From positions 32,001 through 96,000 of the IMG/VR virus record IMGVR_UViG_3300038856_000064: 64,000 bases of DNA; one strand, given 5' to 3'. This document shows positions 1 to 64,000 of this stretch, one piece after another. This DNA comes from a virus. Position 1 is the stretch's first letter; the number at the start of each line of letters is the position of its first letter. The notes beneath the pieces are model-generated. The model ran no database searches, had not been told where the DNA came from, and worked only from the letters and a program-made list of their open reading frames with translations. A program made the position numbers and the translations under genes.

Positions 1-2
1 AA

Positions 3-593
3 GGATATCATCCAGGTTTTGCAGACAAGCCCTACGAGTGGACAATATGTCTAGCTGTAGATAACGACGTGGTACATGGAGTGCCTGACAAGCAAGTCGA
101 TCCAACACAACTCATAACAGTTGATTTGGTCGTAGAGTATGGCGGCTGGTTTGCCGATACGGCGCGCACCTTTACTCACAGTGGTGACAGCACTAGACAA
201 GAGTTTGTCAAAAACTCTCTTAGGATTTTTAACACAGCTATGGATATGATAGGACCCAATCTAGACATAGGATTGTATGGGGGGATGGTTGAGGTCGCAT
301 CGAAGATGTGTAGGTACGGAGTGATAAAAGAATATTGTGGACATGGAATCAATCAGGCTATTCACACAGAACCACAAATCTTAAACTACGGACGTTCTGA
401 CGGTAGTGTATTTCAAGCTGGCAATTCTTATGCAGTTGAGCCGGTACTGTCTATAGATAAAGAATATGTCTTAAACGACATACTCGATGATGGCTATTCT
501 ATCACAGCTAACTGCCTCGTTTCCCATAATGAGGATACTATTTTTGTTTCTCCGAGAGGAATAGTTAATTTAACCGGTAAAAAATATGAGTGA
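3..593 (+). CDS. map: Methionine aminopeptidase type I (5'-truncated by window edge)
   Basis: The frame is open from position 3 (GYHPGF...ICLAVDNDVVHGVP). Metal-site motifs: VDL...GWFADTARTF, GHGI...IHTEP, AVEP, HNEDTI. Confidence 0.92.
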   Translation, partial: GYHPGFADKPYEWTICLAVDNDVVHGVPDKQVDPTQLITVDLVVEYGGWFADTARTFTHSGDSTRQEFVKNSLRIFNTAMDMIGPNLDIGLYGGMVEVASKMCRYGVIKEYCGHGINQAIHTEPQILNYGRSDGSVFQAGNSYAVEPVLSIDKEYVLNDILDDGYSITANCLVSHNEDTIFVSPRGIVNLTGKKYE

Positions 594-1143
594 TGACAAA
601 AAAGAGGTCGTGGAAGAACCAAAGTTTCGTCTACGTACGATAGTTGCTGATCAAGACGTAATAGATCTGCGTAAGCCAAGTGAAGAGGTGACGCTATCTA
701 TAGGAGACAACAGTGGAAATGCATATCCAGATGGCGAGACTAATGAACTCATTCAAGCCCTAAAGGATTATGTGACCGAGCATGAGGGGCTGGGGATGGC
801 AGCAGTACAACTAGGTGTGCACAAGCGGCTATTCGTTATGCGGCGCCCATTCAATAGTGATAAACTTCTAGTTGTTATCAATCCAAAAATTTTACGTACT
901 AATGGCAAGTCAACCAAATCCGAGGGTTGTTTTTCAATTCCAGATCTTCCAGGTAGACCTATGATTACTCGCGCGAGTATGATTTGGGTTAACTTTACAG
1001 ACGAGTCTGGAGTTGAATATAAAGACGAGATGTTAGTTGGTATGGATGCGCGAATCTTTCAACATGAGTATGAGCATCTCGAAGGCAACTTACTAATCGA
1101 TAAGACTCGATATGGAAATTTTAAAGGTTGGGCTGCATTTTAA
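586..1143 (+). CDS. def: Peptide deformylase
   Basis: All three PDF motifs are present: GLGMAAVQLG, EGCFS, QHEYEHLEG. Confidence 0.96.
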   Translation: MSDDKKEVVEEPKFRLRTIVADQDVIDLRKPSEEVTLSIGDNSGNAYPDGETNELIQALKDYVTEHEGLGMAAVQLGVHKRLFVMRRPFNSDKLLVVINPKILRTNGKSTKSEGCFSIPDLPGRPMITRASMIWVNFTDESGVEYKDEMLVGMDARIFQHEYEHLEGNLLIDKTRYGNFKGWAAF

Positions 1144-1146
1144 ATA

Positions 1147-1174
1147 TTGCGCATTAGCGCCCTTATCTTACTAT
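1147..1174 (+). promoter_or_regulatory. Possible sigma70-like promoter of phoH
   Basis: TTGCGC-N16-TACTAT in the intergenic gap, followed by a GGAG SD. Confidence 0.3.
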
Positions 1175-1190
1175 TATATGGAGTAATTAT

Positions 1191-1910
1191 TTGAATAAGA
1201 AACCAAAGAGGTCTTCCACAGAAGATGTAGGACTAAGATCACAGGTTCAGGCACGGTCACGTAACCAAAGTTCTTATCTAGAGAGCATGCAAAATAATAC
1301 GTTTACGTTTGGCGTAGGACATGCGGGTACGGGTAAAACTTTCTTGGCAGCATGGCAAGCCATGCTTGATCTGCTAGATGAAAATAATAAAATCAGAAGA
1401 ATTGTAGTAGTTAGACCTGTTATAGGTAATAAATTTGGAGAGTCTATTGGTGCATTACCTGGAAGCATCATGGAAAAAATGATACCTTATGGGTCCAGCG
1501 TAATAGATAACTTGCTGGCATTTGTCAATAGAGAAGCTATCAGTAGAATGATCGAAGATGGTACTATCGAATTTATTCCACTAACTTTACTCAGGGGACG
1601 TAGCTTAAATAACGCCTTCATCATCGTCGAGGAAGCACAAAATATAAAGAAGGAAAGCAAGGGTGTTTATATGGTGATGAGTCGTCTAGGTGCCAATTCC
1701 AAAATGGTCTTTAATGGTGACTTAGCTCAGTCAGATTTAATAGATAAAACTCAATCAGCACTATTAGAGGCTGTGGAGCTTTTGAAACAGGAGCCCCAGA
1801 TTAAGGATGTCGGAATTGTTGAGTTATACGATCGTGAAGATATTCAGAGACATCCGCGACTTTATGAAATAATGGAACGGTTCGGAGAGGTTGATGATAA
1901 CCCCTTTTAG
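1191..1910 (+). CDS. phoH: PhoH-family ATPase
   Basis: GHAGTGKT Walker A, RP, GALPG, LRGRSL, EEAQN, SRLG..SK, GDLAQSD. Confidence 0.95.
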   Translation: MNKKPKRSSTEDVGLRSQVQARSRNQSSYLESMQNNTFTFGVGHAGTGKTFLAAWQAMLDLLDENNKIRRIVVVRPVIGNKFGESIGALPGSIMEKMIPYGSSVIDNLLAFVNREAISRMIEDGTIEFIPLTLLRGRSLNNAFIIVEEAQNIKKESKGVYMVMSRLGANSKMVFNGDLAQSDLIDKTQSALLEAVELLKQEPQIKDVGIVELYDREDIQRHPRLYEIMERFGEVDDNPF

Positions 1911-1918
1911 TGTATCAT
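1907..1918 (+). promoter_or_regulatory. Phage promoter class A (TTAGTGTATNAT)
   Basis: TTAGTGTATCAT 11 nt before the ATG at 1930; recurs at 5842, 7660 and 11005. Confidence 0.65.
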
Positions 1919-1929
1919 AATACGGAGGA

Positions 1930-2511
1930 ATGATTTATATGGCAACACTTAAAATTTGCGACTGGCTTAAAGAAAGGCTGGGTAAAGACGATGAGACATT
2001 TATCGTCACTGTCGGAGAATATGAATTCGAGGTGGGACAGAAAGGTAGGGATGCTCTCATGAAGCAACTAGAGAGTGAAAATGCACCGAATACACCCCAA
2101 ATAATTGAGCGTGTCGTAGCCAAGGATGCACCCCCACCAACGCTTCAGGCGGCTCCTCCTGGTGTCCAGGTTCAGGTAGACGATGACCCGTTTGACTCGG
2201 GGCCAAGCTCAATGCCAACCCCACCACAAGCGGCACCCCAATCCGAAATAAGGCCAGAAGATATTATAGAAATCCCTGACGACGTCCGACGCCCATTTAA
2301 AAAGCCATCCAAGTCACAGTCTGAGCGTGTCATAGAAGACGCTAAGGTATTTAACGAGGGTACACTTCCGTCTCTCACTATGGGGGCATCAGAGCAACGC
2401 GATGCCTTACGTAAGCTAAAAGAACAAGAGGAAGTTCAGAACGAAATAGTCCGTCGTAAAGCGCGACGGGGCATAAGAGTAAACTTTGATAATGAGTATG
2501 GTGGGAGATAA
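1930..2511 (+). CDS. Hypothetical protein with Pro-rich linker
   Basis: 193-aa ORF with a GGAGG SD; no recognisable motif. Confidence 0.7.
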   Translation: MIYMATLKICDWLKERLGKDDETFIVTVGEYEFEVGQKGRDALMKQLESENAPNTPQIIERVVAKDAPPPTLQAAPPGVQVQVDDDPFDSGPSSMPTPPQAAPQSEIRPEDIIEIPDDVRRPFKKPSKSQSERVIEDAKVFNEGTLPSLTMGASEQRDALRKLKEQEEVQNEIVRRKARRGIRVNFDNEYGGR

Positions 2512-2514
2512 TAG

Positions 2515-2973
2515 ATGAATAAGCTACTAATGTTTTCTTTTCTAGGTGTTGCCCTGATGCTACCTAGCTGTTCTGCTGTCCAAAATGCTAGAGACTCCCT
2601 GGCAGAAATGTCACAAGAGGACTATAGCGAATTAACCAGTAATGTTTCAGATGCCAGCGCTATTGCTGGAGAAAGACTCAAAAACCTACTAGATGAAAAT
2701 CAGGTAGAGATTGCCCTTTTGGTAACTCAGGAATTGTTCACAGCTATTGAAAAAGATTCTCTAGATGCCGCCGATCTCGTCAAGGGAGTTGTGGATCAGT
2801 ATGGTTTGCGACTTGGCTTAAATGAGGAACAACTAGGATATATCAGGGACGCGGCTAAGATCATTGACGCAGCCGTAGGACAGATTAGTCTTGGAATCGA
2901 TGGTGAGTTAACCTTACGCGAGAAGGGATTGCTGTTAGCACTACTTGCGGGAATTCACTCTGGACTGCAATGA
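2515..2973 (+). CDS. Putative lipoprotein
   Basis: Signal peptide with lipobox: MNKLLMFSFLGVALMLPS-C. Confidence 0.7.
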   Translation: MNKLLMFSFLGVALMLPSCSAVQNARDSLAEMSQEDYSELTSNVSDASAIAGERLKNLLDENQVEIALLVTQELFTAIEKDSLDAADLVKGVVDQYGLRLGLNEEQLGYIRDAAKIIDAAVGQISLGIDGELTLREKGLLLALLAGIHSGLQ

Positions 2974-3347
2974 TTAATGCGTGGTTCAATGAGCGTGGAT
3001 ATAGATTCACCACCCCCAGGGGAGAGGGAAAGTTTGCTTATGAACTCCCATCAGCCACAGTAGACAATGCCGCCGCCCTTTATGCATCTAGATGGATGGT
3101 TTTAAATCAAATGATGGATGCTATTAAAAACTCTGGAGAGGATACAAAGGGACAAGATATTACCTTGTATACGGACGGTCGCCTGATAGAGGAGCTTCGT
3201 GGAGACATAAAGCCCGAAACCTCTTATGCAAGATCATCCCTATATTATTTTATAACATATGATTACGTTTATTTTAGGCGTATCATTTTAGAAAAGTGTA
3301 CGACTTCTACAATAGATGGTAAATTAAGTGAAGCAATTAGCGCTTAG
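2970..3347 (+). CDS. Hypothetical protein, possibly a degenerate RNase H-like fold
   Basis: DITLYTDGRLIEELRG resembles an RNase HI strand-helix segment; ATGA coupling with the upstream gene. Confidence 0.4.
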   Translation: MINAWFNERGYRFTTPRGEGKFAYELPSATVDNAAALYASRWMVLNQMMDAIKNSGEDTKGQDITLYTDGRLIEELRGDIKPETSYARSSLYYFITYDYVYFRRIILEKCTTSTIDGKLSEAISA

Positions 3348-3534
3348 TGATGCAGAGCAACTAGACAAGATGATTATAAGATATGGAGAATTTAGTCACA
3401 AGCTTTTAGATCCAGAACTTCCTCATCACGAGAAGCAGTCAATAAATATAGCGTTACTAATGCTTAAAGAACTCATAACAAATAAACTGCGAGATGTAAA
3501 AAGACCGTATCGTGGGAAGGGTCATTACGAATGA
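3328..3534 (+). CDS. Hypothetical protein
   Basis: 68-aa ORF tightly packed between its neighbours. Confidence 0.6.
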   Translation: MKQLALSDAEQLDKMIIRYGEFSHKLLDPELPHHEKQSINIALLMLKELITNKLRDVKRPYRGKGHYE

Positions 3535-4025
3535 AATCAATCTTTATAACGCTGATTCTATTACTTCTGAGTAGCTGTAGTCTTTTTGAGAAAACACCGC
3601 AGAGTGTTGTGGATGGACAGCGAGCAGTTTACCAGGGTGTTATTGCTGCCGAAGAAAACATCAATGTGATAATTGATAGATATATACGAGACTGTAAGGC
3701 AACTGTTACTTATCATGAGAATTTTATATTTGAACCAAAGATCGATTCTATTCGTTTAGATCCGAGTCTTAGCAAAGAAGAAAAATCATTACAAATTACA
3801 GAGCTTGAGCGCGAACGCCAAAAGAAGCTTGATTCAACCTTTGCATCTATAGAAAAAATTGGTGAGGATATGCGAGCCAAGGCTTTACAAAACCTCACTA
3901 TCACTAAAAAGTTAGTCACATCAATTTATAACTATATGTCAACAAGTCCGATTGAAATTGATAACTTAGAGTTCTGGATTGAAAAACTCAAACAAGTATC
4001 AGAGAAATATACAGATGGACAATAA
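3531..4025 (+). CDS. Putative lipoprotein, helical/coiled-coil
   Basis: Lipobox MKSIFITLILLLLSS-C; charged helical body. Confidence 0.7.
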   Translation: MKSIFITLILLLLSSCSLFEKTPQSVVDGQRAVYQGVIAAEENINVIIDRYIRDCKATVTYHENFIFEPKIDSIRLDPSLSKEEKSLQITELERERQKKLDSTFASIEKIGEDMRAKALQNLTITKKLVTSIYNYMSTSPIEIDNLEFWIEKLKQVSEKYTDGQ

Positions 4026-4287
4026 GGATATTAGAGAAGTACTTACTGCGCTTCTAACAAGTATTGCCGCTAAAGCACGACAAGACGCGCTAGCGGGTCA
4101 GTCAGATATAGGATCTATCTTTAGCCAAGATGGAGAAAACTTAAAGAGTCTTAACGCACAGGCTGTAGAAGATGCCATTGTCAATATCAAAAAGGCAACG
4201 GCAACGAAGGAAGGCGCAAGGCGCCTTATAAATGGTATTATGGTAGTAGCAAAAGTGGCAGCCAAAGCTGCCCTCCCACCGGCATGA
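4015..4287 (+). CDS. Hypothetical Ala-rich helical protein
   Basis: Start moved to the ATG at 4015 (MDNKD), which overlaps the end of the upstream gene. Confidence 0.6.
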   Translation: MDNKDIREVLTALLTSIAAKARQDALAGQSDIGSIFSQDGENLKSLNAQAVEDAIVNIKKATATKEGARRLINGIMVVAKVAAKAALPPA

Positions 4288-4466
4288 ACAATTACGAAGA
4301 AGAAGATCTGAACGAAAAAGAAGACCGTAAGAAGCGGTATCAACGTAGACGAGGTCACGTACCAACAGGTGCGCCTGACGACTCGCCACGTCACAAACGT
4401 CGACCCCCCTATAAACGCGAAAATATCCAGTGGGATGATGAGGAGTGGCTCGATGAACTTGAATAG
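4284..4466 (+). CDS. Small highly charged protein
   Basis: 60 aa with acidic ends and an Arg-rich centre; ATGA coupled. Confidence 0.55.
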   Translation: MNNYEEEDLNEKEDRKKRYQRRRGHVPTGAPDDSPRHKRRPPYKRENIQWDDEEWLDELE

Positions 4467-4480
4467 ATGAGAGCGTAAGC

Positions 4481-5293
4481 GTGAATAAGAAATTACTAGT
4501 GTGGTATATTGTTGCGTTTTTCGGCATAAGTACACTCTTCGTTACGAGACCAGGTCCGGCTATCGTGCCAGCACAAACGTTCGAGCCCCTCGTTATAGAA
4601 ACTTCGGCGCTTGAAAGAGGACGACAAGCTACATTTGATATGTATAAGCCAGGCGTCAATTCTGGAACTGCTGTTCTTATAAGCAGAATAAGGGATGGGG
4701 ACGAATGGCTCTATAGGGCTATGACTGCGTATCATGTAATTAGTGACATAGAGGACGATGCCACCTTTAGGGGAATACTTACATTCCAACCAAGTTTTCA
4801 TGGAGAACCGCTTATTCTAGATGTGGAGCATATTGGGGTAGGCCAAACACTTCCGGCATATGATTGGGCAACAGTAGAATTTAGACATGGTACACTATTA
4901 CAATGTGCAGATGTTGCAACTCGTGCAGACTTTATAAACGTTAAGTCATTCGAAACTATTTACGCAGTAGGATGTGCTGCCTCCTTTGGTCAGCAACTAA
5001 GAGAGGGAATAATCAGTTCAACACACAATCATCATGTCTCAACACCATCATATCCCCATAGGCAATGGAATACTTCCCCCAGGAACTTTTTTAAGGTTTC
5101 ATTCCCTATCTGGTACGGAGACTCGGGCGGTCCCGTTTTTACAAAACATGGTAAGGTAATAGGGATCATAAACGCCTTCACCATTGGCGGGGGCTTCCAG
5201 GCTCCACTTACTCACAGCGGTGTATCTGTGAAGATTCATACCATAAGGGAATTCGTGTCTGTCAATAAGGATTTTTTCAAAGTAGAGAATTAG
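4481..5293 (+). CDS. Trypsin-like (S1) serine protease with N-terminal signal/anchor
   Basis: Catalytic triad motifs TAYHV, YDWA and GDSGGPV; hydrophobic N-terminus. Confidence 0.9.
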   Translation: MNKKLLVWYIVAFFGISTLFVTRPGPAIVPAQTFEPLVIETSALERGRQATFDMYKPGVNSGTAVLISRIRDGDEWLYRAMTAYHVISDIEDDATFRGILTFQPSFHGEPLILDVEHIGVGQTLPAYDWATVEFRHGTLLQCADVATRADFINVKSFETIYAVGCAASFGQQLREGIISSTHNHHVSTPSYPHRQWNTSPRNFFKVSFPIWYGDSGGPVFTKHGKVIGIINAFTIGGGFQAPLTHSGVSVKIHTIREFVSVNKDFFKVEN

Positions 5294-5294
5294 A

Positions 5295-5534
5295 ATGGAA
5301 TTAAATGAAGAGATTTGGGGCTTGATTAGCTCCACTGTAGGTATTTCAGAGGATGCTAAAAAGGCTTTGCATGCACAGATTATGCGCCTAATAGAACAGT
5401 CAAAGGCATCGCCAGTTGGTAGGAAGATGGGTGTAGCAGTGATGACCCAGGAGGCATCTTTATCCGCAGATAAGGTAGCCTCGGATCGTAGAAACAAGCC
5501 GTTGGCTGGTGATGCAAAGCCGAAAACCCTATAA
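5295..5534 (+). CDS. Hypothetical protein
   Basis: 79-aa ORF in the packed operon. Confidence 0.55.
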   Translation: MELNEEIWGLISSTVGISEDAKKALHAQIMRLIEQSKASPVGRKMGVAVMTQEASLSADKVASDRRNKPLAGDAKPKTL

Positions 5535-5830
5535 TGTTTAAATGGTTGAGTAAGCTTAAAATCTGGAAGAGGTCTAGTAGTACTCCTCCAGAAATCACAA
5601 CATACGATTATGGGCGTTACGTATACAAACCAGTAGCTCAACGTGCCCTCTCTGAGGTCATGGGTATGAGTCAAACCGAGCTTGTAAATAGGATGACGAA
5701 TGGCGGCATGGAGGTTTATCTTAACGAAGATAGTCTCGACGTGACTCACTTAGTGCTGAGGTTGGAGTCGGGTAGCTATGAGGTTTGGGTGCCCGAACTA
5801 TCTAAGATCTGGCGCTTTTTCATACTGTAG
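5534..5830 (+). CDS. Hypothetical protein
   Basis: 98-aa ORF, TAATG-coupled. Confidence 0.6.
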   Translation: MFKWLSKLKIWKRSSSTPPEITTYDYGRYVYKPVAQRALSEVMGMSQTELVNRMTNGGMEVYLNEDSLDVTHLVLRLESGSYEVWVPELSKIWRFFIL

Positions 5831-5841
5831 TAGGATTCCTT

Positions 5842-5853
5842 TTAGTGTATCAT
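5842..5853 (+). promoter_or_regulatory. Phage promoter class A
   Basis: Intergenic TTAGTGTATCAT upstream of the structural-like block. Confidence 0.65.
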
Positions 5854-5894
5854 AGAGACTGACAAGTTTCAATGTAACAGTAAGAGGTAAAAGC

Positions 5895-6290
5895 GTGGCA
5901 AGAGAAAGTAGTGTAAGAAACGGGTCCGGGATTTCTGTCCTTCGCGAGATCAATGATCCGCCGATTATAGGGATGGCAGGTAGCAATAGTGTCATTGTCA
6001 ACTATGAAGATATTAATAGCTGCCTAGGAATAGTTCAAGGTTCGGGGTTGGTGGTCAGCACCGCAGCGGTGCATCTCTCATCTCCATCTAATCGAATGCG
6101 AGGCCGCAGAAAGGTCTTCATCCAAAACCGTGGACCCAATGCTGTTTTTCTAGGTGCCTCTGGGGTCACGGTAAGTAACGGATACTCCATCCCACATAGC
6201 GGAAGTATGGAGCTAGATGTTCTTGACTACGGACACCTATATGTTGTCTCAGAAGGTACTTCAGACGTTCGCATCCTGGAACTTCGATAA
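5895..6290 (+). CDS. Small beta-rich putative virion protein (paralog of 6337..6744)
   Basis: RRKVFIQN...VFLG...G..I...YVVSEGTSDVRILEL, shared with the next gene. Confidence 0.65.
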   Translation: MARESSVRNGSGISVLREINDPPIIGMAGSNSVIVNYEDINSCLGIVQGSGLVVSTAAVHLSSPSNRMRGRRKVFIQNRGPNAVFLGASGVTVSNGYSIPHSGSMELDVLDYGHLYVVSEGTSDVRILELR

Positions 6291-6336
6291 AAAATAGTCG
6301 TGGTTCTCCCTAGTCAACTAGGGGATAGGAGGTAGA

Positions 6337-6744
6337 ATGGCATACGAAGGATCTGTAACGATTGGTTCAGGGATAAATCCACACAAAAAGGAAGTCCCTA
6401 TAAATACTACGTCGCACGAAAAACATTTGCGTGGGACGCAGGTTGTATTAATCAATCCAGAGGATGGAAGTGCGGGTGGTAGCGGATTAGTAACTGCCAT
6501 AACCGTAGGAGGCTCAGTTATAAAGCTCCCGACAACCCCGCTAAAGTATCGTAGGGCTGTATCGGTATATAATGGAACAAGTGGTGACACTTTATATATA
6601 GGATTCGATCCAAATATCACAACTGGAACTGGCTGGCCCATTATTGCTGGCGGATCCATTGCGCTAGAAGTTAATGCTGAAGTATTGATATACGGAATTA
6701 GCGATGGTAGCTCTACCGATGTGCGCATCTTGGAGTTGAGCTAG
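6337..6744 (+). CDS. Small beta-rich putative virion protein (paralog of 5895..6290)
   Basis: RRAVSVYN...LYIG...G..I...YGISDGSSTDVRILEL; AGGAGG SD. Confidence 0.65.
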   Translation: MAYEGSVTIGSGINPHKKEVPINTTSHEKHLRGTQVVLINPEDGSAGGSGLVTAITVGGSVIKLPTTPLKYRRAVSVYNGTSGDTLYIGFDPNITTGTGWPIIAGGSIALEVNAEVLIYGISDGSSTDVRILELS

Positions 6745-7658
6745 TGGGAATCATTGGTGGAGGATTAATTAACCCTTCCAATCAGGGGTCTAGTAGCTCA
6801 TCTAGCAGTCAGCTAGCCCTATCTGATGGCTTGGCGTGTTATACCGCATCCTTTTCTGGAGTATCGACTACTCAATTTAGTCATGGATTAGGATCAACAA
6901 ACCTTGTCATAGAATTCAAAGATTCCGGTGGCAACTTACTAATCCCAGATACGTGGTCTATTATAAATAGTAATGTTATCGAAGCGGAGTTTAGTCCCGC
7001 AGCTACTGGTGACGTTACCATTATTGCATGCATAGAAAGTGGGCTCGCCCCTGTTACTGGTGGCGTAACAACTATAGAGGGGCTGTCAGGTATAGTTGAC
7101 TTAGATTCGCCTAATGGCAGTATAGTTATATCAACTAGCGGTCAGGTGATCAATCTTAATGCGATTTTTACGCCTGCATCTGGTGCAGTTTTAGAGCAAA
7201 AATGCCGTGACATCGACACATTGAGTGGTATGATTGGGGGCGGTGGAGGCGGCACGCCCGACGCAGGACAGACCTCGATCAATGGTCTCTCTGGACAACT
7301 TCAGCTAACGTCTCCGGATGGTAGCATTCTTGTCGGTGATGGCGATCAAGCAATCGAACTTAGTGGCCTATTTACTCAAGCCTCTGGTGCTGTTTTGCAG
7401 CAAAAATGTGACGATATAGATACGCTAAGTGGACTTAACAGAGTTGAAAAAGCCACATCCGACTTCACACCAACGTCGGGTAATGCGTTTGTATTAGAGC
7501 ATGGACTACTAACAACAGATTTTACTTTTACAATGTGGTCGACAGCAACAACGCCACCAAGGTTAATGACACCAAATAACTTATATGCATCAGGGGTTAA
7601 TCATGTAGTTGTTGTATTAGATGTTCCAACATCTGGTAAGGTAGTGCTTGTAGGATAA
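6744..7658 (+). CDS. Putative tail fibre/virion appendage protein with internal repeats
   Basis: Two HGL-type beta domains flank two 53-aa repeats containing SINGLSG-like tail-repeat motifs; 14 Ser-Gly. Confidence 0.7.
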   Translation: MGIIGGGLINPSNQGSSSSSSSQLALSDGLACYTASFSGVSTTQFSHGLGSTNLVIEFKDSGGNLLIPDTWSIINSNVIEAEFSPAATGDVTIIACIESGLAPVTGGVTTIEGLSGIVDLDSPNGSIVISTSGQVINLNAIFTPASGAVLEQKCRDIDTLSGMIGGGGGGTPDAGQTSINGLSGQLQLTSPDGSILVGDGDQAIELSGLFTQASGAVLQQKCDDIDTLSGLNRVEKATSDFTPTSGNAFVLEHGLLTTDFTFTMWSTATTPPRLMTPNNLYASGVNHVVVVLDVPTSGKVVLVG

Positions 7659-7659
7659 C

Positions 7660-7671
7660 TTAGTGTATTAT
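7660..7671 (+). promoter_or_regulatory. Phage promoter class A
   Basis: Intergenic TTAGTGTATTAT, followed by an AAGGAG SD. Confidence 0.65.
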
Positions 7672-7703
7672 CATTATATATTTATAACCCTTAAGGAGAA
7701 ATA

Positions 7704-8168
7704 ATGTCGCTCATTAACTCATTTCTTGATTTTGTCGGTAGCGGTATCATCCGCGCTAATGCCGACTCGGTCATTTTTCGAGATACATATCTAACTGGTG
7801 ACCTGCCGGTCGCCGAAACAGGTCAGGCTAGCTTAGATGCACGATTTGTTGCATCTTCAATTCTAGGTGCTATTAACGAACTTATTGATGGCTTAGCCAC
7901 AACTTCGGGCCTTGTTTCGTCACCCGATCGCGTGACATCCTATGTCGAGGGTGTAGACACATCTGCATTTGTTCATAATATCAATCATAGTCTAGGAACT
8001 TTCGATATCGCCGTAACATATTACAATATGGATCCTTCGGGGTCTCCAGGTGTTGCACAACCAGTAATTGTTAGCTACTACCCAACCAGTGCGGATGATG
8101 TTCGTGTCGAACTTGACGCATCGGCTTCTGGACACTTTGTAGTAATGGGAGCCCAGTATAGGGTTTAA
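7704..8168 (+). CDS. Putative virion fibre-associated protein
   Basis: SILGAINEL trimer-like motif and a C-terminal HSLG beta domain similar to those in 6744..7658. Confidence 0.65.
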   Translation: MSLINSFLDFVGSGIIRANADSVIFRDTYLTGDLPVAETGQASLDARFVASSILGAINELIDGLATTSGLVSSPDRVTSYVEGVDTSAFVHNINHSLGTFDIAVTYYNMDPSGSPGVAQPVIVSYYPTSADDVRVELDASASGHFVVMGAQYRV

Positions 8169-8170
8169 AA

Positions 8171-8896
8171 ATGCCTAAATTTAATGGAGATATTGTCTTT
8201 ATTGATACTAGTGGTCAGATATATCCCACTCAGGGTGATCTGACCCTACGAGCTAACTTCAACGGTGACGGACATGTTGTCATCGGTAGTGGTATCTCCC
8301 TACGTCCGGAAGTAGATTGCGATGCGTCAGACGCAATGGACCTAGGTCAGGATGGTTTACGATGGAAAACCTTATTCGCATGTAGTGGCAACTTCTTAGA
8401 GCGCTTGACTGTTAATAGCAGCGGCATACAGCTTCGGGGTGAAGGCGTAGATTCCATTAATGGCTTTCTGGGTGTAGTAACAATTACTTCGCCTGATGGC
8501 TCAATTCTAGTCGGGGACGGACCACAAGCTATTGAGCTAAGTGGCTTATTCACGGCAGCCTCAGGAGCGCTACTAGAGCAACACTCAGATGATTTAATAA
8601 CACTAAGTGGTCTTATCGGATCTGGTGGTGGCGGTTCAGTTAGTGGTTTTGCTGCACATACATTCATAGCATCCGATTCTACTGGCAATTCGGTTGAGTC
8701 ATTAAATCTTATGGAGAGTGACGAAACCAACGGTCCTGGACTTACTCTTTTGAAGACAACTAGATTTCAAGATGTGGCGGTAGACTTCTTACATGATGGC
8801 GCGCTAGAGGGTGGTGACTGGACCTTAGAACTCCAAAAATATGTAGATGGATCTGGATACATAACACAATCAACCTTTACCGTAGCAACAGAATAA
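8171..8896 (+). CDS. Putative virion fibre protein
   Basis: DLGQDGLRWKTLF fibre-type motif; third 53-aa repeat; 10 Ser-Gly. Confidence 0.65.
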   Translation: MPKFNGDIVFIDTSGQIYPTQGDLTLRANFNGDGHVVIGSGISLRPEVDCDASDAMDLGQDGLRWKTLFACSGNFLERLTVNSSGIQLRGEGVDSINGFLGVVTITSPDGSILVGDGPQAIELSGLFTAASGALLEQHSDDLITLSGLIGSGGGGSVSGFAAHTFIASDSTGNSVESLNLMESDETNGPGLTLLKTTRFQDVAVDFLHDGALEGGDWTLELQKYVDGSGYITQSTFTVATE

Positions 8897-8897
8897 A

Positions 8898-9626
8898 ATG
8901 AGCAAAACATATCTAGGACAGGCATCAATCAATTTCGAATATAACCCACTGGAACCAATTCGTAGACTGCCATATAGAGTTGCGTCACCTAGTGGAGAGT
9001 GTTATATTTATACGGACCCATTGATATTTACAAAAAGCAATGCCACTCATCTAGATGTAGTTCATGAAGCATCTGGTGTCAAACTACCTACAACTACCCT
9101 AGGAGGTAATAACTTCTTACTAGGTCCGCTAGATCTATTTATTACTGAGAGTGGTATACCAAAAGTTATTTTGAAGCATGGCAACCTAAGAATCCTCAAG
9201 GGTCCCTCAGAGCCAGAGTTTTGTAAAGTCATTGACGAGCACAGGCCACTGTTATACCTTACTAAAGATGCTACCGTGACAGCTAGTGGTACTGGATTAA
9301 TTGAAAGTATATCAACTCAGTTTGATGCAGCTAAAACTGCGGACTATAGAATTTCCTGGTATTTCGAATGGTCGGGGCTTAGGGTAACGCCTGGCATTGC
9401 GGAGTTCGGTCTTGATATCGATGAAGGCGATCTACTAAGTGATTTCTCGATCTTTTCAATCTCACAGATGGATGGGTTGTATCAACCAGTATATGGAATA
9501 GATATAAGAGAAATCGAAGCCGGAGAGCATAGTATTAGATTACGTTTTAGAAATGCGCCAGGTTCTAATGTGCTCAACACCACATCTATTAGAAGGGGTA
9601 AGTTAATCGTGGAGTTAATTAAATGA
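8898..9626 (+). CDS. Putative virion protein
   Basis: Beta-rich, C-terminal AGEHSIRLRF motif, structural gene context. Confidence 0.55.
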   Translation: MSKTYLGQASINFEYNPLEPIRRLPYRVASPSGECYIYTDPLIFTKSNATHLDVVHEASGVKLPTTTLGGNNFLLGPLDLFITESGIPKVILKHGNLRILKGPSEPEFCKVIDEHRPLLYLTKDATVTASGTGLIESISTQFDAAKTADYRISWYFEWSGLRVTPGIAEFGLDIDEGDLLSDFSIFSISQMDGLYQPVYGIDIREIEAGEHSIRLRFRNAPGSNVLNTTSIRRGKLIVELIK

Positions 9627-11008
9627 CGTTTTCGGCAACTATAGTAACTAGCGGCGCATTAACGGGTGGTGGTCCGACACAAGATTTTATATCACCAGGG
9701 TTTGGAACCCCTAAGGCTGCTATCTTTACAGCAACTCTTGCACAAGAGAATCTATCTGGAGTAAATGCGACCCTATCTATAGGGCTTACGGATGGAACTA
9801 ACCAATATGTTTACTCCACCTTGGCGTCTGATAACTCCGACCCGACCTTTGATAGAAGACGCGGCACAAACGATGAGGTCGTCCTATGGATGAATCATCT
9901 AGATGGAACTATAGATGGTGAAGCTAATTTTGTAAGCTTTATCGAAGATGGTGTACGTATCTCATACGGAGATTTCCCAGCCTCTGGATACCAAATCTCT
10001 TGCACTATGTTTACTGGAGATTCGTTGTCTGCATACGTGGGGCAATTTACTTCATCTAGCACGCAAGACGCTTCAGTGGATATTACTGCACCAAATTTCC
10101 CTGCTGATCAGGTTATAGGAGCAACATGTCGTACAACCGCTAACGATAGCAGCGTAACAAGCGCAGCAATGAGTATTGGATTCTTTGACAGTGGAGATAC
10201 AGACGTAAACATCTCTATGAACTGGGGATCTGCTAATGGCTCTAGCGCTGGAGATCCTAATGTTTATGCATTCCTGGCAACTAACAGATTCTGCATGAAC
10301 ATCAGTAATACTAATACATTTGGTAATTTCGAACTCACGCAACACCCGTTGGGTTTTACAGCTACTACCAGGGGAACCTCTGCCAGCGTTACAGACGTTG
10401 GTTATCTAGCTATGGCATATAGTGGCTTGCCACATTGGGCTGACATCATTGAGTCGCCTACGTCGACCGGACCGATTACGGAAAGTGGCTTGGGTTTTTC
10501 ACCAGCGTTTACAATGTTTGGGCCAAGTCGTATTGGGAGTGCTGACTTAGATTCTCTACTCAATTTTGACGATGTTGAGGCTGAGGCGGTGTCGTTCGGT
10601 GGATTTACGCCAGATGGTAAATCTTTTGCATGCTCGGCTGGAGTTAATACTCTTAGTCCAATACCACAAGAAGCGTCTAATGTATCTACTAGTTTGAGGC
10701 CACTAAATCATCCCGATATTGGATCACATCCGATCCCTATACTTCAAGCAAGTTATGTCGAGAATGTTGCTAGTGGATTTACTTTACATTATACAAGCGT
10801 AGACGCTTCTGCACGGTCTATCATTGCAATTGCCGCAGGAGAAAGCGATATTCCCGTTCCAGTAACCCCATCTGGAGTTACATCCTGTGGGCAATGGAAT
10901 AGCCCCATCACACTAAATCCATGTGAAAAGATTAGGCTCAAGCTTACTGGTTCTGGTGTTCAGAACGTATCAGCTAGAGTAACTCTTGGAATGGATATCC
11001 TCGATTAG
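9623..11008 (+). CDS. Putative virion protein (Ser/Thr/Gly-rich, repeated beta domains)
   Basis: Recurrent GFGTPKA / PNFPADQV / GLGFSPAF and GFT units. Confidence 0.6.
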   Translation: MTFSATIVTSGALTGGGPTQDFISPGFGTPKAAIFTATLAQENLSGVNATLSIGLTDGTNQYVYSTLASDNSDPTFDRRRGTNDEVVLWMNHLDGTIDGEANFVSFIEDGVRISYGDFPASGYQISCTMFTGDSLSAYVGQFTSSSTQDASVDITAPNFPADQVIGATCRTTANDSSVTSAAMSIGFFDSGDTDVNISMNWGSANGSSAGDPNVYAFLATNRFCMNISNTNTFGNFELTQHPLGFTATTRGTSASVTDVGYLAMAYSGLPHWADIIESPTSTGPITESGLGFSPAFTMFGPSRIGSADLDSLLNFDDVEAEAVSFGGFTPDGKSFACSAGVNTLSPIPQEASNVSTSLRPLNHPDIGSHPIPILQASYVENVASGFTLHYTSVDASARSIIAIAAGESDIPVPVTPSGVTSCGQWNSPITLNPCEKIRLKLTGSGVQNVSARVTLGMDILD

Positions 11009-11016
11009 TGTATAAT
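11005..11016 (+). promoter_or_regulatory. Phage promoter class A, probably giving a leaderless transcript
   Basis: TTAGTGTATAAT ends 5 nt before the ATG at 11022; no SD. Confidence 0.6.
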
Positions 11017-11021
11017 GTTAT

Positions 11022-11324
11022 ATGATAGCACTGATGGATATGATGGGACCCATATTACAAACAGGAGCGGTAGGCGCCATGCTTATTGTAATGGTTCGCT
11101 GGATCAAGGCTAAGGATAGGAAAAGCTATGAGTTAATTGACCAGCAAAATAAAGAGCGACAACAAATGTATGAATCACATAACGAGCTAGTGCGCGAAGT
11201 CACAAAGGCACTTATGGATAAAAATCACACAGACGATAAAATGAGTGCGGCTGTAACAAAATTATCAGAAGAGCTTCGCGAGGTTCGTGAAACACTAAAA
11301 GGACTAAATAATGAAGCTACCTGA
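11022..11324 (+). CDS. Holin-like protein (one TM plus coiled coil)
   Basis: N-terminal ILQTGAVGAMLIVMVRW followed by a charged coiled coil, as in BhlA/UviB-type holins. Confidence 0.5.
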   Translation: MIALMDMMGPILQTGAVGAMLIVMVRWIKAKDRKSYELIDQQNKERQQMYESHNELVREVTKALMDKNHTDDKMSAAVTKLSEELREVRETLKGLNNEAT

Positions 11325-11496
11325 TCCACAAGATCAATTACCCCGCCTCAGTCAGGAAGTAAAAGATATGAATGGCAAGTCTACTCGTAGACTGAATGAG
11401 TGTCTGGACGCCCTGACTGACCTACTAGATGACGATAGAGAGGAGTCCCGTGAGGAGCCCCAGATTAGCCCTGATAGCCCTCCTGACGCTAAGTAG
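11311..11496 (+). CDS. Small acidic hypothetical protein
   Basis: 61-aa ORF overlapping both neighbours. Confidence 0.45.
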   Translation: MKLPDPQDQLPRLSQEVKDMNGKSTRRLNECLDALTDLLDDDREESREEPQISPDSPPDAK

Positions 11497-11815
11497 CTGC
11501 GGAGCCCTCGATGGGGCGGTGGATCACGCAGCGGAGCGCACAGAGGCGCTGGTGGTCAGGACAGCGGAAGAGATCGATAGACTCAAGGATGAGATCATTA
11601 TCGACATTGGCGGGATAAAAACCGAAATCATCGAAGAGGTCGGTAATAAAATCGAGGAGGTCGCACCAGTCGTGGTGGATACTGCGCTAAATACAGAGGC
11701 CGTAGCCTTTCTGATAGTAGCGGTGACCTTCTTACTCGGATTAGTTGTAATAGTTGCTTTAGTTTTATTACTAGGTGCAACTAGAGCACTATATGCAAAA
11801 TGGCGTAAAGCTTAA
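11450..11815 (+). CDS. Lipoprotein with C-terminal TM helix (candidate unimolecular spanin)
   Basis: GTG at 11450 after AGGAG; lipobox MRSPRLALIALLTLSS-C; C-terminal AFLIVAVTFLLGLVVIVALVLLL then a basic tail. Confidence 0.6.
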   Translation: MRSPRLALIALLTLSSCGALDGAVDHAAERTEALVVRTAEEIDRLKDEIIIDIGGIKTEIIEEVGNKIEEVAPVVVDTALNTEAVAFLIVAVTFLLGLVVIVALVLLLGATRALYAKWRKA

Positions 11816-12144
11816 AAAGCGAACGACTTACCACAACCACACCCTCCGTTACTGTTAGGGAATGACCAAATAAATCCACGATTCAATAATCCCCCACCAT
11901 AATCAAGCGTCGCACCTCGTAAGAGGGCGGCGCTTTTTTCGTCTACGATGAATTCAATGTCCCCAATAAAGAATACTAAGTCCGAATCAGGATCTGATGG
12001 GAACTTGGTAAAATTCATATCGACGGTAACGCCAGAACACCCTCCGCCGAACATTGCTATTCTTATGCGGAGTTCTTTGCCTTCGTCTAGGGCGGCGCAC
12101 CTAAATTCCTTTAGCGCTGATGAGGTTATATTAATTAGATCCAT
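11812..12144 (-). CDS. iscA: A-type Fe-S carrier (IscA/HesB family)
   Basis: GGGCSG and CGCGKSF motifs; start moved to MDLINIT. Confidence 0.93.
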   Translation of the reverse strand: MDLINITSSALKEFRCAALDEGKELRIRIAMFGGGCSGVTVDMNFTKFPSDPDSDLVFFIGDIEFIVDEKSAALLRGATLDYGGGLLNRGFIWSFPNSNGGCGCGKSFAF

Positions 12145-12460
12145 AATTGTAATGCATGACCGTAGCTCGTTGACCACTTGGACCTATGTTAGAAGATGCC
12201 CACGTTTGTGTGGGTGCAAAATAACCTGACGGGACAGGGATAGAGGAAGCTTCCTCCTTAATCTCATCACGAAGCTCATATGGGGTTCCGTAAACTAGTT
12301 TATTAAATAAAGCTTCTAGATGATCTACTTTGTCCTTATTCTCCCTGCGAAGACTTTCAATAATCTCACCTATTCCTAAGACTAAATCACCCGCATCAAC
12401 GGGCTTAGTCTTCTTTATATTATCGATGACCTTATTGCCGACATCTCGTAAATCTTCCAT
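12131..12460 (-). CDS. Hypothetical protein
   Basis: 109-aa ORF in a packed operon. Confidence 0.6.
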   Translation of the reverse strand: MEDLRDVGNKVIDNIKKTKPVDAGDLVLGIGEIIESLRRENKDKVDHLEALFNKLVYGTPYELRDEIKEEASSIPVPSGYFAPTQTWASSNIGPSGQRATVMHYNYGSN

Positions 12461-12773
12461 TGTCTACCTTAGTAAAAACAGGGCGCTCGTCCTGAGCGCG
12501 TTTCTGCAACCAAACATCATCAATTGAAACTCCCCAACCTGCATAATCAATCCAATAATCTAATGGAATAATTCTGTAACCTAGTTGGGCATATGCTTCT
12601 TCTAACTCATCTAGAATATGAAACAACTCTAGGTCTTGTATAGTAAACCACTTACCTCGTATCAAGATTCTGTCACTACCGAGTACGCTGGCCAAATATC
12701 CGATAGACGAGGCAACATGGCGATACTCCTCTACTATTTTATCATGCCGCCTTTTACGAATCCACGAGATCAT
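12432..12773 (-). CDS. Hypothetical protein
   Basis: 113-aa ORF in a packed operon. Confidence 0.6.
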   Translation of the reverse strand: MISWIRKRRHDKIVEEYRHVASSIGYLASVLGSDRILIRGKWFTIQDLELFHILDELEEAYAQLGYRIIPLDYWIDYAGWGVSIDDVWLQKRAQDERPVFTKVDNGRFTRCRQ

Positions 12774-12981
12774 CTAGAGGTATTCTCTTAGCTGGTTCAT
12801 AAAGGAACACAGATTCCATCCAACGCTTTTTAAAAATAAACTCTATGCCTTCATGCTCAACCATCACTGGTGGCACAATATTTCCAAGCTCATTAGGATA
12901 ACACTCGCGACTTAATATAGCAACGACTGCCTGATCCTCGCCCTTGGTCAGGAGTAGCTGAAGCTTTTTACTTTTGCTCAT
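12754..12981 (-). CDS. Hypothetical protein
   Basis: 75-aa ORF in a packed operon. Confidence 0.55.
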   Translation of the reverse strand: MSKSKKLQLLLTKGEDQAVVAILSRECYPNELGNIVPPVMVEHEGIEFIFKKRWMESVFLYEPAKRIPLDDLVDS

Positions 12982-13825
12982 AAGGAATGCCAGCCTCTCC
13001 CTTTATAGTCTTGCGGTATTGACACCATCCCTTAAAGTTACCACTCCATTCATTAGGATTGGCTAGTGGCGTTCCAATGTGTTCGAACGGACTAAGATGT
13101 CTACTGTCCCATAAACGTTGATAGAGTGCTATATCTACATCTAGATCTGGTTTCTTTTTATCGTGAGTCAGGTATGATACACGAGCACATCTAGCAACAG
13201 AAGCCTTTATTAGGCTCCCTTCATTTTTAAGCTCGCCACTTGTCTTACGATTACCGGGAGCGAAGCGCTCCTCATCTAGAATATAAGGTAGGTGCCATTG
13301 GCCCGGATTAAGGCGGCGCGGAGTATTAGAGAAATACAAATCCCTCATTTGATCTGCTAGTTGTTTGATTTCTGGTTGCGCATCAGGATGACATCTAAGC
13401 GCAAAGAAGTTGTCAAATTCAGTGGCAGTTAAGACCACAGATATATGCGACCAAGGCTCAAGGTAACGATTGACGACTTGTTTATGTAGCCCCATACTTT
13501 CGAGCGATCTACAGATAGCTAGTATAGACTCCAACCCCTGCAATACAAGCTCTTGACAAGCCTTAGACGAGAAGGCGTCCATCTCTTTCTTAGCCTGCAT
13601 TCCCTTTTGGTTTAAACCCCAATGAATAGGGAGTGCTGGCTCATGTTCGATGCTATCAAACATACGCTTGGCTGGAATAGCCCTACTAGAAGACGCATTG
13701 CGCGAGAACAACCTATGCGTCATTAGCTCCGCATGAATGAACCGCGGATAACGCAACTGAAACGTTGTCAGTCTGGCTCTAGTTGGACTAATAGAGTCCT
13801 CAATAATCTTTGCCTCGATGACCAT
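12968..13825 (-). CDS. thyX: Flavin-dependent thymidylate synthase
   Basis: ELMTHRLFSRNASSSRAIP, AQPEI, ARCARVSY, HLSPFEH. Confidence 0.92.
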   Translation of the reverse strand: MVIEAKIIEDSISPTRARLTTFQLRYPRFIHAELMTHRLFSRNASSSRAIPAKRMFDSIEHEPALPIHWGLNQKGMQAKKEMDAFSSKACQELVLQGLESILAICRSLESMGLHKQVVNRYLEPWSHISVVLTATEFDNFFALRCHPDAQPEIKQLADQMRDLYFSNTPRRLNPGQWHLPYILDEERFAPGNRKTSGELKNEGSLIKASVARCARVSYLTHDKKKPDLDVDIALYQRLWDSRHLSPFEHIGTPLANPNEWSGNFKGWCQYRKTIKGEAGIPYEQK

Positions 13826-13828
13826 TGA

Positions 13829-14056
13829 TCAGATATCTCCTGGGTGCCCGTAACTCTTAAGCTTTGCATTGGCTCTTTCGAGACGCTCTTCGGTCTCGTC
13901 AACTTTCCACTTAAGTTCGTCATGCTTCGCAATAATCTGATTGCGTTGTTCCCTAGCCTGATTACGCTCACGAATAATTTGAACTATATCATCAGCATCG
14001 AAAATTTCTGTTGTGTCATCGATTATAACTTTGATTTTATTTTTTCCAAACATCAT
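13829..14056 (-). CDS. Small coiled-coil protein
   Basis: AGGAGG SD downstream of a class B promoter. Confidence 0.6.
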   Translation of the reverse strand: MMFGKNKIKVIIDDTTEIFDADDIVQIIRERNQAREQRNQIIAKHDELKWKVDETEERLERANAKLKSYGHPGDI

Positions 14057-14070
14057 ATCCTCCTACCCTT

Positions 14071-14098
14071 ATTATGTGTCAATTAGTCTTTTTCGTGC
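14071..14098 (-). promoter_or_regulatory. Phage promoter class B
   Basis: GCACGAA-N11-GACACATAAT. Confidence 0.75.
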
Positions 14099-14128
14099 GA
14101 TCTTTTCGCCCTACAGAGTCATAGGGTG

Positions 14129-14572
14129 TCATCGCTTTCTCCAGTCATAGTCATCCATTATCCTATCAACAAAACCTGGACCGCGTGTCCTTACTCGATT
14201 ATACTTATCGTCACCACGTTCGAAATCGTCAGGATCTAACTCGCCATGCGCAATTTCTAGGATGACGGCAGGATCTTTTTGTTCGGATGGCACTGCAAAT
14301 CTATGCCACTCTCCAGCCTTGATCCTATAGCTGGCGGTTCTACTACCCCTATCCTTGCGGAATGTTGTAGCTCCATGGGTTATTTCAACAGATCCATCTA
14401 GAAGAGTAATTAATTCATGTCTTCTTGAATGGCGCTGAAGTGATGTCTCTTCGCCTGGATTGATATAAAGCAGCTTTACTGCATAGTCTTTTTCTTGGGC
14501 AACTATAGTATAATATCCCCATGGACGATTGACTATAGAGCCGACCTTTACTTCGCTATCTTCAGTGGTCAT
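14129..14572 (-). CDS. Cupin, like the C-terminal domain of type II mannose-6-phosphate isomerase
   Basis: RPWGYY, SLQRHSRRHE, GEWHRF, ILEIAHG...DFER. Confidence 0.8.
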   Translation of the reverse strand: MTTEDSEVKVGSIVNRPWGYYTIVAQEKDYAVKLLYINPGEETSLQRHSRRHELITLLDGSVEITHGATTFRKDRGSRTASYRIKAGEWHRFAVPSEQKDPAVILEIAHGELDPDDFERGDDKYNRVRTRGPGFVDRIMDDYDWRKR

Positions 14573-15000
14573 AGCTCCACCAATTCTAGGCCAGCTTCGC
14601 GAGCCATACCTACGGAAAAGTCAAGAGACTCACCCCAGCGTTGTCTTAGTTCTTCACTAGGTGTCGGATAGACTACTCTCTTTATACCAGCCTGAATAAC
14701 CATTTTCATGCACCCCTCACAGGGGCTTAGGGGATAAGTAAAGAGAGTGCATCCGTCAACCGGACCGTTGCTATTAAGTATCGAATTTACTTCGGCGTGT
14801 ATGACATACCTGTATTTCAGCTCTCGATTATGTAGGCGCTCGTCACTATCATTTATGCCAGTTGCGAAACCATTATAACCGATTCCTACAACCTTTTTGT
14901 CTCGCGTTATAACGGCTCCTACTTTAGTACTTGGGTCCTTGCTCCAATGGCTTACGTGCTTCGCTAGTTCGAGAAACCTCTTATCCCATTTTGTATTCAT
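14569..15000 (-). CDS. dCMP deaminase
   Basis: SKDPSTKVGAVI, GYNG, HAEVN, PCEGC. Confidence 0.95.
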   Translation of the reverse strand: MNTKWDKRFLELAKHVSHWSKDPSTKVGAVITRDKKVVGIGYNGFATGINDSDERLHNRELKYRYVIHAEVNSILNSNGPVDGCTLFTYPLSPCEGCMKMVIQAGIKRVVYPTPSEELRQRWGESLDFSVGMAREAGLELVEL

Positions 15001-17030
15001 ACTATATCTATCGCCTTCCATCGGCCATATTCCGAAAATGCCCTTGGGCTAGCTGGTTGTACCGAATCCATAAAGTCTCGATATTCCCTGGCAAGATCTG
15101 ATATCTCTTGACCAAAGAAGTTAGAGTTATTCGCCACAACCTCCAGTACGGGCATGGCCCATAGGATTAATCCGCCGGCAGGCTTAAACTTATTGGGATC
15201 AAGATACTCTTCTGGAGTCAATGCCGTGCCATCCGGGAGCCATTTGACGCCCTGTCCAATTTCTAGATTAGTCAATACACCATTTGATCTAGTTGCTCTG
15301 TATCCGTAAGTTACTATTGTAGTAGCCCAAGCAACTAGTAGATCTTTGACCTCTTGGTTGTGGGTTACATTATAAAGTGCAACCATACCAGCCAAACCCA
15401 ACCCCTCGTTCCAAGGAACCCAGGCGTCCACCTCCCTACCAAGGACACGATCATCGGCAATGTGAGCCCAATTTCTTACTGGAGCGATATTGGCACCATC
15501 CCAAGTGGACTTAATAACCTCATGAAAACGCTCAAGCATATGACTCTTTATGTCTTTACGATTGGTTAATAGGTGATGATTAACCATTGCATGGTGCGGT
15601 CTACCAAAGCCTCGTGCCTCGCGACGACCATTAGTCGACCAACCAGGAAATTCGCTAGGTAAGGTATGTCCAGCTAGAAATAACTCTATTTCATTATCGA
15701 CTTCGTCACGCAATAAGTAAGAGCCCGTTAGTAGTGACGCCAAAGATAACAAGTTACTAGAGTGATGCTGCCAATCCTTACCGTTCCAGCCATGAGAATG
15801 GCCACCAAAGTTAGGATTCGTTTTACCTAGACGATCGGTAGATATACTAGTATGCCAATGAGTCGTTCCAGCCCAGGTAACCCATCGCGGATGATTTGCA
15901 TGAGTCACAGGAGAGGCATCTGTCTCATAAAAATGTGACGGACGCTTAGTTTCTTCAGTCGCCATAAAATAATAGGCATCTACTAATTCTGACGCACCTA
16001 GATACAATATCTCAGGACCTTCTAGTGTGCCAAAGTCACGCTGACCACCAGTTTGTCCAGGGGTCATGGTCACGCCTAATGGATAATCATCCCACACATT
16101 ACCCTGACTATCTATGAATTGATTAAAATTACTATAAGCCTGCATGGCTTGTTCCCATGTCTTGTGCGACTCTGGCTCGGGAATGACCCCGAATGCCGCA
16201 AAAGCCTTAGTGTCTTTCCAGTCAGTTGACATTCCATTTAGTGGGAAGTTAATGGCGGCTAGCGCATTAGCTATTTGGTCACTGTTTTGAAAGTCAATTG
16301 TTGGTATGATTTCCCCATACCATGTTTGTTTTTGTCCATCACCGAAGTGGTCGGCTTCCATTAGCGTGAATCTTTGGTGCGGCCTTGTCATCTTGACGCC
16401 ACGACGCTGACTAGCCTGAATATTTGCTAGGTTTGTATTACCTGCGAAAAAACTAATAGCCTCAAAGGGGTATTCGAACAAGGCATTATCTGGATTAGAG
16501 CCAGTTATTGACAATTCAAATTTTACCAATTGTTGTCGTGACATAACATAGTATTTTATGTCAGCAATAAAGTTTCCCATACGTAAGCGAGATTGAAATA
16601 CCTTACGTAACCTATTATCTTCTAGAAGGGTTAGGTTGTTACCAAACTGAGTCCATTTCCAAGCTCCGCTAACCTTTATACCAAGGGATGGTGCATTCAC
16701 CCCAAGCCCCTTTAGTAGCTGTGGAGAAAACCTAAAGCCTAGTTTCTTTTGTGGCTGTCCCTCGGTTAGACTATGGGTTTGTGTCTCCCAGGCGTGCATA
16801 TCAAGCCGCGCGAGTAGCCTACCATAGCGAACGCTACCATCGGGCCAGCGCTTACCGAACGGCTCCACGACGGCGTCCGTTTCGTTACCAAGGTCACTCT
16901 TGAGGATCAGCGATTTTTCACCATCCCATTCACCCTGATCAAATGGAACTGTTGCGTATGCGATTTCCTTTCGAGGAAAATCAGACAGGTTGGGATATCT
17001 AATACTTTTATTGATCATGATTTTCCTCAT
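14997..17030 (-). CDS. Large protein resembling the YetA/PcRGLX (exo-rhamnogalacturonan lyase-like) family
   Basis: N-terminal VPFDQGEW...RWPDGSVRY motif; Trp/His-rich helical C-terminal half. Confidence 0.45.
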   Translation of the reverse strand: MRKIMINKSIRYPNLSDFPRKEIAYATVPFDQGEWDGEKSLILKSDLGNETDAVVEPFGKRWPDGSVRYGRLLARLDMHAWETQTHSLTEGQPQKKLGFRFSPQLLKGLGVNAPSLGIKVSGAWKWTQFGNNLTLLEDNRLRKVFQSRLRMGNFIADIKYYVMSRQQLVKFELSITGSNPDNALFEYPFEAISFFAGNTNLANIQASQRRGVKMTRPHQRFTLMEADHFGDGQKQTWYGEIIPTIDFQNSDQIANALAAINFPLNGMSTDWKDTKAFAAFGVIPEPESHKTWEQAMQAYSNFNQFIDSQGNVWDDYPLGVTMTPGQTGGQRDFGTLEGPEILYLGASELVDAYYFMATEETKRPSHFYETDASPVTHANHPRWVTWAGTTHWHTSISTDRLGKTNPNFGGHSHGWNGKDWQHHSSNLLSLASLLTGSYLLRDEVDNEIELFLAGHTLPSEFPGWSTNGRREARGFGRPHHAMVNHHLLTNRKDIKSHMLERFHEVIKSTWDGANIAPVRNWAHIADDRVLGREVDAWVPWNEGLGLAGMVALYNVTHNQEVKDLLVAWATTIVTYGYRATRSNGVLTNLEIGQGVKWLPDGTALTPEEYLDPNKFKPAGGLILWAMPVLEVVANNSNFFGQEISDLAREYRDFMDSVQPASPRAFSEYGRWKAIDIV

Positions 17031-17235
17031 TATGCTTTATAACCTGATCCATTTCGTCACGACAAAGGTCCCCACGTTTGATGGCAAGTTTATGCATCTT
17101 GGTTATAATATTATGTAATACCGTAGCCTCTTTTGTGATACTAGAGCTTACGACCTCATTAGCCTTTACTAAAAGATTATTTAGACGCCGCACGAGCGCC
17201 TTATCACTCTCGCCTCAACGTCTTTTGAATTTCAT
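17008..17235 (-). pseudogene. Small ORF interrupted by an in-frame TGA (or a 61-aa gene starting at GTG 17193)
   Basis: The ATG at 17235 lies 3 nt after the upstream stop and reads MKFKRR*GESDKALVRRLNN... Confidence 0.4.
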
Positions 17236-17238
17236 TTC

Positions 17239-18216
17239 TTACTCATCAGCATCTTCGTCATACTCACACATGTCACAGGCTGCTGTTGCTGCTATAACAA
17301 GTTTTGTTTTGGGTTGGGTATGAAAACCAATTGTTCTGATCGGATTTGTTGTTGTAGTTCCACCAGACGTAGCCTTGTAATAAACCTCTAATACTACACG
17401 ACACCAGGTACCACATTCGTCTACCTCAACATCTATCTTGTAGACCTTAGTGTCGGATTGATAATCAGGATTTGGGATGGTTCCATTTGGGTCTTCTGGA
17501 TCTGGAATAGTGGGTGGATTCTTCTCGTCTGTTACATCCTCCGCACCGTCGTTACTCCCAGACACATTATCGTTCTGTAGGGCATTTGAGTGCGTGGTCG
17601 GAGGATTGCCTACTACATTTGGACCCAGCGCACTCGTTAAATCACTACCTGTTCCAGTAAACGTTGTATTATTGGCACCACCAGTGAGTGCTCGTAATCC
17701 AGCCTCAGTAATGTTGCCAGTTGGTGCCACGGTTAACCAAACTTCCCAGGACCCCGTAGCCGTGCATGATGACTCAGATGTCTGAGCCGAACAATCCTTA
17801 CTCTGATCTCCACCAAGATCAACGATCTTAATATTGATTGCCTTGTACGCATCTACACCTTCGTTATCTTCATTCTCGTCGCGCTGGTCATCTTCAGATG
17901 GTGCATGGCCTCCACCTCCTGGTGGATCAATAACTGGAGAGCCTGGATTTTGCGGAGGATGTAGTTCGCCCTGTGGCCACTTTGACCATCCGCCAGGTAA
18001 CGCGCCCGCTTGGTTATAAGAAGTTGGATTACTAAGCCCCATATCACCATCGCCAGCATCACCCCCGCCAGGCTTTTCGTGCAAGTTGGGAGAAGAGCCA
18101 TTACCGCATGTTTGTGGTGCTGTTGGAGCAGAGCCAATACCTCCAGCAGGGTTCGGGGCGCCATCAGTCATCCACCCTACAGTCATTCCTACATAAGTAT
18201 CACATTTAGTTCCCAT
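17239..18216 (-). CDS. Gly/Pro/Thr/Asp-rich Cys-containing hypothetical protein
   Basis: 325-aa ORF with an AGGAG SD; low complexity. Confidence 0.65.
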   Translation of the reverse strand: MGTKCDTYVGMTVGWMTDGAPNPAGGIGSAPTAPQTCGNGSSPNLHEKPGGGDAGDGDMGLSNPTSYNQAGALPGGWSKWPQGELHPPQNPGSPVIDPPGGGGHAPSEDDQRDENEDNEGVDAYKAINIKIVDLGGDQSKDCSAQTSESSCTATGSWEVWLTVAPTGNITEAGLRALTGGANNTTFTGTGSDLTSALGPNVVGNPPTTHSNALQNDNVSGSNDGAEDVTDEKNPPTIPDPEDPNGTIPNPDYQSDTKVYKIDVEVDECGTWCRVVLEVYYKATSGGTTTTNPIRTIGFHTQPKTKLVIAATAACDMCEYDEDADE

Positions 18217-18228
18217 TTTATCTCCTAA

Positions 18229-21200
18229 TTAAATTTCGCAAGTATCATTATTACAATAGCGTTCGCCCTGCGCCTTTCCACCCCGTAGTGATGTCAAGCG
18301 CAACTTCTTAAGATCTTTTGAATACTCCTTATAGTCTTCTTCTGAACACTCTTGATAGGGCGCCTGTGAATAACTATGATCCTTGAGTGGCAGAAAACTA
18401 AGGGTCTTTACGTAAGAAGCCAAGTATTCAATAGCACTCTTGAGATCCCGCACCTCCTCTGGCCTGAATGTCACAGTAATACTAACTGAATTATCTGACC
18501 ACTTGTCTTGTAGTTCGCGAGCCAGACTAAGTTGTTCCCATAGAGAAATGTCAAACTTGCTCTTAGTGAAGTTCTTTTCTTCTACGGGAAAATAGACTAC
18601 TAGAGAGCCGCCGTGATCTCCGAATGCTTCTAAGGTTTCACCTGTCAGTCCATCCTTCATGTCACGTTCCCAATCTGCCGAACTACCTCCAGCAGCCTCA
18701 TATATTTCTTGATCAGTAGCTGCAAGCTCAATACGATAACCTGCGTTTATCAATTTATTGACAAGGGGGTGTTTAGCGGAGATACGGAATGTACGAAGGT
18801 AATATTTAGAATGGGTGCAATGAACACCGGGAGTCGCACCAGCCAGTAATGACACAGTCCCACTTGGTTTTACGGTGGTAACCTTAATTGAGGTAGGGAT
18901 ACCGAGCCATCTAGAATAGATTCTATCCCAATGTCTTACAACATCATAGCCCTTATCACAAAAATCCCCAAAGAATTCAGCAAAACCAAACTTCTTAAGC
19001 GCCTGTTGAACACCGGACATGGAAAGTCCAATGCGACGATTACTTAACATAACCTGATTAGTCAGTTGATTATGTGTCGGTACTAATGTTACGGTTTTTG
19101 CATACATAAACGCAAACTTTAGAGTTTCGTGATATTCCTCTGCGGATTCATGATTAGCTGGGAATGTTTCCACTAGGCAACATAGTTCACCGTGCCTAAG
19201 TCCTTGCTCGCCACAGTTAGACACACTCAATCCGCCCGTCCAATAGGTATGAGACGAATTATCTACTGTAATATCAAATACTTCGTAGTCACCCAGATAT
19301 TCAGTCTCTTGTTTGTTAGTAAATGTTGGGCGATCATTTGGACAATAACCTGCATCTAGACATACCTTAATCTTATCCATCTTGTATTGTTGGATAAAGC
19401 CAATGATGTTATAGAATCGCTCAATATCCTTTGTGATGTTAACATCATAGGATTCCTTACATTCATAGTCACCATTTTTGAATGACACAACCTTAGCTTT
19501 ATTGGTTGTAATATATGACCTTATACCTAGGATTGATAGTGCCAATTGTACATCGCGACCTAGCTGGCGAGATGCTGTCTTATAGGTTACTCTAACTGAG
19601 TTACTACCCTGATTTATAACGCTGCCATCCGCTGTGTATAACCCTCTTAAGAAAGAAGATAGCCTAGACGGATTCTTAAACATTCTTTGGGGAATACTTA
19701 ACTCATAAGACTTCACCTTTTCTTCTACTGTAATAGACGTAGAAACCTGGAGGTGATCACAAGATCCATCTCTCTGAAATCTATTGCCCAAGAATTCCAC
19801 TAGCTCAGACTTAAAATAATCCTTGTCGTCCTTTCCAATAATAAGGACTGGATATTGCTTATTCCTATTTTGTTGTTTCTTATAGTAACCATCCCCAAAA
19901 AACACACCGTCTGCCACGTAATTTGCTAATGGTGCAACTAAATCAGTATGATCCACACCCGCGATAGTCAGCACCTTATCAGCATGCCGAACTTCCTGCT
20001 TGCCTTCGGGAGTCTCAACTCTATGATTGGCTGTACCTGTAAATACCCCGCCAGTTGTGTAATGATTAAAAACTGGCTTAACGCCTGTAGACCACTTATT
20101 CAAGACCTTAGTCCAGCCTTCGCGAGACCAAATTTCATCACCAATCTCGATATCACCCATAGTCCGCAATCCATCCTTAGTGAGAATAGTTGCAAACTCA
20201 GGCTGGCATGGATTAAAGCCATCTACGTCGTCAAACTTGCTACTGGTCTCTGAGCGCCAACCATCCTTTAAGCGGCCATAGTGTCTTGCATTATTTAGAA
20301 ATATAAACCCTGGCTCTCCATTCTTCGCAACAGATTTTATAACATTACTGAAGTCACTATCTGGTGTAACAAAAATCGAATTATTAGATGCCCAACGACG
20401 ATCGTTAAGTTCTGCTTTGTAAAGCTCTGGATCCTTCATTCGAATAAAATCCGAATCATCTTCTTCACCAATAGCGATCTCGGCACCGCGACGCACATTG
20501 CCAGATACAACAAACTTTCCGATAAAATTCATGATGTCTGTGATATCTACTGATGTAAGGGTGTTGCCAACACGGGCATCTAGTAGTTTACGAATTGACT
20601 CTATACCTTTCTTAAGGGGTTCGGGACCACATGCGATACCACCGAAGCCCTTAATTGGTTCACCAGCTTTACGAATATTGTCATAACAGAAAAGAACCTT
20701 GGTCTGGTTTGGCTTACTATACGATTCTAACAATCGCTTAAGGGCTTCAACCCAACCCTCTCTAGTGTCAGGGATATCATAAACATCTCCAATGACTAAT
20801 CTAGAGTCTGGCCCCGCGCCTTTTACGGGAGCCTGCTCTGTAGTAAGCACGTCTTGTGGCTCATAGACAGTTGCCTTACCTGCGCCCTTGGTATCGAACC
20901 CAACACCGACACCTAGCATCATCATATCAGTCGTCCAAACAAACGGCATAGCGAAGTCACGATGGATGTCACGGGTGCTGATGAATCCGCAATTTTGTAA
21001 ACTGGCAGACCCTATTTTATCAACTACCGAAGTCCCCATAATCCAAAGTCCGCGACCAGGGGGAAGAAATTTAAACTCCCACATTTTTGTAAACATTTTT
21101 TGTGCAGTAGCCTGAGCCTTTTGCGGGTTCCACTCAAGCCCTATTCGCTTACAATGCTTGAACTGAATATTAAAAACACCTTCAACTACACGCTGGCATG

Positions 21201-21342
21201 TTTCCCAATACTCTTCTTGTTGTCCGTTGTCTTTTTCTCTAGCATATGTGCGTTTATACACAAAATAACTTAAGTCCCCAAAACCCCAATTAGGTTGCTT
21301 CCCCTCATACTGACTAATAAATAGATCTGATAACTTAAACAT
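18229..21342 (-). CDS. nrdJ: Class II (B12-dependent, monomeric RTPR-type) ribonucleotide reductase with intein
   Basis: RTYAR, PPGRGLW, SLQNC, GVGVGF, SGNVRRGAEI, NP/CGE, TTVKPSGTVSLLAG, C-terminal CNNDTC. Confidence 0.95.
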   Translation of the reverse strand: MFKLSDLFISQYEGKQPNWGFGDLSYFVYKRTYAREKDNGQQEEYWETCQRVVEGVFNIQFKHCKRIGLEWNPQKAQATAQKMFTKMWEFKFLPPGRGLWIMGTSVVDKIGSASLQNCGFISTRDIHRDFAMPFVWTTDMMMLGVGVGFDTKGAGKATVYEPQDVLTTEQAPVKGAGPDSRLVIGDVYDIPDTREGWVEALKRLLESYSKPNQTKVLFCYDNIRKAGEPIKGFGGIACGPEPLKKGIESIRKLLDARVGNTLTSVDITDIMNFIGKFVVSGNVRRGAEIAIGEEDDSDFIRMKDPELYKAELNDRRWASNNSIFVTPDSDFSNVIKSVAKNGEPGFIFLNNARHYGRLKDGWRSETSSKFDDVDGFNPCQPEFATILTKDGLRTMGDIEIGDEIWSREGWTKVLNKWSTGVKPVFNHYTTGGVFTGTANHRVETPEGKQEVRHADKVLTIAGVDHTDLVAPLANYVADGVFFGDGYYKKQQNRNKQYPVLIIGKDDKDYFKSELVEFLGNRFQRDGSCDHLQVSTSITVEEKVKSYELSIPQRMFKNPSRLSSFLRGLYTADGSVINQGSNSVRVTYKTASRQLGRDVQLALSILGIRSYITTNKAKVVSFKNGDYECKESYDVNITKDIERFYNIIGFIQQYKMDKIKVCLDAGYCPNDRPTFTNKQETEYLGDYEVFDITVDNSSHTYWTGGLSVSNCGEQGLRHGELCCLVETFPANHESAEEYHETLKFAFMYAKTVTLVPTHNQLTNQVMLSNRRIGLSMSGVQQALKKFGFAEFFGDFCDKGYDVVRHWDRIYSRWLGIPTSIKVTTVKPSGTVSLLAGATPGVHCTHSKYYLRTFRISAKHPLVNKLINAGYRIELAATDQEIYEAAGGSSADWERDMKDGLTGETLEAFGDHGGSLVVYFPVEEKNFTKSKFDISLWEQLSLARELQDKWSDNSVSITVTFRPEEVRDLKSAIEYLASYVKTLSFLPLKDHSYSQAPYQECSEEDYKEYSKDLKKLRLTSLRGGKAQGERYCNNDTCEI
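19216..20208 (-). mobile_element. 331-aa intein with LAGLIDADG endonuclease, inserted at the NP|CGE active site of NrdJ
   Basis: Starts CQPEFATILTKDG; block B TANH; LAGLIDADG-like DGVFFGDG and LRGLYTADG; block F VFDITV; ends VSN/C. Confidence 0.93.
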
Positions 21343-22614
21343 TCACTCTCCCCTCGTAAGTCTCTTGGGGTCAAAGATTTTAAATTCGTCAGGACTAGAC
21401 ATTTTTACACGAAGTATTTTCTCTGCTATATTACGAGCACCTAGAAATGCCAGACCAAACTTGTTACGACCGTGACCAATATTAACATAATGTCCAGCAT
21501 AATCTGGAAGCTCACCCATTAATGGTAGACAATCCTCAAGCTCGGTTTCGACATACGTCCACTGATGACTAATTTCCATATGATTAGTAATAGGAAAGTT
21601 GTGCATCATTACATTATCTAGTTGTCCCAATATTCTTTCATTATAACTAGTATCATTTACGTTATATAGGTCAGGATCTCGCTTAAGTCCCACCTTCCCC
21701 CCAGTCATAATTACAGAACGATCATACATACGAACAGAATCTAGTCCACCACCAAGCTCAATTGGCATAAGTGGAAGGGGCATGTCGTCTAGATCAGAAC
21801 TCAATGGCTGTGTTCGTACAGCATGCTCTCTACGGTAAACAATCTTTTCGATCACACGTTCGCATGGCACAGTTTGTGTAGTTGTATGGACAACCTTCCC
21901 GGCGGTTATAGTATGACCATTGGATAGCGTTATGCACGAATTACCATCTGAAGCCACCGAGTTCTTAGTAACCCTGGTATTATATACAACCCATATATTG
22001 TTCTTACGTAGTATACGCGCCAATTTATTACAGTAGGCAAACGGGTCGATCATACCTTCTCCGGGCACAAATAAAGATCCCTTCGTATATGGAACAACCA
22101 TTACATGTTGCGACTCATTATGGTCAAATCTGGCAGGATGAAAACCCCAACTAGATAAAAGTTTAGCACTATCATCCAACTCTTTAGCCTCTTTTGCAGT
22201 CGAAGCCATACGAAACCCGCCATTAAACTCAGCATCGCAAGGTAGCCCCGAACTTATTAATTCTTGTAGTTGTCTGTTATTCCTATTGCTGTAATTATAC
22301 AGCGCGCGAGCGACCTTCTCGCCATGCGCATCCTTCATCGCTTTTGCAGACCTATTACTTCCAAGATAGACACTACCATTCATGCGCCCACTAGCTCTAA
22401 AGGCGGCATACGGACCATCATCTAGAACCATGATCCTTAGGTTCTTACGCCTTTTCTTATTTACTAGGCGTAAGAGCCAGTAAGCCGTACTAATGCCGGC
22501 AAAGCCGGCACCTATAATGACTATATCTGCATAATGTGGGAGTTGAGGTTGGAGTGCGAAGTCTGGTGGAGTAACATCCCACCAGTGACTATACTTCTTC
22601 GTTAATGCACTCAT
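21343..22614 (-). CDS. FAD-dependent oxidoreductase (DAO/glycine oxidase/PuuB-like)
   Basis: DIVIIGAGFAG, ASGRMNG, LPLMGEL, GHGRNKFG. Confidence 0.85.
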   Translation of the reverse strand: MSALTKKYSHWWDVTPPDFALQPQLPHYADIVIIGAGFAGISTAYWLLRLVNKKRRKNLRIMVLDDGPYAAFRASGRMNGSVYLGSNRSAKAMKDAHGEKVARALYNYSNRNNRQLQELISSGLPCDAEFNGGFRMASTAKEAKELDDSAKLLSSWGFHPARFDHNESQHVMVVPYTKGSLFVPGEGMIDPFAYCNKLARILRKNNIWVVYNTRVTKNSVASDGNSCITLSNGHTITAGKVVHTTTQTVPCERVIEKIVYRREHAVRTQPLSSDLDDMPLPLMPIELGGGLDSVRMYDRSVIMTGGKVGLKRDPDLYNVNDTSYNERILGQLDNVMMHNFPITNHMEISHQWTYVETELEDCLPLMGELPDYAGHYVNIGHGRNKFGLAFLGARNIAEKILRVKMSSPDEFKIFDPKRLTRGE

Positions 22615-22615
22615 A

Positions 22616-22918
22616 TTAATTTAGTGAGAAGTCTTTATGATCAGAGCCCTGTTCGTCATCCAGTTTCATTGCTTGAGCCAATTTTAAAAGATTATCTTTA
22701 GCAAATTTTTCATCTTGACGTTTATACTTAATGACACAGAATTGGCAAACTTCAAGAAATCTTTCCTCACCACGAACCTCTACCGTTTCTTGACTTGGCT
22801 GTGTAAGTGTTCCGTCACTATTCGTATATTTTGTGAGACGATTTTTATTGCACGCTGGACATTTAACGTACTTGAGCGTGGGGATATCTTTAGTTACTTT
22901 GTGTTTCATATCATACAC
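22616..22918 (-). CDS. Small Zn-ribbon protein
   Basis: CPAC...CQFC. Confidence 0.6.
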   Translation of the reverse strand: MYDMKHKVTKDIPTLKYVKCPACNKNRLTKYTNSDGTLTQPSQETVEVRGEERFLEVCQFCVIKYKRQDEKFAKDNLLKLAQAMKLDDEQGSDHKDFSLN

Positions 22919-22921
22919 TAA
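22910..22921 (-). promoter_or_regulatory. Possible class A motif on the minus strand
   Basis: TTAGTGTATGAT at the gene junction; it overlaps the start codon, so its role is uncertain. Confidence 0.3.
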
Positions 22922-23395
22922 TCATTTACCAGTTGACCCGAATCCACCAGCGCCACGTTTAGTTTCTTTGGTGTCTGGGTATTCATAACTTACTCGCTCT
23001 TTTAAATCATAGATCTTTACAAAACGAGCCTGACCAATTCTGTCTCCAGCCTTAATTTCATACGGCTTACCGCTATGGTTGTATAGCAAAACCCTTAATA
23101 GTCCGCGATAATCAAAATCAATCTCTCCAGCCTCGACAGTAACCCCATTCTTATTTGCTAGGCCAGAGCGTGACCTAAAAACTATTGCATGCTTCTTAGG
23201 GATTGTAACAGCAACTAGGGTATTAATGAGGGCACTACCCACCCCAAGTATGGGATGGACTGCTGGAACAGTAACATCCACTGGAGAGATAAGGTCATAG
23301 GCCATCGAGTGCTTCGTGGCACGCCTTGGGACGAGGTCATCTCGCCCCTCTGGAACATGCCAAGTCACGAGGGGCTTGCGCCTAAATAAGGACAT
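22922..23395 (-). CDS. dut: Trimeric dUTPase
   Basis: AYDL, RSRSGL, GEIDFDYRG, GDRIGQ, RGAGGFGSTG. Confidence 0.95.
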   Translation of the reverse strand: MSLFRRKPLVTWHVPEGRDDLVPRRATKHSMAYDLISPVDVTVPAVHPILGVGSALINTLVAVTIPKKHAIVFRSRSGLANKNGVTVEAGEIDFDYRGLLRVLLYNHSGKPYEIKAGDRIGQARFVKIYDLKERVSYEYPDTKETKRGAGGFGSTGK

Positions 23396-23870
23396 CCCTC
23401 TCCTCTTCAAAGCCCAGCATGCGCGTCAGAGATTCTCTAATAAAATGAGCAAAAATCCCCATTTCCTCTTGACTGAAGAATATATTGACCCGTTTTGTTT
23501 GTCCCTCTGCCGTGCGACTTAATTTAACGGCAAAGTTGGGCTTTCCATTATATTCAGATGCAACAATTTCAAAAACACTTGTGCGACCACTCTCCTGCTG
23601 GCTATGAAGACACTTAACTTCTTTTTCTCTGCCACTAAATAGTGGCAACATCTTGCCAATATCAGCTACGCCAATCTTAAAGACGATCTTTCCCTCCCAA
23701 TCGAACTGATCCTTAGATCCGATCTCTAGCTTTGGCCCCTTTTGTGATGCCGCCTCTAGAAAAACAGCATGTTTATATGAATCGTAGGAAAACTGAAATG
23801 CCGCACCAGCGTCATCCTTTTTTAATGGCTTATAAACATTCCAGAATGGTTTGCGCTTACGCTCACTCAT
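23382..23870 (-). CDS. Whirly-like single-stranded nucleic acid binding protein
   Basis: VYK..AAF..VFLEAA..QFDWEGKIVFKIGVADIG..LH..EEMGIF..RMLGF parallels the Whirly pattern IYKGKAAL..LLQFAP..QYDWSRKQVFSLSVTEIG..FH..EFAVL..LLGW. Confidence 0.65.
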   Translation of the reverse strand: MSERKRKPFWNVYKPLKKDDAGAAFQFSYDSYKHAVFLEAASQKGPKLEIGSKDQFDWEGKIVFKIGVADIGKMLPLFSGREKEVKCLHSQQESGRTSVFEIVASEYNGKPNFAVKLSRTAEGQTKRVNIFFSQEEMGIFAHFIRESLTRMLGFEEERDVLI

Positions 23871-24724
23871 GACTTCTTCTTGCCTCTCTTAAGTTTCTTC
23901 TTGCGTTCGTGTAATAGACGTAGTGCCTTTCGAGCTTCGCCTGTAGTGAGTTCGGTTACAGAAAAGATCTCTCGTACCGTTATTTGCTCTAGCAAATCCT
24001 TAAGTGTAGTATCAAGCTCACCTAGTAACTTTTCAATAAGTTTAACTTGCTCGGGTTTAACGACACCATCGTCATCAGGCGTAAGCTCTTCTCCAGCATC
24101 TTTGTCAACTAACTCTTCTGCTGCATGCTCAGTAATGCCCAAAACCTTTCGCAAACATCTAGCTTCTGCCCTAGCAGAGGCTACTGCTGTTGGGAATAGC
24201 CCTAGCTCCTCACAATTAGAAAAGAAAGCATCTGCCGAATCGGAAAAGGTCCGACCATCCCTAAGGGTAATGCTAAAGGTCACGGATGCCATTGGGAAGT
24301 TGTGTGTGCCGACCTCTTCGTGTCGAGACATGACGTCGCCCTCACCATTAGTATTCTCTAGCACTCGAACGCGCTCTCTTGGCACAATGATTAGTGCGTT
24401 GACCTTGCTTTTTTCTGTGAGGATGAACGGCTTTGCAAGTCGGCGTAGACCATGTAGACGTGGGGCAGGCCCCTTTGGTGAGTTAAATACCTCGCCCTCT
24501 CGTAATTTTGACATCCAATCTTCGACATCTAGATCAACCTCGACCCCCTCATCTTCCGGAGCGCTTTCATCTTTATCAGGCTCAGGTCCTGGAGTTGGCT
24601 CGGGACTAGGGGTCTCATCTACGAAATTAAGCGGCAAACCTGCTTCTGCTGCTAGTTGTTCTGCATCTATAGTTTTTGCTTGATCACTAATTTTGTTCAA
24701 GATACCAGACCGATGGTTCACCAT
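23867..24724 (-). CDS. Rad52/Sak-like single-strand annealing protein
   Basis: FSDSADA...ASARAEARCLRKVLGI...AEEL core; C-terminal PEQVKLI...LTTGEARKAL helical domain. Confidence 0.6.
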   Translation of the reverse strand: MVNHRSGILNKISDQAKTIDAEQLAAEAGLPLNFVDETPSPEPTPGPEPDKDESAPEDEGVEVDLDVEDWMSKLREGEVFNSPKGPAPRLHGLRRLAKPFILTEKSKVNALIIVPRERVRVLENTNGEGDVMSRHEEVGTHNFPMASVTFSITLRDGRTFSDSADAFFSNCEELGLFPTAVASARAEARCLRKVLGITEHAAEELVDKDAGEELTPDDDGVVKPEQVKLIEKLLGELDTTLKDLLEQITVREIFSVTELTTGEARKALRLLHERKKKLKRGKKKS

Positions 24725-25451
24725 ATTCTTTTATCTCCTTAATCGCCTGTTCAATTCGATCAACTCTTAACTGACTAAGTGGACCGTTATTATCTTGGAT
24801 ACGCAATACGCTATATCCTATAGAGTTAATCATATCGTCTTTACGCGCATCACGCTCTTTTTGTTGAGCTAGATGTTCTTCTCCATAAATTGGCAGAAAA
24901 TGAGTAGGTCCGTCTACCTCAATAGCAATAAGCTCTTTTGGAAGTGCCAAATCTGTCTCGAAATCCTTACCACCTGTATAGTTTGTGGAACGTTCCTCAA
25001 CTAGATAACTACGCTTGCGTAGTTCTTCAGCAATGAAACGCTCTAAACGAGAGCCGTTACCTTGTGCTTCGCGCGACTTAGCCGATAATGTTTCCATCAT
25101 AGACCTACGATCTTGGTCGGACATACCAGCCCATTTACGTTGCCACGCTGCACCGATCTTACGCTTGACCTCAGTGCGCTCCTCATCAGTAAGACCATCC
25201 CAGAATTCACCTAGACTAGAAGAGATTCTCTTCCTTGTCTCGTCAGAATGCTTATGCCCCTTCATCTGATGATCATTTTCTTTGAGAAAATTCTTTTGGG
25301 CCTCACCTTTAGAGCGAGCAAATATGCCATTCTTTTTCATGAAGCGAGACAGTGTTGCTAGCGGAACTCCAACTTTTTTAGCTACGCCACGCATACTCAT
25401 CCCCTGATCTAGATAAAGTTCTCGAACTACCTGTATGTTTATCTCTACCAT
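24687..25451 (-). CDS. HTH + NUMOD3 + Vsr/DUF559-like endonuclease (putative homing endonuclease)
   Basis: MRGVAKKVGV HTH; GHKHSDETRKRIS NUMOD3; DLAL..IAIEVDGPTH..RDARKD..GYSVLRI. Confidence 0.75.
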   Translation of the reverse strand: MVEINIQVVRELYLDQGMSMRGVAKKVGVPLATLSRFMKKNGIFARSKGEAQKNFLKENDHQMKGHKHSDETRKRISSSLGEFWDGLTDEERTEVKRKIGAAWQRKWAGMSDQDRRSMMETLSAKSREAQGNGSRLERFIAEELRKRSYLVEERSTNYTGGKDFETDLALPKELIAIEVDGPTHFLPIYGEEHLAQQKERDARKDDMINSIGYSVLRIQDNNGPLSQLRVDRIEQAIKEIKEYGEPSVWYLEQN

Positions 25452-26143
25452 CAGGGCCTCAACATGTCGCTGTCATATTCTGGTGCTAATCTCTTAATTT
25501 CATCCACGATATCTTTTGCAGATCCGCCAAAAGAGCGCTGTAGTTGAAAAACCCCATGGGGGATCATTTTGCGAAACTCACTGACACGAGCTAGGGGGAC
25601 TCGGTATCCCTTTTTTGTTTTATTGGGGTCTAGACCTTCCGCAACTAACTGTCGCAAACGATCTTCCTTATTCTTTCTTTGGGCCTCTGCACGTCGTTCG
25701 GCAAGCTTTAGGTCAGACTCCTCAACAGTAGGCTCTTGAGGCTTTAATGCCTCTTGTTGCTCATCTAGACGAGCCTGAGCCTGGGTCTGATCAACCCTTC
25801 TTTGTACTTCGTCTTCCTCACGAGTCTCGGCGGCAGCATCGTCTAATTCTTTGATAATGCCACTATTTACTACATTGCGAGCATCTTCAACTGAGTTAAT
25901 TGCAAACGCCTTTAGTATACGGCGCACCTCTTCAGTGCCTACGTCGAAACGGGTTGATAAGAAGTGCACATCTGGGATATCACAATACATCCTAATTAAT
26001 GCCATTGCCCTCTTGGGAGACAGCTTTTGGGAAGCTGTCAACAACTTATTGCGCAATGCATCAGCTTTGCCACGATTCCATGCATCAATCTCGCCCTGCT
26101 TAATTGGTGGAACGTCCTCATTATTTAATCGCTTATCGTTCAT
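25451..26143 (-). CDS. Hypothetical coiled-coil protein
   Basis: AGGAGG SD downstream of a class B promoter. Confidence 0.7.
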   Translation of the reverse strand: MNDKRLNNEDVPPIKQGEIDAWNRGKADALRNKLLTASQKLSPKRAMALIRMYCDIPDVHFLSTRFDVGTEEVRRILKAFAINSVEDARNVVNSGIIKELDDAAAETREEDEVQRRVDQTQAQARLDEQQEALKPQEPTVEESDLKLAERRAEAQRKNKEDRLRQLVAEGLDPNKTKKGYRVPLARVSEFRKMIPHGVFQLQRSFGGSAKDIVDEIKRLAPEYDSDMLRP

Positions 26144-26159
26144 ACATACCTCCTACTTT

Positions 26160-26187
26160 ATTATGTGTCTATATAGTAGATTCGTCC
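26160..26187 (-). promoter_or_regulatory. Phage promoter class B
   Basis: GGACGAA-N11-GACACATAAT. Confidence 0.75.
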
Positions 26188-27248
26188 TTCTTTTTTACCC
26201 TATCTACCACGCCTTTTCGCAAACAATCCCTATAAATCATACTATAGACTAAGTCATCAAAAGAGTATGTTGGCTTCCAACCCAACTCATTATGTGCCAT
26301 ACTAGCATCTCCAATAAGTACGTCAACTTCTGATGGTCGAACAAATTCCGGATTAATTTTTACATACTTACTCCAGTCATCAATGCCAACATAACCAAAG
26401 GCAATATTTAAGAAATCCCTAATGCGGTGTGTTTCCCCCATTGCTATTACATAGTCTTTGGGTTTATCTTTCTGAAGCATTAACCATGCGGCTCGCATAT
26501 AATCCTCAGCATTTCCCCAATCACGATAAGCATCTAGATTACCTAACTCAATATGACTCTGTTCGCCAGTTAAAATCCTAGCAATTCCGTCAGTTATCTT
26601 GCGTGTTACGAATTCGATTCCGCGATAGGGTGATTCGTGATTGAATAATATCCCCGCCACTGCAAACATACCATATGCCTCGCGATAATTACGCACTAGC
26701 GCATAGGCTGTTAGTTTTGCTACACCATAGGGCGATCTAGGAATCATTGGGGAGTTCTCATTTAAGACGTGTTCAAATATAACCCCATCCTCTGGCTTAT
26801 CCTTACCGAAGATCGCACTATTGCCAAACTGTTCGGAACTTCCCGCCTGATAAAACTTACATTCCGGTGCGAACTGTCTGACTGCTTCTAGACAAACAGC
26901 AGCACCATTGCCAGTGATCTCCAATGTTGAGAGTGGAGATTTGAACGAGTGCCATACTTGAGATTGAGCAGCTAGATTATAAAACTCGGTGGGCTTGTAA
27001 GCTGCCACAATACGCGCAATAGATGAGAGGTCTGTAATGTCACCAGATTCTATGATAAGTTTGGCATCCTTGCAGTATTGCTCATAGTTTGGAATGTCTG
27101 TTAGGCGCCAACCAGTCGAGGAACTCGTCCTACGCTGAATACCAACTACTCTATAACCTTTTTCTAGTAGCAATTTGGCAAGATAAAATCCATCCTGTCC
27201 GTAGATTCCCGTGATCACAGCCGTATGCATTTGATTCTCTTTATCCAT
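26169..27248 (-). CDS. gmd: GDP-mannose 4,6-dehydratase
   Basis: ITGIYGQDGFYLA, YNLAAQS, QAGSSEQFG, PRSPYGVAK, GILFNHESP, FVTRKIT, LGNLDAYRDWG, RPSEVD. Confidence 0.96.
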   Translation of the reverse strand: MDKENQMHTAVITGIYGQDGFYLAKLLLEKGYRVVGIQRRTSSSTGWRLTDIPNYEQYCKDAKLIIESGDITDLSSIARIVAAYKPTEFYNLAAQSQVWHSFKSPLSTLEITGNGAAVCLEAVRQFAPECKFYQAGSSEQFGNSAIFGKDKPEDGVIFEHVLNENSPMIPRSPYGVAKLTAYALVRNYREAYGMFAVAGILFNHESPYRGIEFVTRKITDGIARILTGEQSHIELGNLDAYRDWGNAEDYMRAAWLMLQKDKPKDYVIAMGETHRIRDFLNIAFGYVGIDDWSKYVKINPEFVRPSEVDVLIGDASMAHNELGWKPTYSFDDLVYSMIYRDCLRKGVVDRVKKKDESTI

Positions 27249-27362
27249 TTGTATATGCCTCACTTAGGTCTGCGACCCATTGCATAAATACTGTCTCCAT
27301 TACTGGCCTCTCCTTGAGTGACGACGGTAGATCTGCCTACACCTGAACTTCGTATCCTTGCT

Positions 27363-27713
27363 TCATAGTGTCACCGTGCATTGTGACCAGGGCGGCACGT
27401 CTCTCTCAGTTGTGGTAAAAACAAGAGCCTCCTGATTGTTAGCTAGACTAAATCGACTGCCGTGTTCATCTATTCTGATTTCGTGCACAGTCCAATAACG
27501 CGCCTCGCTTGCACTGAGGCATTCATCGATAACGAATTCTCGCAATTGTTCTAGCTCGATGTTTTTGACAACCCAAGTGGCATCACCATCACCCCCAGCG
27601 AAACATACCTCGCTGAGTAACCAACCCACTAGGCTTTTGATGTGAGCCTTGAAGGTCCATGGCATCTGTTTTAGCGGTTCGCGAATCATAGTACTCCATT
27701 CTCCTGTGCCCAT
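27363..27713 (-). CDS. Hypothetical protein
   Basis: ORF between fcl and gmd. Confidence 0.5.
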   Translation of the reverse strand: MGTGEWSTMIREPLKQMPWTFKAHIKSLVGWLLSEVCFAGGDGDATWVVKNIELEQLREFVIDECLSASEARYWTVHEIRIDEHGSRFSLANNQEALVFTTTERDVPPWSQCTVTL

Positions 27714-28687
27714 TTATAGGTATTGATTAGTGTTGATCTAAAATTAGACTTTGCCTCAAAGCCGAATCGTTCTTTTGCTCTTGATACATCTAGTTGTCTT
27801 CTCGGTTGCCCATTAGGTTTACTTGTGTCCCAGCGTATCTCTCCCTCATAACCGACGACATCTTTGATTGTGTGGGCCAAATCTCTAATCGTTATTTCTT
27901 TTCCTGTTCCGATGTTTACTGGATCAGGATTATCATAATGGAGAGTAGCTTGAAGAATTGCCTCGGCACAATCACCTACATACAAGAACTCTCTTGAGGC
28001 AGAGCCATCACCCCACAAAGTTACGAACGGGTCACCGGCAAGCTTGGCTCGATGAAACTTTTTAAGCATTGCTGGAATAACATGACTACTATCGTCATCA
28101 AAATTATCATGCTCACCAAAAAGATTTACTGGAATAAGAAAGATGCCGTTAAAGCCATACTGTGCCCTGTATGCCTTAAGCATCTCTAGTTGTACACGTT
28201 TAGCAATACCATATGGGGCATTAGTTTCTTCGGGGTAACCATTAAACAGATCTTTTTCCCTAAACGGCACTGGTGTATTTCGAGGATAACTACATACTGT
28301 GCCGATTCCCACAAATTTCTTAATGGGATGATGGCGCCGATAAGACCCATCGGGATGACAGGATCTAACTAAGCTGACCGTTTCATGGCGACAAGATTCA
28401 ATTAAGTTGGTCGTCATCATTAAGTTGTCATATAGGAACTCCCCAGGCTTTTCGCGATTGACACCGATACCCCCGCATTTAGCAGCTAGATGAATGACCA
28501 TGTCTGGATTATTACATGCCATATATTCGGCAATACTATGTTTATCTAGTAAGTCCAACTCGTTATGTGTTGGGGTCATAATATCCATATCTACGACCCT
28601 CCAATAAGACTTACTATATCGGTCAAGCGCTTTTACGACATGATGCCCCAGAAAACCATGACTGCCAGTTATTAGAATTTTAGTCAT
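27686..28687 (-). CDS. fcl: GDP-L-fucose synthase / GDP-colitose synthase (Fcl/ColC family)
   Basis: ITGSHGFLG, HLAAKCGGI, GTVCSYP, YGIAK, SHVIPA, WGDGSASREFLYV, KPNGQPRR. Confidence 0.92.
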   Translation of the reverse strand: MTKILITGSHGFLGHHVVKALDRYSKSYWRVVDMDIMTPTHNELDLLDKHSIAEYMACNNPDMVIHLAAKCGGIGVNREKPGEFLYDNLMMTTNLIESCRHETVSLVRSCHPDGSYRRHHPIKKFVGIGTVCSYPRNTPVPFREKDLFNGYPEETNAPYGIAKRVQLEMLKAYRAQYGFNGIFLIPVNLFGEHDNFDDDSSHVIPAMLKKFHRAKLAGDPFVTLWGDGSASREFLYVGDCAEAILQATLHYDNPDPVNIGTGKEITIRDLAHTIKDVVGYEGEIRWDTSKPNGQPRRQLDVSRAKERFGFEAKSNFRSTLINTYKWAQENGVL

Positions 28688-29864
28688 TGCTCCCCTCTGT
28701 TCTATTAACCTCTAAGCGTATCGCTTCATCAATAATACTACCCATTTCCTCCATATCTTCCTGAGATAATTCCGGGTGAACCCCTACGTAGAACCCCTGC
28801 TTATTGAGGTAGTTAGCATTTGGAAACTCTTTAGCTAAATCGCTATTGAAGTATTTCTGTACCACTGGCTGGTTAGTAATTGGCATCAACCTACGTATTT
28901 CTATGCCGTGATCATTTAGGTAACGGATTACATTATTTGCATCTAGAAAATCAGAGAGTATTATGGGATACATCATGTATGAATGCTTTTGTCCATATGG
29001 CAACCACACTTTTTTAGGAGACCAGTGCGCCAAAATATCATCTAGGACTGCCGCGTTTCTTCGCCGCGCTTCATATAGCTCATCCCTGCGCTCGATCTGG
29101 GCCTTCACGATTGCCGCGCTGACGTCGTTCCACTTCATCGAATGTCCCCAGGTGTCAAAATGGAACTTATCTGCTATCCGGTGGATATCCTCGTTGCCAA
29201 ACCTAGAGCTTCTGCCGTGATTAACCAACTTCCAACAATACTCATCTAGTTGAGAATCATCAGTCATAATTAATCCGCCGCCGCCGCCCGAGATGAGGTG
29301 ATTACTAAAGAATGACGTGGTTAAAATATGCCCATGACCGACCCCCTTGACAAAGGTGGCCTCGCATGCGTCCTCAACAACCCAGCAATTAAAAATTCTA
29401 CAGGTCTCAAAGATAAGTTGCGAGCACGCCTGTCCATAAAGGTGGGCGGGAACGACTATATCTACCGGATCCCCAATATCCCTTTGTTCTTGTAGGACTT
29501 TTTGTAGGGCAAGGTCTGACATATTACCAGTTGATCTATCAACGTCAACTAGAACAATGTCACAACCTGCAAGGATAGCTGCCGCCAGTGTTGAGATATA
29601 GGTGCAGGCTGGCACAGCCACTAGTGGTTTCTCGTCATCCCTTCTATTTAGACGAGTCTCTACGATGGCCTGAATTGCTAGATGGATTGCACTTTGACCT
29701 GAGTTAAGAGCTAGACCATGCTTAAATCCATGAAGCTTGGCACAGGTTTCTTCTACCTCTTTTACTACCTTGCCAGGACTGATGTAATTATCATCTAGAA
29801 CCTGGGCAACATATTGTTTCTCAAGATCGCCAATGGACGAGCTTCCTAGAGTTAGCCTCTTCAT
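28680..29864 (-). CDS. DegT-fold PLP enzyme with His in place of the catalytic Lys (ColD/E1-like 3-dehydratase candidate)
   Basis: NSGQSA, HLYG, EDACEA, TSFFSNHLISGGGGG (His where DegT has Lys). Confidence 0.75.
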   Translation of the reverse strand: MKRLTLGSSSIGDLEKQYVAQVLDDNYISPGKVVKEVEETCAKLHGFKHGLALNSGQSAIHLAIQAIVETRLNRRDDEKPLVAVPACTYISTLAAAILAGCDIVLVDVDRSTGNMSDLALQKVLQEQRDIGDPVDIVVPAHLYGQACSQLIFETCRIFNCWVVEDACEATFVKGVGHGHILTTSFFSNHLISGGGGGLIMTDDSQLDEYCWKLVNHGRSSRFGNEDIHRIADKFHFDTWGHSMKWNDVSAAIVKAQIERRDELYEARRRNAAVLDDILAHWSPKKVWLPYGQKHSYMMYPIILSDFLDANNVIRYLNDHGIEIRRLMPITNQPVVQKYFNSDLAKEFPNANYLNKQGFYVGVHPELSQEDMEEMGSIIDEAIRLEVNRTEGSND

Positions 29865-30247
29865 ATTTTCCCATACCACTGCATAAAGATATCGTCATCC
29901 GCCACAAGTATAAGGTCATAAATCTTCTTACTCTCGTCGTCGGAATAAAGGTAGTTATACGAATTTCTTACTTTGTCGCGTAAAATTCCAGCAGCTTTTT
30001 GCTTTATCTTCTTAGCCTTCCTAAGCCATTTTCTATTATCAATGACCTCACTATAGAGACCATGACCGCCTTCTTTTAAAAGCTGTTTTTTACTATACTT
30101 GCTGTAGTCTTTATATGGTCCAAATAAATTATCGATCCTGTCATTCAGGTCTAGAATTAGTGAATGCAACAATGAATATTTATCTAGTGGATCCGGATTA
30201 TAATCAACGAACTCTTTAAAATCTTGTATAAACTTATCGTGTTTCAT
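29861..30247 (-). CDS. Hypothetical protein
   Basis: 128-aa AT-rich ORF. Confidence 0.6.
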   Translation of the reverse strand: MKHDKFIQDFKEFVDYNPDPLDKYSLLHSLILDLNDRIDNLFGPYKDYSKYSKKQLLKEGGHGLYSEVIDNRKWLRKAKKIKQKAAGILRDKVRNSYNYLYSDDESKKIYDLILVADDDIFMQWYGKI

Positions 30248-30638
30248 TGCAGTCCTCGCATTTCTTACGATTCATAAAATCAACATACCAACCTTGACCG
30301 TTGCACGTTTTACACACCTGATTATGCTCCAACTCTTTATTTATTTTTCGTAATAATGTTGCAAAGATACAACTTACAATATTTTTATAATCTATAAACT
30401 TACCTTCGTCAAATTCAATATCACAGCTAGCCCCGAACTTTTTATCATTAACATAAGTCCAGGCGAAGCCACCAACCCGTTTATATTTATACAGACACCG
30501 ATCAAAATGAATTTCTATATCCAAAGATATTGTTTTGTCTCCGTAATCAATGATAAGCGGATTACTATATCTTGCAACTTCAAAATTGAAGGCATCTTCT
30601 TGCTCTTGTAAGAATTCAGATAACGAGATCGACCTCAT
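30234..30638 (-). CDS. Hypothetical protein with C-terminal CxxCxGxG Zn finger
   Basis: CKTCNGQG...CEDC; start moved to the ATGA-coupled ATG. Confidence 0.6.
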   Translation of the reverse strand: MRSISLSEFLQEQEDAFNFEVARYSNPLIIDYGDKTISLDIEIHFDRCLYKYKRVGGFAWTYVNDKKFGASCDIEFDEGKFIDYKNIVSCIFATLLRKINKELEHNQVCKTCNGQGWYVDFMNRKKCEDCNETR

Positions 30639-30868
30639 GTCTTGAACCACCCGGCTTCCTCGTCCCAAAATACTTCTTGAGTCTTTTCATAATTTTTAGA
30701 ACTCCAGAAGGACCCATGACAGACAGCCTCATACCACCTATCTTTGTTCCTGTCGTGAACTATCCATCCTTTTTCGCCATTGATTATTGCCTCGCCATAC
30801 GCCGTATTTGTATTGACGCTTACGGTAAAGCCACAAAATGTAGGTGTATTATTCAGCGAATCACCCAT
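30635..30868 (-). CDS. Hypothetical protein
   Basis: 77-aa ORF with a GAGG SD. Confidence 0.55.
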   Translation of the reverse strand: MGDSLNNTPTFCGFTVSVNTNTAYGEAIINGEKGWIVHDRNKDRWYEAVCHGSFWSSKNYEKTQEVFWDEEAGWFKT

Positions 30869-30871
30869 TAT

Positions 30872-31213
30872 TTACCTCGCTTTATAATCCTTTAAGTTCG
30901 GTTCGCGAACCAATTCCTCATTTCCCTCTTTCACAGCCTTGGCAAAAATTTCACCTAGACCAGCAACAAGACGTGGGCGTATAACCCCATTGAGATAATC
31001 TATCTTCCTCTTGATCGCTCCGACTTGAGCATCATCAAAATTTGGATTACGCACTTGATCTTCTAGTTGCCATAGTTTTACATGTACAATGGCAAGTCTT
31101 TCAATAGCATAAGTAAGAGTTACTGGAGGATTAAAAGTACAATCAGACTCAACTAGATGACGAAATTCATCAGTGCGCATGTAGTCGTGGATAAAACTAT
31201 CTAAGTTTTTCAT
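30872..31213 (-). CDS. DUF4254/DUF6165-like helical protein
   Basis: IERLAIVHVKLWQLEDQVR...KIDYLN..R motif. Confidence 0.55.
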   Translation of the reverse strand: MKNLDSFIHDYMRTDEFRHLVESDCTFNPPVTLTYAIERLAIVHVKLWQLEDQVRNPNFDDAQVGAIKRKIDYLNGVIRPRLVAGLGEIFAKAVKEGNEELVREPNLKDYKAR

Positions 31214-31482
31214 TCTATCATCTCCCATCCTTCTTCAATCAAGTCCGTTATTGCATACTGCGGAATCCAATATCCCACTAATTTCATTTCTAATAGCTTT
31301 ATGGCACATTCTATAGGATGTGAGAATAAAAAAGACTGACCATCATACGGTAATCCGATCTCGACTATGGTGCCATCATCCTGATATCTTTTCGCGGCTA
31401 GCTCTAGAACCCACCCGTCATCAGATTCATAAACATATGCATCACATTGAAAATTATTCGTGCTCCATCGACAATAAGACAT
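31210..31482 (-). CDS. Phage hypothetical protein
   Basis: MSYCRWS...CDAYVYES...GYWIPQYA; AGGAGG SD. Confidence 0.65.
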   Translation of the reverse strand: MSYCRWSTNNFQCDAYVYESDDGWVLELAAKRYQDDGTIVEIGLPYDGQSFLFSHPIECAIKLLEMKLVGYWIPQYAITDLIEEGWEMIE

Positions 31483-32369
31483 CAGCTATATACCTCCTTC
31501 ACAATAAGATCAGCTACGGTAGTAACATTTGGCGCGGGGCAAAGCTCCAGGATGTTCTTAGTGCGAATTCCCATGGCTTGACACCCGGTCTTCTGCATAG
31601 GAAAGTCCTTAGAGTGCAAAACAATCATCGGGGTTTCTGTAGCCGCAGCTAGGGTTTTTGCGCCCGAATCTAATCCAAACCACAGGTCACTATTATCGAT
31701 CAGTGATGCCCATTCTTTGTATGGCATCCCCCTTGCATCTATCACATTATTTGGTAACGGCTCATTAGGTGCACCTGTAAAAACACACTTGATATCTTTT
31801 TGTTCTAGTAGGTCAACTAGCAATTGATAATTCTCAGGTGACCAGACCGGACTAGCCGCATAACTTATATGATTCACAGTAATGAATGTCTTACAGGAAT
31901 CGTCACTCTTTTCTGGACCAAGGTCATTATCAAGTATAAATTTGAGCGCAACCCTCTCTTGCTCATCTGTAATATTTAGTACAATACTACGATCTTTTAC
32001 GTCGTTAGGATTCAAGCCTGCATTTCGTGCTCGTAAGCTAATAAAATCTTCGGTAGGGCGCTCGTAGAAATTACTATAGCGTGGCCAGTATTGTAAGTCA
32101 TAATACTTATCATGCCTTTTTACAACATCTAGAATCTTACGATCCATATCATGCTCTGCTTCTTGTCTAGTTGTGTGACCTTCGGGCAATTTCCAATATA
32201 CTATTTCATCAATATGAGGGTTGCCAGCAATAACGGGGGCGAATTTATCTCTTATGTGCCACGAAATAAAAGCATCTGGATGAAGCTCGCGGATGTGTTT
32301 TATTATTGGTGTAGCATAAAGCACGTCAGCCATTGCCCCCCACGCAATAATACCGATCGACTTAGGCAT
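31482..32369 (-). CDS. Glycosyltransferase family 9 (heptosyltransferase-like)
   Basis: GAMADVLYATPII, NPHIDE, W...Y..LV, GLDSG..LAAA..TP. Confidence 0.85.
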   Translation of the reverse strand: MPKSIGIIAWGAMADVLYATPIIKHIRELHPDAFISWHIRDKFAPVIAGNPHIDEIVYWKLPEGHTTRQEAEHDMDRKILDVVKRHDKYYDLQYWPRYSNFYERPTEDFISLRARNAGLNPNDVKDRSIVLNITDEQERVALKFILDNDLGPEKSDDSCKTFITVNHISYAASPVWSPENYQLLVDLLEQKDIKCVFTGAPNEPLPNNVIDARGMPYKEWASLIDNSDLWFGLDSGAKTLAAATETPMIVLHSKDFPMQKTGCQAMGIRTKNILELCPAPNVTTVADLIVKEVYS

Positions 32370-32613
32370 CCTCCCCACCCCCCTCGTCAATCCCGTCAAT
32401 CCCCTCTATAATTGCGCTACGGAGACTATCCTGGCGTCCTCGCACCGCCGTTAGTTCTCTATCTAGACGAGATGTCAACTCGGTTAGTTCGCGATTTTTT
32501 GCCTCTAGAATAGAGAGGGTGTGGTGATTCTCTTCTACTTTTTGAACCAATGCATCTAGCCTAGTCTGTAGTTCTTCGACTCGTTTTTCGTTTTGTTTAC
32601 TTCGCTTGAACAT
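32362..32613 (-). CDS. Coiled-coil protein
   Basis: Heptad pattern; GGAGG SD after a class B promoter. Confidence 0.6.
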   Translation of the reverse strand: MFKRSKQNEKRVEELQTRLDALVQKVEENHHTLSILEAKNRELTELTSRLDRELTAVRGRQDSLRSAIIEGIDGIDEGGGEDA

Positions 32614-32632
32614 GGTGTACCTCCATACCTCT

Positions 32633-32660
32633 ATTATGTGGCAAGATGCCTATTCCGTGC
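32633..32660 (-). promoter_or_regulatory. Phage promoter class B
   Basis: GCACGGA-N11-GCCACATAAT. Confidence 0.7.
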
Positions 32661-32668
32661 GGATTTTC

Positions 32669-33388
32669 TTATATATGCCTGATGCTACTCGAATCAAGAC
32701 GCCATAGGGCACAAAGTTCAGGTAGGCGGTGGAACTTATATCCAGCTAGTATGGCCTTTTTCCAAGTCTCATAATCTGGTGACTTACCGTCTAGCTTGAC
32801 ATCAGAGCGCGAGAAGCCACCTAGTTGTTTTAAAATCTCAGGACGATAAATCATAGTGGTATGCCCCAAACAATTCTGCCCCTTAGTTAACAGGCAATGT
32901 TTTATCTGTTCATGTGTACAGACATCTAGATTAGGTTCATTGGGCTCCACATAATCTAACTCTAACATTTCTGGTGCAGGGTCTCCATAAAATCCTACCA
33001 TGCGAGTAGAAATAAATGAAATTTCTGGATGGTTTCCTAAGAACTTCATCTGCAACTCTAATCTTTGAGGATGGATAATATCATCAAGATCAAAATGCCC
33101 CATCCATTCTGTATCAACTAGAGATGCGCCATAATCAATTACCGCTCCGATTACTGGTTCGCTCTTAAATGAATAAGAGTCAACCCTATCCCAAAGATCA
33201 TCACTCAGGCAAGATAGGGCATCGTTCCACTCAAGCACCTTCTCGGACGTATCCCAATCCCAATTGTGGGCGATGAAGATGATATTAAAATCTCGAAATG
33301 TCTGTCTCTCTAGTTGTTCTGCCCAATGCTTAATCCAAGGACGGTGAGCTTCATGACAATATGAAAGAATTGTTAAGTTCTTAGTCAT
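32669..33388 (-). CDS. Glycosyltransferase family 2
   Basis: QTFRDF, FDLDDIIHPQRLELQ, LGGF...DYETW. Confidence 0.85.
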   Translation of the reverse strand: MTKNLTILSYCHEAHRPWIKHWAEQLERQTFRDFNIIFIAHNWDWDTSEKVLEWNDALSCLSDDLWDRVDSYSFKSEPVIGAVIDYGASLVDTEWMGHFDLDDIIHPQRLELQMKFLGNHPEISFISTRMVGFYGDPAPEMLELDYVEPNEPNLDVCTHEQIKHCLLTKGQNCLGHTTMIYRPEILKQLGGFSRSDVKLDGKSPDYETWKKAILAGYKFHRLPELCALWRLDSSSIRHI

Positions 33389-33598
33389 CTACATCTCCTA
33401 ACTGGTTTATTAATAGCTTCTTCAATACTCCATCCTAATTTACTTATACGATTTAAAATTGTTTTATATGGCAAGTTATGCGTTTCGCAATAAGTTTTGA
33501 GTGATATACTGCCTATCATAAATTTTACCTTAGGAGGGCGACGATTTGACACCTGTTCCTTTATCAAACCACGTTCCGTCTGAAATATATCTTGCCAC
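33385..33598 (-). pseudogene. HNH-endonuclease C-terminal remnant joined out of frame to the 5' end of another gene
   Basis: EQVSNRR...SLKTYCETHNLPYKTILNRISKLGWSIEEAINKP with no HNH core; upstream frame reads MARYISDGTWFDKGT and then stops. Confidence 0.5.
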
Positions 33599-33600
33599 GC

Positions 33601-33816
33601 CTAATCCTCCAACCATACAAAAATCTTAGAAGGTTCTGTACAATGTTCTACACCATTCTCGTCATAAAATGGAATAAATGTAGCATCCTCTAAAAGCGCA
33701 TCCTTAACCCATTCTTCGATTTGTTTACGAAATGCCGCATTCTCTTTTTTAGTCCCTAGACTCTCAAATGATGCCTTTACTTCACATCCGATTGTTACCT
33801 TTATAGTCTTAGCCAT
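33601..33816 (-). CDS. Hypothetical protein
   Basis: 71-aa ORF. Confidence 0.55.
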   Translation of the reverse strand: MAKTIKVTIGCEVKASFESLGTKKENAAFRKQIEEWVKDALLEDATFIPFYDENGVEHCTEPSKIFVWLED

Positions 33817-34825
33817 TCCATCCCCTTCCCGTTCTCCAGTCCTCTATGAAATTTTTCATCCTAGTTGTCCACAAATTTTTCTCACGTTTATGATATGCCG
33901 CATTAGCAATTTCTTGTCGTTCATGTGGATGATCCAAGTAATACTTGATGCCATCGATCATATCGTGCACAAAGTGATACTCTACAAATTCTTTATTGGG
34001 TGTGTAAATCTTATGAAGATCATCTGTCTCTGTATGTTGGGTAGTAACCATGAAGGCTCCGCATCCCAATAATTCGAAATCTCTTCCCTTGATTTGGCCA
34101 TGGTTAGCGCTCCTAGAACACCAACGTAAGTTAAGGTTGATCATACTATCATTAAAGATGCTAACCATATCTTTACAGCTAGGGCGCCCATGATGATCTG
34201 GATGATCTCCCCAAAAGTGTCCCCACGTATGCACACGAATCCCAGCGCCACGTAATTGAGCAATGATACTCTCACGAATTCCGTGTCTTTGCCCGACAAA
34301 CGATACCTCGAATTGTGGCCCTGTAAATGATAGCTCGCGATGACACCAACTAGGAATTCCGAATGGCATATGATAACACTTTACTCCATCATTGCGAAGT
34401 TGATCCATCATATGAAGCGCTGGACTAATTGTGTGAGTATCATACCCCTCTGTGACTCTAGACTCTACAAAGCGGTCGCCCGAATAATGCTTATAGCGCA
34501 TATGGATATCGGGGTGATAGCTTACTATTGGAGTGCCGCCGTCGATTATTTGACGAGCCTGCGGGAGGTGAATACCCAATGCATGCGTGACTGGAATTTG
34601 GAAAATTAAGTCAACGCCCTTTGCAAGACTTACTAAACGCTCTAGCCCCTTAGGGTCGCTCTGAGTGTCAACCCAATGTGTCTCTAGCTCTACTAAACCC
34701 TCGTCTTCTAGTTGCTTCCATGGTTTATAGATATTTTCGTATTCCCACGAGGCGTTGGAAAAGTCAGGCTTCATCTGTCCGTTCTGCCCAAAGTCAGCAT
34801 ACAAACAGGCTAGTAAAATCTTCAT
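33809..34825 (-). CDS. CgeB/Glyco_trans_1_2-like GT-B glycosyltransferase
   Basis: EVSFVG...R, SMINLN, QIKGRDFELLGCGAF, IKYYLDHPHERQEIA. Confidence 0.85.
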   Translation of the reverse strand: MKILLACLYADFGQNGQMKPDFSNASWEYENIYKPWKQLEDEGLVELETHWVDTQSDPKGLERLVSLAKGVDLIFQIPVTHALGIHLPQARQIIDGGTPIVSYHPDIHMRYKHYSGDRFVESRVTEGYDTHTISPALHMMDQLRNDGVKCYHMPFGIPSWCHRELSFTGPQFEVSFVGQRHGIRESIIAQLRGAGIRVHTWGHFWGDHPDHHGRPSCKDMVSIFNDSMINLNLRWCSRSANHGQIKGRDFELLGCGAFMVTTQHTETDDLHKIYTPNKEFVEYHFVHDMIDGIKYYLDHPHERQEIANAAYHKREKNLWTTRMKNFIEDWRTGRGWNG

Positions 34826-35553
34826 TACTCCTCCACCAAATTTAGATGTATCCGGTAAATCTTACCGTCGATCTCAATCTTACGCCCAGACCAGTCATTA
34901 TCAAATGTCCGAGCCCTAAGTTCATTGATAAGATCATAGCCATCATATAAGCGCATTTCACTCTTCGTTATGGGGGGCAACTCAAAGTCTTTGCTATGGT
35001 GACTAACCGCCTTACTTTCGTCTTGTGGGACCCCATTGGGTATATGATTATTTGCAATTAGAAATAAATTAGTATCTATCAACTCCTTCATCGCTTTGAC
35101 TGCCTTGTCGTAGGCAGACTCTCCCGTATCCAGTGGTGTTAGCTCAACCTTCTTTTGCCATAGAATATTACCCGTATCGACTCCATCATCGACCCTATGA
35201 ATAGTGACCCCAAACGGTGTCCCCTCTACGATGGACCAATAGTATGGATGCTTTCCTCTCCCGTATGGGAGATAAGATGGGTGGGTATTAATTACTGTTA
35301 GTCCTGGAGTTTTATGGATATGCTTAAGAATCTTAGGCCACCAAGCGAGTACAATTAGATCAGGTTTGAATGTATCTACAAGGTGTTGAGTAAGAGACTC
35401 ATCTGTATATTTAAATGAAGGAATATCCTCTAGCACACACCACGCCCCCTCATGTTGAACAAAGGCAACATTTTCTGGACGGTATGAAATTATCCGATCA
35501 CAAAGATATTTGCCAACCTCGTGATTACCAGCAAGTATACCTATCTTAGTCAT
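34825..35553 (-). CDS. Sugar N-formyltransferase (N10-formyl-THF dependent)
   Basis: INTHPSYLPYGRG, GVTIHRVDDGVDTG; short protein without an Fmt C-domain. Confidence 0.85.
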   Translation of the reverse strand: MTKIGILAGNHEVGKYLCDRIISYRPENVAFVQHEGAWCVLEDIPSFKYTDESLTQHLVDTFKPDLIVLAWWPKILKHIHKTPGLTVINTHPSYLPYGRGKHPYYWSIVEGTPFGVTIHRVDDGVDTGNILWQKKVELTPLDTGESAYDKAVKAMKELIDTNLFLIANNHIPNGVPQDESKAVSHHSKDFELPPITKSEMRLYDGYDLINELRARTFDNDWSGRKIEIDGKIYRIHLNLVEE

Positions 35554-36232
35554 CGTTCTTACCTATAAACACAACCTCAGGATGCCACTGATCGTAAATG
35601 ATAGCGGAAGATTCACGGTATTCGCAATACCTATAGGTATGTTTGATATGCTTAATTTCCTCGTCCTCCATCACTGGACTTAGTAAACGCCCCGTCTGCT
35701 CGAAGATCTGTAATATATTTCTAGTTGGCGTAATCTTACTTTTATTCCAGGTATTACCATCCATAAATGGTTGTCCAGTGATTAAATCTTCTACTACGTA
35801 GAGACCGCCTTTTCTAACAAACGGAAATAGGGCACCTAGAGAAATCTGTTGGTGTGCCTGATCATGACTTCCGTCGTCCACAATGATGTCGAAAATTCCT
35901 ATTCCGAATTCATCAATCGCGCGCAATAGCTCTTTTCTATTGCCCTGATCGGCTATGGTGGTAAAGATACGATCGTGCTTTAGTAGGTGTGCAATTTCAT
36001 AGCATGTGGTAATATCAATGCCATGCACCTCAGCGTTAGGAAAATACTCAGCCCACGTTCGAAGCGAGCTACCCTTATTTGTCCCAATCTCAAGAATCTT
36101 AAGTGGCGCGTCTCTCTCAATTCCTTGGCGTTTAAAATACTCCAAGTAAAGTGGAAGATAACCCAACTCTAACTTGTCGGTTTGGAATTGTCTGGCGAAT
36201 TCCTTAAGTTCATCTAGATTATGATTGTTCAT
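35546..36232 (-). CDS. Class I SAM-dependent O-methyltransferase (MycE/TylE-like)
   Basis: TDK, ILEIG...GSSLRTWAEYFPNA..GID, DQ, DIIVDDGSH, GGLYVVED. Confidence 0.85.
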   Translation of the reverse strand: MNNHNLDELKEFARQFQTDKLELGYLPLYLEYFKRQGIERDAPLKILEIGTNKGSSLRTWAEYFPNAEVHGIDITTCYEIAHLLKHDRIFTTIADQGNRKELLRAIDEFGIGIFDIIVDDGSHDQAHQQISLGALFPFVRKGGLYVVEDLITGQPFMDGNTWNKSKITPTRNILQIFEQTGRLLSPVMEDEEIKHIKHTYRYCEYRESSAIIYDQWHPEVVFIGKNDD

Positions 36233-37355
36233 CTAATATTACCTTGAGTGTATCTATAACTCTAACAACATCATCATCTGTTAATTCTAGATGGATAGGA
36301 AGAGTCAATAGCTCGTTAGAAAGTTCATGTGCCACTGGACACGTATTCATACCATGCCTATACATACGATAAAAAGTATTGTCAATATAGTGGACGCCAG
36401 GGTAAATCTTCTCTTTGTTTAATGCCTCAACAACAGCGTCACGATTATAGACTGCCATCTGGAAGAGGTGACATGATGATTTTACGTTAGGATCTTCTAC
36501 AATTCCCCTAGTCTGATATGGAAAGTTATGCTTGTATTGAAGGGCAATATCTATGCGACGTTTATTATCTTCATCTAGATACTTTAGTCCTACTAATCCC
36601 AGGGCTGCCATTATGGCATTGCCATGGTACTTATAACCAACCTCTGGCACATCGTATCTCCACTTATAAGAGCCTCCACGCTCACTTCGCATAAATGTAT
36701 CCTTGTCGATACCTAGCCAGCTTAACTTGCGTGACTTGGCATCAAACTCGGCATCCTGAAAGCATACCATACCTGAGTCCGCCGTGGGGAGATTTTTCAC
36801 AGATTGAAAGCTAAAAACAGCAACATCTGCCTCGTTACCAATATGTCGTCCGTCAACCTCCGCTCCAGCGAGATGAGCAGCATCTAGAATAAATTTAAGT
36901 CCATGCTTCTTACAGATAGCGCGGATCTCGTTTAATGGCCCTGGGTTCCCTCCCATGCCCACATACATAACTGCCCGCGTCCTGGTAGTAATCTTGCTCT
37001 CGACCTCCTTAGGGTCCAGGCAGAGGGTCCTTTCGTCCACGTCAGCGAACACGGGGAATAGTCTCTCATAGAGGATAGCGTGGTTAGTTGACACAAACGT
37101 CAGGGGTGTGGTGATTATCTCGTCACCGTCACTCCACCCATAGGCATCCTTAAAAATTTTGACAGCTAGATGCAGTCCTGCTGTTGCCGAGTTAACAAAA
37201 TGAGCATGTGGTAATCCAGTATACTTTTTCCAGGCTTGCTCAAATTCGACTGTCTTACCACCAAGACCAGTCCAACCAGCGTCAAGACATTCCCGAATAG
37301 ACTTTAGGCACTCTTCTACTCTATAAATCGGTTTTAGGACCTGCAAGCTCTTCAT
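36219..37355 (-). CDS. DegT/DnrJ/EryC1/StrS NDP-sugar aminotransferase
   Basis: NSATAGLHL, TPLTFVST, DAAH, FSFQSVKNLPTADSG (Lys intact), GVHY, LTLPIH. Confidence 0.93.
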   Translation of the reverse strand: MKSLQVLKPIYRVEECLKSIRECLDAGWTGLGGKTVEFEQAWKKYTGLPHAHFVNSATAGLHLAVKIFKDAYGWSDGDEIITTPLTFVSTNHAILYERLFPVFADVDERTLCLDPKEVESKITTRTRAVMYVGMGGNPGPLNEIRAICKKHGLKFILDAAHLAGAEVDGRHIGNEADVAVFSFQSVKNLPTADSGMVCFQDAEFDAKSRKLSWLGIDKDTFMRSERGGSYKWRYDVPEVGYKYHGNAIMAALGLVGLKYLDEDNKRRIDIALQYKHNFPYQTRGIVEDPNVKSSCHLFQMAVYNRDAVVEALNKEKIYPGVHYIDNTFYRMYRHGMNTCPVAHELSNELLTLPIHLELTDDDVVRVIDTLKVILDEQS

Positions 37356-37609
37356 TAAATAAAATCCCTCATATCATTCATAGTATGCTCGACAACCCTA
37401 GCGCTATCCCACCAATCAAAATGATCTAGATGATTCTTCATCTCTTCTTCTGAATCATCTTTAAAAAGATCTCTTAGCCACGCATGACCATCAGCGTTGT
37501 ATTTATCACAAGCCTCCTGTGCTGCCTCCTCTGTATCAAAGATGCCCAGAAGATTATAACCCTCATCATTTGAGTTAATGACAGTGTATACTGTTCTATG
37601 TGTATCCAT
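37355..37609 (-). CDS. Hypothetical protein
   Basis: 84-aa ORF with LLGIFDTEEAA. Confidence 0.55.
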   Translation of the reverse strand: MDTHRTVYTVINSNDEGYNLLGIFDTEEAAQEACDKYNADGHAWLRDLFKDDSEEEMKNHLDHFDWWDSARVVEHTMNDMRDFI

Positions 37610-38318
37610 ATTTCATCCTCATTGCGCGCTTATCAGATTCTAGTTGTTTTGGGATATCTAGATTTTGTGTTAATTGAGATTCCCACATCCTAACGACAAC
37701 ATCTGGTAGTAAATGAATCGCTGGTGGACCAGCTTGCCTATAAAGCTGAATCCACATATCACAATCCATCGCATATAAAATTTTAGGATCACACTTAAGA
37801 GTTAAGCTACTATCAAACATTATAGCGCTCGGGCATCCTATCTGATTAACACCTTCTACCATAGCCTTCTCCCCAGGCCATCTAGGTTGATGTGGGCGCT
37901 CTCTTTTTACCCCCTCAGAGTCAGTATGGGTGCACATACTTGCGAGCCATTTAGCGTCGCTTTTTTCTAGTGTTGCAACCATGTCTGCAATTGCCGTTCT
38001 GCTATCTAGTAGGTCATCTTGATTCATAATCTTAATATAACGATGTCCGCAATTCACACCCAGTCCTATAGCACTATTGGTATTAGCTGCTGGTCCCCTG
38101 CCACTACATCCAATAACCCTACATTCTTTTGTGCATTTAGATAACTCAGACATCATACGCTTATTTCCCGCAATATCTTCACTAGGCTGAATAGATGCTA
38201 ATACGAGAATACTTGAATAGGTCTGAATATTGATGGAGTGAATCAGCTCACCTAACACTCTAGGTGTCTCTGGTCCTGAATAATAAATAGGAATGCAGAT
38301 TGAGACTAGTGGCTTCAT
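37596..38318 (-). CDS. Glycosyltransferase family 2
   Basis: PLVSICIPIY, QTY, AANTNSAI, KIMNQDD, IGCPS, MDCDMW. Confidence 0.85.
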   Translation of the reverse strand: MKPLVSICIPIYYSGPETPRVLGELIHSINIQTYSSILVLASIQPSEDIAGNKRMMSELSKCTKECRVIGCSGRGPAANTNSAIGLGVNCGHRYIKIMNQDDLLDSRTAIADMVATLEKSDAKWLASMCTHTDSEGVKRERPHQPRWPGEKAMVEGVNQIGCPSAIMFDSSLTLKCDPKILYAMDCDMWIQLYRQAGPPAIHLLPDVVVRMWESQLTQNLDIPKQLESDKRAMRMKYGYT

Positions 38319-39223
38319 AGAATTTCATTATCCTTACACCAAGATATTATAGTTTCTGCGCGATTTTTGTACGAGTGATTCGCGTGCATATACTCCATCA
38401 AGCGCTGACCATTCTCTCGCATTTCCTTAAGCCTATTCGGATGGCAAAACTCGACATCCTTAATCATTCTTTCTAGTTGCTCAAACGAATCAAAACACTG
38501 AACAGAATCATCTAGAAAATCAGGGATAAATTCTTTGAAATCCTCATAGCTAGCGCGATCCATCAAAAGATTAGTGCCACAACCAGCCGTTTCCCAGGGG
38601 CGTCCTGGTACCAGCCCCCTACATGCATCCTGATTGATATGTATCATTGTATATAGCTGATTAGTCTCGTCGATCAGCGCCTCGCCGAAAACGCCATTCA
38701 CGCAACGAACCTTCTCTAGTAGCTTTTCTCTCTCGGCAGTTATACTTCCTACAAACCCTATCGTAAACTGCTTTAGTATTTCTGGCTTACGCCTATGAAT
38801 TTGTGGAGAGCATGCGTATGGTAAATGTAATACTGGACTAGGTGTTCTTTCTTTAAATCGATCAACAAATAATTTGTTAGCAACTAGATAGCCATGATAA
38901 CTATCACCGAATGCCTTTTTGAATGATTGCTCTGGATGATAACTTACGTCAAAATCCCAATATAGTCTTGGAATGTACTTAAGGTTATGGTGGTAGAACA
39001 AGGAACTATAACCGGACATTCCATCGTTCATCTCAGTAACTATAAGAAGGTCAAACTCCTCTTCTCGGGCTTCTTTAGCACCTAGGAATCTATACGGCTC
39101 TTCATAAAAGTTTCCATAAAAAATAGCCTCGTGACCTGCTTGCTTAAATCCCTCAACTAATTGCTGAGCCGTGCAGCGGTCTGGTTGTTGGGGAATACAT
39201 CTCCCGGTTACTAGGACTTTCAT
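38315..39223 (-). CDS. CgeB-like GT-B glycosyltransferase
   Basis: Start moved to MKVLVTG; HLPYAC, IGFVGS..R, RPWETAGCG, NHSYKNRA. Confidence 0.8.
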   Translation of the reverse strand: MKVLVTGRCIPQQPDRCTAQQLVEGFKQAGHEAIFYGNFYEEPYRFLGAKEAREEEFDLLIVTEMNDGMSGYSSLFYHHNLKYIPRLYWDFDVSYHPEQSFKKAFGDSYHGYLVANKLFVDRFKERTPSPVLHLPYACSPQIHRRKPEILKQFTIGFVGSITAEREKLLEKVRCVNGVFGEALIDETNQLYTMIHINQDACRGLVPGRPWETAGCGTNLLMDRASYEDFKEFIPDFLDDSVQCFDSFEQLERMIKDVEFCHPNRLKEMRENGQRLMEYMHANHSYKNRAETIISWCKDNEIL

Positions 39224-39339
39224 ACTATCAACCCAATAATAAGCCATGTGACAAGAAGGACTAAAAATAAAGTAATACTTCTTCTCATATGACGACGTTC
39301 TTCTTTTGAAGAGTAATAATCTTTTGGAGGATATGTCAT
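39220..39339 (-). CDS. 39-aa single-pass membrane microprotein (not in the ORF track)
   Basis: MTYPPKDYYSSKEERRHMRRSITLFLVLLVTWLIIGLIV; ATGA-coupled at both ends. Confidence 0.65.
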   Translation of the reverse strand: MTYPPKDYYSSKEERRHMRRSITLFLVLLVTWLIIGLIV

Positions 39340-39863
39340 ACTCCCACCTCATCTATAACCCTACAAAGAATGCTATCCAAGTTCTTTTCGACACTAGGAT
39401 TACCAAGGTTTATGATTGGGATATTGTTTTCTCTAGCGACACGCATAGCTAATGCAGTACCACCTACATATTTGCCCTCATCAGTATAACAAATTACTAA
39501 ATCAGATGGGGTTTTTAAATCTACACCTAGAACCTGAAATATATTACGTTGCTTGATACGCTTTACACCCTGAGATATATCATCGTTAGCATAGGGGTCA
39601 TGACGATAAACAAGGTCGAGTGCATCGTCGCGTAACTCTTCTGTATGAGCACGCCCAAGAATTGGCAGCTCCTTATTGAAGGTGCTCCATGGCATGTATA
39701 TTATACAGTGATCTCTAGCGCCACGCTCGAAAGCATAATCTGCTCCTTCTGCATGTCCTGAGCGAATCCACCATCCACGCTCGCGTGCTTCTGCGCCGAG
39801 TTCTACAAATAGGTCGCAAATTTCAGGTGTAGTGTTACGCGAGCCAATTCCGGTAATTATCAA
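39336..39863 (-). CDS. SLOG superfamily (DprA/YspA-like) nucleotide-binding protein
   Basis: ITGIGSRNTT, RSGHAEGADYAFE, RNIFQVLG, GGTALA. Confidence 0.8.
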   Translation of the reverse strand: MIITGIGSRNTTPEICDLFVELGAEARERGWWIRSGHAEGADYAFERGARDHCIIYMPWSTFNKELPILGRAHTEELRDDALDLVYRHDPYANDDISQGVKRIKQRNIFQVLGVDLKTPSDLVICYTDEGKYVGGTALAMRVARENNIPIINLGNPSVEKNLDSILCRVIDEVGV

Positions 39864-40057
39864 TCCAATAACTCCTGCAATTCTTTAATCCACTGCCGAA
39901 AACCTTCGCGGTCTAAGGTGGCATAAAAATATCCATCACATTCCTCAGTAATGCAAAATTCATTGTCATCGATTTTCTCTACTGATACAACACTTCGAGA
40001 AAGTAAAAAATTACTAACCGATTCTAATCCGCGCCAATTATCTTCATCTTCGTTCAT
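39860..40057 (-). CDS. Hypothetical protein
   Basis: 65-aa acidic ORF, ATGA coupled. Confidence 0.55.
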   Translation of the reverse strand: MNEDEDNWRGLESVSNFLLSRSVVSVEKIDDNEFCITEECDGYFYATLDREGFRQWIKELQELLD

Positions 40058-40584
40058 AGTTTTATGTCACTCCCCTTACGATCCGAAACTTCATTAAACT
40101 TCTGACGAACTAGATCTTCTAATTTAAGACCAAAACGAGTAGCAACTAGATCAGCATATATAACTACATCGGCGATCTCCTTTCCGATTTCTTCTAAAGG
40201 AATATTGCCATCGCGCTTCATCTTCTTGGTGAGATTACATAACTCGCCTACCTCCCCAGCGAGGGCATTGGTCCACTCGCCAGGAGACCAATCTGTTAGT
40301 CCCTCGTCGTGTTTAAAAGCTGTTATGGCACGCTCGTAACCTACGCGACGTAGTTTACTAAAGCAAAGACTACCGATATCTTCTAATACCTGGACATCTC
40401 TTTCCACTACCTCTGACATATTAAACGAAAGTGGACAACTCTTTATGTCCTCATATGGAACTATAGAGTATATGTCATATTCATCTAGAATATCAAATGT
40501 AACTTGCCCAACCTTTAGAACCTTGACAATCTTATTAGTGGGCGTATGTATTACAAAATCTCCTACTTCTATTTTATCGCTCAT
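40054..40584 (-). CDS. mazG: MazG-like NTP pyrophosphohydrolase with N-terminal SH3/KOW-like domain
   Basis: LAGEVGELCN...KEIADVVIY...KFNEVS. Confidence 0.85.
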   Translation of the reverse strand: MSDKIEVGDFVIHTPTNKIVKVLKVGQVTFDILDEYDIYSIVPYEDIKSCPLSFNMSEVVERDVQVLEDIGSLCFSKLRRVGYERAITAFKHDEGLTDWSPGEWTNALAGEVGELCNLTKKMKRDGNIPLEEIGKEIADVVIYADLVATRFGLKLEDLVRQKFNEVSDRKGSDIKL

Positions 40585-40585
40585 A

Positions 40586-41620
40586 TTATAACCTATATGG
40601 ATGATGTGGATGTGACTCTCGTAAAGTGTTGCCTGTAACAACTACAAACTCGGCACGATTTCTCAACGACTCAATATTGCGAGCGCCGCTATAGCTAAAG
40701 CCACTACGAATACCAGCTTCAAGATTCTGCAAAGTATCAGCAACGGGACCTCGGTAAGGAACTTTTGCGCTGACACCCTCAACTCTAGGAGTTCTCTCAC
40801 CCCTCTTTTCTTTTTGTGCCGCATATGATGCTGAGCCTCTAAAAGTTTTGTATGTTAAGCCATTTTCAACTAGACGATCTCCTGGAGCCTCATCTGTCCC
40901 AGCAAGCAGTGCCCCTAGCATTACTGCATCAGCGCCGGCTGCCAAACCCTTAACAATGTCGCCTGAATACCTGATACCACCATCACCTATGATGGAGACA
41001 CGCCTATCATTATTCCCCCTCAGTCCTTCTAGCCTTAGGGTTATATCGACGTCTTCAATAGCACTAAGTTGAGGAAAACCATGTCCACTCACAACTCTAG
41101 TTGAACAAACGCTGCCAGGTCCAATACCAACCTTAATGATATTAGCTCCAGCTTCAACTAAGCGAAGGGCAGCCATTCCCGTAGCAACATTGCCTGCAAT
41201 GATATCGGTGTCTGGACAAATCCCCCTAACTCTGTGAATAAATTCAGCTACACGCTCATGATCACCATGAGCTACGTCTACACAAATCATATCAAAAGCA
41301 AGCGGATTTATACATAGAGAAAAATCCCCCTCTGAAATGCCACGAGAAACAATACGTGGGGCACCAACCTCTTTGCACATATTTAGCCATCGTTGTTGCC
41401 AATGACTGTCGGCAAATCGATGTAGGACACCGGCGCCACCCGCCTGATGCATTGCAACTGCCATCTCGCCCTCAGTGACCGTATCCATATTAGAAGATAA
41501 GATCGGCAGGGTCAGCTTAATCCTACCTACAGTAGTACTAATATCTACATCATTTCTAGATGCAATATCCGAGTGCTGTGGCACGAGGAGCACGTCATCA
41601 AAACTATAGGCTGGCTTCAT
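40586..41620 (-). CDS. guaB: IMP dehydrogenase / GMP reductase family (no CBS domains)
   Basis: [66 protein letters not shown] versus GMPR is unresolved. Confidence 0.85.
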
Positions 41621-41621
41621 T

Positions 41622-42299
41622 CTAATTTTCATTAAATATCTCGTGGTGTTCAGGGTGTAATCGCTCTCCGTTTGGGCCAATAATTGAACCGACAAAATCA
41701 TCCCCCTGGCGTGGAATAGGAAACGTCATACAGTGACGGTGAATATCGCTAGTTGGATAAATCTTATGTGCAACTAGAGGATAGACATACTCTTTCAAAA
41801 AATCCTGGTCACATTGCCAGGCGTCTTTATATTGTTTTGCGAATTCTTTTATCATGGGCGCCATTTGTAGACAGGCATGCCTTTTCATTCCGAACATGCC
41901 ACCCATCAGTCCCAACCTTGGATTAAAATGATAGGGGTGATCAGCCATTGAGTGGACAAGTTTGGTACTCTGCATCCATTCTTCAACGGCAAGAGCTTCT
42001 CGCTTACTTAATCTTGAGTCGCAGTCTCTAGAAATAAAAATATCCACGTCATCTTCACTAGCGGGAAGAAATCTTGCAAACATACCCTTCCAGCCCTCTA
42101 GCCCCTTGGGTATTTCTACCACGTCTGCGCCTAGCTCAACTAGACGGATTATAATATCTGACGGCACTGAGTCTAAATCAATATAAAACCTACACCCCCA
42201 TCCTGGATAAATCTTGGGTGCAAGCTCGGCATTACGGATCGCACCTACCGTATATTTTTCTTCGCTCCCCCAAAGTGAAAAGGTAATACGTTTCTTCAT
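41622..42299 (-). CDS. Putative GT-A glycosyltransferase-like protein
   Basis: ITFSLWG..KY..GAI.NA, GMFARF, SRDCDSR (DxD), DHPYH, GGMFG, DQDFL. Confidence 0.6.
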   Translation of the reverse strand: MKKRITFSLWGSEEKYTVGAIRNAELAPKIYPGWGCRFYIDLDSVPSDIIIRLVELGADVVEIPKGLEGWKGMFARFLPASEDDVDIFISRDCDSRLSKREALAVEEWMQSTKLVHSMADHPYHFNPRLGLMGGMFGMKRHACLQMAPMIKEFAKQYKDAWQCDQDFLKEYVYPLVAHKIYPTSDIHRHCMTFPIPRQGDDFVGSIIGPNGERLHPEHHEIFNEN

Positions 42300-42305
42300 A
42301 TCTCT

Positions 42306-42333
42306 ATTGTGTGTCTATCGGTCAAATTCGTGC
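42306..42333 (-). promoter_or_regulatory. Phage promoter class B, leaderless
   Basis: GCACGAA-N11-GACACACAAT-N6-ATG. Confidence 0.7.
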
Positions 42334-43133
42334 AGAAAATCTTTATACCGCTTATAGTAATCCGGTGACGCAAACTTCGTGTCGTTCTCTAACGCTATGA
42401 TAGAAGGGCTACTAGGAAAAAACTCCTCGATGGCGCGCAAAGCCTCAAAATTACTTCTTTCCTTATCTGATTGTTCTAGTGAGTCTGGTCTTTGATTATA
42501 AATACTTAGGCACGAGGGAATAGAAATACCAGAAACACCTAGAGACATAAAGTATAGGACGAGCCAATAGTCAAAAGCCGATCGATATTCCATCCCAGCC
42601 TTAAACATACGCCTCCAGTCCACGAGATCCCGCAACTTATTATCCCAATGCACATGCACGCCGCAACGAAAGAACTGTTGTAGGTCGAGAGACGAATAGG
42701 TAGGCGGAACCCCCTTAGCGATCACCCTATCATTTACTCTTGTCTCATAACCTCCATAGTAAAAGTGACTCTTTTCTTGGCGCAACATTCTATTTCTTCT
42801 AGATGCTTCGTAGGCAGCCTGCAAAATCTGAATCCCTCTCCATGGAAATGATCTATCATCCGTATTTGAATTGGTGACGATCCTTCCTTTGGCGCAATGC
42901 CATCCAACCAACCAACTAAATCCATATGGTGTTCTTTTAGGCTGCTCAATAAGCTTAATGCGCGAATCCTTCTCACGCCACTTCTTGATTATCTCTACAC
43001 TGCCATCCGTTGATGCGCTATCTACAATGATATGCTCGAAGTCTTGAATAGTTTGTTGTAAGGTATTTTCTATCAGTCCATCTAGAAACTGTTCAGAGTT
43101 GTAGCAAGAGGTGATAAAGCTAACTTCGGGCAT
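42315..43133 (-). CDS. Glycosyltransferase family 2
   Basis: VSFITSCYN, QQT..DFEHIIVDSASTDGS, NSNTDD, AFDYW. Confidence 0.9.
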   Translation of the reverse strand: MPEVSFITSCYNSEQFLDGLIENTLQQTIQDFEHIIVDSASTDGSVEIIKKWREKDSRIKLIEQPKRTPYGFSWLVGWHCAKGRIVTNSNTDDRSFPWRGIQILQAAYEASRRNRMLRQEKSHFYYGGYETRVNDRVIAKGVPPTYSSLDLQQFFRCGVHVHWDNKLRDLVDWRRMFKAGMEYRSAFDYWLVLYFMSLGVSGISIPSCLSIYNQRPDSLEQSDKERSNFEALRAIEEFFPSSPSIIALENDTKFASPDYYKRYKDFLHEFDR

Positions 43134-43134
43134 A

Positions 43135-43374
43135 TCACTCTACTAGATCAAATACATACACTACGCCATGTTCTTCATGATCGTGTCGATTAATGGTAAC
43201 GACTCGTGGATCATTACCGACCTTGGTGATCGTATCTAGAAAGCGTTGTTGCTTTACTTTACTCTTGAAGTCATCCTCGGAAGGCCAAACTGATAATTTG
43301 CTGTCCCCAGCATCCAAAGCCTCGGTTACCCAGCGATGACGCCTTGGTTTATCTGGTAATTTTGCTTCAGTCAT
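43135..43374 (-). CDS. Hypothetical protein
   Basis: 79-aa ORF. Confidence 0.55.
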   Translation of the reverse strand: MTEAKLPDKPRRHRWVTEALDAGDSKLSVWPSEDDFKSKVKQQRFLDTITKVGNDPRVVTINRHDHEEHGVVYVFDLVE

Positions 43375-43376
43375 TG

Positions 43377-44426
43377 TTATACCTCTACAGTGTTAAAGAA
43401 CTTATCATACCCCTGCTTCTTTTCTTTTGCGAAGATCCAAATTAATGGAATATCTTTTAGGTTATATGGCTCTACACCATCAGGTCCATCAAAGTAGGCT
43501 AAATCTTTACGAGCTAAAAAAGAATCCCTATGTTTGGTGACTGAATGCCCCTCCATAATTAGAGGATGCTTGTTGTCAAACCTTAATACCGTATCCAAAT
43601 CCTCAGTTTGATTTAAATACTCATCAGTTTGTCCACCACGCGCATATGCGCCAACGTCACCATGTTTATCCTGCCCCAATTCCTTATCATAAAATTCCTT
43701 CTTTGCCCTGATCTCTTCATTATTATCCTTACAATACGAATAATGATATACTACAAAACTAGGTAGGACAAACCTACGACTTAGATAGCGAGGATCAAAG
43801 TAAGTGCAAACTCCATTTGCATCGCGAGCTACAGGATGATTAGCGTAATTTAGCCCCGGCTGAAAGCGAATAAAGCGCTGGTGTTGTTGGCCCCAGTCGC
43901 CACTCGGTTTACGAATATGATAGGCATCGCGCCAGAAGTGATAGAATCCAGCAGGGACAAATTCGGTAGCCCATGGCTCAATAGAGATTGCCTTGCGTAG
44001 CTCATCAACAACCTCTGGATGGATGAACTCGTCAGCATCAGTAATGAGCATCCAATCTCCCTCTTGCATATACTGAAAGAAGGTGTTCTTAAGTTCTTCT
44101 AGATCCTGCCAAGGGCGATCGATCTGCACAAAAACGATCTTACGATCTGGGTCTTTATTGTCCTTGACATCCTTGATGATCTCAACCGTGCGATCTAACG
44201 AATGACCATCTGGCGTCGCCTGCCCTGCGGCGACCTTGCTTTGGACAGCACCCTCAATAACGACAATACGATCTACCTTATCGTAAAGCTGAAGCATACA
44301 AGCTTCAATAAGCTTCTCCTCATTACAGGCTTGGATACATTGCACAATTTTAGGTTGCTTGTCGATGGCATCACAGATAGCACCAACTTGGTTGGGTAAA
44401 TTATTATTAAACGGGTTATCAGACAT
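43377..44426 (-). CDS. GT2-like glycosyltransferase
   Basis: ACNEEKLI, VIEG...SLDRT, WMLITDADE, HYSY. Confidence 0.8.
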   Translation of the reverse strand: MSDNPFNNNLPNQVGAICDAIDKQPKIVQCIQACNEEKLIEACMLQLYDKVDRIVVIEGAVQSKVAAGQATPDGHSLDRTVEIIKDVKDNKDPDRKIVFVQIDRPWQDLEELKNTFFQYMQEGDWMLITDADEFIHPEVVDELRKAISIEPWATEFVPAGFYHFWRDAYHIRKPSGDWGQQHQRFIRFQPGLNYANHPVARDANGVCTYFDPRYLSRRFVLPSFVVYHYSYCKDNNEEIRAKKEFYDKELGQDKHGDVGAYARGGQTDEYLNQTEDLDTVLRFDNKHPLIMEGHSVTKHRDSFLARKDLAYFDGPDGVEPYNLKDIPLIWIFAKEKKQGYDKFFNTVEV

Positions 44427-45645
44427 TGCTAGCCTCCTGTTTGTCAGCTACTACGCCCTCGATGACCTCTAGCATCTTTGGCCCAATAACTGAATAATCA
44501 AATTCCTTCATATCCGGTGCAGGCTTTAGTTCCTGACGTGCCTCATAAACACTGCGCATCTGGTTCATCATAGAAGATACTGATGGTTCCGCAATCTTAT
44601 CAAAACTCGTATAGAGTTCTGGATCTGCATGTCCTTGTCCCACTAGAGGCTCCATAGAATACCGTACTGGATAAACATTATTTTTAGGAATTTCTCTAAC
44701 TGGATAGTGACCAGGAATCATGCCGGCCTCCCCCTCTGGAATGTCAACGTATTCGGTATCGAATGCAAATTCGCCCATACCGCCCCAGGAGGTAGTGACT
44801 AGCTTATTGCCGTAAGCTAATGCATCGAACGCTGGCAGGCACCACCCCTCTCCGCGACTACTGCATACATAACAGTCTCCAGTCTTGTGAAGTTTTTTAA
44901 CCTGTTCCTCAGTAAGAGTTTTGGTCACGACCATAACTGGCGGATAACCATCAGCGGGTAGTCTCATGCCTTGTTTTGCGCCGTCAATGTATGCGCGCAA
45001 CCTATCACGCTCGCCATTACGATCGCCCCCCATATTGATGTATGTCTTCAGAATTAAGATCACATCTTTGTGGCCATGAAATTCCGTTAGATAAGACCTT
45101 AGTAAAACATCGATTCCCTTCTTGGCAGAAAACTGACTAATGTTATAAAACACGAACTTATCAGTAAGAAATTCTGGATCGGATGTTGCGGAGATCGATT
45201 CAATCCCATCTAGATTATAAGATGAGATGTCGAAAGTGTGCGGCACCTTAAAGGTTGGCACCGTAACACCGGAATCCCTGAATGCCTCCACGCTAGCCTG
45301 GCAAAAAGTAATTACGCCATCAAACTTATTGAGCTTATCAACCCAATACTGTGGAATTCTAGTAGTCTCCCAGGCGACAACAGCAATATTGATCTTGCCG
45401 TCTACGGGGCGCATTTCATTTGGCGTGCAGTGCTGTATAACAACGTCAACGCCGTTAAGGTCTTTTGTAAGCAACTGGCGCTCTAGATCTGTTGGCTTGT
45501 AAGCCGTGCCAGGATCTGCTTGATCATAACGCACAGGACGTACAACTAGATCAACCCCCGCATCGTGTAATGCCTTAATATAGCCCCGAGCAGCGGTTGA
45601 ATACCCGCTAAAGTCTCTAACTGGTCCAATGTATAAAGCTTTCAT
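44419..45645 (-). CDS. Glycosyltransferase family 4
   Basis: SGYSTAAR, AWETT, KKGIDVLL, SRGEGWCLPAFDA. Confidence 0.9.
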   Translation of the reverse strand: MKALYIGPVRDFSGYSTAARGYIKALHDAGVDLVVRPVRYDQADPGTAYKPTDLERQLLTKDLNGVDVVIQHCTPNEMRPVDGKINIAVVAWETTRIPQYWVDKLNKFDGVITFCQASVEAFRDSGVTVPTFKVPHTFDISSYNLDGIESISATSDPEFLTDKFVFYNISQFSAKKGIDVLLRSYLTEFHGHKDVILILKTYINMGGDRNGERDRLRAYIDGAKQGMRLPADGYPPVMVVTKTLTEEQVKKLHKTGDCYVCSSRGEGWCLPAFDALAYGNKLVTTSWGGMGEFAFDTEYVDIPEGEAGMIPGHYPVREIPKNNVYPVRYSMEPLVGQGHADPELYTSFDKIAEPSVSSMMNQMRSVYEARQELKPAPDMKEFDYSVIGPKMLEVIEGVVADKQEASNV

Positions 45646-47519
45646 ACTATCATAGCCTCAAAAGAGTCTCCATTGTCTTGTTCATTAGTACTAGGTGCCA
45701 AAGTCTTACTTCCTGCACGCAAACGCTCTACTTGATTCTGCGCCTCAGCCTGTTGACGGAAGTAGTTTGCGACCTCCTCGCGTGTCTTCTGAGCCGGGAC
45801 TCCACGAGAGAGTTCAACAGCTAGTTTTTGCAACCATGTCCTTCGACCATCCTCATCAATATCGTGCTCACCACTATAGCCTAATAGTTTGGTATAACAC
45901 CAGACAACGAACTCTTCATTCGTCATGCCTGGATCTGGCTGCTGCATATCGATATCAATTAGGCTAACGTCCCTATCCCATGTTTCGTCACGATCAAGTG
46001 GAGTGATGTGATCTAGAATAAATTCCCAAGTCTTCCAGGTCTTATCCCAATCATAGTGTTCTTCGGCACATTCACGAGCCTCTGCCTTCATACGAGATAA
46101 GCGCTCATGATCACCTAGTAACTCGCCCATCTTTTTAGCGCAGTCTTCCATTGATGTGTGTGCTCTCCAACAGGTTGTCTCGGGCTCTTCATAAAGATAT
46201 GCCACGTCCATGACCTCTCCACCCTTATGAACACTATAAGTTTTCTTATTGATGTGATCATAATCTGGAACCCTACCCTTTTCAGAAATGGCGGCATAGT
46301 CTGTCACTAATACAGGAACACCACAGGCTTTGGCTTCTTGTACGGGCATTCCGCAGCCTTCGGCGATACTCATCTGCACCATTAGATCAGCCATACCATA
46401 TACCTCTGCTAGTTGCTCTCTGGTGTATCCCGCTCCAGTGGTCGGAGTGCGGGCGCTTTGCTGTCCACACTTGGGACATCTAATTACGGGATGCTGTCGC
46501 AGATTAATAGACGGTGCGATAAACACATCCCCACACTCTGGATTGTGACACATAAAGGTCGAATTGACCTCACGAATAAATCCCTTTCGTGTAATTGGCA
46601 CACCATGATATCCCGTCTGGATGCGAGCTACGGCTCGCGGAAAATCAATCGACATAGCGTTATCTGGCCATGCCGTATGCATTACCAAAATTGACTTTTG
46701 TACGGTCTCATTATCAGGGAACGCACTCTTCATTAAGGCAAATGAACGTAATACTTCGGAGATACGCTTACGTGCTTGATTACGTTGGACTAATAGAATA
46801 ATAGGAATGTCTGGTCTAAGGCCCCACTTCTTTTTAAGTGCTGCCTTTTCTTCGTCAGAACGCGGACGGAAGGTCTTAAGGTCGACACCTGGACGAAGTG
46901 GAACAGGATGTAGCTTGCCTGGCGCCTTGTCAATTCCAATAAAGCCTGGCTTATCTGGCGGGCTTGTGCGTAGCTCTAGTCGTGGCGAAGATTTTCGTAA
47001 TGAATCAATACCAAAGTCTGAGTATGCCATCACATATGTAGCACTATTGAACGTAGAAATCCACTCCTCTTTTTGAGGAATAGAGTCTACGGTCGGCATG
47101 ATAAGCCAACTAAAGTATTTACGAAATGGGCTACGCTCTTGAAAGGCAAGCATCCACCAGTCACGAATATCGATTACAATATCTGGTCTAAAATCGCTAA
47201 GAACTTTCTCAAACTTCCAGCGACCAAACTGATTAGTATTCTGTCCTGGCTGCGCTGGGTCAGCCTGATTAAAAATCTGCTCCTCTTCCGGAGTCATGGG
47301 TTGATTACCATAAAACTTCCAGCGGCCAGCAACGAAATCTCTTGCGCGAGGATCATCATCCCTAACATACGAACCAAGCTCTGCGATCTCATACTTGCCC
47401 GTTGCGGCTAATCGCGGCAATAACTCTCTATAAATATTGGAGAATCCCGTATTTAGGGACGACGCCTCGCCTACAAACAAGATACGCTTTTTATAATTTT
47501 CCTGATTCTCAATTCCCAT
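45642..47519 (-). CDS. Glycosyltransferase family 4 with Zn-ribbon insert and C-terminal DUF4214-like domain
   Basis: TGFSN, RNQARK, CHNPEC..CPKC, AEGCGMPVQEAKACGVP, NEEFVVWCYTKLLG..DEDGRRTW. Confidence 0.88.
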   Translation of the reverse strand: MGIENQENYKKRILFVGEASSLNTGFSNIYRELLPRLAATGKYEIAELGSYVRDDDPRARDFVAGRWKFYGNQPMTPEEEQIFNQADPAQPGQNTNQFGRWKFEKVLSDFRPDIVIDIRDWWMLAFQERSPFRKYFSWLIMPTVDSIPQKEEWISTFNSATYVMAYSDFGIDSLRKSSPRLELRTSPPDKPGFIGIDKAPGKLHPVPLRPGVDLKTFRPRSDEEKAALKKKWGLRPDIPIILLVQRNQARKRISEVLRSFALMKSAFPDNETVQKSILVMHTAWPDNAMSIDFPRAVARIQTGYHGVPITRKGFIREVNSTFMCHNPECGDVFIAPSINLRQHPVIRCPKCGQQSARTPTTGAGYTREQLAEVYGMADLMVQMSIAEGCGMPVQEAKACGVPVLVTDYAAISEKGRVPDYDHINKKTYSVHKGGEVMDVAYLYEEPETTCWRAHTSMEDCAKKMGELLGDHERLSRMKAEARECAEEHYDWDKTWKTWEFILDHITPLDRDETWDRDVSLIDIDMQQPDPGMTNEEFVVWCYTKLLGYSGEHDIDEDGRRTWLQKLAVELSRGVPAQKTREEVANYFRQQAEAQNQVERLRAGSKTLAPSTNEQDNGDSFEAMIV

Positions 47520-48699
47520 AATCTATCCTTTCGAGCATAATTTCTTCATTATCGTTACGTATAAATCCAACAATTTTATTATTTAAAAAATAAGCTGGAT
47601 AACTTGGCCGCCAATCTAATTTATCAATACCTAAACGCATAATCAATGGAAGCAAGTCTTTTAATGTACATTCTTTTAATACCAATTGAGAATTTTCTAT
47701 ACTAAGATTAAGTTTAGTAATTGGATCATCAGTAGGTATCAAGATCACATAATTATAATTGTTACTTTTATAAAAATGCAATTTCTCTACATGTGTTGAA
47801 TTCTTAAACGAATCCCTCCACTCCCCCATTCCGTCATACTCTACCCATAGTTCATTGGGGACACCCTCTTGGGGTGGAATATAAAAATCGCAAGTCCACT
47901 TACGATCCTTACAGACGCGCTTATGTGGCTCATAATCAATAAAGTTAGTGAATAAAATATTTGCAACATCAGCCTCTAGTGCCGAGTCATACCAATGTCC
48001 GTCTAGAGCTAATTTATGACGACTAGGATCTAGACCCGCTAAACTTAAGGCATTAATAAAAGATCCGAAACGATCAAAATAAGTTTTATCACTCGGTTGA
48101 TCTAGGTCATACTTAGTGACGGTTCGCCCTAGTTGCTCTGATTTTCTACGCAAATATTGCAATAACTCCTCATCTGTATAATGGAATCGATTAGTATACT
48201 TAATATTGGCACAAAGACATGCCTCCTCCCAAGTAGAAAATATTGCATAAAACTTTGTAGAACTCTGTAATAAAGATGTTTTTTCAATATAATCAGTCAT
48301 GCTACTAGGACAAATTTCCCTGATGTCTTGTACAATTCTATCTTTAGTAACTAATAGTCCAGCACGATCCAAGGCTATATTCCATTTATTAAACCTATTA
48401 GAAATAGCGTCTGCGGAATAGTTACCATACTTGGAATATTGCTGCATTGAGGGAGTCTTTCCTAATATACCGGCAACCCTCTTGATGTCGTCTAAATATT
48501 GCTGATCAGAAATGTGGGTTTGCCACGATGGGGCAATATGACAATAACTTGTCAAAAATTGATTCCAGCGAATATCCATCTTGCGCAACATATGCTCGAC
48601 ATTATATTTACCATACTTTTTGTATAGCTTCATAGTTATGCGTCCCCGCTCATGACGAACACTACGTACATCTTCGATAACTTCTTGAAGATCGACCAC
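47509..48699 (-). CDS. Putative homing endonuclease: HNH-associated repeats plus PD-(D/E)xK domain
   Basis: Repeats such as LGKTPS..QY....RFNKWNIALDRAGL and LGRTVT...RFGSFINALSLAGL; DSALE...CDFY...VEYDG; AT-rich. Confidence 0.75.
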   Translation of the reverse strand: MVDLQEVIEDVRSVRHERGRITMKLYKKYGKYNVEHMLRKMDIRWNQFLTSYCHIAPSWQTHISDQQYLDDIKRVAGILGKTPSMQQYSKYGNYSADAISNRFNKWNIALDRAGLLVTKDRIVQDIREICPSSMTDYIEKTSLLQSSTKFYAIFSTWEEACLCANIKYTNRFHYTDEELLQYLRRKSEQLGRTVTKYDLDQPSDKTYFDRFGSFINALSLAGLDPSRHKLALDGHWYDSALEADVANILFTNFIDYEPHKRVCKDRKWTCDFYIPPQEGVPNELWVEYDGMGEWRDSFKNSTHVEKLHFYKSNNYNYVILIPTDDPITKLNLSIENSQLVLKECTLKDLLPLIMRLGIDKLDWRPSYPAYFLNNKIVGFIRNDNEEIMLERIDYGN

Positions 48700-48708
48700 A
48701 AGCAGCCT

Positions 48709-49335
48709 CTAGTTGTCCTGTCCCCAAGACAAAATCTTATCTTTAACAGATGCCTTAATGGCATAAAGAGATGTTCTACTCAACTCCATAGCATCCATAA
48801 TTTCATCTACCGTCTTACTAGTAGTTACAAGATTAACGAATTCCATTTCTGATTCGTCTAATCCAATCTCATCTAGCATACGATGAATGGTGTCCTCGTC
48901 CATACTTAATGCCCCGGCAGGAAGCTCAATACTATCCAAATCTATTGAACCGCCATCTATCAACCCCAAGAGCGCATTAAATGTTGCCTGTGTTCTTATC
49001 CCAAGGCGAGACATGATATCCTTGTCGCTTAACCCGTCAAGCTTTAGCCTTCTTATGGCATTTGCTTGGCGACGCACTCTTTCGTCAGTAGTAAAAACTC
49101 CACTAAACGAATTAGCCTGCTCAAGCAATGCATTACGAACGCACTTGCGTATATAGGATGGAAGAGATCCTAGTGATGGATCATAAGTCTTGAGCGCTAA
49201 GACTAGCGCCATAGCGCCAACCTGCTGTAGGTCTTGTGTATCAACTACTGAGGTATTATTTACTACAATAGAATTAATTAGTGCTCTGATCAAACCACGA
49301 TGCCTCAGGTATGTCTTTTCAGTAGGGTCTTCCAT
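48709..49335 (-). CDS. Phage sigma70-family sigma factor
   Basis: Region 2 QDLQQVGAMALVLALKTYDPSLGSLPSYIRKCVRNAL; region 4-like HTH TVDEIMDAMELSRTS. Confidence 0.85.
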   Translation of the reverse strand: MEDPTEKTYLRHRGLIRALINSIVVNNTSVVDTQDLQQVGAMALVLALKTYDPSLGSLPSYIRKCVRNALLEQANSFSGVFTTDERVRRQANAIRRLKLDGLSDKDIMSRLGIRTQATFNALLGLIDGGSIDLDSIELPAGALSMDEDTIHRMLDEIGLDESEMEFVNLVTTSKTVDEIMDAMELSRTSLYAIKASVKDKILSWGQDN

Positions 49336-49352
49336 CCTATGGTGTAATTGTA

Positions 49353-49745
49353 TCAGAATGGGATGGTTGCTTCCTCAGAGTCGGCAACCTTTCCACTGTT
49401 CGTCTGACCACTTGAGTTGCTTGTCTCCTCATCGGGACGACGAGTGCTAGTGGTCGCCGTGATGCTACTAACGATTAGCTGAAAATGATTAACGCGCTTG
49501 CCATCCTTTTCGTAGCTATCCTGATCTAGATCACCAGTGACAAAAATTCCCATACCTTGTGAAAAATCACGCATGATATCAGCGCGCTTACCCCACGCAA
49601 TACAATCGATAAAGTTTGCCTTACGGTTATCACCGCGCCCACGATTATATGCTACCGAGAAAAGGGCACGCTGCTTATCACCCTCACCAAAAAACTTTGG
49701 GTCGCGAGTTAAACGACCGACTACAAATCCTAGACCTTGATCCAT
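49353..49745 (-). CDS. ssb: Single-stranded DNA-binding protein
   Basis: VGRLTRDP, FSVAYNR, FIDCIAWGKRA, acidic tail ending IPF. Confidence 0.93.
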   Translation of the reverse strand: MDQGLGFVVGRLTRDPKFFGEGDKQRALFSVAYNRGRGDNRKANFIDCIAWGKRADIMRDFSQGMGIFVTGDLDQDSYEKDGKRVNHFQLIVSSITATTSTRRPDEETSNSSGQTNSGKVADSEEATIPF

Positions 49746-49754
49746 TGCTTTCTC

Positions 49755-50261
49755 CTATTGACTTGGTTTTTTAACTGCTAAACATATTCCGGAGGCTCTA
49801 ACCTGAACGAGACTCAAGAAGTCATCTAGTATGCCATCGCTTTCTGCTAGATCAATTAATTGACTAGTTAACGTTCCTCGCTCATCATACAAACTGTATA
49901 ACTTAAGAAGCGAGTCCTGTTGTGCAACAAAGCTCTGAATATCAACTTCGTTACCCTTAAAAGTTGGTGGCAAAAATTGTATATCGGAGATGGTATCTCC
50001 AACATGATTAACGATGGTTAAGTCTCCTTGCTTAACCTCAAGAGTTCTTACTAAACTACTGACGATCATTCGAACGAGATGTTCTGCCGCCAGGTCTGTG
50101 ACCATTATAGGGCCTTCGCTAAAGGATGTCATAAATCCAGTAGCCCCCTCCTCATCAAAGACACACCATTGCAAATCCATTGATTGTTTTTCTTTTTTAT
50201 CCACGATCGCAATCTTAATTGTGCCATGGATACCATCAATAGTTGCGGTGATTTTAGTCAT
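49755..50261 (-). CDS. Hypothetical protein
   Basis: 168 aa, leaderless behind a class B promoter. Confidence 0.65.
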   Translation of the reverse strand: MTKITATIDGIHGTIKIAIVDKKEKQSMDLQWCVFDEEGATGFMTSFSEGPIMVTDLAAEHLVRMIVSSLVRTLEVKQGDLTIVNHVGDTISDIQFLPPTFKGNEVDIQSFVAQQDSLLKLYSLYDERGTLTSQLIDLAESDGILDDFLSLVQVRASGICLAVKKPSQ

Positions 50262-50267
50262 ATATCT

Positions 50268-50295
50268 ATTATGTGTCTAAATGCTAATTCCGTAT
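50268..50295 (-). promoter_or_regulatory. Phage promoter class B, leaderless
   Basis: ATACGGA-N11-GACACATAAT-N6-ATG. Confidence 0.7.
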
Positions 50296-50306
50296 GTCTT
50301 TTTTAC

Positions 50307-50528
50307 TTATTCTTCTGCCACTTGGCGCTCTAGGACAATATACGGAAAATTAAATCCCTGCCAAACAGCCGTCCACCCCTCATCTTTAGATAGCTTGTTA
50401 AGCCAATCAAAGAATCCAGAAGCGCTTAGTGTTGCCGGCTGATCAGGACTCGATAACTGTTGTAGCTGCATTAATTTTTCCTGAACTTCCTTCGGCACCT
50501 CTACCTCTTTATATTCCGTATAACTCAT
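50307..50528 (-). CDS. Hypothetical protein
   Basis: 73 aa, ATGA-coupled to dnaE. Confidence 0.6.
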   Translation of the reverse strand: MSYTEYKEVEVPKEVQEKLMQLQQLSSPDQPATLSASGFFDWLNKLSKDEGWTAVWQGFNFPYIVLERQVAEE

Positions 50529-53500
50529 AACAACCTCATATTTTTAATGATTAACCCACGATCGGACATTGTTCCCTGAACCGATACAATGTCTCCTACG
50601 TCTATCCCCATTGACTTCATCTTGTCATAACTATCTGGAAATACACACGATCCATCTAGACTATAAGTTGAGTCACTGATGGTAACAAATGCCATTTGGC
50701 GGCCTTGCGTCTTGCCACGCTTAACCGTTGTCTCCTTTACGGCCTCAACCACGACGCATAGCTGTACTGGCGCACCAGGCTTTAAGGAACCCGAACCAAC
50801 GTCCCTACAGGTATGTCGTGCTCCGCTCATTGCGCGCTCTAGATCAGCCATACTGCCCGACAGCGTAGCCCCTAAGTATTGCTTCTCCCACATTAGAATC
50901 TGGGCTACTGTATCTCTGAAAGACTCGCCATTAAACTCATCTAGTAGCTCCCTTATCTTTGCTCTGCGTCTTACATTAGGCGGCTTGATATTATTAGCCT
51001 TTCGCTCATCTACCGTAGAGTCATCTGCCAGTGCTCTTAGTCGCTCTTCTAGATCGCCAGTATAATTTACTAGGCTCTCTTTTTCCTTATCTGTGATGGC
51101 GCTCCAAAGTGTATACTGAGCCTTCATGGCACGCCTAGAGATACCGAACTTGTCTAATGCTCCAGCACAAATGAATGCATCTATAACTTGCTTATTCATT
51201 TTGTTTTTATCAGCTAGATTAAGAAACTCAGTGAACGATCCCGCATCCTTACAGGCCAAGATAGACTTTTCAGCAGCCGACCCCACACCCTTTATATGAA
51301 GGAAACCATAAGATATGGTATCAGGACCTGTAATAGAAAAATCCATGTCGCTAGACTCGATACGTGGCGGGGTTACATCGATATCCTTTAATTTGCCATC
51401 GTTTACAAACTGCGCAATAACATCCTGCGGCTTTCGATCTTGACCAGCCTTATCCTTCGCGTGCATTAGGTTAGCACACAAGAACTCAATAAAGTAGTTT
51501 GCCTTTACCCAAGCAGTTCGATATGCCATTACAGCATAACCTACGGCGTGGGATTTGTTGAACCCATATCCAGCTTGCTTTTCAATCCATCCCCAAATCT
51601 CATCGGCCACCTCTTTGGAAACGTTTTTTGTGGCCCCATCCATAAACTCCTTACGCTTCTCTCGCAACTCCTCGGGCTTTTTCTTACCAATAACCTTACG
51701 CACCGCGTCAGCATTCTTAAGGTCCATCCCGGCGATCTTTTGACAGATAGCCATCACCTGTTCTTGAAACAATAAGATGCCCTTAGTGGGTTTCAAAATT
51801 GGCTCTAGGATTGGATTGATATAGCTTGGCTGCTCCTCATTGTTCCTAATTTTGGCATAGGTATCAGCCATCCCCGTATCTAGACAAGACGGCCTGATAA
51901 TTGCTACCAACTCAGCGATCTCATGGACTGACTGTGGCTTACACTTTTTAGACCACGACTTACCCAAATTAGACTCTAGTTGGAATACACCCTGATTATA
52001 GCCATTGGATAATAAGTCAAATACCTTCTTATCATCTAGAGGTAATTCTGATAGGTTATACTCTTTATCGTGACGCCCTTTGATTATTTTTAATGCAGTC
52101 TTTAGGACATCCAGTGTTGCAAGTCCGAGAATGTCAACCTTAAGAAATCCCATGGCATCAATAGAGTCCATGTCCCAACCACAGATAAGGTCATCTTTGT
52201 TAGTTCCCTTAACTAAAGGAATCCCAGCATCGCCAAAATCCTTATCTGAGATAACTACAGCCGCTGCGTGCATACCACTAGTCTTATAGCACCCCTCAAG
52301 TCTCTGCGCAATATCAAAGAGTTCCCTCCATGACGTTGTACGAATTACTCTTCCGCCCCTAACAATATCAAACTTCTTATCATCTTCGGAATATTCCTTC
52401 AATTTAGGAACTGCGGCGATTGCCTCTTTCAAACTAATTGAGCCATGATCTTCGTTTTTAGCAGGGATCAAACCTGCAATAATGTTTTTTGTATTCTCAT
52501 CAATGCCGGCAACCTTAAGTACGTCACGTATTACCTGTTTTGCACCTAGAGATAATAATGTCACGACTTGCGCTACTCGCTCATCACCGAATCGTTCCCT
52601 AATGTAAGCAATAACCTCGCCACGGCGTCCCTTTTCGATGTCAGTATCAATATCTGGCATAGACCCTTTGCGACCGACATTATAAAATCGCTCCCAGATG
52701 AGGTCATACTCCAGGGGATCTAATTGTGTAATGCCCAATAAGTAAGAAACAAACGAGCCAGCGGCTGAACCACGACCAGGACTCATATCAATATCATTGT
52801 CACGGCAATAGTCAGTAATATCAGATACAATTAGAAAATAATCTTCTAGGCCGGCAGACTCGATGTCGGCAAGCTCATGCTTAACTCGCGCAGCATACTC
52901 GCCCTTAGGATCCTTAATATTACGACGCCTCCAACCCTCGCGAAGCTTCTCTTTAAGAAGCTCTATGGATGGCCTTGGGTCATCACTTGGATACTTGGGT
53001 AGTCGCATTTTGTGTAGTTGTAACTCAGCATTACATCTAGATGCTATGACTCTTGTTTGATCAACCTCTTCTGGTAATAGACTAGACTCTTCTAGCCACT
53101 CTTCTCTATTCTTGATATAAAACTCATCAGTCGAGAATCCATGACTTCCTTCTTCTGCTGCTACCTTGCCAAATGCCATAGCCTTTAAAAATGCATGCGC
53201 CTTAGCATCTTCTTTTTTGACATAATGGAAGTCTTGCGTGGCAACTGTCTTAACACCTATCTTTGAGGCCAAATCCCGAATTCTAGGATTAACGATCTTT
53301 TGTTCATCTATGCCACCGTCCTGTACCTCTAGAAAAAGATTATTGGGACCCATGACTTGAACAAGCTTTTGGGCATATTCATATGCCTTGGGTATATTAG
53401 CCGCCTCTTTTAATTGTGACTCCTCACCCTTGCTTTGTGGCCACGTCATCTTATCGAATAGGTGATAGGTGACAGGACCGTTTAGGCATGCAGTAAGGGC

Positions 53501-53896
53501 AATGACGCCCTCCTTATATTGCTCTAGGTCGCTCAGGTCGATACGTGGCTTGTAGTAAGATTTTTGGTTGGCACGAGTAGTTAGACGAATAATATTGTTG
53601 AGCCCCTCTTGATTCTCGGCTAGCAAAACAAGATGATATGCATGCCTTTCTTTGTCTTCATGCCTAAGCGTAAAATAAGCCTCAGTCCCCATGATGGGCT
53701 TAACGTTCTGCTTTTTACACTCTTGATAAAACTCGACCCAACTAAAGATGTTACCATGATTAGTAAGGGCTACGGAATCCATACCTAGCTCCTTAACTCG
53801 TGAGACCATCTCTTTAACTGGTGACATACCATCTAGAAAGGAATGCTGAGAGTGGCAATGCAGCACTACAGGTTGTTTATTTATTCCATCAGTCAT
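50525..53896 (-). CDS. dnaE: DNA polymerase III alpha subunit
   Basis: PHP domain HCHSQHSFLDG, GRGSAAGS, MPDIDTD, KVDILGL, FQLES, GYGFNKSHA, C-terminal OB fold. Confidence 0.97.
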   Translation of the reverse strand: MTDGINKQPVVLHCHSQHSFLDGMSPVKEMVSRVKELGMDSVALTNHGNIFSWVEFYQECKKQNVKPIMGTEAYFTLRHEDKERHAYHLVLLAENQEGLNNIIRLTTRANQKSYYKPRIDLSDLEQYKEGVIALTACLNGPVTYHLFDKMTWPQSKGEESQLKEAANIPKAYEYAQKLVQVMGPNNLFLEVQDGGIDEQKIVNPRIRDLASKIGVKTVATQDFHYVKKEDAKAHAFLKAMAFGKVAAEEGSHGFSTDEFYIKNREEWLEESSLLPEEVDQTRVIASRCNAELQLHKMRLPKYPSDDPRPSIELLKEKLREGWRRRNIKDPKGEYAARVKHELADIESAGLEDYFLIVSDITDYCRDNDIDMSPGRGSAAGSFVSYLLGITQLDPLEYDLIWERFYNVGRKGSMPDIDTDIEKGRRGEVIAYIRERFGDERVAQVVTLLSLGAKQVIRDVLKVAGIDENTKNIIAGLIPAKNEDHGSISLKEAIAAVPKLKEYSEDDKKFDIVRGGRVIRTTSWRELFDIAQRLEGCYKTSGMHAAAVVISDKDFGDAGIPLVKGTNKDDLICGWDMDSIDAMGFLKVDILGLATLDVLKTALKIIKGRHDKEYNLSELPLDDKKVFDLLSNGYNQGVFQLESNLGKSWSKKCKPQSVHEIAELVAIIRPSCLDTGMADTYAKIRNNEEQPSYINPILEPILKPTKGILLFQEQVMAICQKIAGMDLKNADAVRKVIGKKKPEELREKRKEFMDGATKNVSKEVADEIWGWIEKQAGYGFNKSHAVGYAVMAYRTAWVKANYFIEFLCANLMHAKDKAGQDRKPQDVIAQFVNDGKLKDIDVTPPRIESSDMDFSITGPDTISYGFLHIKGVGSAAEKSILACKDAGSFTEFLNLADKNKMNKQVIDAFICAGALDKFGISRRAMKAQYTLWSAITDKEKESLVNYTGDLEERLRALADDSTVDERKANNIKPPNVRRRAKIRELLDEFNGESFRDTVAQILMWEKQYLGATLSGSMADLERAMSGARHTCRDVGSGSLKPGAPVQLCVVVEAVKETTVKRGKTQGRQMAFVTISDSTYSLDGSCVFPDSYDKMKSMGIDVGDIVSVQGTMSDRGLIIKNMRLL

Positions 53897-54278
53897 CTAA
53901 TTTTAGCCTCTTCTCGCTTTGGTCCTTACCATATCCCCTGTGTCTATCCTCTTGCTTGCTACCGCCCATCTGTTTATTGATACGATCTAGCACGCGCTTG
54001 CGATGACGATCTGCCATTTTCTTTTCTAGCTGCTCTTCCTTGCGCTTGGTATGATCTGGGTTCTGTTGCTGCCAACGCTCCATACTGACATAACCCTTCG
54101 CCCCGCCTAGCGCCTCTGGTGCTTTTATTATGTGTCTATATAGCGAAATCGTATTGCATTTTTTGCAACGTTTGCGCTTGAGACGCCCATCCTCATGAAC
54201 GTACTTGTCATAATCATTTGCGGAAAAAACTTCTACTCTCTCTTCTCCGCACTCAACGCATTTAAAATCGTAAAGCAT
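53889..54278 (-). CDS. FmdB-like Zn-ribbon protein
   Basis: YDFKCVECG...CKKC. Confidence 0.7.
   Translation of the reverse strand: MLYDFKCVECGEERVEVFSANDYDKYVHEDGRLKRKRCKKCNTISLYRHIIKAPEALGGAKGYVSMERWQQQNPDHTKRKEEQLEKKMADRHRKRVLDRINKQMGGSKQEDRHRGYGKDQSEKRLKLDD
54127..54154 (-). promoter_or_regulatory. Intragenic class B promoter upstream of dnaE
   Basis: ATACGAT-N11-GACACATAAT, about 230 nt before the dnaE start. Confidence 0.55.
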
Positions 54279-54673
54279 TAATCCTCAACCATAAATCGAT
54301 AAATATTACCATATGCACGAGCAAATAGATCGCCATGATCCTTGCTTTCTTTTTGCCACGTTATGGCATGTGCCCACTCGTGTATCAGGGTGTCAAACAT
54401 CTTATTCCATGATGCGCCCTTATGAAGCTCTATCAAGAAGTATCTTCTGCCATCAGATTTTGGAGTATCCGCATTGACTAAACTACAATACCCCCATGGG
54501 GCGTCTTTATAGCCGCCACGCTTCATTATCTCTGTAGGTCTGCGACGTATCTTAACTGGATACTCAGGTGGAAAATTTTCTCTCAACAACTTTAAAGCTA
54601 ATCGAAACTTCTTTTCTACCGTTAAGTCGTAAGGCTGACCCTGTAAATATTTACAACGCAAGTCTTCATCCAT
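54278..54673 (-). CDS. Small HExxH zincin-like metallopeptidase (SprT/IrrE-like)
   Basis: DTLIHEWAHA...DHGDLF. Confidence 0.7.
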   Translation of the reverse strand: MDEDLRCKYLQGQPYDLTVEKKFRLALKLLRENFPPEYPVKIRRRPTEIMKRGGYKDAPWGYCSLVNADTPKSDGRRYFLIELHKGASWNKMFDTLIHEWAHAITWQKESKDHGDLFARAYGNIYRFMVED

Positions 54674-54674
54674 T

Positions 54675-55640
54675 TTACGAACGTCCCCCCTTACCCTTAA
54701 TTTTGGGATTTTTTCCATCTATTCCTGCTCTTAATTCAGCCCACTTGACATCACAAAGTGGTCTATTACATAAATACTTACAGTAATGGTCATAGGCACG
54801 ACGCTTAATAACTTTTGACGTCTTAATCTTATTATATAAGTCTACTACTAAACGACGCGTTAATTCATCATCTTCTCCAGTAAAGACGTGTTCCAATGGA
54901 ACGCCACGAAAGTAATCAAACTGAACCCAGTAGTACTTATACTCTGGATACATAATCTTTGCAGCATAGGAATACATCCTTGGTTGAAGATCCTGAATAA
55001 ATTTTTCATGCTGTGGAATCGAGTATCCAGTTTTGTAATCAATGACGAGAAGGGTTTCGGGATCATACTCTACAACTAGATCAATGAATCCATTCATCTT
55101 GATATCTTCCCCATCAGCATCGGCTCCCCACGAAATCTTTGCTGGAGCTTCTACGCCTATTACCTTACCATTAGGATTCTTCTTGCTCTTTATTCCGGTC
55201 TTGAAATACTTACCGTAGCGATCAATAGCCATCTCAACCATCATTAAGCCCTCATCGTAGAGCTTTTTGGGACATCCTTTAAAGTGTTCGACGTGCTTCT
55301 TTATGATACCACAGTGTGCAGACTTAGGATCAAAGAATGGGCAATCCTCACACTTCTTATCAATAAAAAACGAGGCACGCGCTTTTGACGGTGCCTTTTG
55401 CATATCATCAGAGAATGGCTTTAGTTTAGCAATATTCTCGTCATAGGCTTTTTTATAATCTACCTTACACTTGGATTCTGCGTATTCTTCTAGTGTGTTG
55501 TGTACAGCGCTACCAAATTCGCTCGCGAAAGTGTAGAGAAATAAGTCATCCGCATACCCCCATTCGTATGACAAAAAATACTGGAACTCGCATTCGATTC
55601 CCTTTTTGAGACGACTCGGAGATACGTAGGGAATTTTCAC
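54675..55640 (-). CDS. Cas4/AddB/RecB-like PD-(D/E)xK exonuclease
   Basis: SPSRL...C, GSAVH, GFIDLV, IDYKTG, QPRMY, C-terminal CKYLCNRPLC. Confidence 0.88.
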   Translation of the reverse strand: MKIPYVSPSRLKKGIECEFQYFLSYEWGYADDLFLYTFASEFGSAVHNTLEEYAESKCKVDYKKAYDENIAKLKPFSDDMQKAPSKARASFFIDKKCEDCPFFDPKSAHCGIIKKHVEHFKGCPKKLYDEGLMMVEMAIDRYGKYFKTGIKSKKNPNGKVIGVEAPAKISWGADADGEDIKMNGFIDLVVEYDPETLLVIDYKTGYSIPQHEKFIQDLQPRMYSYAAKIMYPEYKYYWVQFDYFRGVPLEHVFTGEDDELTRRLVVDLYNKIKTSKVIKRRAYDHYCKYLCNRPLCDVKWAELRAGIDGKNPKIKGKGGRS

Positions 55641-56272
55641 TTTACAAAGCTCTCTAGTCGCAGAATATTTTCTAGTTGTGCACGAAGATCATTAAATGAT
55701 CCATTATTATCTATATGGTAGTGATAACCATCATAGTCATCTAGTGCAGTTTCTGAAACATGTCCGTCACTTTCAAGTCCAGTATCGCGATCTATACCAA
55801 TAAGAACTCCTCTCTCTCCAGCAAATGTTGCCTCATTTGGAAAGCGACAATCTGCAACTACAACAATAGCATCATCACGATACTTCTTGCGGTAAACTGA
55901 CTTCACCCAAATATCTGGGTCCATTTGGTTGCGGAAGAGGTCAGTTCCAACAAATTGAAGAAGCTCGCGAACGGTCATAAATCCATTTGTATCATTCGGA
56001 GTCCACGCGCCACCAGGTGGAGTATTACCCCCCTGATCAGCATACATCATACTATCATCCTCTGGCCAGCGAACATCGGTCAACTTCTGCTTGCCAGTCT
56101 CAGTCTCCATATCCTCTCGTGGAATGTGGAAAATAATACTGCACGCATGCTTGAGGGCATCAGCAAAATGCACGATATGCACTGTTCGCCCCGGAAGCAT
56201 TTGCTGAATATAGCGAGCAGAGGTATCCTTGCCTACTTGCTTACGACCTGACAGCGTAATAAATCTAGCCAT
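55637..56272 (-). CDS. Deoxynucleoside monophosphate kinase
   Basis: SGRKQVGKDT, HFADALK, RELLQFVGTD, DCRFPNE, HVSE. Confidence 0.92.
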   Translation of the reverse strand: MARFITLSGRKQVGKDTSARYIQQMLPGRTVHIVHFADALKHACSIIFHIPREDMETETGKQKLTDVRWPEDDSMMYADQGGNTPPGGAWTPNDTNGFMTVRELLQFVGTDLFRNQMDPDIWVKSVYRKKYRDDAIVVVADCRFPNEATFAGERGVLIGIDRDTGLESDGHVSETALDDYDGYHYHIDNNGSFNDLRAQLENILRLESFVK

Positions 56273-56987
56273 TGGTTTTTACTCCTAGAATAATATCTGG
56301 TGCATGTGACAAGTCGGGAACCGTTATAACATTGCTTGATACCTGATCTTTGTCAACCTCAATACTCGTCCAACTAGAAGTATCAAGATGAATTGCGTTT
56401 AGGCCACAGGTCGTAGACGGAAGAATGTCGCTTCGAATACTATCTCCAATCATCCAAGAATTCTTTTTATCTACATTGTGCTTGATGCAAAAGTCGTCAA
56501 ATACTTCGCTCGTCTTCTTTAGGACAACCCAGCAATCGTGGAATAAATTCCTCATTGTTAGGTCGTCGAATCTCTTTATTTGAACCCAGCGTTCGCCCGC
56601 AGTGATGACACCCACCTTGTATCCGGCGTTTGCCATCTGGCGCACTACACTGGCTGCATAGTCATACTCAATTGAAGTTTGATCAAACACAGACATTGCC
56701 ATTCGTCGTGCCTGCTTTACTATATTATCACCATCTCTAGGCCAGAATCCTCCGCCTTCTAGAAAATGTTTAACAGTTAACTCAAATGACTCTGCAAACC
56801 TATCAGTGGAGTATCCATGCTCCTCAAATAATTTTACATCAATCTCATCCTGCTTCTTTATGACCTCGTCACGATCGAACCCCCTCTCCATCATGAGATC
56901 GCCAAGTCGAGCGGACGCATTTATATACAGCGGTCCTGTATCGATAAGGGTATTGTCCATATCGAAGATTATCCATTTATTTTTCAT
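56265..56987 (-). CDS. HAD-superfamily hydrolase
   Basis: FDMDNTL, ITAG, K, MIGDSIRSDI. Confidence 0.9.
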   Translation of the reverse strand: MKNKWIIFDMDNTLIDTGPLYINASARLGDLMMERGFDRDEVIKKQDEIDVKLFEEHGYSTDRFAESFELTVKHFLEGGGFWPRDGDNIVKQARRMAMSVFDQTSIEYDYAASVVRQMANAGYKVGVITAGERWVQIKRFDDLTMRNLFHDCWVVLKKTSEVFDDFCIKHNVDKKNSWMIGDSIRSDILPSTTCGLNAIHLDTSSWTSIEVDKDQVSSNVITVPDLSHAPDIILGVKTNG

Positions 56988-58078
56988 ATATACTCCTTAA
57001 GTAGCATACGCAATTGCGCAGGATCACAAGAGCCAGGATCACTATCTCCCTCAAGAACAATATTCTTAAACTCGAAATAATCCTTACAAAGCTTAGCTAC
57101 CATCCTGCTCGCCTTTTGGCCAGGTTCATCGCCATCAAGAATGCATACAATTTTCCTACACCCAACTTTATTTAGTAGGGTTCGATGATGCTTGCCAAAT
57201 CCTGTTCCTAAAATAGCCACCACATTTTTAATGCCGGCTTCCCACATACGCATTACGTCCATTGGACCCTCAACTAGAATAATAGTTTTGTCTGGCCCCA
57301 TAAAATTCTTAGCACGGTGTAGATTAAATAGCACTGATGATACATAAAACTTTTCTTCGTCCGATCTTTCAGAGGATCTCTTTCTAATCTCAGCAAAGTT
57401 TAACGCATGACACCATTTTGGGTTCCATCTTTCTATGAGATTGTCATCTAGTAGGCGGCATGTAAAGGCTATAAGGTAACCATCTATCGGGTCATAAACT
57501 GGCACTATGGCTCGCCCCTCCCCATATGTTTTTGCCTTATGCCATTCTCCACCACAACCAAACTCTTTGATTACCTCATCAGAGAAGCCACGATTCTTAA
57601 AGTAAGTGCTTGGTTTTAGATGACACATAAGGTCCTCCTCCATGCGCTTATGCTTAACAAGCTGTGACCTTTTGCGAATAACTTGTTCTAACCGCTGTGC
57701 TTCTGCGCTGTCAAGTTCTTTTATCTCATCGATATCTCGATCTACGACATCTAGAATCCATTGCACGGAATCTTTAAAACCCACCTTCTTAACGGCTTGT
57801 ATTAGGGCAAAGACATCAGCACCATATACTTGATGACATCTATTTGTAAAGCATTGCCACATCTGTCTATCAAAGTCCCAACTAAAGGCTTGATTGTTAT
57901 CGTTCGGCGTTCTACCATTAGTGTGTGGAACCGGACAACATCCTACCAGACGACTCCCCTGATCCATCCACTTAGGGGTAAGCTTCTTCATTATTAAGCG
58001 CATATTCTTATGCGCAACTTTTCTAATGCCCTCGATCTTGGCCTTAGTGAGTGGAGCGTTTTGTGACTCAGTTGCCAT
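56984..58078 (-). CDS. dnaG: DNA primase (CHC2 Zn finger + TOPRIM)
   Basis: CPVPH..CFTNRC, LFNL, LVEGPMDV, DGDEPG. Confidence 0.92.
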   Translation of the reverse strand: MATESQNAPLTKAKIEGIRKVAHKNMRLIMKKLTPKWMDQGSRLVGCCPVPHTNGRTPNDNNQAFSWDFDRQMWQCFTNRCHQVYGADVFALIQAVKKVGFKDSVQWILDVVDRDIDEIKELDSAEAQRLEQVIRKRSQLVKHKRMEEDLMCHLKPSTYFKNRGFSDEVIKEFGCGGEWHKAKTYGEGRAIVPVYDPIDGYLIAFTCRLLDDNLIERWNPKWCHALNFAEIRKRSSERSDEEKFYVSSVLFNLHRAKNFMGPDKTIILVEGPMDVMRMWEAGIKNVVAILGTGFGKHHRTLLNKVGCRKIVCILDGDEPGQKASRMVAKLCKDYFEFKNIVLEGDSDPGSCDPAQLRMLLKEYI

Positions 58079-59561
58079 TGTTTGTAGCTCCTTGACCAGC
58101 CTTTCTTACACCACCTTGTGGATTGGCCTGTGGCGTGGGTTGGGCAGCCTGAGGCGGGGCAAGCTTTGCCACACCTAGCTCCTTGAACTTACCAATGCTT
58201 AGGTCGGCACTAACATCAATATGTGTACTAATGCCCTTTCCATATCTAGATGCTAAATTATGCATTTCGTGTGTTCCGTTTGGGTATTTTACTAAATCAT
58301 CCGCATCCTTTTTATGCCATAAACTAACAGAGTCAACTAACTCAACGATCTTCTTGGCACCAGCAATCATGCTAAGGTCTTTATCCATGGCGCGATTCGT
58401 TTGTCCAAATGCTAGGATTGGAAGATTAAACTCTTCCGCGAAATCATGAAGCGCCATACAGGTATCTCCTAGAATATCATGAGCGCCAACACCAGCTTTC
58501 TTGACTTCGTCAATTCTGGAAAGCTTAATATAGTCCCATACAATTAGACAACGGGCGCTACGATTTTGCTTATCAATACCAGCATTCTGAACTACCCAAC
58601 GACGCAAAAATGGTATCATTTCGCGCGCTGTCATTCCCGTCATCTTTTTATAAAACAACTTATGCGCTACAAATTCCTTGCGAATATTTTCATCCTCAAT
58701 AACCTGGCGTGCTATCTGACACTGTGTCGCGAAGGTCTTGTCATACCCCTCGCGCTGAATCCTGTTAGTGTCACACTTCCAATAGCCAGTCTCTAGAATT
58801 TCATAATTTACTTCTGTATGCATGCCAAATGCACGAACTGATTGCGCGGTCTCATTCAACTCACTATCACAATATAACACTGGGATGTGGCGAGAAAGTT
58901 CAACTGCCGCACGAGCACCTATTTGGCTTTTGCCAGCTTTAGCGGTCGCTGCAACAAACGTTACTGTCCCGTTTCTAAGTCCGCCAATACTACGCTGCCA
59001 TAGAGGAAAGCCAATATCTACACCTAGCTCACCCGGATGATCTGCTAGATCCTCAATGATATCCAGTGCTCGTTCTGGTAGGTGAATAATCTCATCATCT
59101 ACCACACCCTGAAGTTTGTTGGATAGATCAATAAGGGCTGTATCCATATGATTGATGATGTCGCTAGTCTCATCTGGAGTATCTTCCAGATATTTATCTA
59201 GCCTCTTCATCATGCCACGATAACCCCTCTTGACGGTTTCTCTCTTCACCTGTAGAAAGGAACGTCCAACGTCAGCCTTAGATGCCTCATATTCTAAGCA
59301 AGCCTCTACTAATTCTCCGTCACGAGTGACATCTAGAAAATCTTTCATTCCCAGGGCACTAGCTTCTGCTAGTAATCCTGCATGCGTTACAACAAGATCA
59401 CCCTGAGTATTCATCAATAGACGCTGTAATACAATGAAAAACTTCTTATGGGCTTTTGACGTAAAATCATCTACAGATAAATGCTGTTGCACATTAAAGT
59501 AGACATCTGGATTTTTGCACAACCCAGCTAAAAGCGCAAACTCGGCTGCGACATTATTCAT
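58068..59561 (-). CDS. dnaB: Replicative DnaB-like helicase
   Basis: AATAKAGKS, DSE, WDYIKL, QTNR, SRYG. Confidence 0.88.
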   Translation of the reverse strand: MNNVAAEFALLAGLCKNPDVYFNVQQHLSVDDFTSKAHKKFFIVLQRLLMNTQGDLVVTHAGLLAEASALGMKDFLDVTRDGELVEACLEYEASKADVGRSFLQVKRETVKRGYRGMMKRLDKYLEDTPDETSDIINHMDTALIDLSNKLQGVVDDEIIHLPERALDIIEDLADHPGELGVDIGFPLWQRSIGGLRNGTVTFVAATAKAGKSQIGARAAVELSRHIPVLYCDSELNETAQSVRAFGMHTEVNYEILETGYWKCDTNRIQREGYDKTFATQCQIARQVIEDENIRKEFVAHKLFYKKMTGMTAREMIPFLRRWVVQNAGIDKQNRSARCLIVWDYIKLSRIDEVKKAGVGAHDILGDTCMALHDFAEEFNLPILAFGQTNRAMDKDLSMIAGAKKIVELVDSVSLWHKKDADDLVKYPNGTHEMHNLASRYGKGISTHIDVSADLSIGKFKELGVAKLAPPQAAQPTPQANPQGGVRKAGQGATNNGN

Positions 59562-59892
59562 TCCATTCACCCTCAAGCTTCTTCAATAGTAACTCCTTGC
59601 TCATAGTTTCATTATACGCAACCCTAATTAGGGTTATTCCTAATTCATCGCAACGTATGTCTTTTTTGACATCACGCTTTTTCGCTGCGATAAAATTCTC
59701 TCGTGTATCATGAAAGTGCTCACAAAATCTAAAGTGCTGCTCTCCATCAAATTCAAAAGCAACCTTTAATGCTGGAATATAAATATCCAAAAACAAAGCT
59801 CCACGCTCTGCTATATTATATTCAAGCTCAATTTTTTGGTGAGGAAAAACCTCCTTCACCAACTCTAGCAATTCCTCTGACCCCTTACTCAC
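59554..59892 (-). CDS. Vsr/DUF559-like endonuclease
   Basis: SKGSE..., LDIYIP..AFEFDGEQH..RDVKK..GITLIRV. Confidence 0.8.
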   Translation of the reverse strand: MSKGSEELLELVKEVFPHQKIELEYNIAERGALFLDIYIPALKVAFEFDGEQHFRFCEHFHDTRENFIAAKKRDVKKDIRCDELGITLIRVAYNETMSKELLLKKLEGEWNE

Positions 59893-60913
59893 TAAAAGTC
59901 TCAGGATATAATTCCTTCAGATCATCTAGGATCTGATTATATAGGGTATCATTACTACGCAGGATATCAACGAATGTTTTATGTGGGCGCTTCTTAATCT
60001 CTCCTTTGTCATCTGGGACAAGGAAATATTTTCCTTCTTTTTCTATTATGCCCAGGTCCCCCGCAAGGACAGCCAATTCCTCGTAAACGTCTATCCCCTT
60101 TCCATAAATTAACGGAAACTTACCCTTTACGAAAGGAGGGGCAACCTTATTCTTGATTACCTTGAATCGAACTTCATGTCCGATTTGATTTCCCTCATCG
60201 TTTTTAATTCGCGTATCATTAACGATATCCATAAGCTCAATTCGTTGTGCAGCATAAAATGGCAATGCTCTTCCACCACTAGTAGTATCTGGATTACCAT
60301 ACGCACCTATCTTACTGCGCAATTGATTCAAGAAAATGACAGTTCCTTTGGTCTGTCCAGCAGCCTGCTGCAATTTTCTACAGCCGGCACTCATTAGCTT
60401 AGGCAGGGTACCGACGTCAGTTTCTCCGATATCCTTTTTATTCGTTTGCTCCGGTATCAGCGCGTCGACAGAGTCGATAGCGACGATTGATCCAGGGTAT
60501 TGGCGCAGCCATACCTCAGCCAGTCGAAGGGCTTCGTCTCCAGTGGGTGCTGTAAAAACCTCTAGGCTTCCCTTCTTTCTCAGGGCTGGAAAAGAATCAA
60601 CTAGGGTAGGTTGTAGGGCTTGCTCTTGGTCTAAGAACAGGCACTTCTTACCACGCTTAACAGCCTCAGCTAGAATAGATAGTACCAGTGTAGTCTTACC
60701 GGCACCTTGGTTGCTATAAATCTCGATGATCGCCCCTTCATAAATCGGAACCTGAAGGTTTATGTCAAGACTTAGTGATCCAGTGGGATTTCCCTTTGGC
60801 AATTTTAGTTCATCGCCCGTGCGAAACTGGGTATCTGCGAATTGTTTTTTAAGACGATTCATAAATAGCTTGTGTTCGCGATCCGACATGTTTTGTTCCT
60901 CAGTTGTTTCCAC
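59885..60913 (-). CDS. recA: RecA recombinase
   Basis: TGSLSLD, GAGKTT, IDSV, FLNQLRSKIG, TTSGGRALPFYA, KNKVAPPF. Confidence 0.96.
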   Translation of the reverse strand: METTEEQNMSDREHKLFMNRLKKQFADTQFRTGDELKLPKGNPTGSLSLDINLQVPIYEGAIIEIYSNQGAGKTTLVLSILAEAVKRGKKCLFLDQEQALQPTLVDSFPALRKKGSLEVFTAPTGDEALRLAEVWLRQYPGSIVAIDSVDALIPEQTNKKDIGETDVGTLPKLMSAGCRKLQQAAGQTKGTVIFLNQLRSKIGAYGNPDTTSGGRALPFYAAQRIELMDIVNDTRIKNDEGNQIGHEVRFKVIKNKVAPPFVKGKFPLIYGKGIDVYEELAVLAGDLGIIEKEGKYFLVPDDKGEIKKRPHKTFVDILRSNDTLYNQILDDLKELYPETFSE

Positions 60914-61373
60914 TCTCTAGCTCCTTCAGGATATCAGTCAGGGTCTTTTTATGAGTCCCACTATTTTCTTTTGTCGTATAACCAGTAGTCTGTTCTATAT
61001 AACTACTGCTATCTTTTTTGAGGGTGGAGTGTAGGGCAACGTAATAGCTCGTAAATTTGTCTATATTACACCACTTGAAGTACTGCCTTATTTTCCATCG
61101 TAAAAGGCCGAACTCTTTGTAGTCCAAATCTGTTATCTTGTAAAATTGAATGAACCACGCAAGTTGTTCAGGACTTACGTCAAGTTTTCTGACACTTTTT
61201 ACTTTAGTGAGTAATTTTCCCCACTCCTTGACAAAAGGGCCACCCTTTCTCCAACTACCCTCGGGGAGCGCACCATATCTATTAATCAGGATTGCCTCTA
61301 CTAAAAAGTTTGGCAAATCGTGCTTTACTTTCGGAGTAGATGGACTATTAAATCTCTTGTCTTTAGTTGTCAT
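60900..61373 (-). CDS. Hypothetical protein
   Basis: 157 aa; first gene of the recA-dnaB-dnaG operon. Confidence 0.7.
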   Translation of the reverse strand: MTTKDKRFNSPSTPKVKHDLPNFLVEAILINRYGALPEGSWRKGGPFVKEWGKLLTKVKSVRKLDVSPEQLAWFIQFYKITDLDYKEFGLLRWKIRQYFKWCNIDKFTSYYVALHSTLKKDSSSYIEQTTGYTTKENSGTHKKTLTDILKELESGNN

Positions 61374-61389
61374 GGGTTCCTCTTTACTT

Positions 61390-61417
61390 ATTATGTGTCA
61401 GAAAGAGGAGTTCGTGC
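61390..61417 (-). promoter_or_regulatory. Phage promoter class B
   Basis: GCACGAA-N11-GACACATAAT. Confidence 0.75.
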
Positions 61418-61430
61418 GCGTTTTCTTAAA

Positions 61431-63998
61431 TTAGCTAAAACGAATAAAGTTTTGCCGATTGCTCAAAAAGAATTTGCCTACCTGCTCTGTACCCGTTCCA
61501 GGACTTGAGTCGGTGTCCAAAACCGCTGCGTTCATTAAAATACCCTTGTCTCCCACGATAACGAATTCAGGATTTGGCACAGGAACAATATCAGTTTCCG
61601 TTACAGCATTCTGATCAACATCACCATTATCTAGAAGATTTTTAACACTTACCAAGGCGCCTGACGTACCAACATTATCAACAGAAATAACCTGAACTGG
61701 CGTAGACGAATTTCCACCAGGGTTCAAAAACACACCTGGAGTGGTTAAGGTTAAGTCTGGGCGCTCTAAAACTCGTGGCGTACTATTATTCGCTTGCGAG
61801 GCAAGTGTTGTAAGTTCACCTACATTTACTGCTCCGTTCAAAAGAGGAACGTCAACTAGACGACGAAGTGGGTTGGTATCTTGAATCGCTACGTCAAATA
61901 CACTACTAGATGTTCCTATGCCGCTTACAAAAACTACTGTGCCATTAGAAAATGGACGACCGCCAGTCCAATAGCGCTGAATTTCTCTACGTCCACCAGG
62001 TAACTTAAATTCATTGACGTGATAAAGTGCCTCGTCACCTATATTGAGAAATCCGTCAACACAAATAGCTCCGCCCCTACCAACATCAGGATCAAAATCC
62101 GGATCCGTACTGCCAGGACTCTTGGCTGGTACCGTGTATTCTTGTTGTGTTTCTCCGCGATAACGTTCTTGCGAGCCAGGTTCTGGAATATTGGTAAATG
62201 TTAATGCGAAGTTTACTTCACTAATAGTAGCTCTACGAATTGTTTCACCCTTGCCACGAGATTCGCCAATGATTGGTGGCGGGGTGGGGCGTGGCGGAAC
62301 GCGCGTAGAAGGAGCCAGGGGACTTGCAACATCAAAATCAATTGGTGCTATAATACCATTTAGAATGGCCCGCTGGCGTTCACCCAACGGTGCGTCACGA
62401 CCAAACTCAGCAAAGAAACTAGCAATACGATAATTACTTTTAATGCCGCCAAGACCAAGCGTAAAGTTAACCTCGGTTATTCCATGATTACGAACACCAA
62501 TAACCCCACTAGAGTTTGGTTCGTTATTAGAAAATGCGTCGAATGAAACTTTCGGCAAGCCCACTATCTCAATTTGAGAAAACTGAGAATTAGCTGCTGG
62601 CGCTATTAAGCCTTGCAGTCTACGAAACGCCCTGTCTTCCATTAACTGAATAGATGTTGTACGTCCCTGTGGTGGAAAATTCCATGGAGCAAACTGATTG
62701 TCAATGACGACAACCTCTGAGTCACATGGAGTAGCTAGTTGTCCACTAACCCACGTCTGCGGAAATGACATTCCATAGCGTTCAGTAAACGTAACCGGAA
62801 TAGCAACACCAGTCAGTTGTGTGTATGGATTGATCAAAATTCCAGGATCGACAATATCAAAAATACCAGAACTCGTCGAGTCTAGTGCATCCTCAGCAAG
62901 CGTTACTAGGTTACGGAAGATGAAGCTTTCGTTCAAACCAGTACCTGCAATAATAGGAAGCTCTGCTAAGATAGTCCCCTCTGGATACTCTTCGAAAGCC
63001 GCTAATTGGTCACGAGGATCAATCGGTAATTGGCCAACCTCTGTCAAGGTTATAGGAACGTAATGTTCTCCAGTGCGAGTGCGTCTGCCAGAATCTGCTG
63101 GTGCGTTACCAATATTGTAATCTTCTGTCCACTGACCAAAACCAGCCGGTGGATCTTCCCCCTCTGGGCCATAAACGGTGCCAGACGGAAGGACACAATA
63201 TGCTGTGATTTTATCGTCAGTCCCCTTGAATGGGGCTAGCGGTCCTAGGTCTCTATTGATCTCATAGTTATTTACAAATAAACCACTAGAACCAGTAACA
63301 CTAATAGTTTGCCCTTCTATTTGGTTTTCAATATTGCCCCATGCTGAATTTGCTAGTTGAAATGCACCAGAGGCAGCATTAGCTAATAATCCAGATGCAA
63401 TGAATGCACGACCAAAGAATCTTGCTGCGTGATCACGAACCCTATTGTAAAAATTTAAAACCCAATTCTGATTAGCGTCACGACGATTATTGATAAGACG
63501 GATCTGGCCAGATTCGTTACCACCTAGAGTGGCAATTGGTTGGGCTGGATCAAAACGACTCTGAAAATCTGGATGTTGTGCTGCTATCGTTCCAGCATCT
63601 CCTGCGAGACCAAAGCCTGGAGAAGTCAAGCCAAGATTAAGCGGTGCCGCCTGATACTTCTTAAAGTATGTCCAGTGTTCAATACTTTTCAATGCCGCCT
63701 GCAACTCTAGGTCTGTTGGCTTATAGCTACGCAAAATTCCAACAGCGTCAGTAAATTGCACAGAAAAATTTGGCCACGCTGGCTGAAAAACAATGCCTGA
63801 TTCTGGCGCTGGAACACCGTCAATAGAGCCAAGTAGCGCAGAGTTTAGCCACCCCTCTTGATGCGCACCCAGAAGACGAACACGCCTAGGTTGTGTTACT
63901 AAATCGTCTCCATATTGTAAACTAATCGTTTGGTCTAGACCACTGACCGCGCCCAGGTCTGCCACGATACTCAAGAGGTCTGACTCTTGTAATTCGAA
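61431..63998 (-). CDS. Large putative virion (tail/baseplate) protein, 5'-truncated by window edge
   Basis: The frame stays open to the window end; Gly/Pro/Asn-rich beta composition; 13 Ser-Gly in the visible 847 aa. Confidence 0.6.
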   Translation of the reverse strand, partial: FELQESDLLSIVADLGAVSGLDQTISLQYGDDLVTQPRRVRLLGAHQEGWLNSALLGSIDGVPAPESGIVFQPAWPNFSVQFTDAVGILRSYKPTDLELQAALKSIEHWTYFKKYQAAPLNLGLTSPGFGLAGDAGTIAAQHPDFQSRFDPAQPIATLGGNESGQIRLINNRRDANQNWVLNFYNRVRDHAARFFGRAFIASGLLANAASGAFQLANSAWGNIENQIEGQTISVTGSSGLFVNNYEINRDLGPLAPFKGTDDKITAYCVLPSGTVYGPEGEDPPAGFGQWTEDYNIGNAPADSGRRTRTGEHYVPITLTEVGQLPIDPRDQLAAFEEYPEGTILAELPIIAGTGLNESFIFRNLVTLAEDALDSTSSGIFDIVDPGILINPYTQLTGVAIPVTFTERYGMSFPQTWVSGQLATPCDSEVVVIDNQFAPWNFPPQGRTTSIQLMEDRAFRRLQGLIAPAANSQFSQIEIVGLPKVSFDAFSNNEPNSSGVIGVRNHGITEVNFTLGLGGIKSNYRIASFFAEFGRDAPLGERQRAILNGIIAPIDFDVASPLAPSTRVPPRPTPPPIIGESRGKGETIRRATISEVNFALTFTNIPEPGSQERYRGETQQEYTVPAKSPGSTDPDFDPDVGRGGAICVDGFLNIGDEALYHVNEFKLPGGRREIQRYWTGGRPFSNGTVVFVSGIGTSSSVFDVAIQDTNPLRRLVDVPLLNGAVNVGELTTLASQANNSTPRVLERPDLTLTTPGVFLNPGGNSSTPVQVISVDNVGTSGALVSVKNLLDNGDVDQNAVTETDIVPVPNPEFVIVGDKGILMNAAVLDTDSSPGTGTEQVGKFFLSNRQNFIRFS

Positions 63999-64000
63999 TG

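Follow-up and report, generated by a model that had tools for sequence, protein, structure and literature searches.

A conserved phage glycan island that most likely serves to coat the phage's own particle

The window analysed here is a stretch of 64,000 nucleotides (positions 32,001 to 96,000) of the viral record IMGVR_UViG_3300038856_000064, and it carries on its minus strand a 21-kb glycan island at 26169-47519, in which every gene claimed by the original prediction was found where it had been placed. The predicted Gmd, Fcl/ColC, two DegT-fold enzymes, methyltransferase and formyltransferase were all present with matches to their families, and they lie among neighbouring genes as follows:

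26169..27263, minus: Gmd, GDP-mannose 4,6-dehydratase, 364 aa (PF16363 4.9e-111, TIGR01472 4.7e-107)
27686..28687, minus: Fcl/ColC-like GDP-4-keto-6-deoxyhexose epimerase/reductase, 333 aa (NF047922 GDP-L-fucose synthase 2.3e-85, PF01370)
28680..29879, minus: DegT no. 1, ColD/E1-type PMP-dependent 3-dehydratase, 399 aa (PF01041 2.9e-56, ColD 1.9e-20)
30872..31228, minus: DUF4254 protein, 118 aa, conserved partner of the GT9-like gene (PF14063 2.7e-08)
34825..35553, minus: sugar N-formyltransferase, 242 aa, cassette A (PF00551 1.1e-21)
35546..36232, minus: SAM-dependent methyltransferase, 228 aa, cassette A (PF13578, PF13847)
36219..37355, minus: DegT no. 2, NDP-4-keto-sugar aminotransferase, 378 aa (PF01041 4.8e-86)
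40586..41701, minus: IMP dehydrogenase-like enzyme without Bateman domain, 371 aa (PF00478 7.9e-99)
47509..48699, minus: HNH-repeat homing endonuclease (PF18780 1e-32)

DegT no. 1 carries His in place of the Schiff-base Lys (S-N-H versus the G-N-K of perosamine synthase), a residue that is kept in G000, G001, G006 and G007, and DegT no. 2 retains the catalytic Lys and matched ArnB (1.1e-52) and perosamine synthase (4e-37). The best PDB match of the N-formyltransferase was VioF (4.2e-16), followed by other sugar N-formyltransferases. The amino-sugar cassette is swappable, being of the N-formyl type in G000, G001 and G007 and of an N-acetyl type in G002 and G006; in G006, a GNAT takes the place of the N-formyltransferase. 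The G006 orthologue of the Fcl/ColC-like gene contains a LAGLIDADG intein, and in G001 and G007 the DUF4254 gene is next to the GT9-like gene, while in G006 it has fused with an endonuclease ORF of the GIY-YIG type. Beyond the genes listed in the original prediction, we observed IMPDH-like, MazG-like and DprA/SLOG-like ORFs inside the island and the HNH homing endonuclease abutting it. The IMPDH-like enzyme had a CBS-less IMPDH (1.3e-79) as best PDB match, with GMP reductases at 1e-53, and a distant relative, too, keeps it within the island. The HNH homing endonuclease was found in no relative and is an insertion outside the pathway.

Ten glycosyltransferases (GTs) complete the island, in exactly the predicted classes (one GT9, four GT2-like, two GT4, two CgeB-like and one GT-A-like), and, as predicted, none has a convincing TM segment, just marginal hydrophobic stretches inside globular folds:

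31482..32399, minus: GT9-like (heptosyltransferase-family) GT-B, 305 aa (PF01075 7.7e-05, TIGR02193 2.5e-11)
32669..33388, minus: GT2-like, 239 aa (PF13641 and PF00535, weak; the G007 orthologue passes PF00535)
33809..34825, minus: CgeB-like (Glyco_trans_1_2), 338 aa (PF13524 8e-26), kept in G001, G002, G006 and G007
37596..38318, minus: GT2, 240 aa (profile versus PDB: chondroitin synthase GT2 domain 5.8e-15, SpsA 3e-6)
38315..39352, minus: CgeB-like, 345 aa (PF13524 1.3e-08)
41622..42299, minus: GT-A-like protein, 225 aa (AF2 and Foldseek; conserved D-C-D, D-x-D)
42315..43133, minus: GT2, 272 aa (PF00535 8.2e-18)
43377..44426, minus: GT2-like, 349 aa (PF13704 and PF00535, weak; cut-off passed once neighbouring in-frame hits are added)
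44419..45645, minus: GT4, 408 aa (PF00534 1.5e-06)
45642..47519, minus: clade-hallmark GT4, 625 aa, with Cys4 finger insert and helical C-terminal domain (PF00534 2.9e-13)

The 240-aa GT2 has no Pfam match in this copy, and its G007 orthologue matches PF00535 at 2.4e-16. Sequence-family searches with the 225-aa protein gave no match; its AF2 model, of moderate quality (pLDDT 69), matched GT-A folds at TM 0.4-0.5, among them GT24 UGGT, the GT8 enzymes glycogenin and GlyE, and PBCV-1 A64R. A profile of the GT9-like enzyme built from 27 homologues matched the GT9 structure 3tov (4.5e-9) and WaaC (0.011) and gave no match to TibC, and all 102 homologues found lie within this phage clade. The 625-aa GT4 has at least 984 homologues, on contigs of up to 183 kb and some with inteins, and its residues C324, C329, C348 and C351 are invariant. 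Its AF2 model (pLDDT 88) had the chlorovirus NY-2A GT 3oy2 as top fold match (TM 0.81 on the target), and its sole match in the phage collection searched was Tetrasphaera phage TJE1, at 23%.

The clade consists of widespread uncultured phages with genomes of ~175 kb and a conserved island. We found the island syntenic in four other assemblies, one of them a complete, terminally redundant relative of 176,061 bp, which covers the gap in the present record (175 kb, 82% complete). In G001 and G007 the island is fully syntenic at 42-83% identity, and its head is kept beside the sigma factor even in a relative whose GT4 is just 45% identical. That host DNA was mis-joined to phage DNA, or recently inserted from a host, is favoured only by the bacterial look of the enzymes, and we regard it as practically negligible: gene order and flanks are the same in independent assemblies from different samples, the terminally redundant genome included; GC content and strand skew run on into the flanks without a break; the island itself contains the phage promoter motif, inteins (in the GT4 and Fcl-like genes) and homing endonucleases; and Gmd is 74-83% identical among relatives versus at most 51% to any of 600 cellular matches. 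The synteny refutes mis-assembly, and the predicted phage origin stands. Across the clade, the island behaves as a core phage module under strong selection. Tyrosine integrase was absent from all six records checked, and the lineage therefore looks virulent.

A genome-wide motif search yielded a bipartite promoter motif, CACGAA-N14/15-(A/C)CACATAATA, whereas a scan for the sigma-70 consensus gave no more sites than chance. The "class B promoters" with which the island had been described as interleaved are thus real as a motif, but the island holds just one copy (~32640), with another at its 3' edge (~26167). The elements concerned are:

32631..32665, minus: internal promoter motif copy CACGGA-N15-CCACATAATA (genome motif search), 26 nt upstream of ORF 32362-32613
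48709..49335, minus: phage sigma factor, region 2 only (PF04542 3.5e-07)
50266..50300, minus: bipartite promoter copy (genome motif search)

The copy at 50266..50300 likely drives SSB, the sigma factor and the promoter-proximal half of the island (47519 to 32669). As here, the sigma factor lies directly upstream of the island in G001, G002, G006, G007 and L051.

The predicted lack of export and polymerase genes in the island extended to the whole 175-kb record and the complete relative. ORFs had at most four hydrophobic segments in the record and at most two in the complete relative. The families PF02397, PF01943, PF04932, PF00953 and PF04138 were absent from both, while control genomes scored, and the complete relative contained no Wzx, Wzy, WecA/MraY, WbaP or GtrA families and no NDP-sugar pyrophosphorylase. 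The suggested search of the rest of the genome for flippases and base-modifying enzymes found neither, ThyA-family hydroxymethylases and TGT/DpdA being absent from this record and the complete relative.

The virion proteins displayed a distinct signature. In an unbiased scan of all dipeptides, Ser-Gly (SG) was the most over-represented, with 139 occurrences versus 67.7 expected (O/E 2.05, z 8.7; runner-up z 3.3), whereas GS stood at 1.05, TG was depleted (0.67), and SG in non-virion proteins reached 1.10. In the comparison of G000-G007 virion orthologues, Ser was conserved at 117 of 136 SG sites (86%) versus 232 of 554 other Ser (42%; p = 1e-21), and conservation peaked sharply at the two residues (0.87 and 0.88; flanks 0.5-0.67). 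The difference was replicated against G001 (73/80 versus 125/260 other Ser) and G002 (74/95 versus 89/258), in a 44%-identical fibre orthologue (40/46 versus 40/114), and in a 68-sequence family alignment, where mean column identity was 0.96 for SG Ser and 0.62 for other Ser. No preferential conservation appeared in non-virion proteins (43% versus 41%), in the internal tape measure (3 of 11 conserved), or in a control comparison of T4 and RB49 virion proteins (37% versus 35%; SG O/E 1.14, the same as GS). All six Ser codons are used at SG sites; 61 of the 117 conserved sites differ in codon, 10 of them swapping TCN and AGY, which argues for selection on the protein level. The sites are dispersed over ~15 virion proteins, chiefly tail and fibre, and one candidate acceptor lies in the window:

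61431..64000, minus: virion protein of 1119 aa, C-terminal 856 residues in the window (runs off the end)

This protein has 17 Ser-Gly versus 8.0 expected, and all 17 Ser are kept in G007 and G001, compared to 33 and 39, respectively, of its 62 other Ser. Some fibre sites fall in internal repeats, S-G-L-V-G-x-[FY]-[ML], and where a hydrophobic residue comes next, SG could instead serve as a structural turn in beta-rich virion folds.

We lean towards reading the island as a cytoplasmic glycosylation system that belongs to the phage and would act on its own exposed virion proteins, at the Ser of Ser-Gly. Given a conserved island without export machinery and frequent, conserved SG in outer particle proteins, a complex glycan coat on the phage's own particle is the most likely outcome. 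Signature and island occur together in all relatives found, so that the tie between them is circumstantial. Since the phage lacks a pyrophosphorylase, the feedstock must be host GDP-mannose. By family chemistry, Gmd would convert it to GDP-4-keto-6-deoxymannose, from which the His-type, ColD-like DegT and the Fcl/ColC-like reductase would yield a colitose-type 3,6-dideoxyhexose, and the Lys-type DegT, N-formyltransferase and methyltransferase a methylated formamido (N-formylperosamine-like) sugar. The ten soluble GTs would then assemble an oligosaccharide in the cytoplasm on virion proteins that are folded or under assembly, namely those of the tail fibre, distal tail, tail tube and head surface. 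The part nearest the protein is probably the work of the island head (the 625-aa Cys4-finger GT4, the 408-aa GT4 and two GT2s), and the swappable cassette would vary the outer part. Counting against this reading are the turn that SG could form, the island's promoter class, common to replication genes and not visibly to structural genes, the GT9-like sequence, nearer LPS heptosyltransferases than TibC, and the inferred sugars, which are classic O-antigen sugars.

The original prediction had placed the acceptor in the cytoplasm, as virion protein or DNA, from the absence of export genes. This argument is weak alone, because soluble GTs could use host undecaprenyl-linked intermediates and host flippases; virion protein gains support from the SG enrichment and conservation, and DNA is disfavoured. 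The GTs might thus act at the inner membrane face on host undecaprenyl- or lipid A-core-linked intermediates, with host Wzx/Wzy, ABC transporters and ligase exporting an altered LPS or capsule, and the gain would be superinfection exclusion or less progeny loss on debris. Colitose-type and formamido sugars, like GT9-family enzymes, are characteristic of LPS pathways, early/middle replication genes have the same promoter class as the island, and cultured cyanomyoviruses with gmd and many GTs have been read in this way (PMC12801897); nor do the missing TM segments argue against it, because O-antigen GTs are normally soluble or peripheral. We nevertheless consider such remodelling unlikely, as it leaves the lineage-specific, protein-level signature of exposed virion proteins unexplained, the complete genome lacks an initiating phosphoglycosyl transferase, flippase, polymerase, ligase and GtrABX, the integrase needed for lysogenic conversion was not found, and ten GTs with inteins inside and their order kept over deep divergence look more like part of the phage core than like an accessory suited to a particular host.

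Another cytoplasmic acceptor appears less probable still. It might be a host protein, perhaps one of defence or receptor synthesis that the glycan disables, or else a small molecule or a phage protein outside the virion, and the SG signature would in that case stem from some other modification or from structural requirements. In its favour, the sequences tie none of the GTs to an acceptor, their fold matches are generic (GT4, GT2 and GT8-like enzymes), and Pfam weakly suggests "GT4 in conflict systems" (PF20706, 1.1e-4), but ten GTs and two dedicated rare-sugar branches far exceed the known needs of effector-type glycosylation, and the signature offers a ready acceptor set. Glycosylation of modified phage bases against restriction is very improbable: phage GTs often glucosylate DNA, complex DNA glycans are described in papers cited within PMC12619734, and the MazG-like, DprA/SLOG-like and IMPDH-like nucleotide genes lie within the island, but without the pyrimidine hydroxymethylase and TGT/DpdA the usual chemical handles are missing, and DNA offers no known precedent for ten GTs or for GDP-linked sugars of the dideoxy and formamido kinds.

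The suggested resemblance to giant-virus fibril clusters is a fair analogy without sequence-level kinship. Giant viruses and chloroviruses (Mimivirus fibril clusters, PBCV-1 A64R) likewise encode sugar-nucleotide synthesis including Gmd and cytoplasmic GTs, which decorate virion proteins independently of host secretory machinery, but they infect eukaryotes, and the shared fold matches are generic GT-B and GT-A. The attachment would also differ from the Ser linkage proposed here, chlorovirus glycans being N-linked, at atypical sites. Serotype-converting temperate phages (GtrABX, Oac, phage Wzy) also change a glycan with phage genes, but their modules need a GtrA flippase, bactoprenol GT, polytopic GtrX/Wzy and lysogeny, all tested and absent here. 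Large T4-like cyanophages (P-SSM2, S-SCSM1, S-SCSM2R) carry "LPS" or cell-wall clusters regarded as putative host-surface modifiers (PMC12801897); like the present phages, they are virulent and have gmd, NDP-sugar epimerases, soluble GTs (up to 13) and no obvious export system, and their Gmd is among the closest in cultured phages (46%). They differ in being cyanobacterial myoviruses with several clusters and GT10, GT11 and GT25 (PMC12801897), in having no reported sequon-like signature, and in giving no homologue in the search with the 625-aa GT4. The BAHT enzymes TibC and Aah act in the cytoplasm on beta-helical proteins, where they modify Ser and leave Thr free; the mapped sites include a Ser in N-S-G-G, and the enzymes are GT-B with a Cys4 metal finger for substrate binding (PMC4358343). 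In the island, these features have counterparts in the GT9-family enzyme and in the invariant Cys4 insert of a GT4, and the hyper-glycosylation of many Ser on beta-rich surface proteins in the cytoplasm, a BAHT feature, is what we propose here. However, the profile of the GT9-like enzyme gave no match to TibC, it is a GT4 rather than a GT9 that bears the Cys4 finger, the N-terminal beta-barrel is absent, and ten GTs imply an oligosaccharide where BAHTs add a single heptose (PMC4358343).

The nearest parallel in outcome may be the mycobacteriophages (Che8, Corndog and others), whose phage-encoded soluble GTs and methyltransferases, without export genes, glycosylate their own capsid and tail proteins in the cytoplasm, according to the accounts of Freeman et al. 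2023 (Cell Host Microbe) in PMC12619734 and PMC11256854. As these accounts describe them, those phages use few GTs and bear glycans on the C-terminal ends of their capsid and tail-tube subunits, whereas the system proposed here, from an unrelated lineage, has ten GTs, two dedicated rare-sugar branches and candidate Ser-Gly sites dispersed over its virion proteins. Phage virion glycosylation is thus already known from the mycobacteriophages, and the island would represent a further variant of it.

Virion proteins of the source phage are strongly enriched in the dipeptide Ser-Gly (SG), and the serines of these dipeptides are far better conserved than other serines in the same proteins. When every dipeptide was scored without preselection across the virion proteins other than the tape measure, SG occurred 139 times where 67.7 were expected (observed/expected ratio, O/E, 2.05; z = 8.7), and the runner-up dipeptide reached a z of 3.3. 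The reversed dipeptide GS was close to expectation (O/E 1.05) and TG was depleted (0.67), while SG in the non-virion proteins had an O/E of 1.10. Between the source genome and orthologues in its complete relative G007, 117 of 136 SG serines in virion proteins were conserved, as compared to 232 of 554 other serines (86% vs 42%, p = 1e-21); for non-virion proteins the corresponding values were 43% and 41%, and in the internal tape measure 3 of 11 SG serines were kept. The remaining X-Gly dipeptides were not elevated in conservation (AG 0.50, TG 0.54, NG 0.61, DG 0.60), and the conservation profile around SG was a sharp peak, two residues wide. The fibre, which is only 44% identical to that of G007, kept 40/46 SG serines versus 40/114 other serines; against the relative G002 (33% identical) these numbers were 32/46 and 29/114. 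For the whole protein set, the result was replicated with the relatives G001 (p ~4e-13) and G002 (p ~3e-13), and in a 68-member alignment of a 495-aa tail protein with 11 SG, column identity was 0.96 at SG serines, 0.62 at other serines, and 0.75 over all columns.

Codon analysis led us to reject a cause at the level of DNA, i.e., a conserved nucleotide motif: All six Ser codons are used, the codon differs in G007 at 61 of the 117 conserved sites, and 10 sites show a switch between the TCN and AGY families, which places the selection at the protein and not at the DNA. Likewise, a general tendency of virion proteins to conserve SG was rejected by a control with phages T4 and RB49, where the same script gave 37% versus 35% conservation over 21 virion protein pairs (p = 0.87) and an SG O/E of 1.14, equal to that of GS. 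The sequence context of SG was loose, with Pro, Ala, or Val on the N-terminal side and a hydrophobic residue on the C-terminal side, and Thr almost never replaced Ser. Taken together, the enrichment, the conservation, and the controls point to a Ser-specific and dipeptide-specific function on the exposed virion proteins of this lineage. Residues ~1160 to 1240 of the LamG-bearing fibre (L003:4184-8680, 1498 aa) follow an internally repeated S-G-L-V-G-x-[FY]-[ML] pattern, and a minority of SG sites therefore belong to a repeated structural unit.

Every relative that we found carries both this signature and the glycan island, whose principal genes are as follows:

Window 26169-27263, minus strand: Gmd
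Window 27686-28687, minus strand: Fcl/ColC-like reductase
Window 28680-29879, minus strand: first DegT-fold enzyme
Window 36219-37355, minus strand: second DegT-fold enzyme
Window 40586-41701, minus strand: IMPDH-like enzyme
Window 45642-47519, minus strand: 625-aa GT4 glycosyltransferase (GT)

All genes that the original prediction had listed are present, i.e., Gmd, the Fcl/ColC-like reductase, two DegT-fold enzymes, a formyltransferase, and a methyltransferase, and its GT classes were exact: The ten GTs comprise one GT9-like, four GT2-like, two CgeB-like, one GT-A-like, and two GT4 enzymes. In a PF00535-type search of the genome, GT2 matches were confined to the island. Two of the ten lacked a Pfam match. 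A 240-aa ORF was assigned to GT2 by its profile match to the PDB (5.8e-15) and by its G007 orthologue (PF00535, 2.4e-16), the hhalign comparison with the GT2-272 family reaching a probability of 41% only. A 225-aa ORF found no match in a profile search; its moderate structural model (pLDDT 69) matched GT-A folds exclusively, and it has an invariant D-C-D. The 625-aa GT4 is a hallmark of the clade, with at least 984 homologues on contigs of up to 183 kb. Its four invariant Cys form a finger-like insert, its C-terminal domain is helical, and in fold the protein is closest to the chlorovirus GT 3oy2, with generic GT4 enzymes next. Single GT9-like and CgeB-like sequences found no match in PDB searches, and a 27-homologue profile of the GT9-like enzyme matched 3tov and WaaC only, by which a TibC-type identity was rejected. 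The GT9-like gene pairs with a DUF4254 gene; a literature search on DUF4254 returned nothing useful.

The sugar-nucleotide enzymes would form two branches. Gmd matched PF16363 at 4.9e-111 and TIGR01472 at 358 bits, where the equivalog cut-off is 415. In an alignment with perosamine synthase, the first DegT enzyme has N-H in place of N-K in the template, such that the PLP-binding Lys is replaced by a His that is conserved in four genomes; the second DegT enzyme retains the Lys. Such a His is known to mark PMP-dependent 3-dehydratases, e.g., ColD and E1, both of which are among the PDB matches of the first enzyme. The Fcl-like enzyme scored 286.8 bits with the Fcl model (cut-off 500), and such scores do not separate Fcl from ColC. 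On these matches, Gmd, the His-type DegT, and the Fcl/ColC-like enzyme would constitute a GDP-colitose-type branch. The second DegT enzyme is ArnB- and perosamine-synthase-like and the N-formyltransferase is VioF-like; together with the methyltransferase they would yield a formamido sugar, most economically from the same Gmd product. An NDP-sugar pyrophosphorylase is absent from the source record and from the complete G007, which makes host GDP-mannose the feedstock. We found no description of a phage colitose pathway or of a phage sequon in the literature searched.

The IMPDH-like enzyme lacks a Bateman domain and is closer to CBS-less IMPDH (best PDB match, 1e-79) than to GMP reductases (1e-53). 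It may raise guanine nucleotides for the GDP-sugars, or merely serve DNA synthesis; its gene is kept within the island even in the distant relative L051. Like the IMPDH-like and DUF4254 genes and an HNH homing endonuclease gene that adjoins the island, ORFs with weak MazG-like and weak DprA/SLOG-like matches go beyond the genes originally listed.

The source record of 175,148 bp is estimated by CheckV to be 82% complete. Past ~12 kb, the window has genes on the minus strand only, with uniform GC (0.39 to 0.46) and uniform strand skew. By family searches, the window also encodes a ribonucleotide reductase (RNR), a DnaE-type polymerase, a DnaB-like helicase, SSB, and a region-2-only sigma factor, and the downstream genome encodes the LamG-bearing 1498-aa fibre, a 2180-aa tape measure, a portal, and a large terminase; the source is apparently a large phage with a non-contractile tail. 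Scanned for sigma-70 promoters, the island showed no signal (46 sites vs 49.5 expected). A motif search yielded about ten genome copies of a bipartite promoter-like motif, CACGAA-N14/15-(A/C)CACATAATA, which precede replication, tRNA-region, and island genes:

Window ~26158-26192: bipartite motif
Window 32631-32665: bipartite motif
Window 50266-50300: bipartite motif
Window 54134: bipartite motif
Window 61397: bipartite motif
Genome 14270: bipartite motif
Genome 26834: bipartite motif
Genome 46078: bipartite motif
Genome 124968: bipartite motif
Genome 174755: bipartite motif

Most copies lie immediately 5' of Shine-Dalgarno sequences, at replication-region and tRNA-region genes, and the phage sigma factor may be their reader. 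The island is otherwise densely packed, with overlapping stops and starts. Because it shares the motif with replication genes and is so compact, it is probably expressed together with them, from two promoters. Such timing is compatible with enzymes that precede the virion proteins, and does not discriminate among acceptors.

The island had no Megablast match among 50,697 phage records, and a related-locus search with the CgeB-like protein alone found none; with the GT2 alignment as query, relatives were recovered from independent metagenomes. Both G001 (59 kb) and G007 (176,061 bp, terminal repeats, 100% complete) share the complete island with its gene order, at 42 to 83% amino acid identity; it is flanked by the sigma/SSB/polymerase module on one side and by the RNR module on the other, and differences from the source are limited to small ORFs and an HNH gene. 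In the more distant L051, whose GT4 is only 45% identical, the order is sigma factor, GT4, GT4, GT2, more GT4s, IMPDH-like, and CgeB-like. Gmd is 74 to 83% identical within the clade, as compared to at most 51% with any of 600 cellular matches and at most 48% with Gmds of cultured phages, mostly cyanomyoviruses (46% for S-SCSM1, P-SSM2, and P-SSM5). That the island might be host DNA, joined by mis-assembly or recently captured, is exceedingly improbable given the Gmd identities and the same gene order and flanks in independent metagenomes. The host could not be read from Gmd, as its best cellular matches (45 to 51%) scatter over many phyla. Some clade contigs sit in public MAGs labeled Thorarchaeota and Nitrososphaerales (protein matches P0016 and P0274), probably through mis-binning and not as a sign of the host. 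In G006 and G002, the conserved GTs and the colitose branch are retained but the amino-sugar cassette has been replaced: The formyltransferase, methyltransferase, DegT, and GT2 give way, in G006, to a DegT of 26% identity, two methyltransferases, two GT2s, and a GNAT acetyltransferase. Provided that the particle is indeed glycosylated, this exchange would suggest diversifying selection on the glycan, e.g., by host recognition; other candidate pressures are shielding from host or grazer factors and colloidal behavior in sediments.

Mobile elements were observed in and around the island. In some relatives, the 625-aa GT4 occurs in forms of 1007 to 1013 aa (L020/L021, i.e., G002 30768-33809; G006 67250-70273) with Hint, LAGLIDADG, and intein-splicing domains, so that an intein resides within the glycosyltransferase, and the Fcl-like gene of G006 (708 aa) has a LAGLIDADG intein as well. 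The G006 island holds three scattered GIY-YIG/NUMOD3 endonucleases, one of which shares its called ORF with the DUF4254 region. An HNH-repeat homing endonuclease between the sigma factor and the first GT4 (window 47509-48699) occurs in the source genome only. The 1037-aa ribonucleotide reductase (window 18229-21342) matches its PHROG in two blocks (residues 21-379 and 823-1006) and is covered to just 36% by G001, which suggests a ~440-aa insertion, possibly an intein. An inserted element is also possible in the 1027-aa large terminase (L004:15757-18840, genome 131757-134840), since its terminase matches are split, with helicase-like and unknown matches in between. A 254-aa protein (window 24687-25451) with HTH, NUMOD3, and DUF559/MTES_1575 endonuclease-like domains looks like a homing endonuclease; it may be domesticated, as it is 69 to 78% conserved at the same place in G001, G006, and G007.

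The predicted lack of export and polymerase genes was borne out for the whole source record and for the complete G007. Wzx, Wzy, WecA/MraY, WbaP, and GtrA families were absent from four records in searches where control genomes scored; the models were PF02397, PF00953, and PF01943 for the initiating phosphoglycosyl transferase and the flippase, PF04138 for GtrA, and PF04932 for the polymerase. The tyrosine integrase family (PF00589) was absent from six records. A Kyte-Doolittle scan, by which alone the ABC-2 transporter family was covered, found at most four hydrophobic segments per ORF in the source record and two in G007. A candidate GtrA of 145 aa with four segments (window 4098-4535, opposite strand) was rejected, having no Pfam match and being negative for PF04138.

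By themselves, the missing export genes cannot distinguish a cytoplasmic acceptor from the use of host export. Large cyanomyoviruses carry gmd and up to 13 GTs that are currently read as putative host-surface modifiers (PMC12801897), and the island fits the description of such LPS/CWSM clusters (a virulent large phage, gmd, NDP-sugar enzymes, many soluble GTs), which is a descriptive class and not a homologous family. Unlike serotype-converting modules (GtrABX, Wzy, Oac), the island genome lacks a GtrA flippase, a polytopic GT or polymerase, and an integrase, and unlike Wzx/Wzy- or ABC-dependent loci, it lacks an initiating phosphoglycosyl transferase and a flippase or transporter. Remodeling of the host surface through the host's own export is unlikely in our estimate. 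As for acceptors in the cytoplasm, DNA glycosylation systems (T4-type hmC, hmU-derived, deazaguanine) depend on a modifiable base, for which we found no enzyme in the source or in G007: A ThyA-family hydroxymethylase (PF00303) and TGT/DpdA (PF01702) are both absent, such that the usual handles are missing and DNA is a very improbable acceptor. Of the two acceptors originally proposed, virion protein is favored, indirectly, by the SG signature and DNA is disfavored; the cytoplasmic interpretation is partly supported, and sharpened. Some other cytoplasmic acceptor seems improbable to us.

We consider it reasonably likely that the phage glycosylates its own virion proteins at Ser-Gly. We infer the link between island and signature from the ten soluble GTs that have no other acceptor in sight, from the island being a deeply conserved, intein-bearing core module, and from the precedent of the BAHT enzymes, which perform a cytoplasmic, Ser-specific hyper-glycosylation of beta-rich surface proteins, with one site in N-S-G-G (PMC4358343). 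As compared to BAHT enzymes (TibC/Aah), the GT9-like protein of the island is 305 aa long and lacks the N-terminal extension, and a Cys4 motif resides in the GT4 instead. Candidate initiating enzymes would be the 625-aa Cys4-finger GT4 and the GT9-like enzyme. More tentatively, and short of what we would call probable, SG may be a true O-glycosylation sequon for a soluble phage transferase, most plausibly the GT4 or the GT9-like/DUF4254 pair, with which this large, globally distributed clade of ~175-kb uncultured phages would coat the tail fibres, the tail, and the surface of the head in an O-antigen-like oligosaccharide that contains a colitose-type sugar and whose outer amino sugar is cassette-swapped between N-formyl and N-acetyl.

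Chloroviruses and mimiviruses glycosylate their virions with their own enzymes. To our knowledge, glycosylated phage particles have so far been documented only in a few actinobacteriophages, which have small gene sets and for which no attachment signal is defined. Among these, virion glycosylation by phage GTs is established for mycobacteriophages (cited in PMC12619734 and PMC11256854). The island has in common with this type the phage-encoded GTs, here ten, without lipid-carrier or export components, and differs in its 625-aa GT4, for which no homology to those enzymes was found: tblastn of this GT4 against 50,697 phage records gave a sole match, to Tetrasphaera phage TJE1 (23% over 45% of the query).

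If SG indeed acts as a sequon, it would be the first to be defined for virion glycosylation in bacteriophages, the glycan pathway would exceed all others there in complexity, and the island would offer candidate enzymes for cytoplasmic protein glyco-engineering. A whole environmental clade would then spend ~12% of its genome on a complex O-antigen-like particle coat with a two-residue address, and the "LPS gene clusters" of marine cyanophages might need to be re-read as virion- rather than host-directed.
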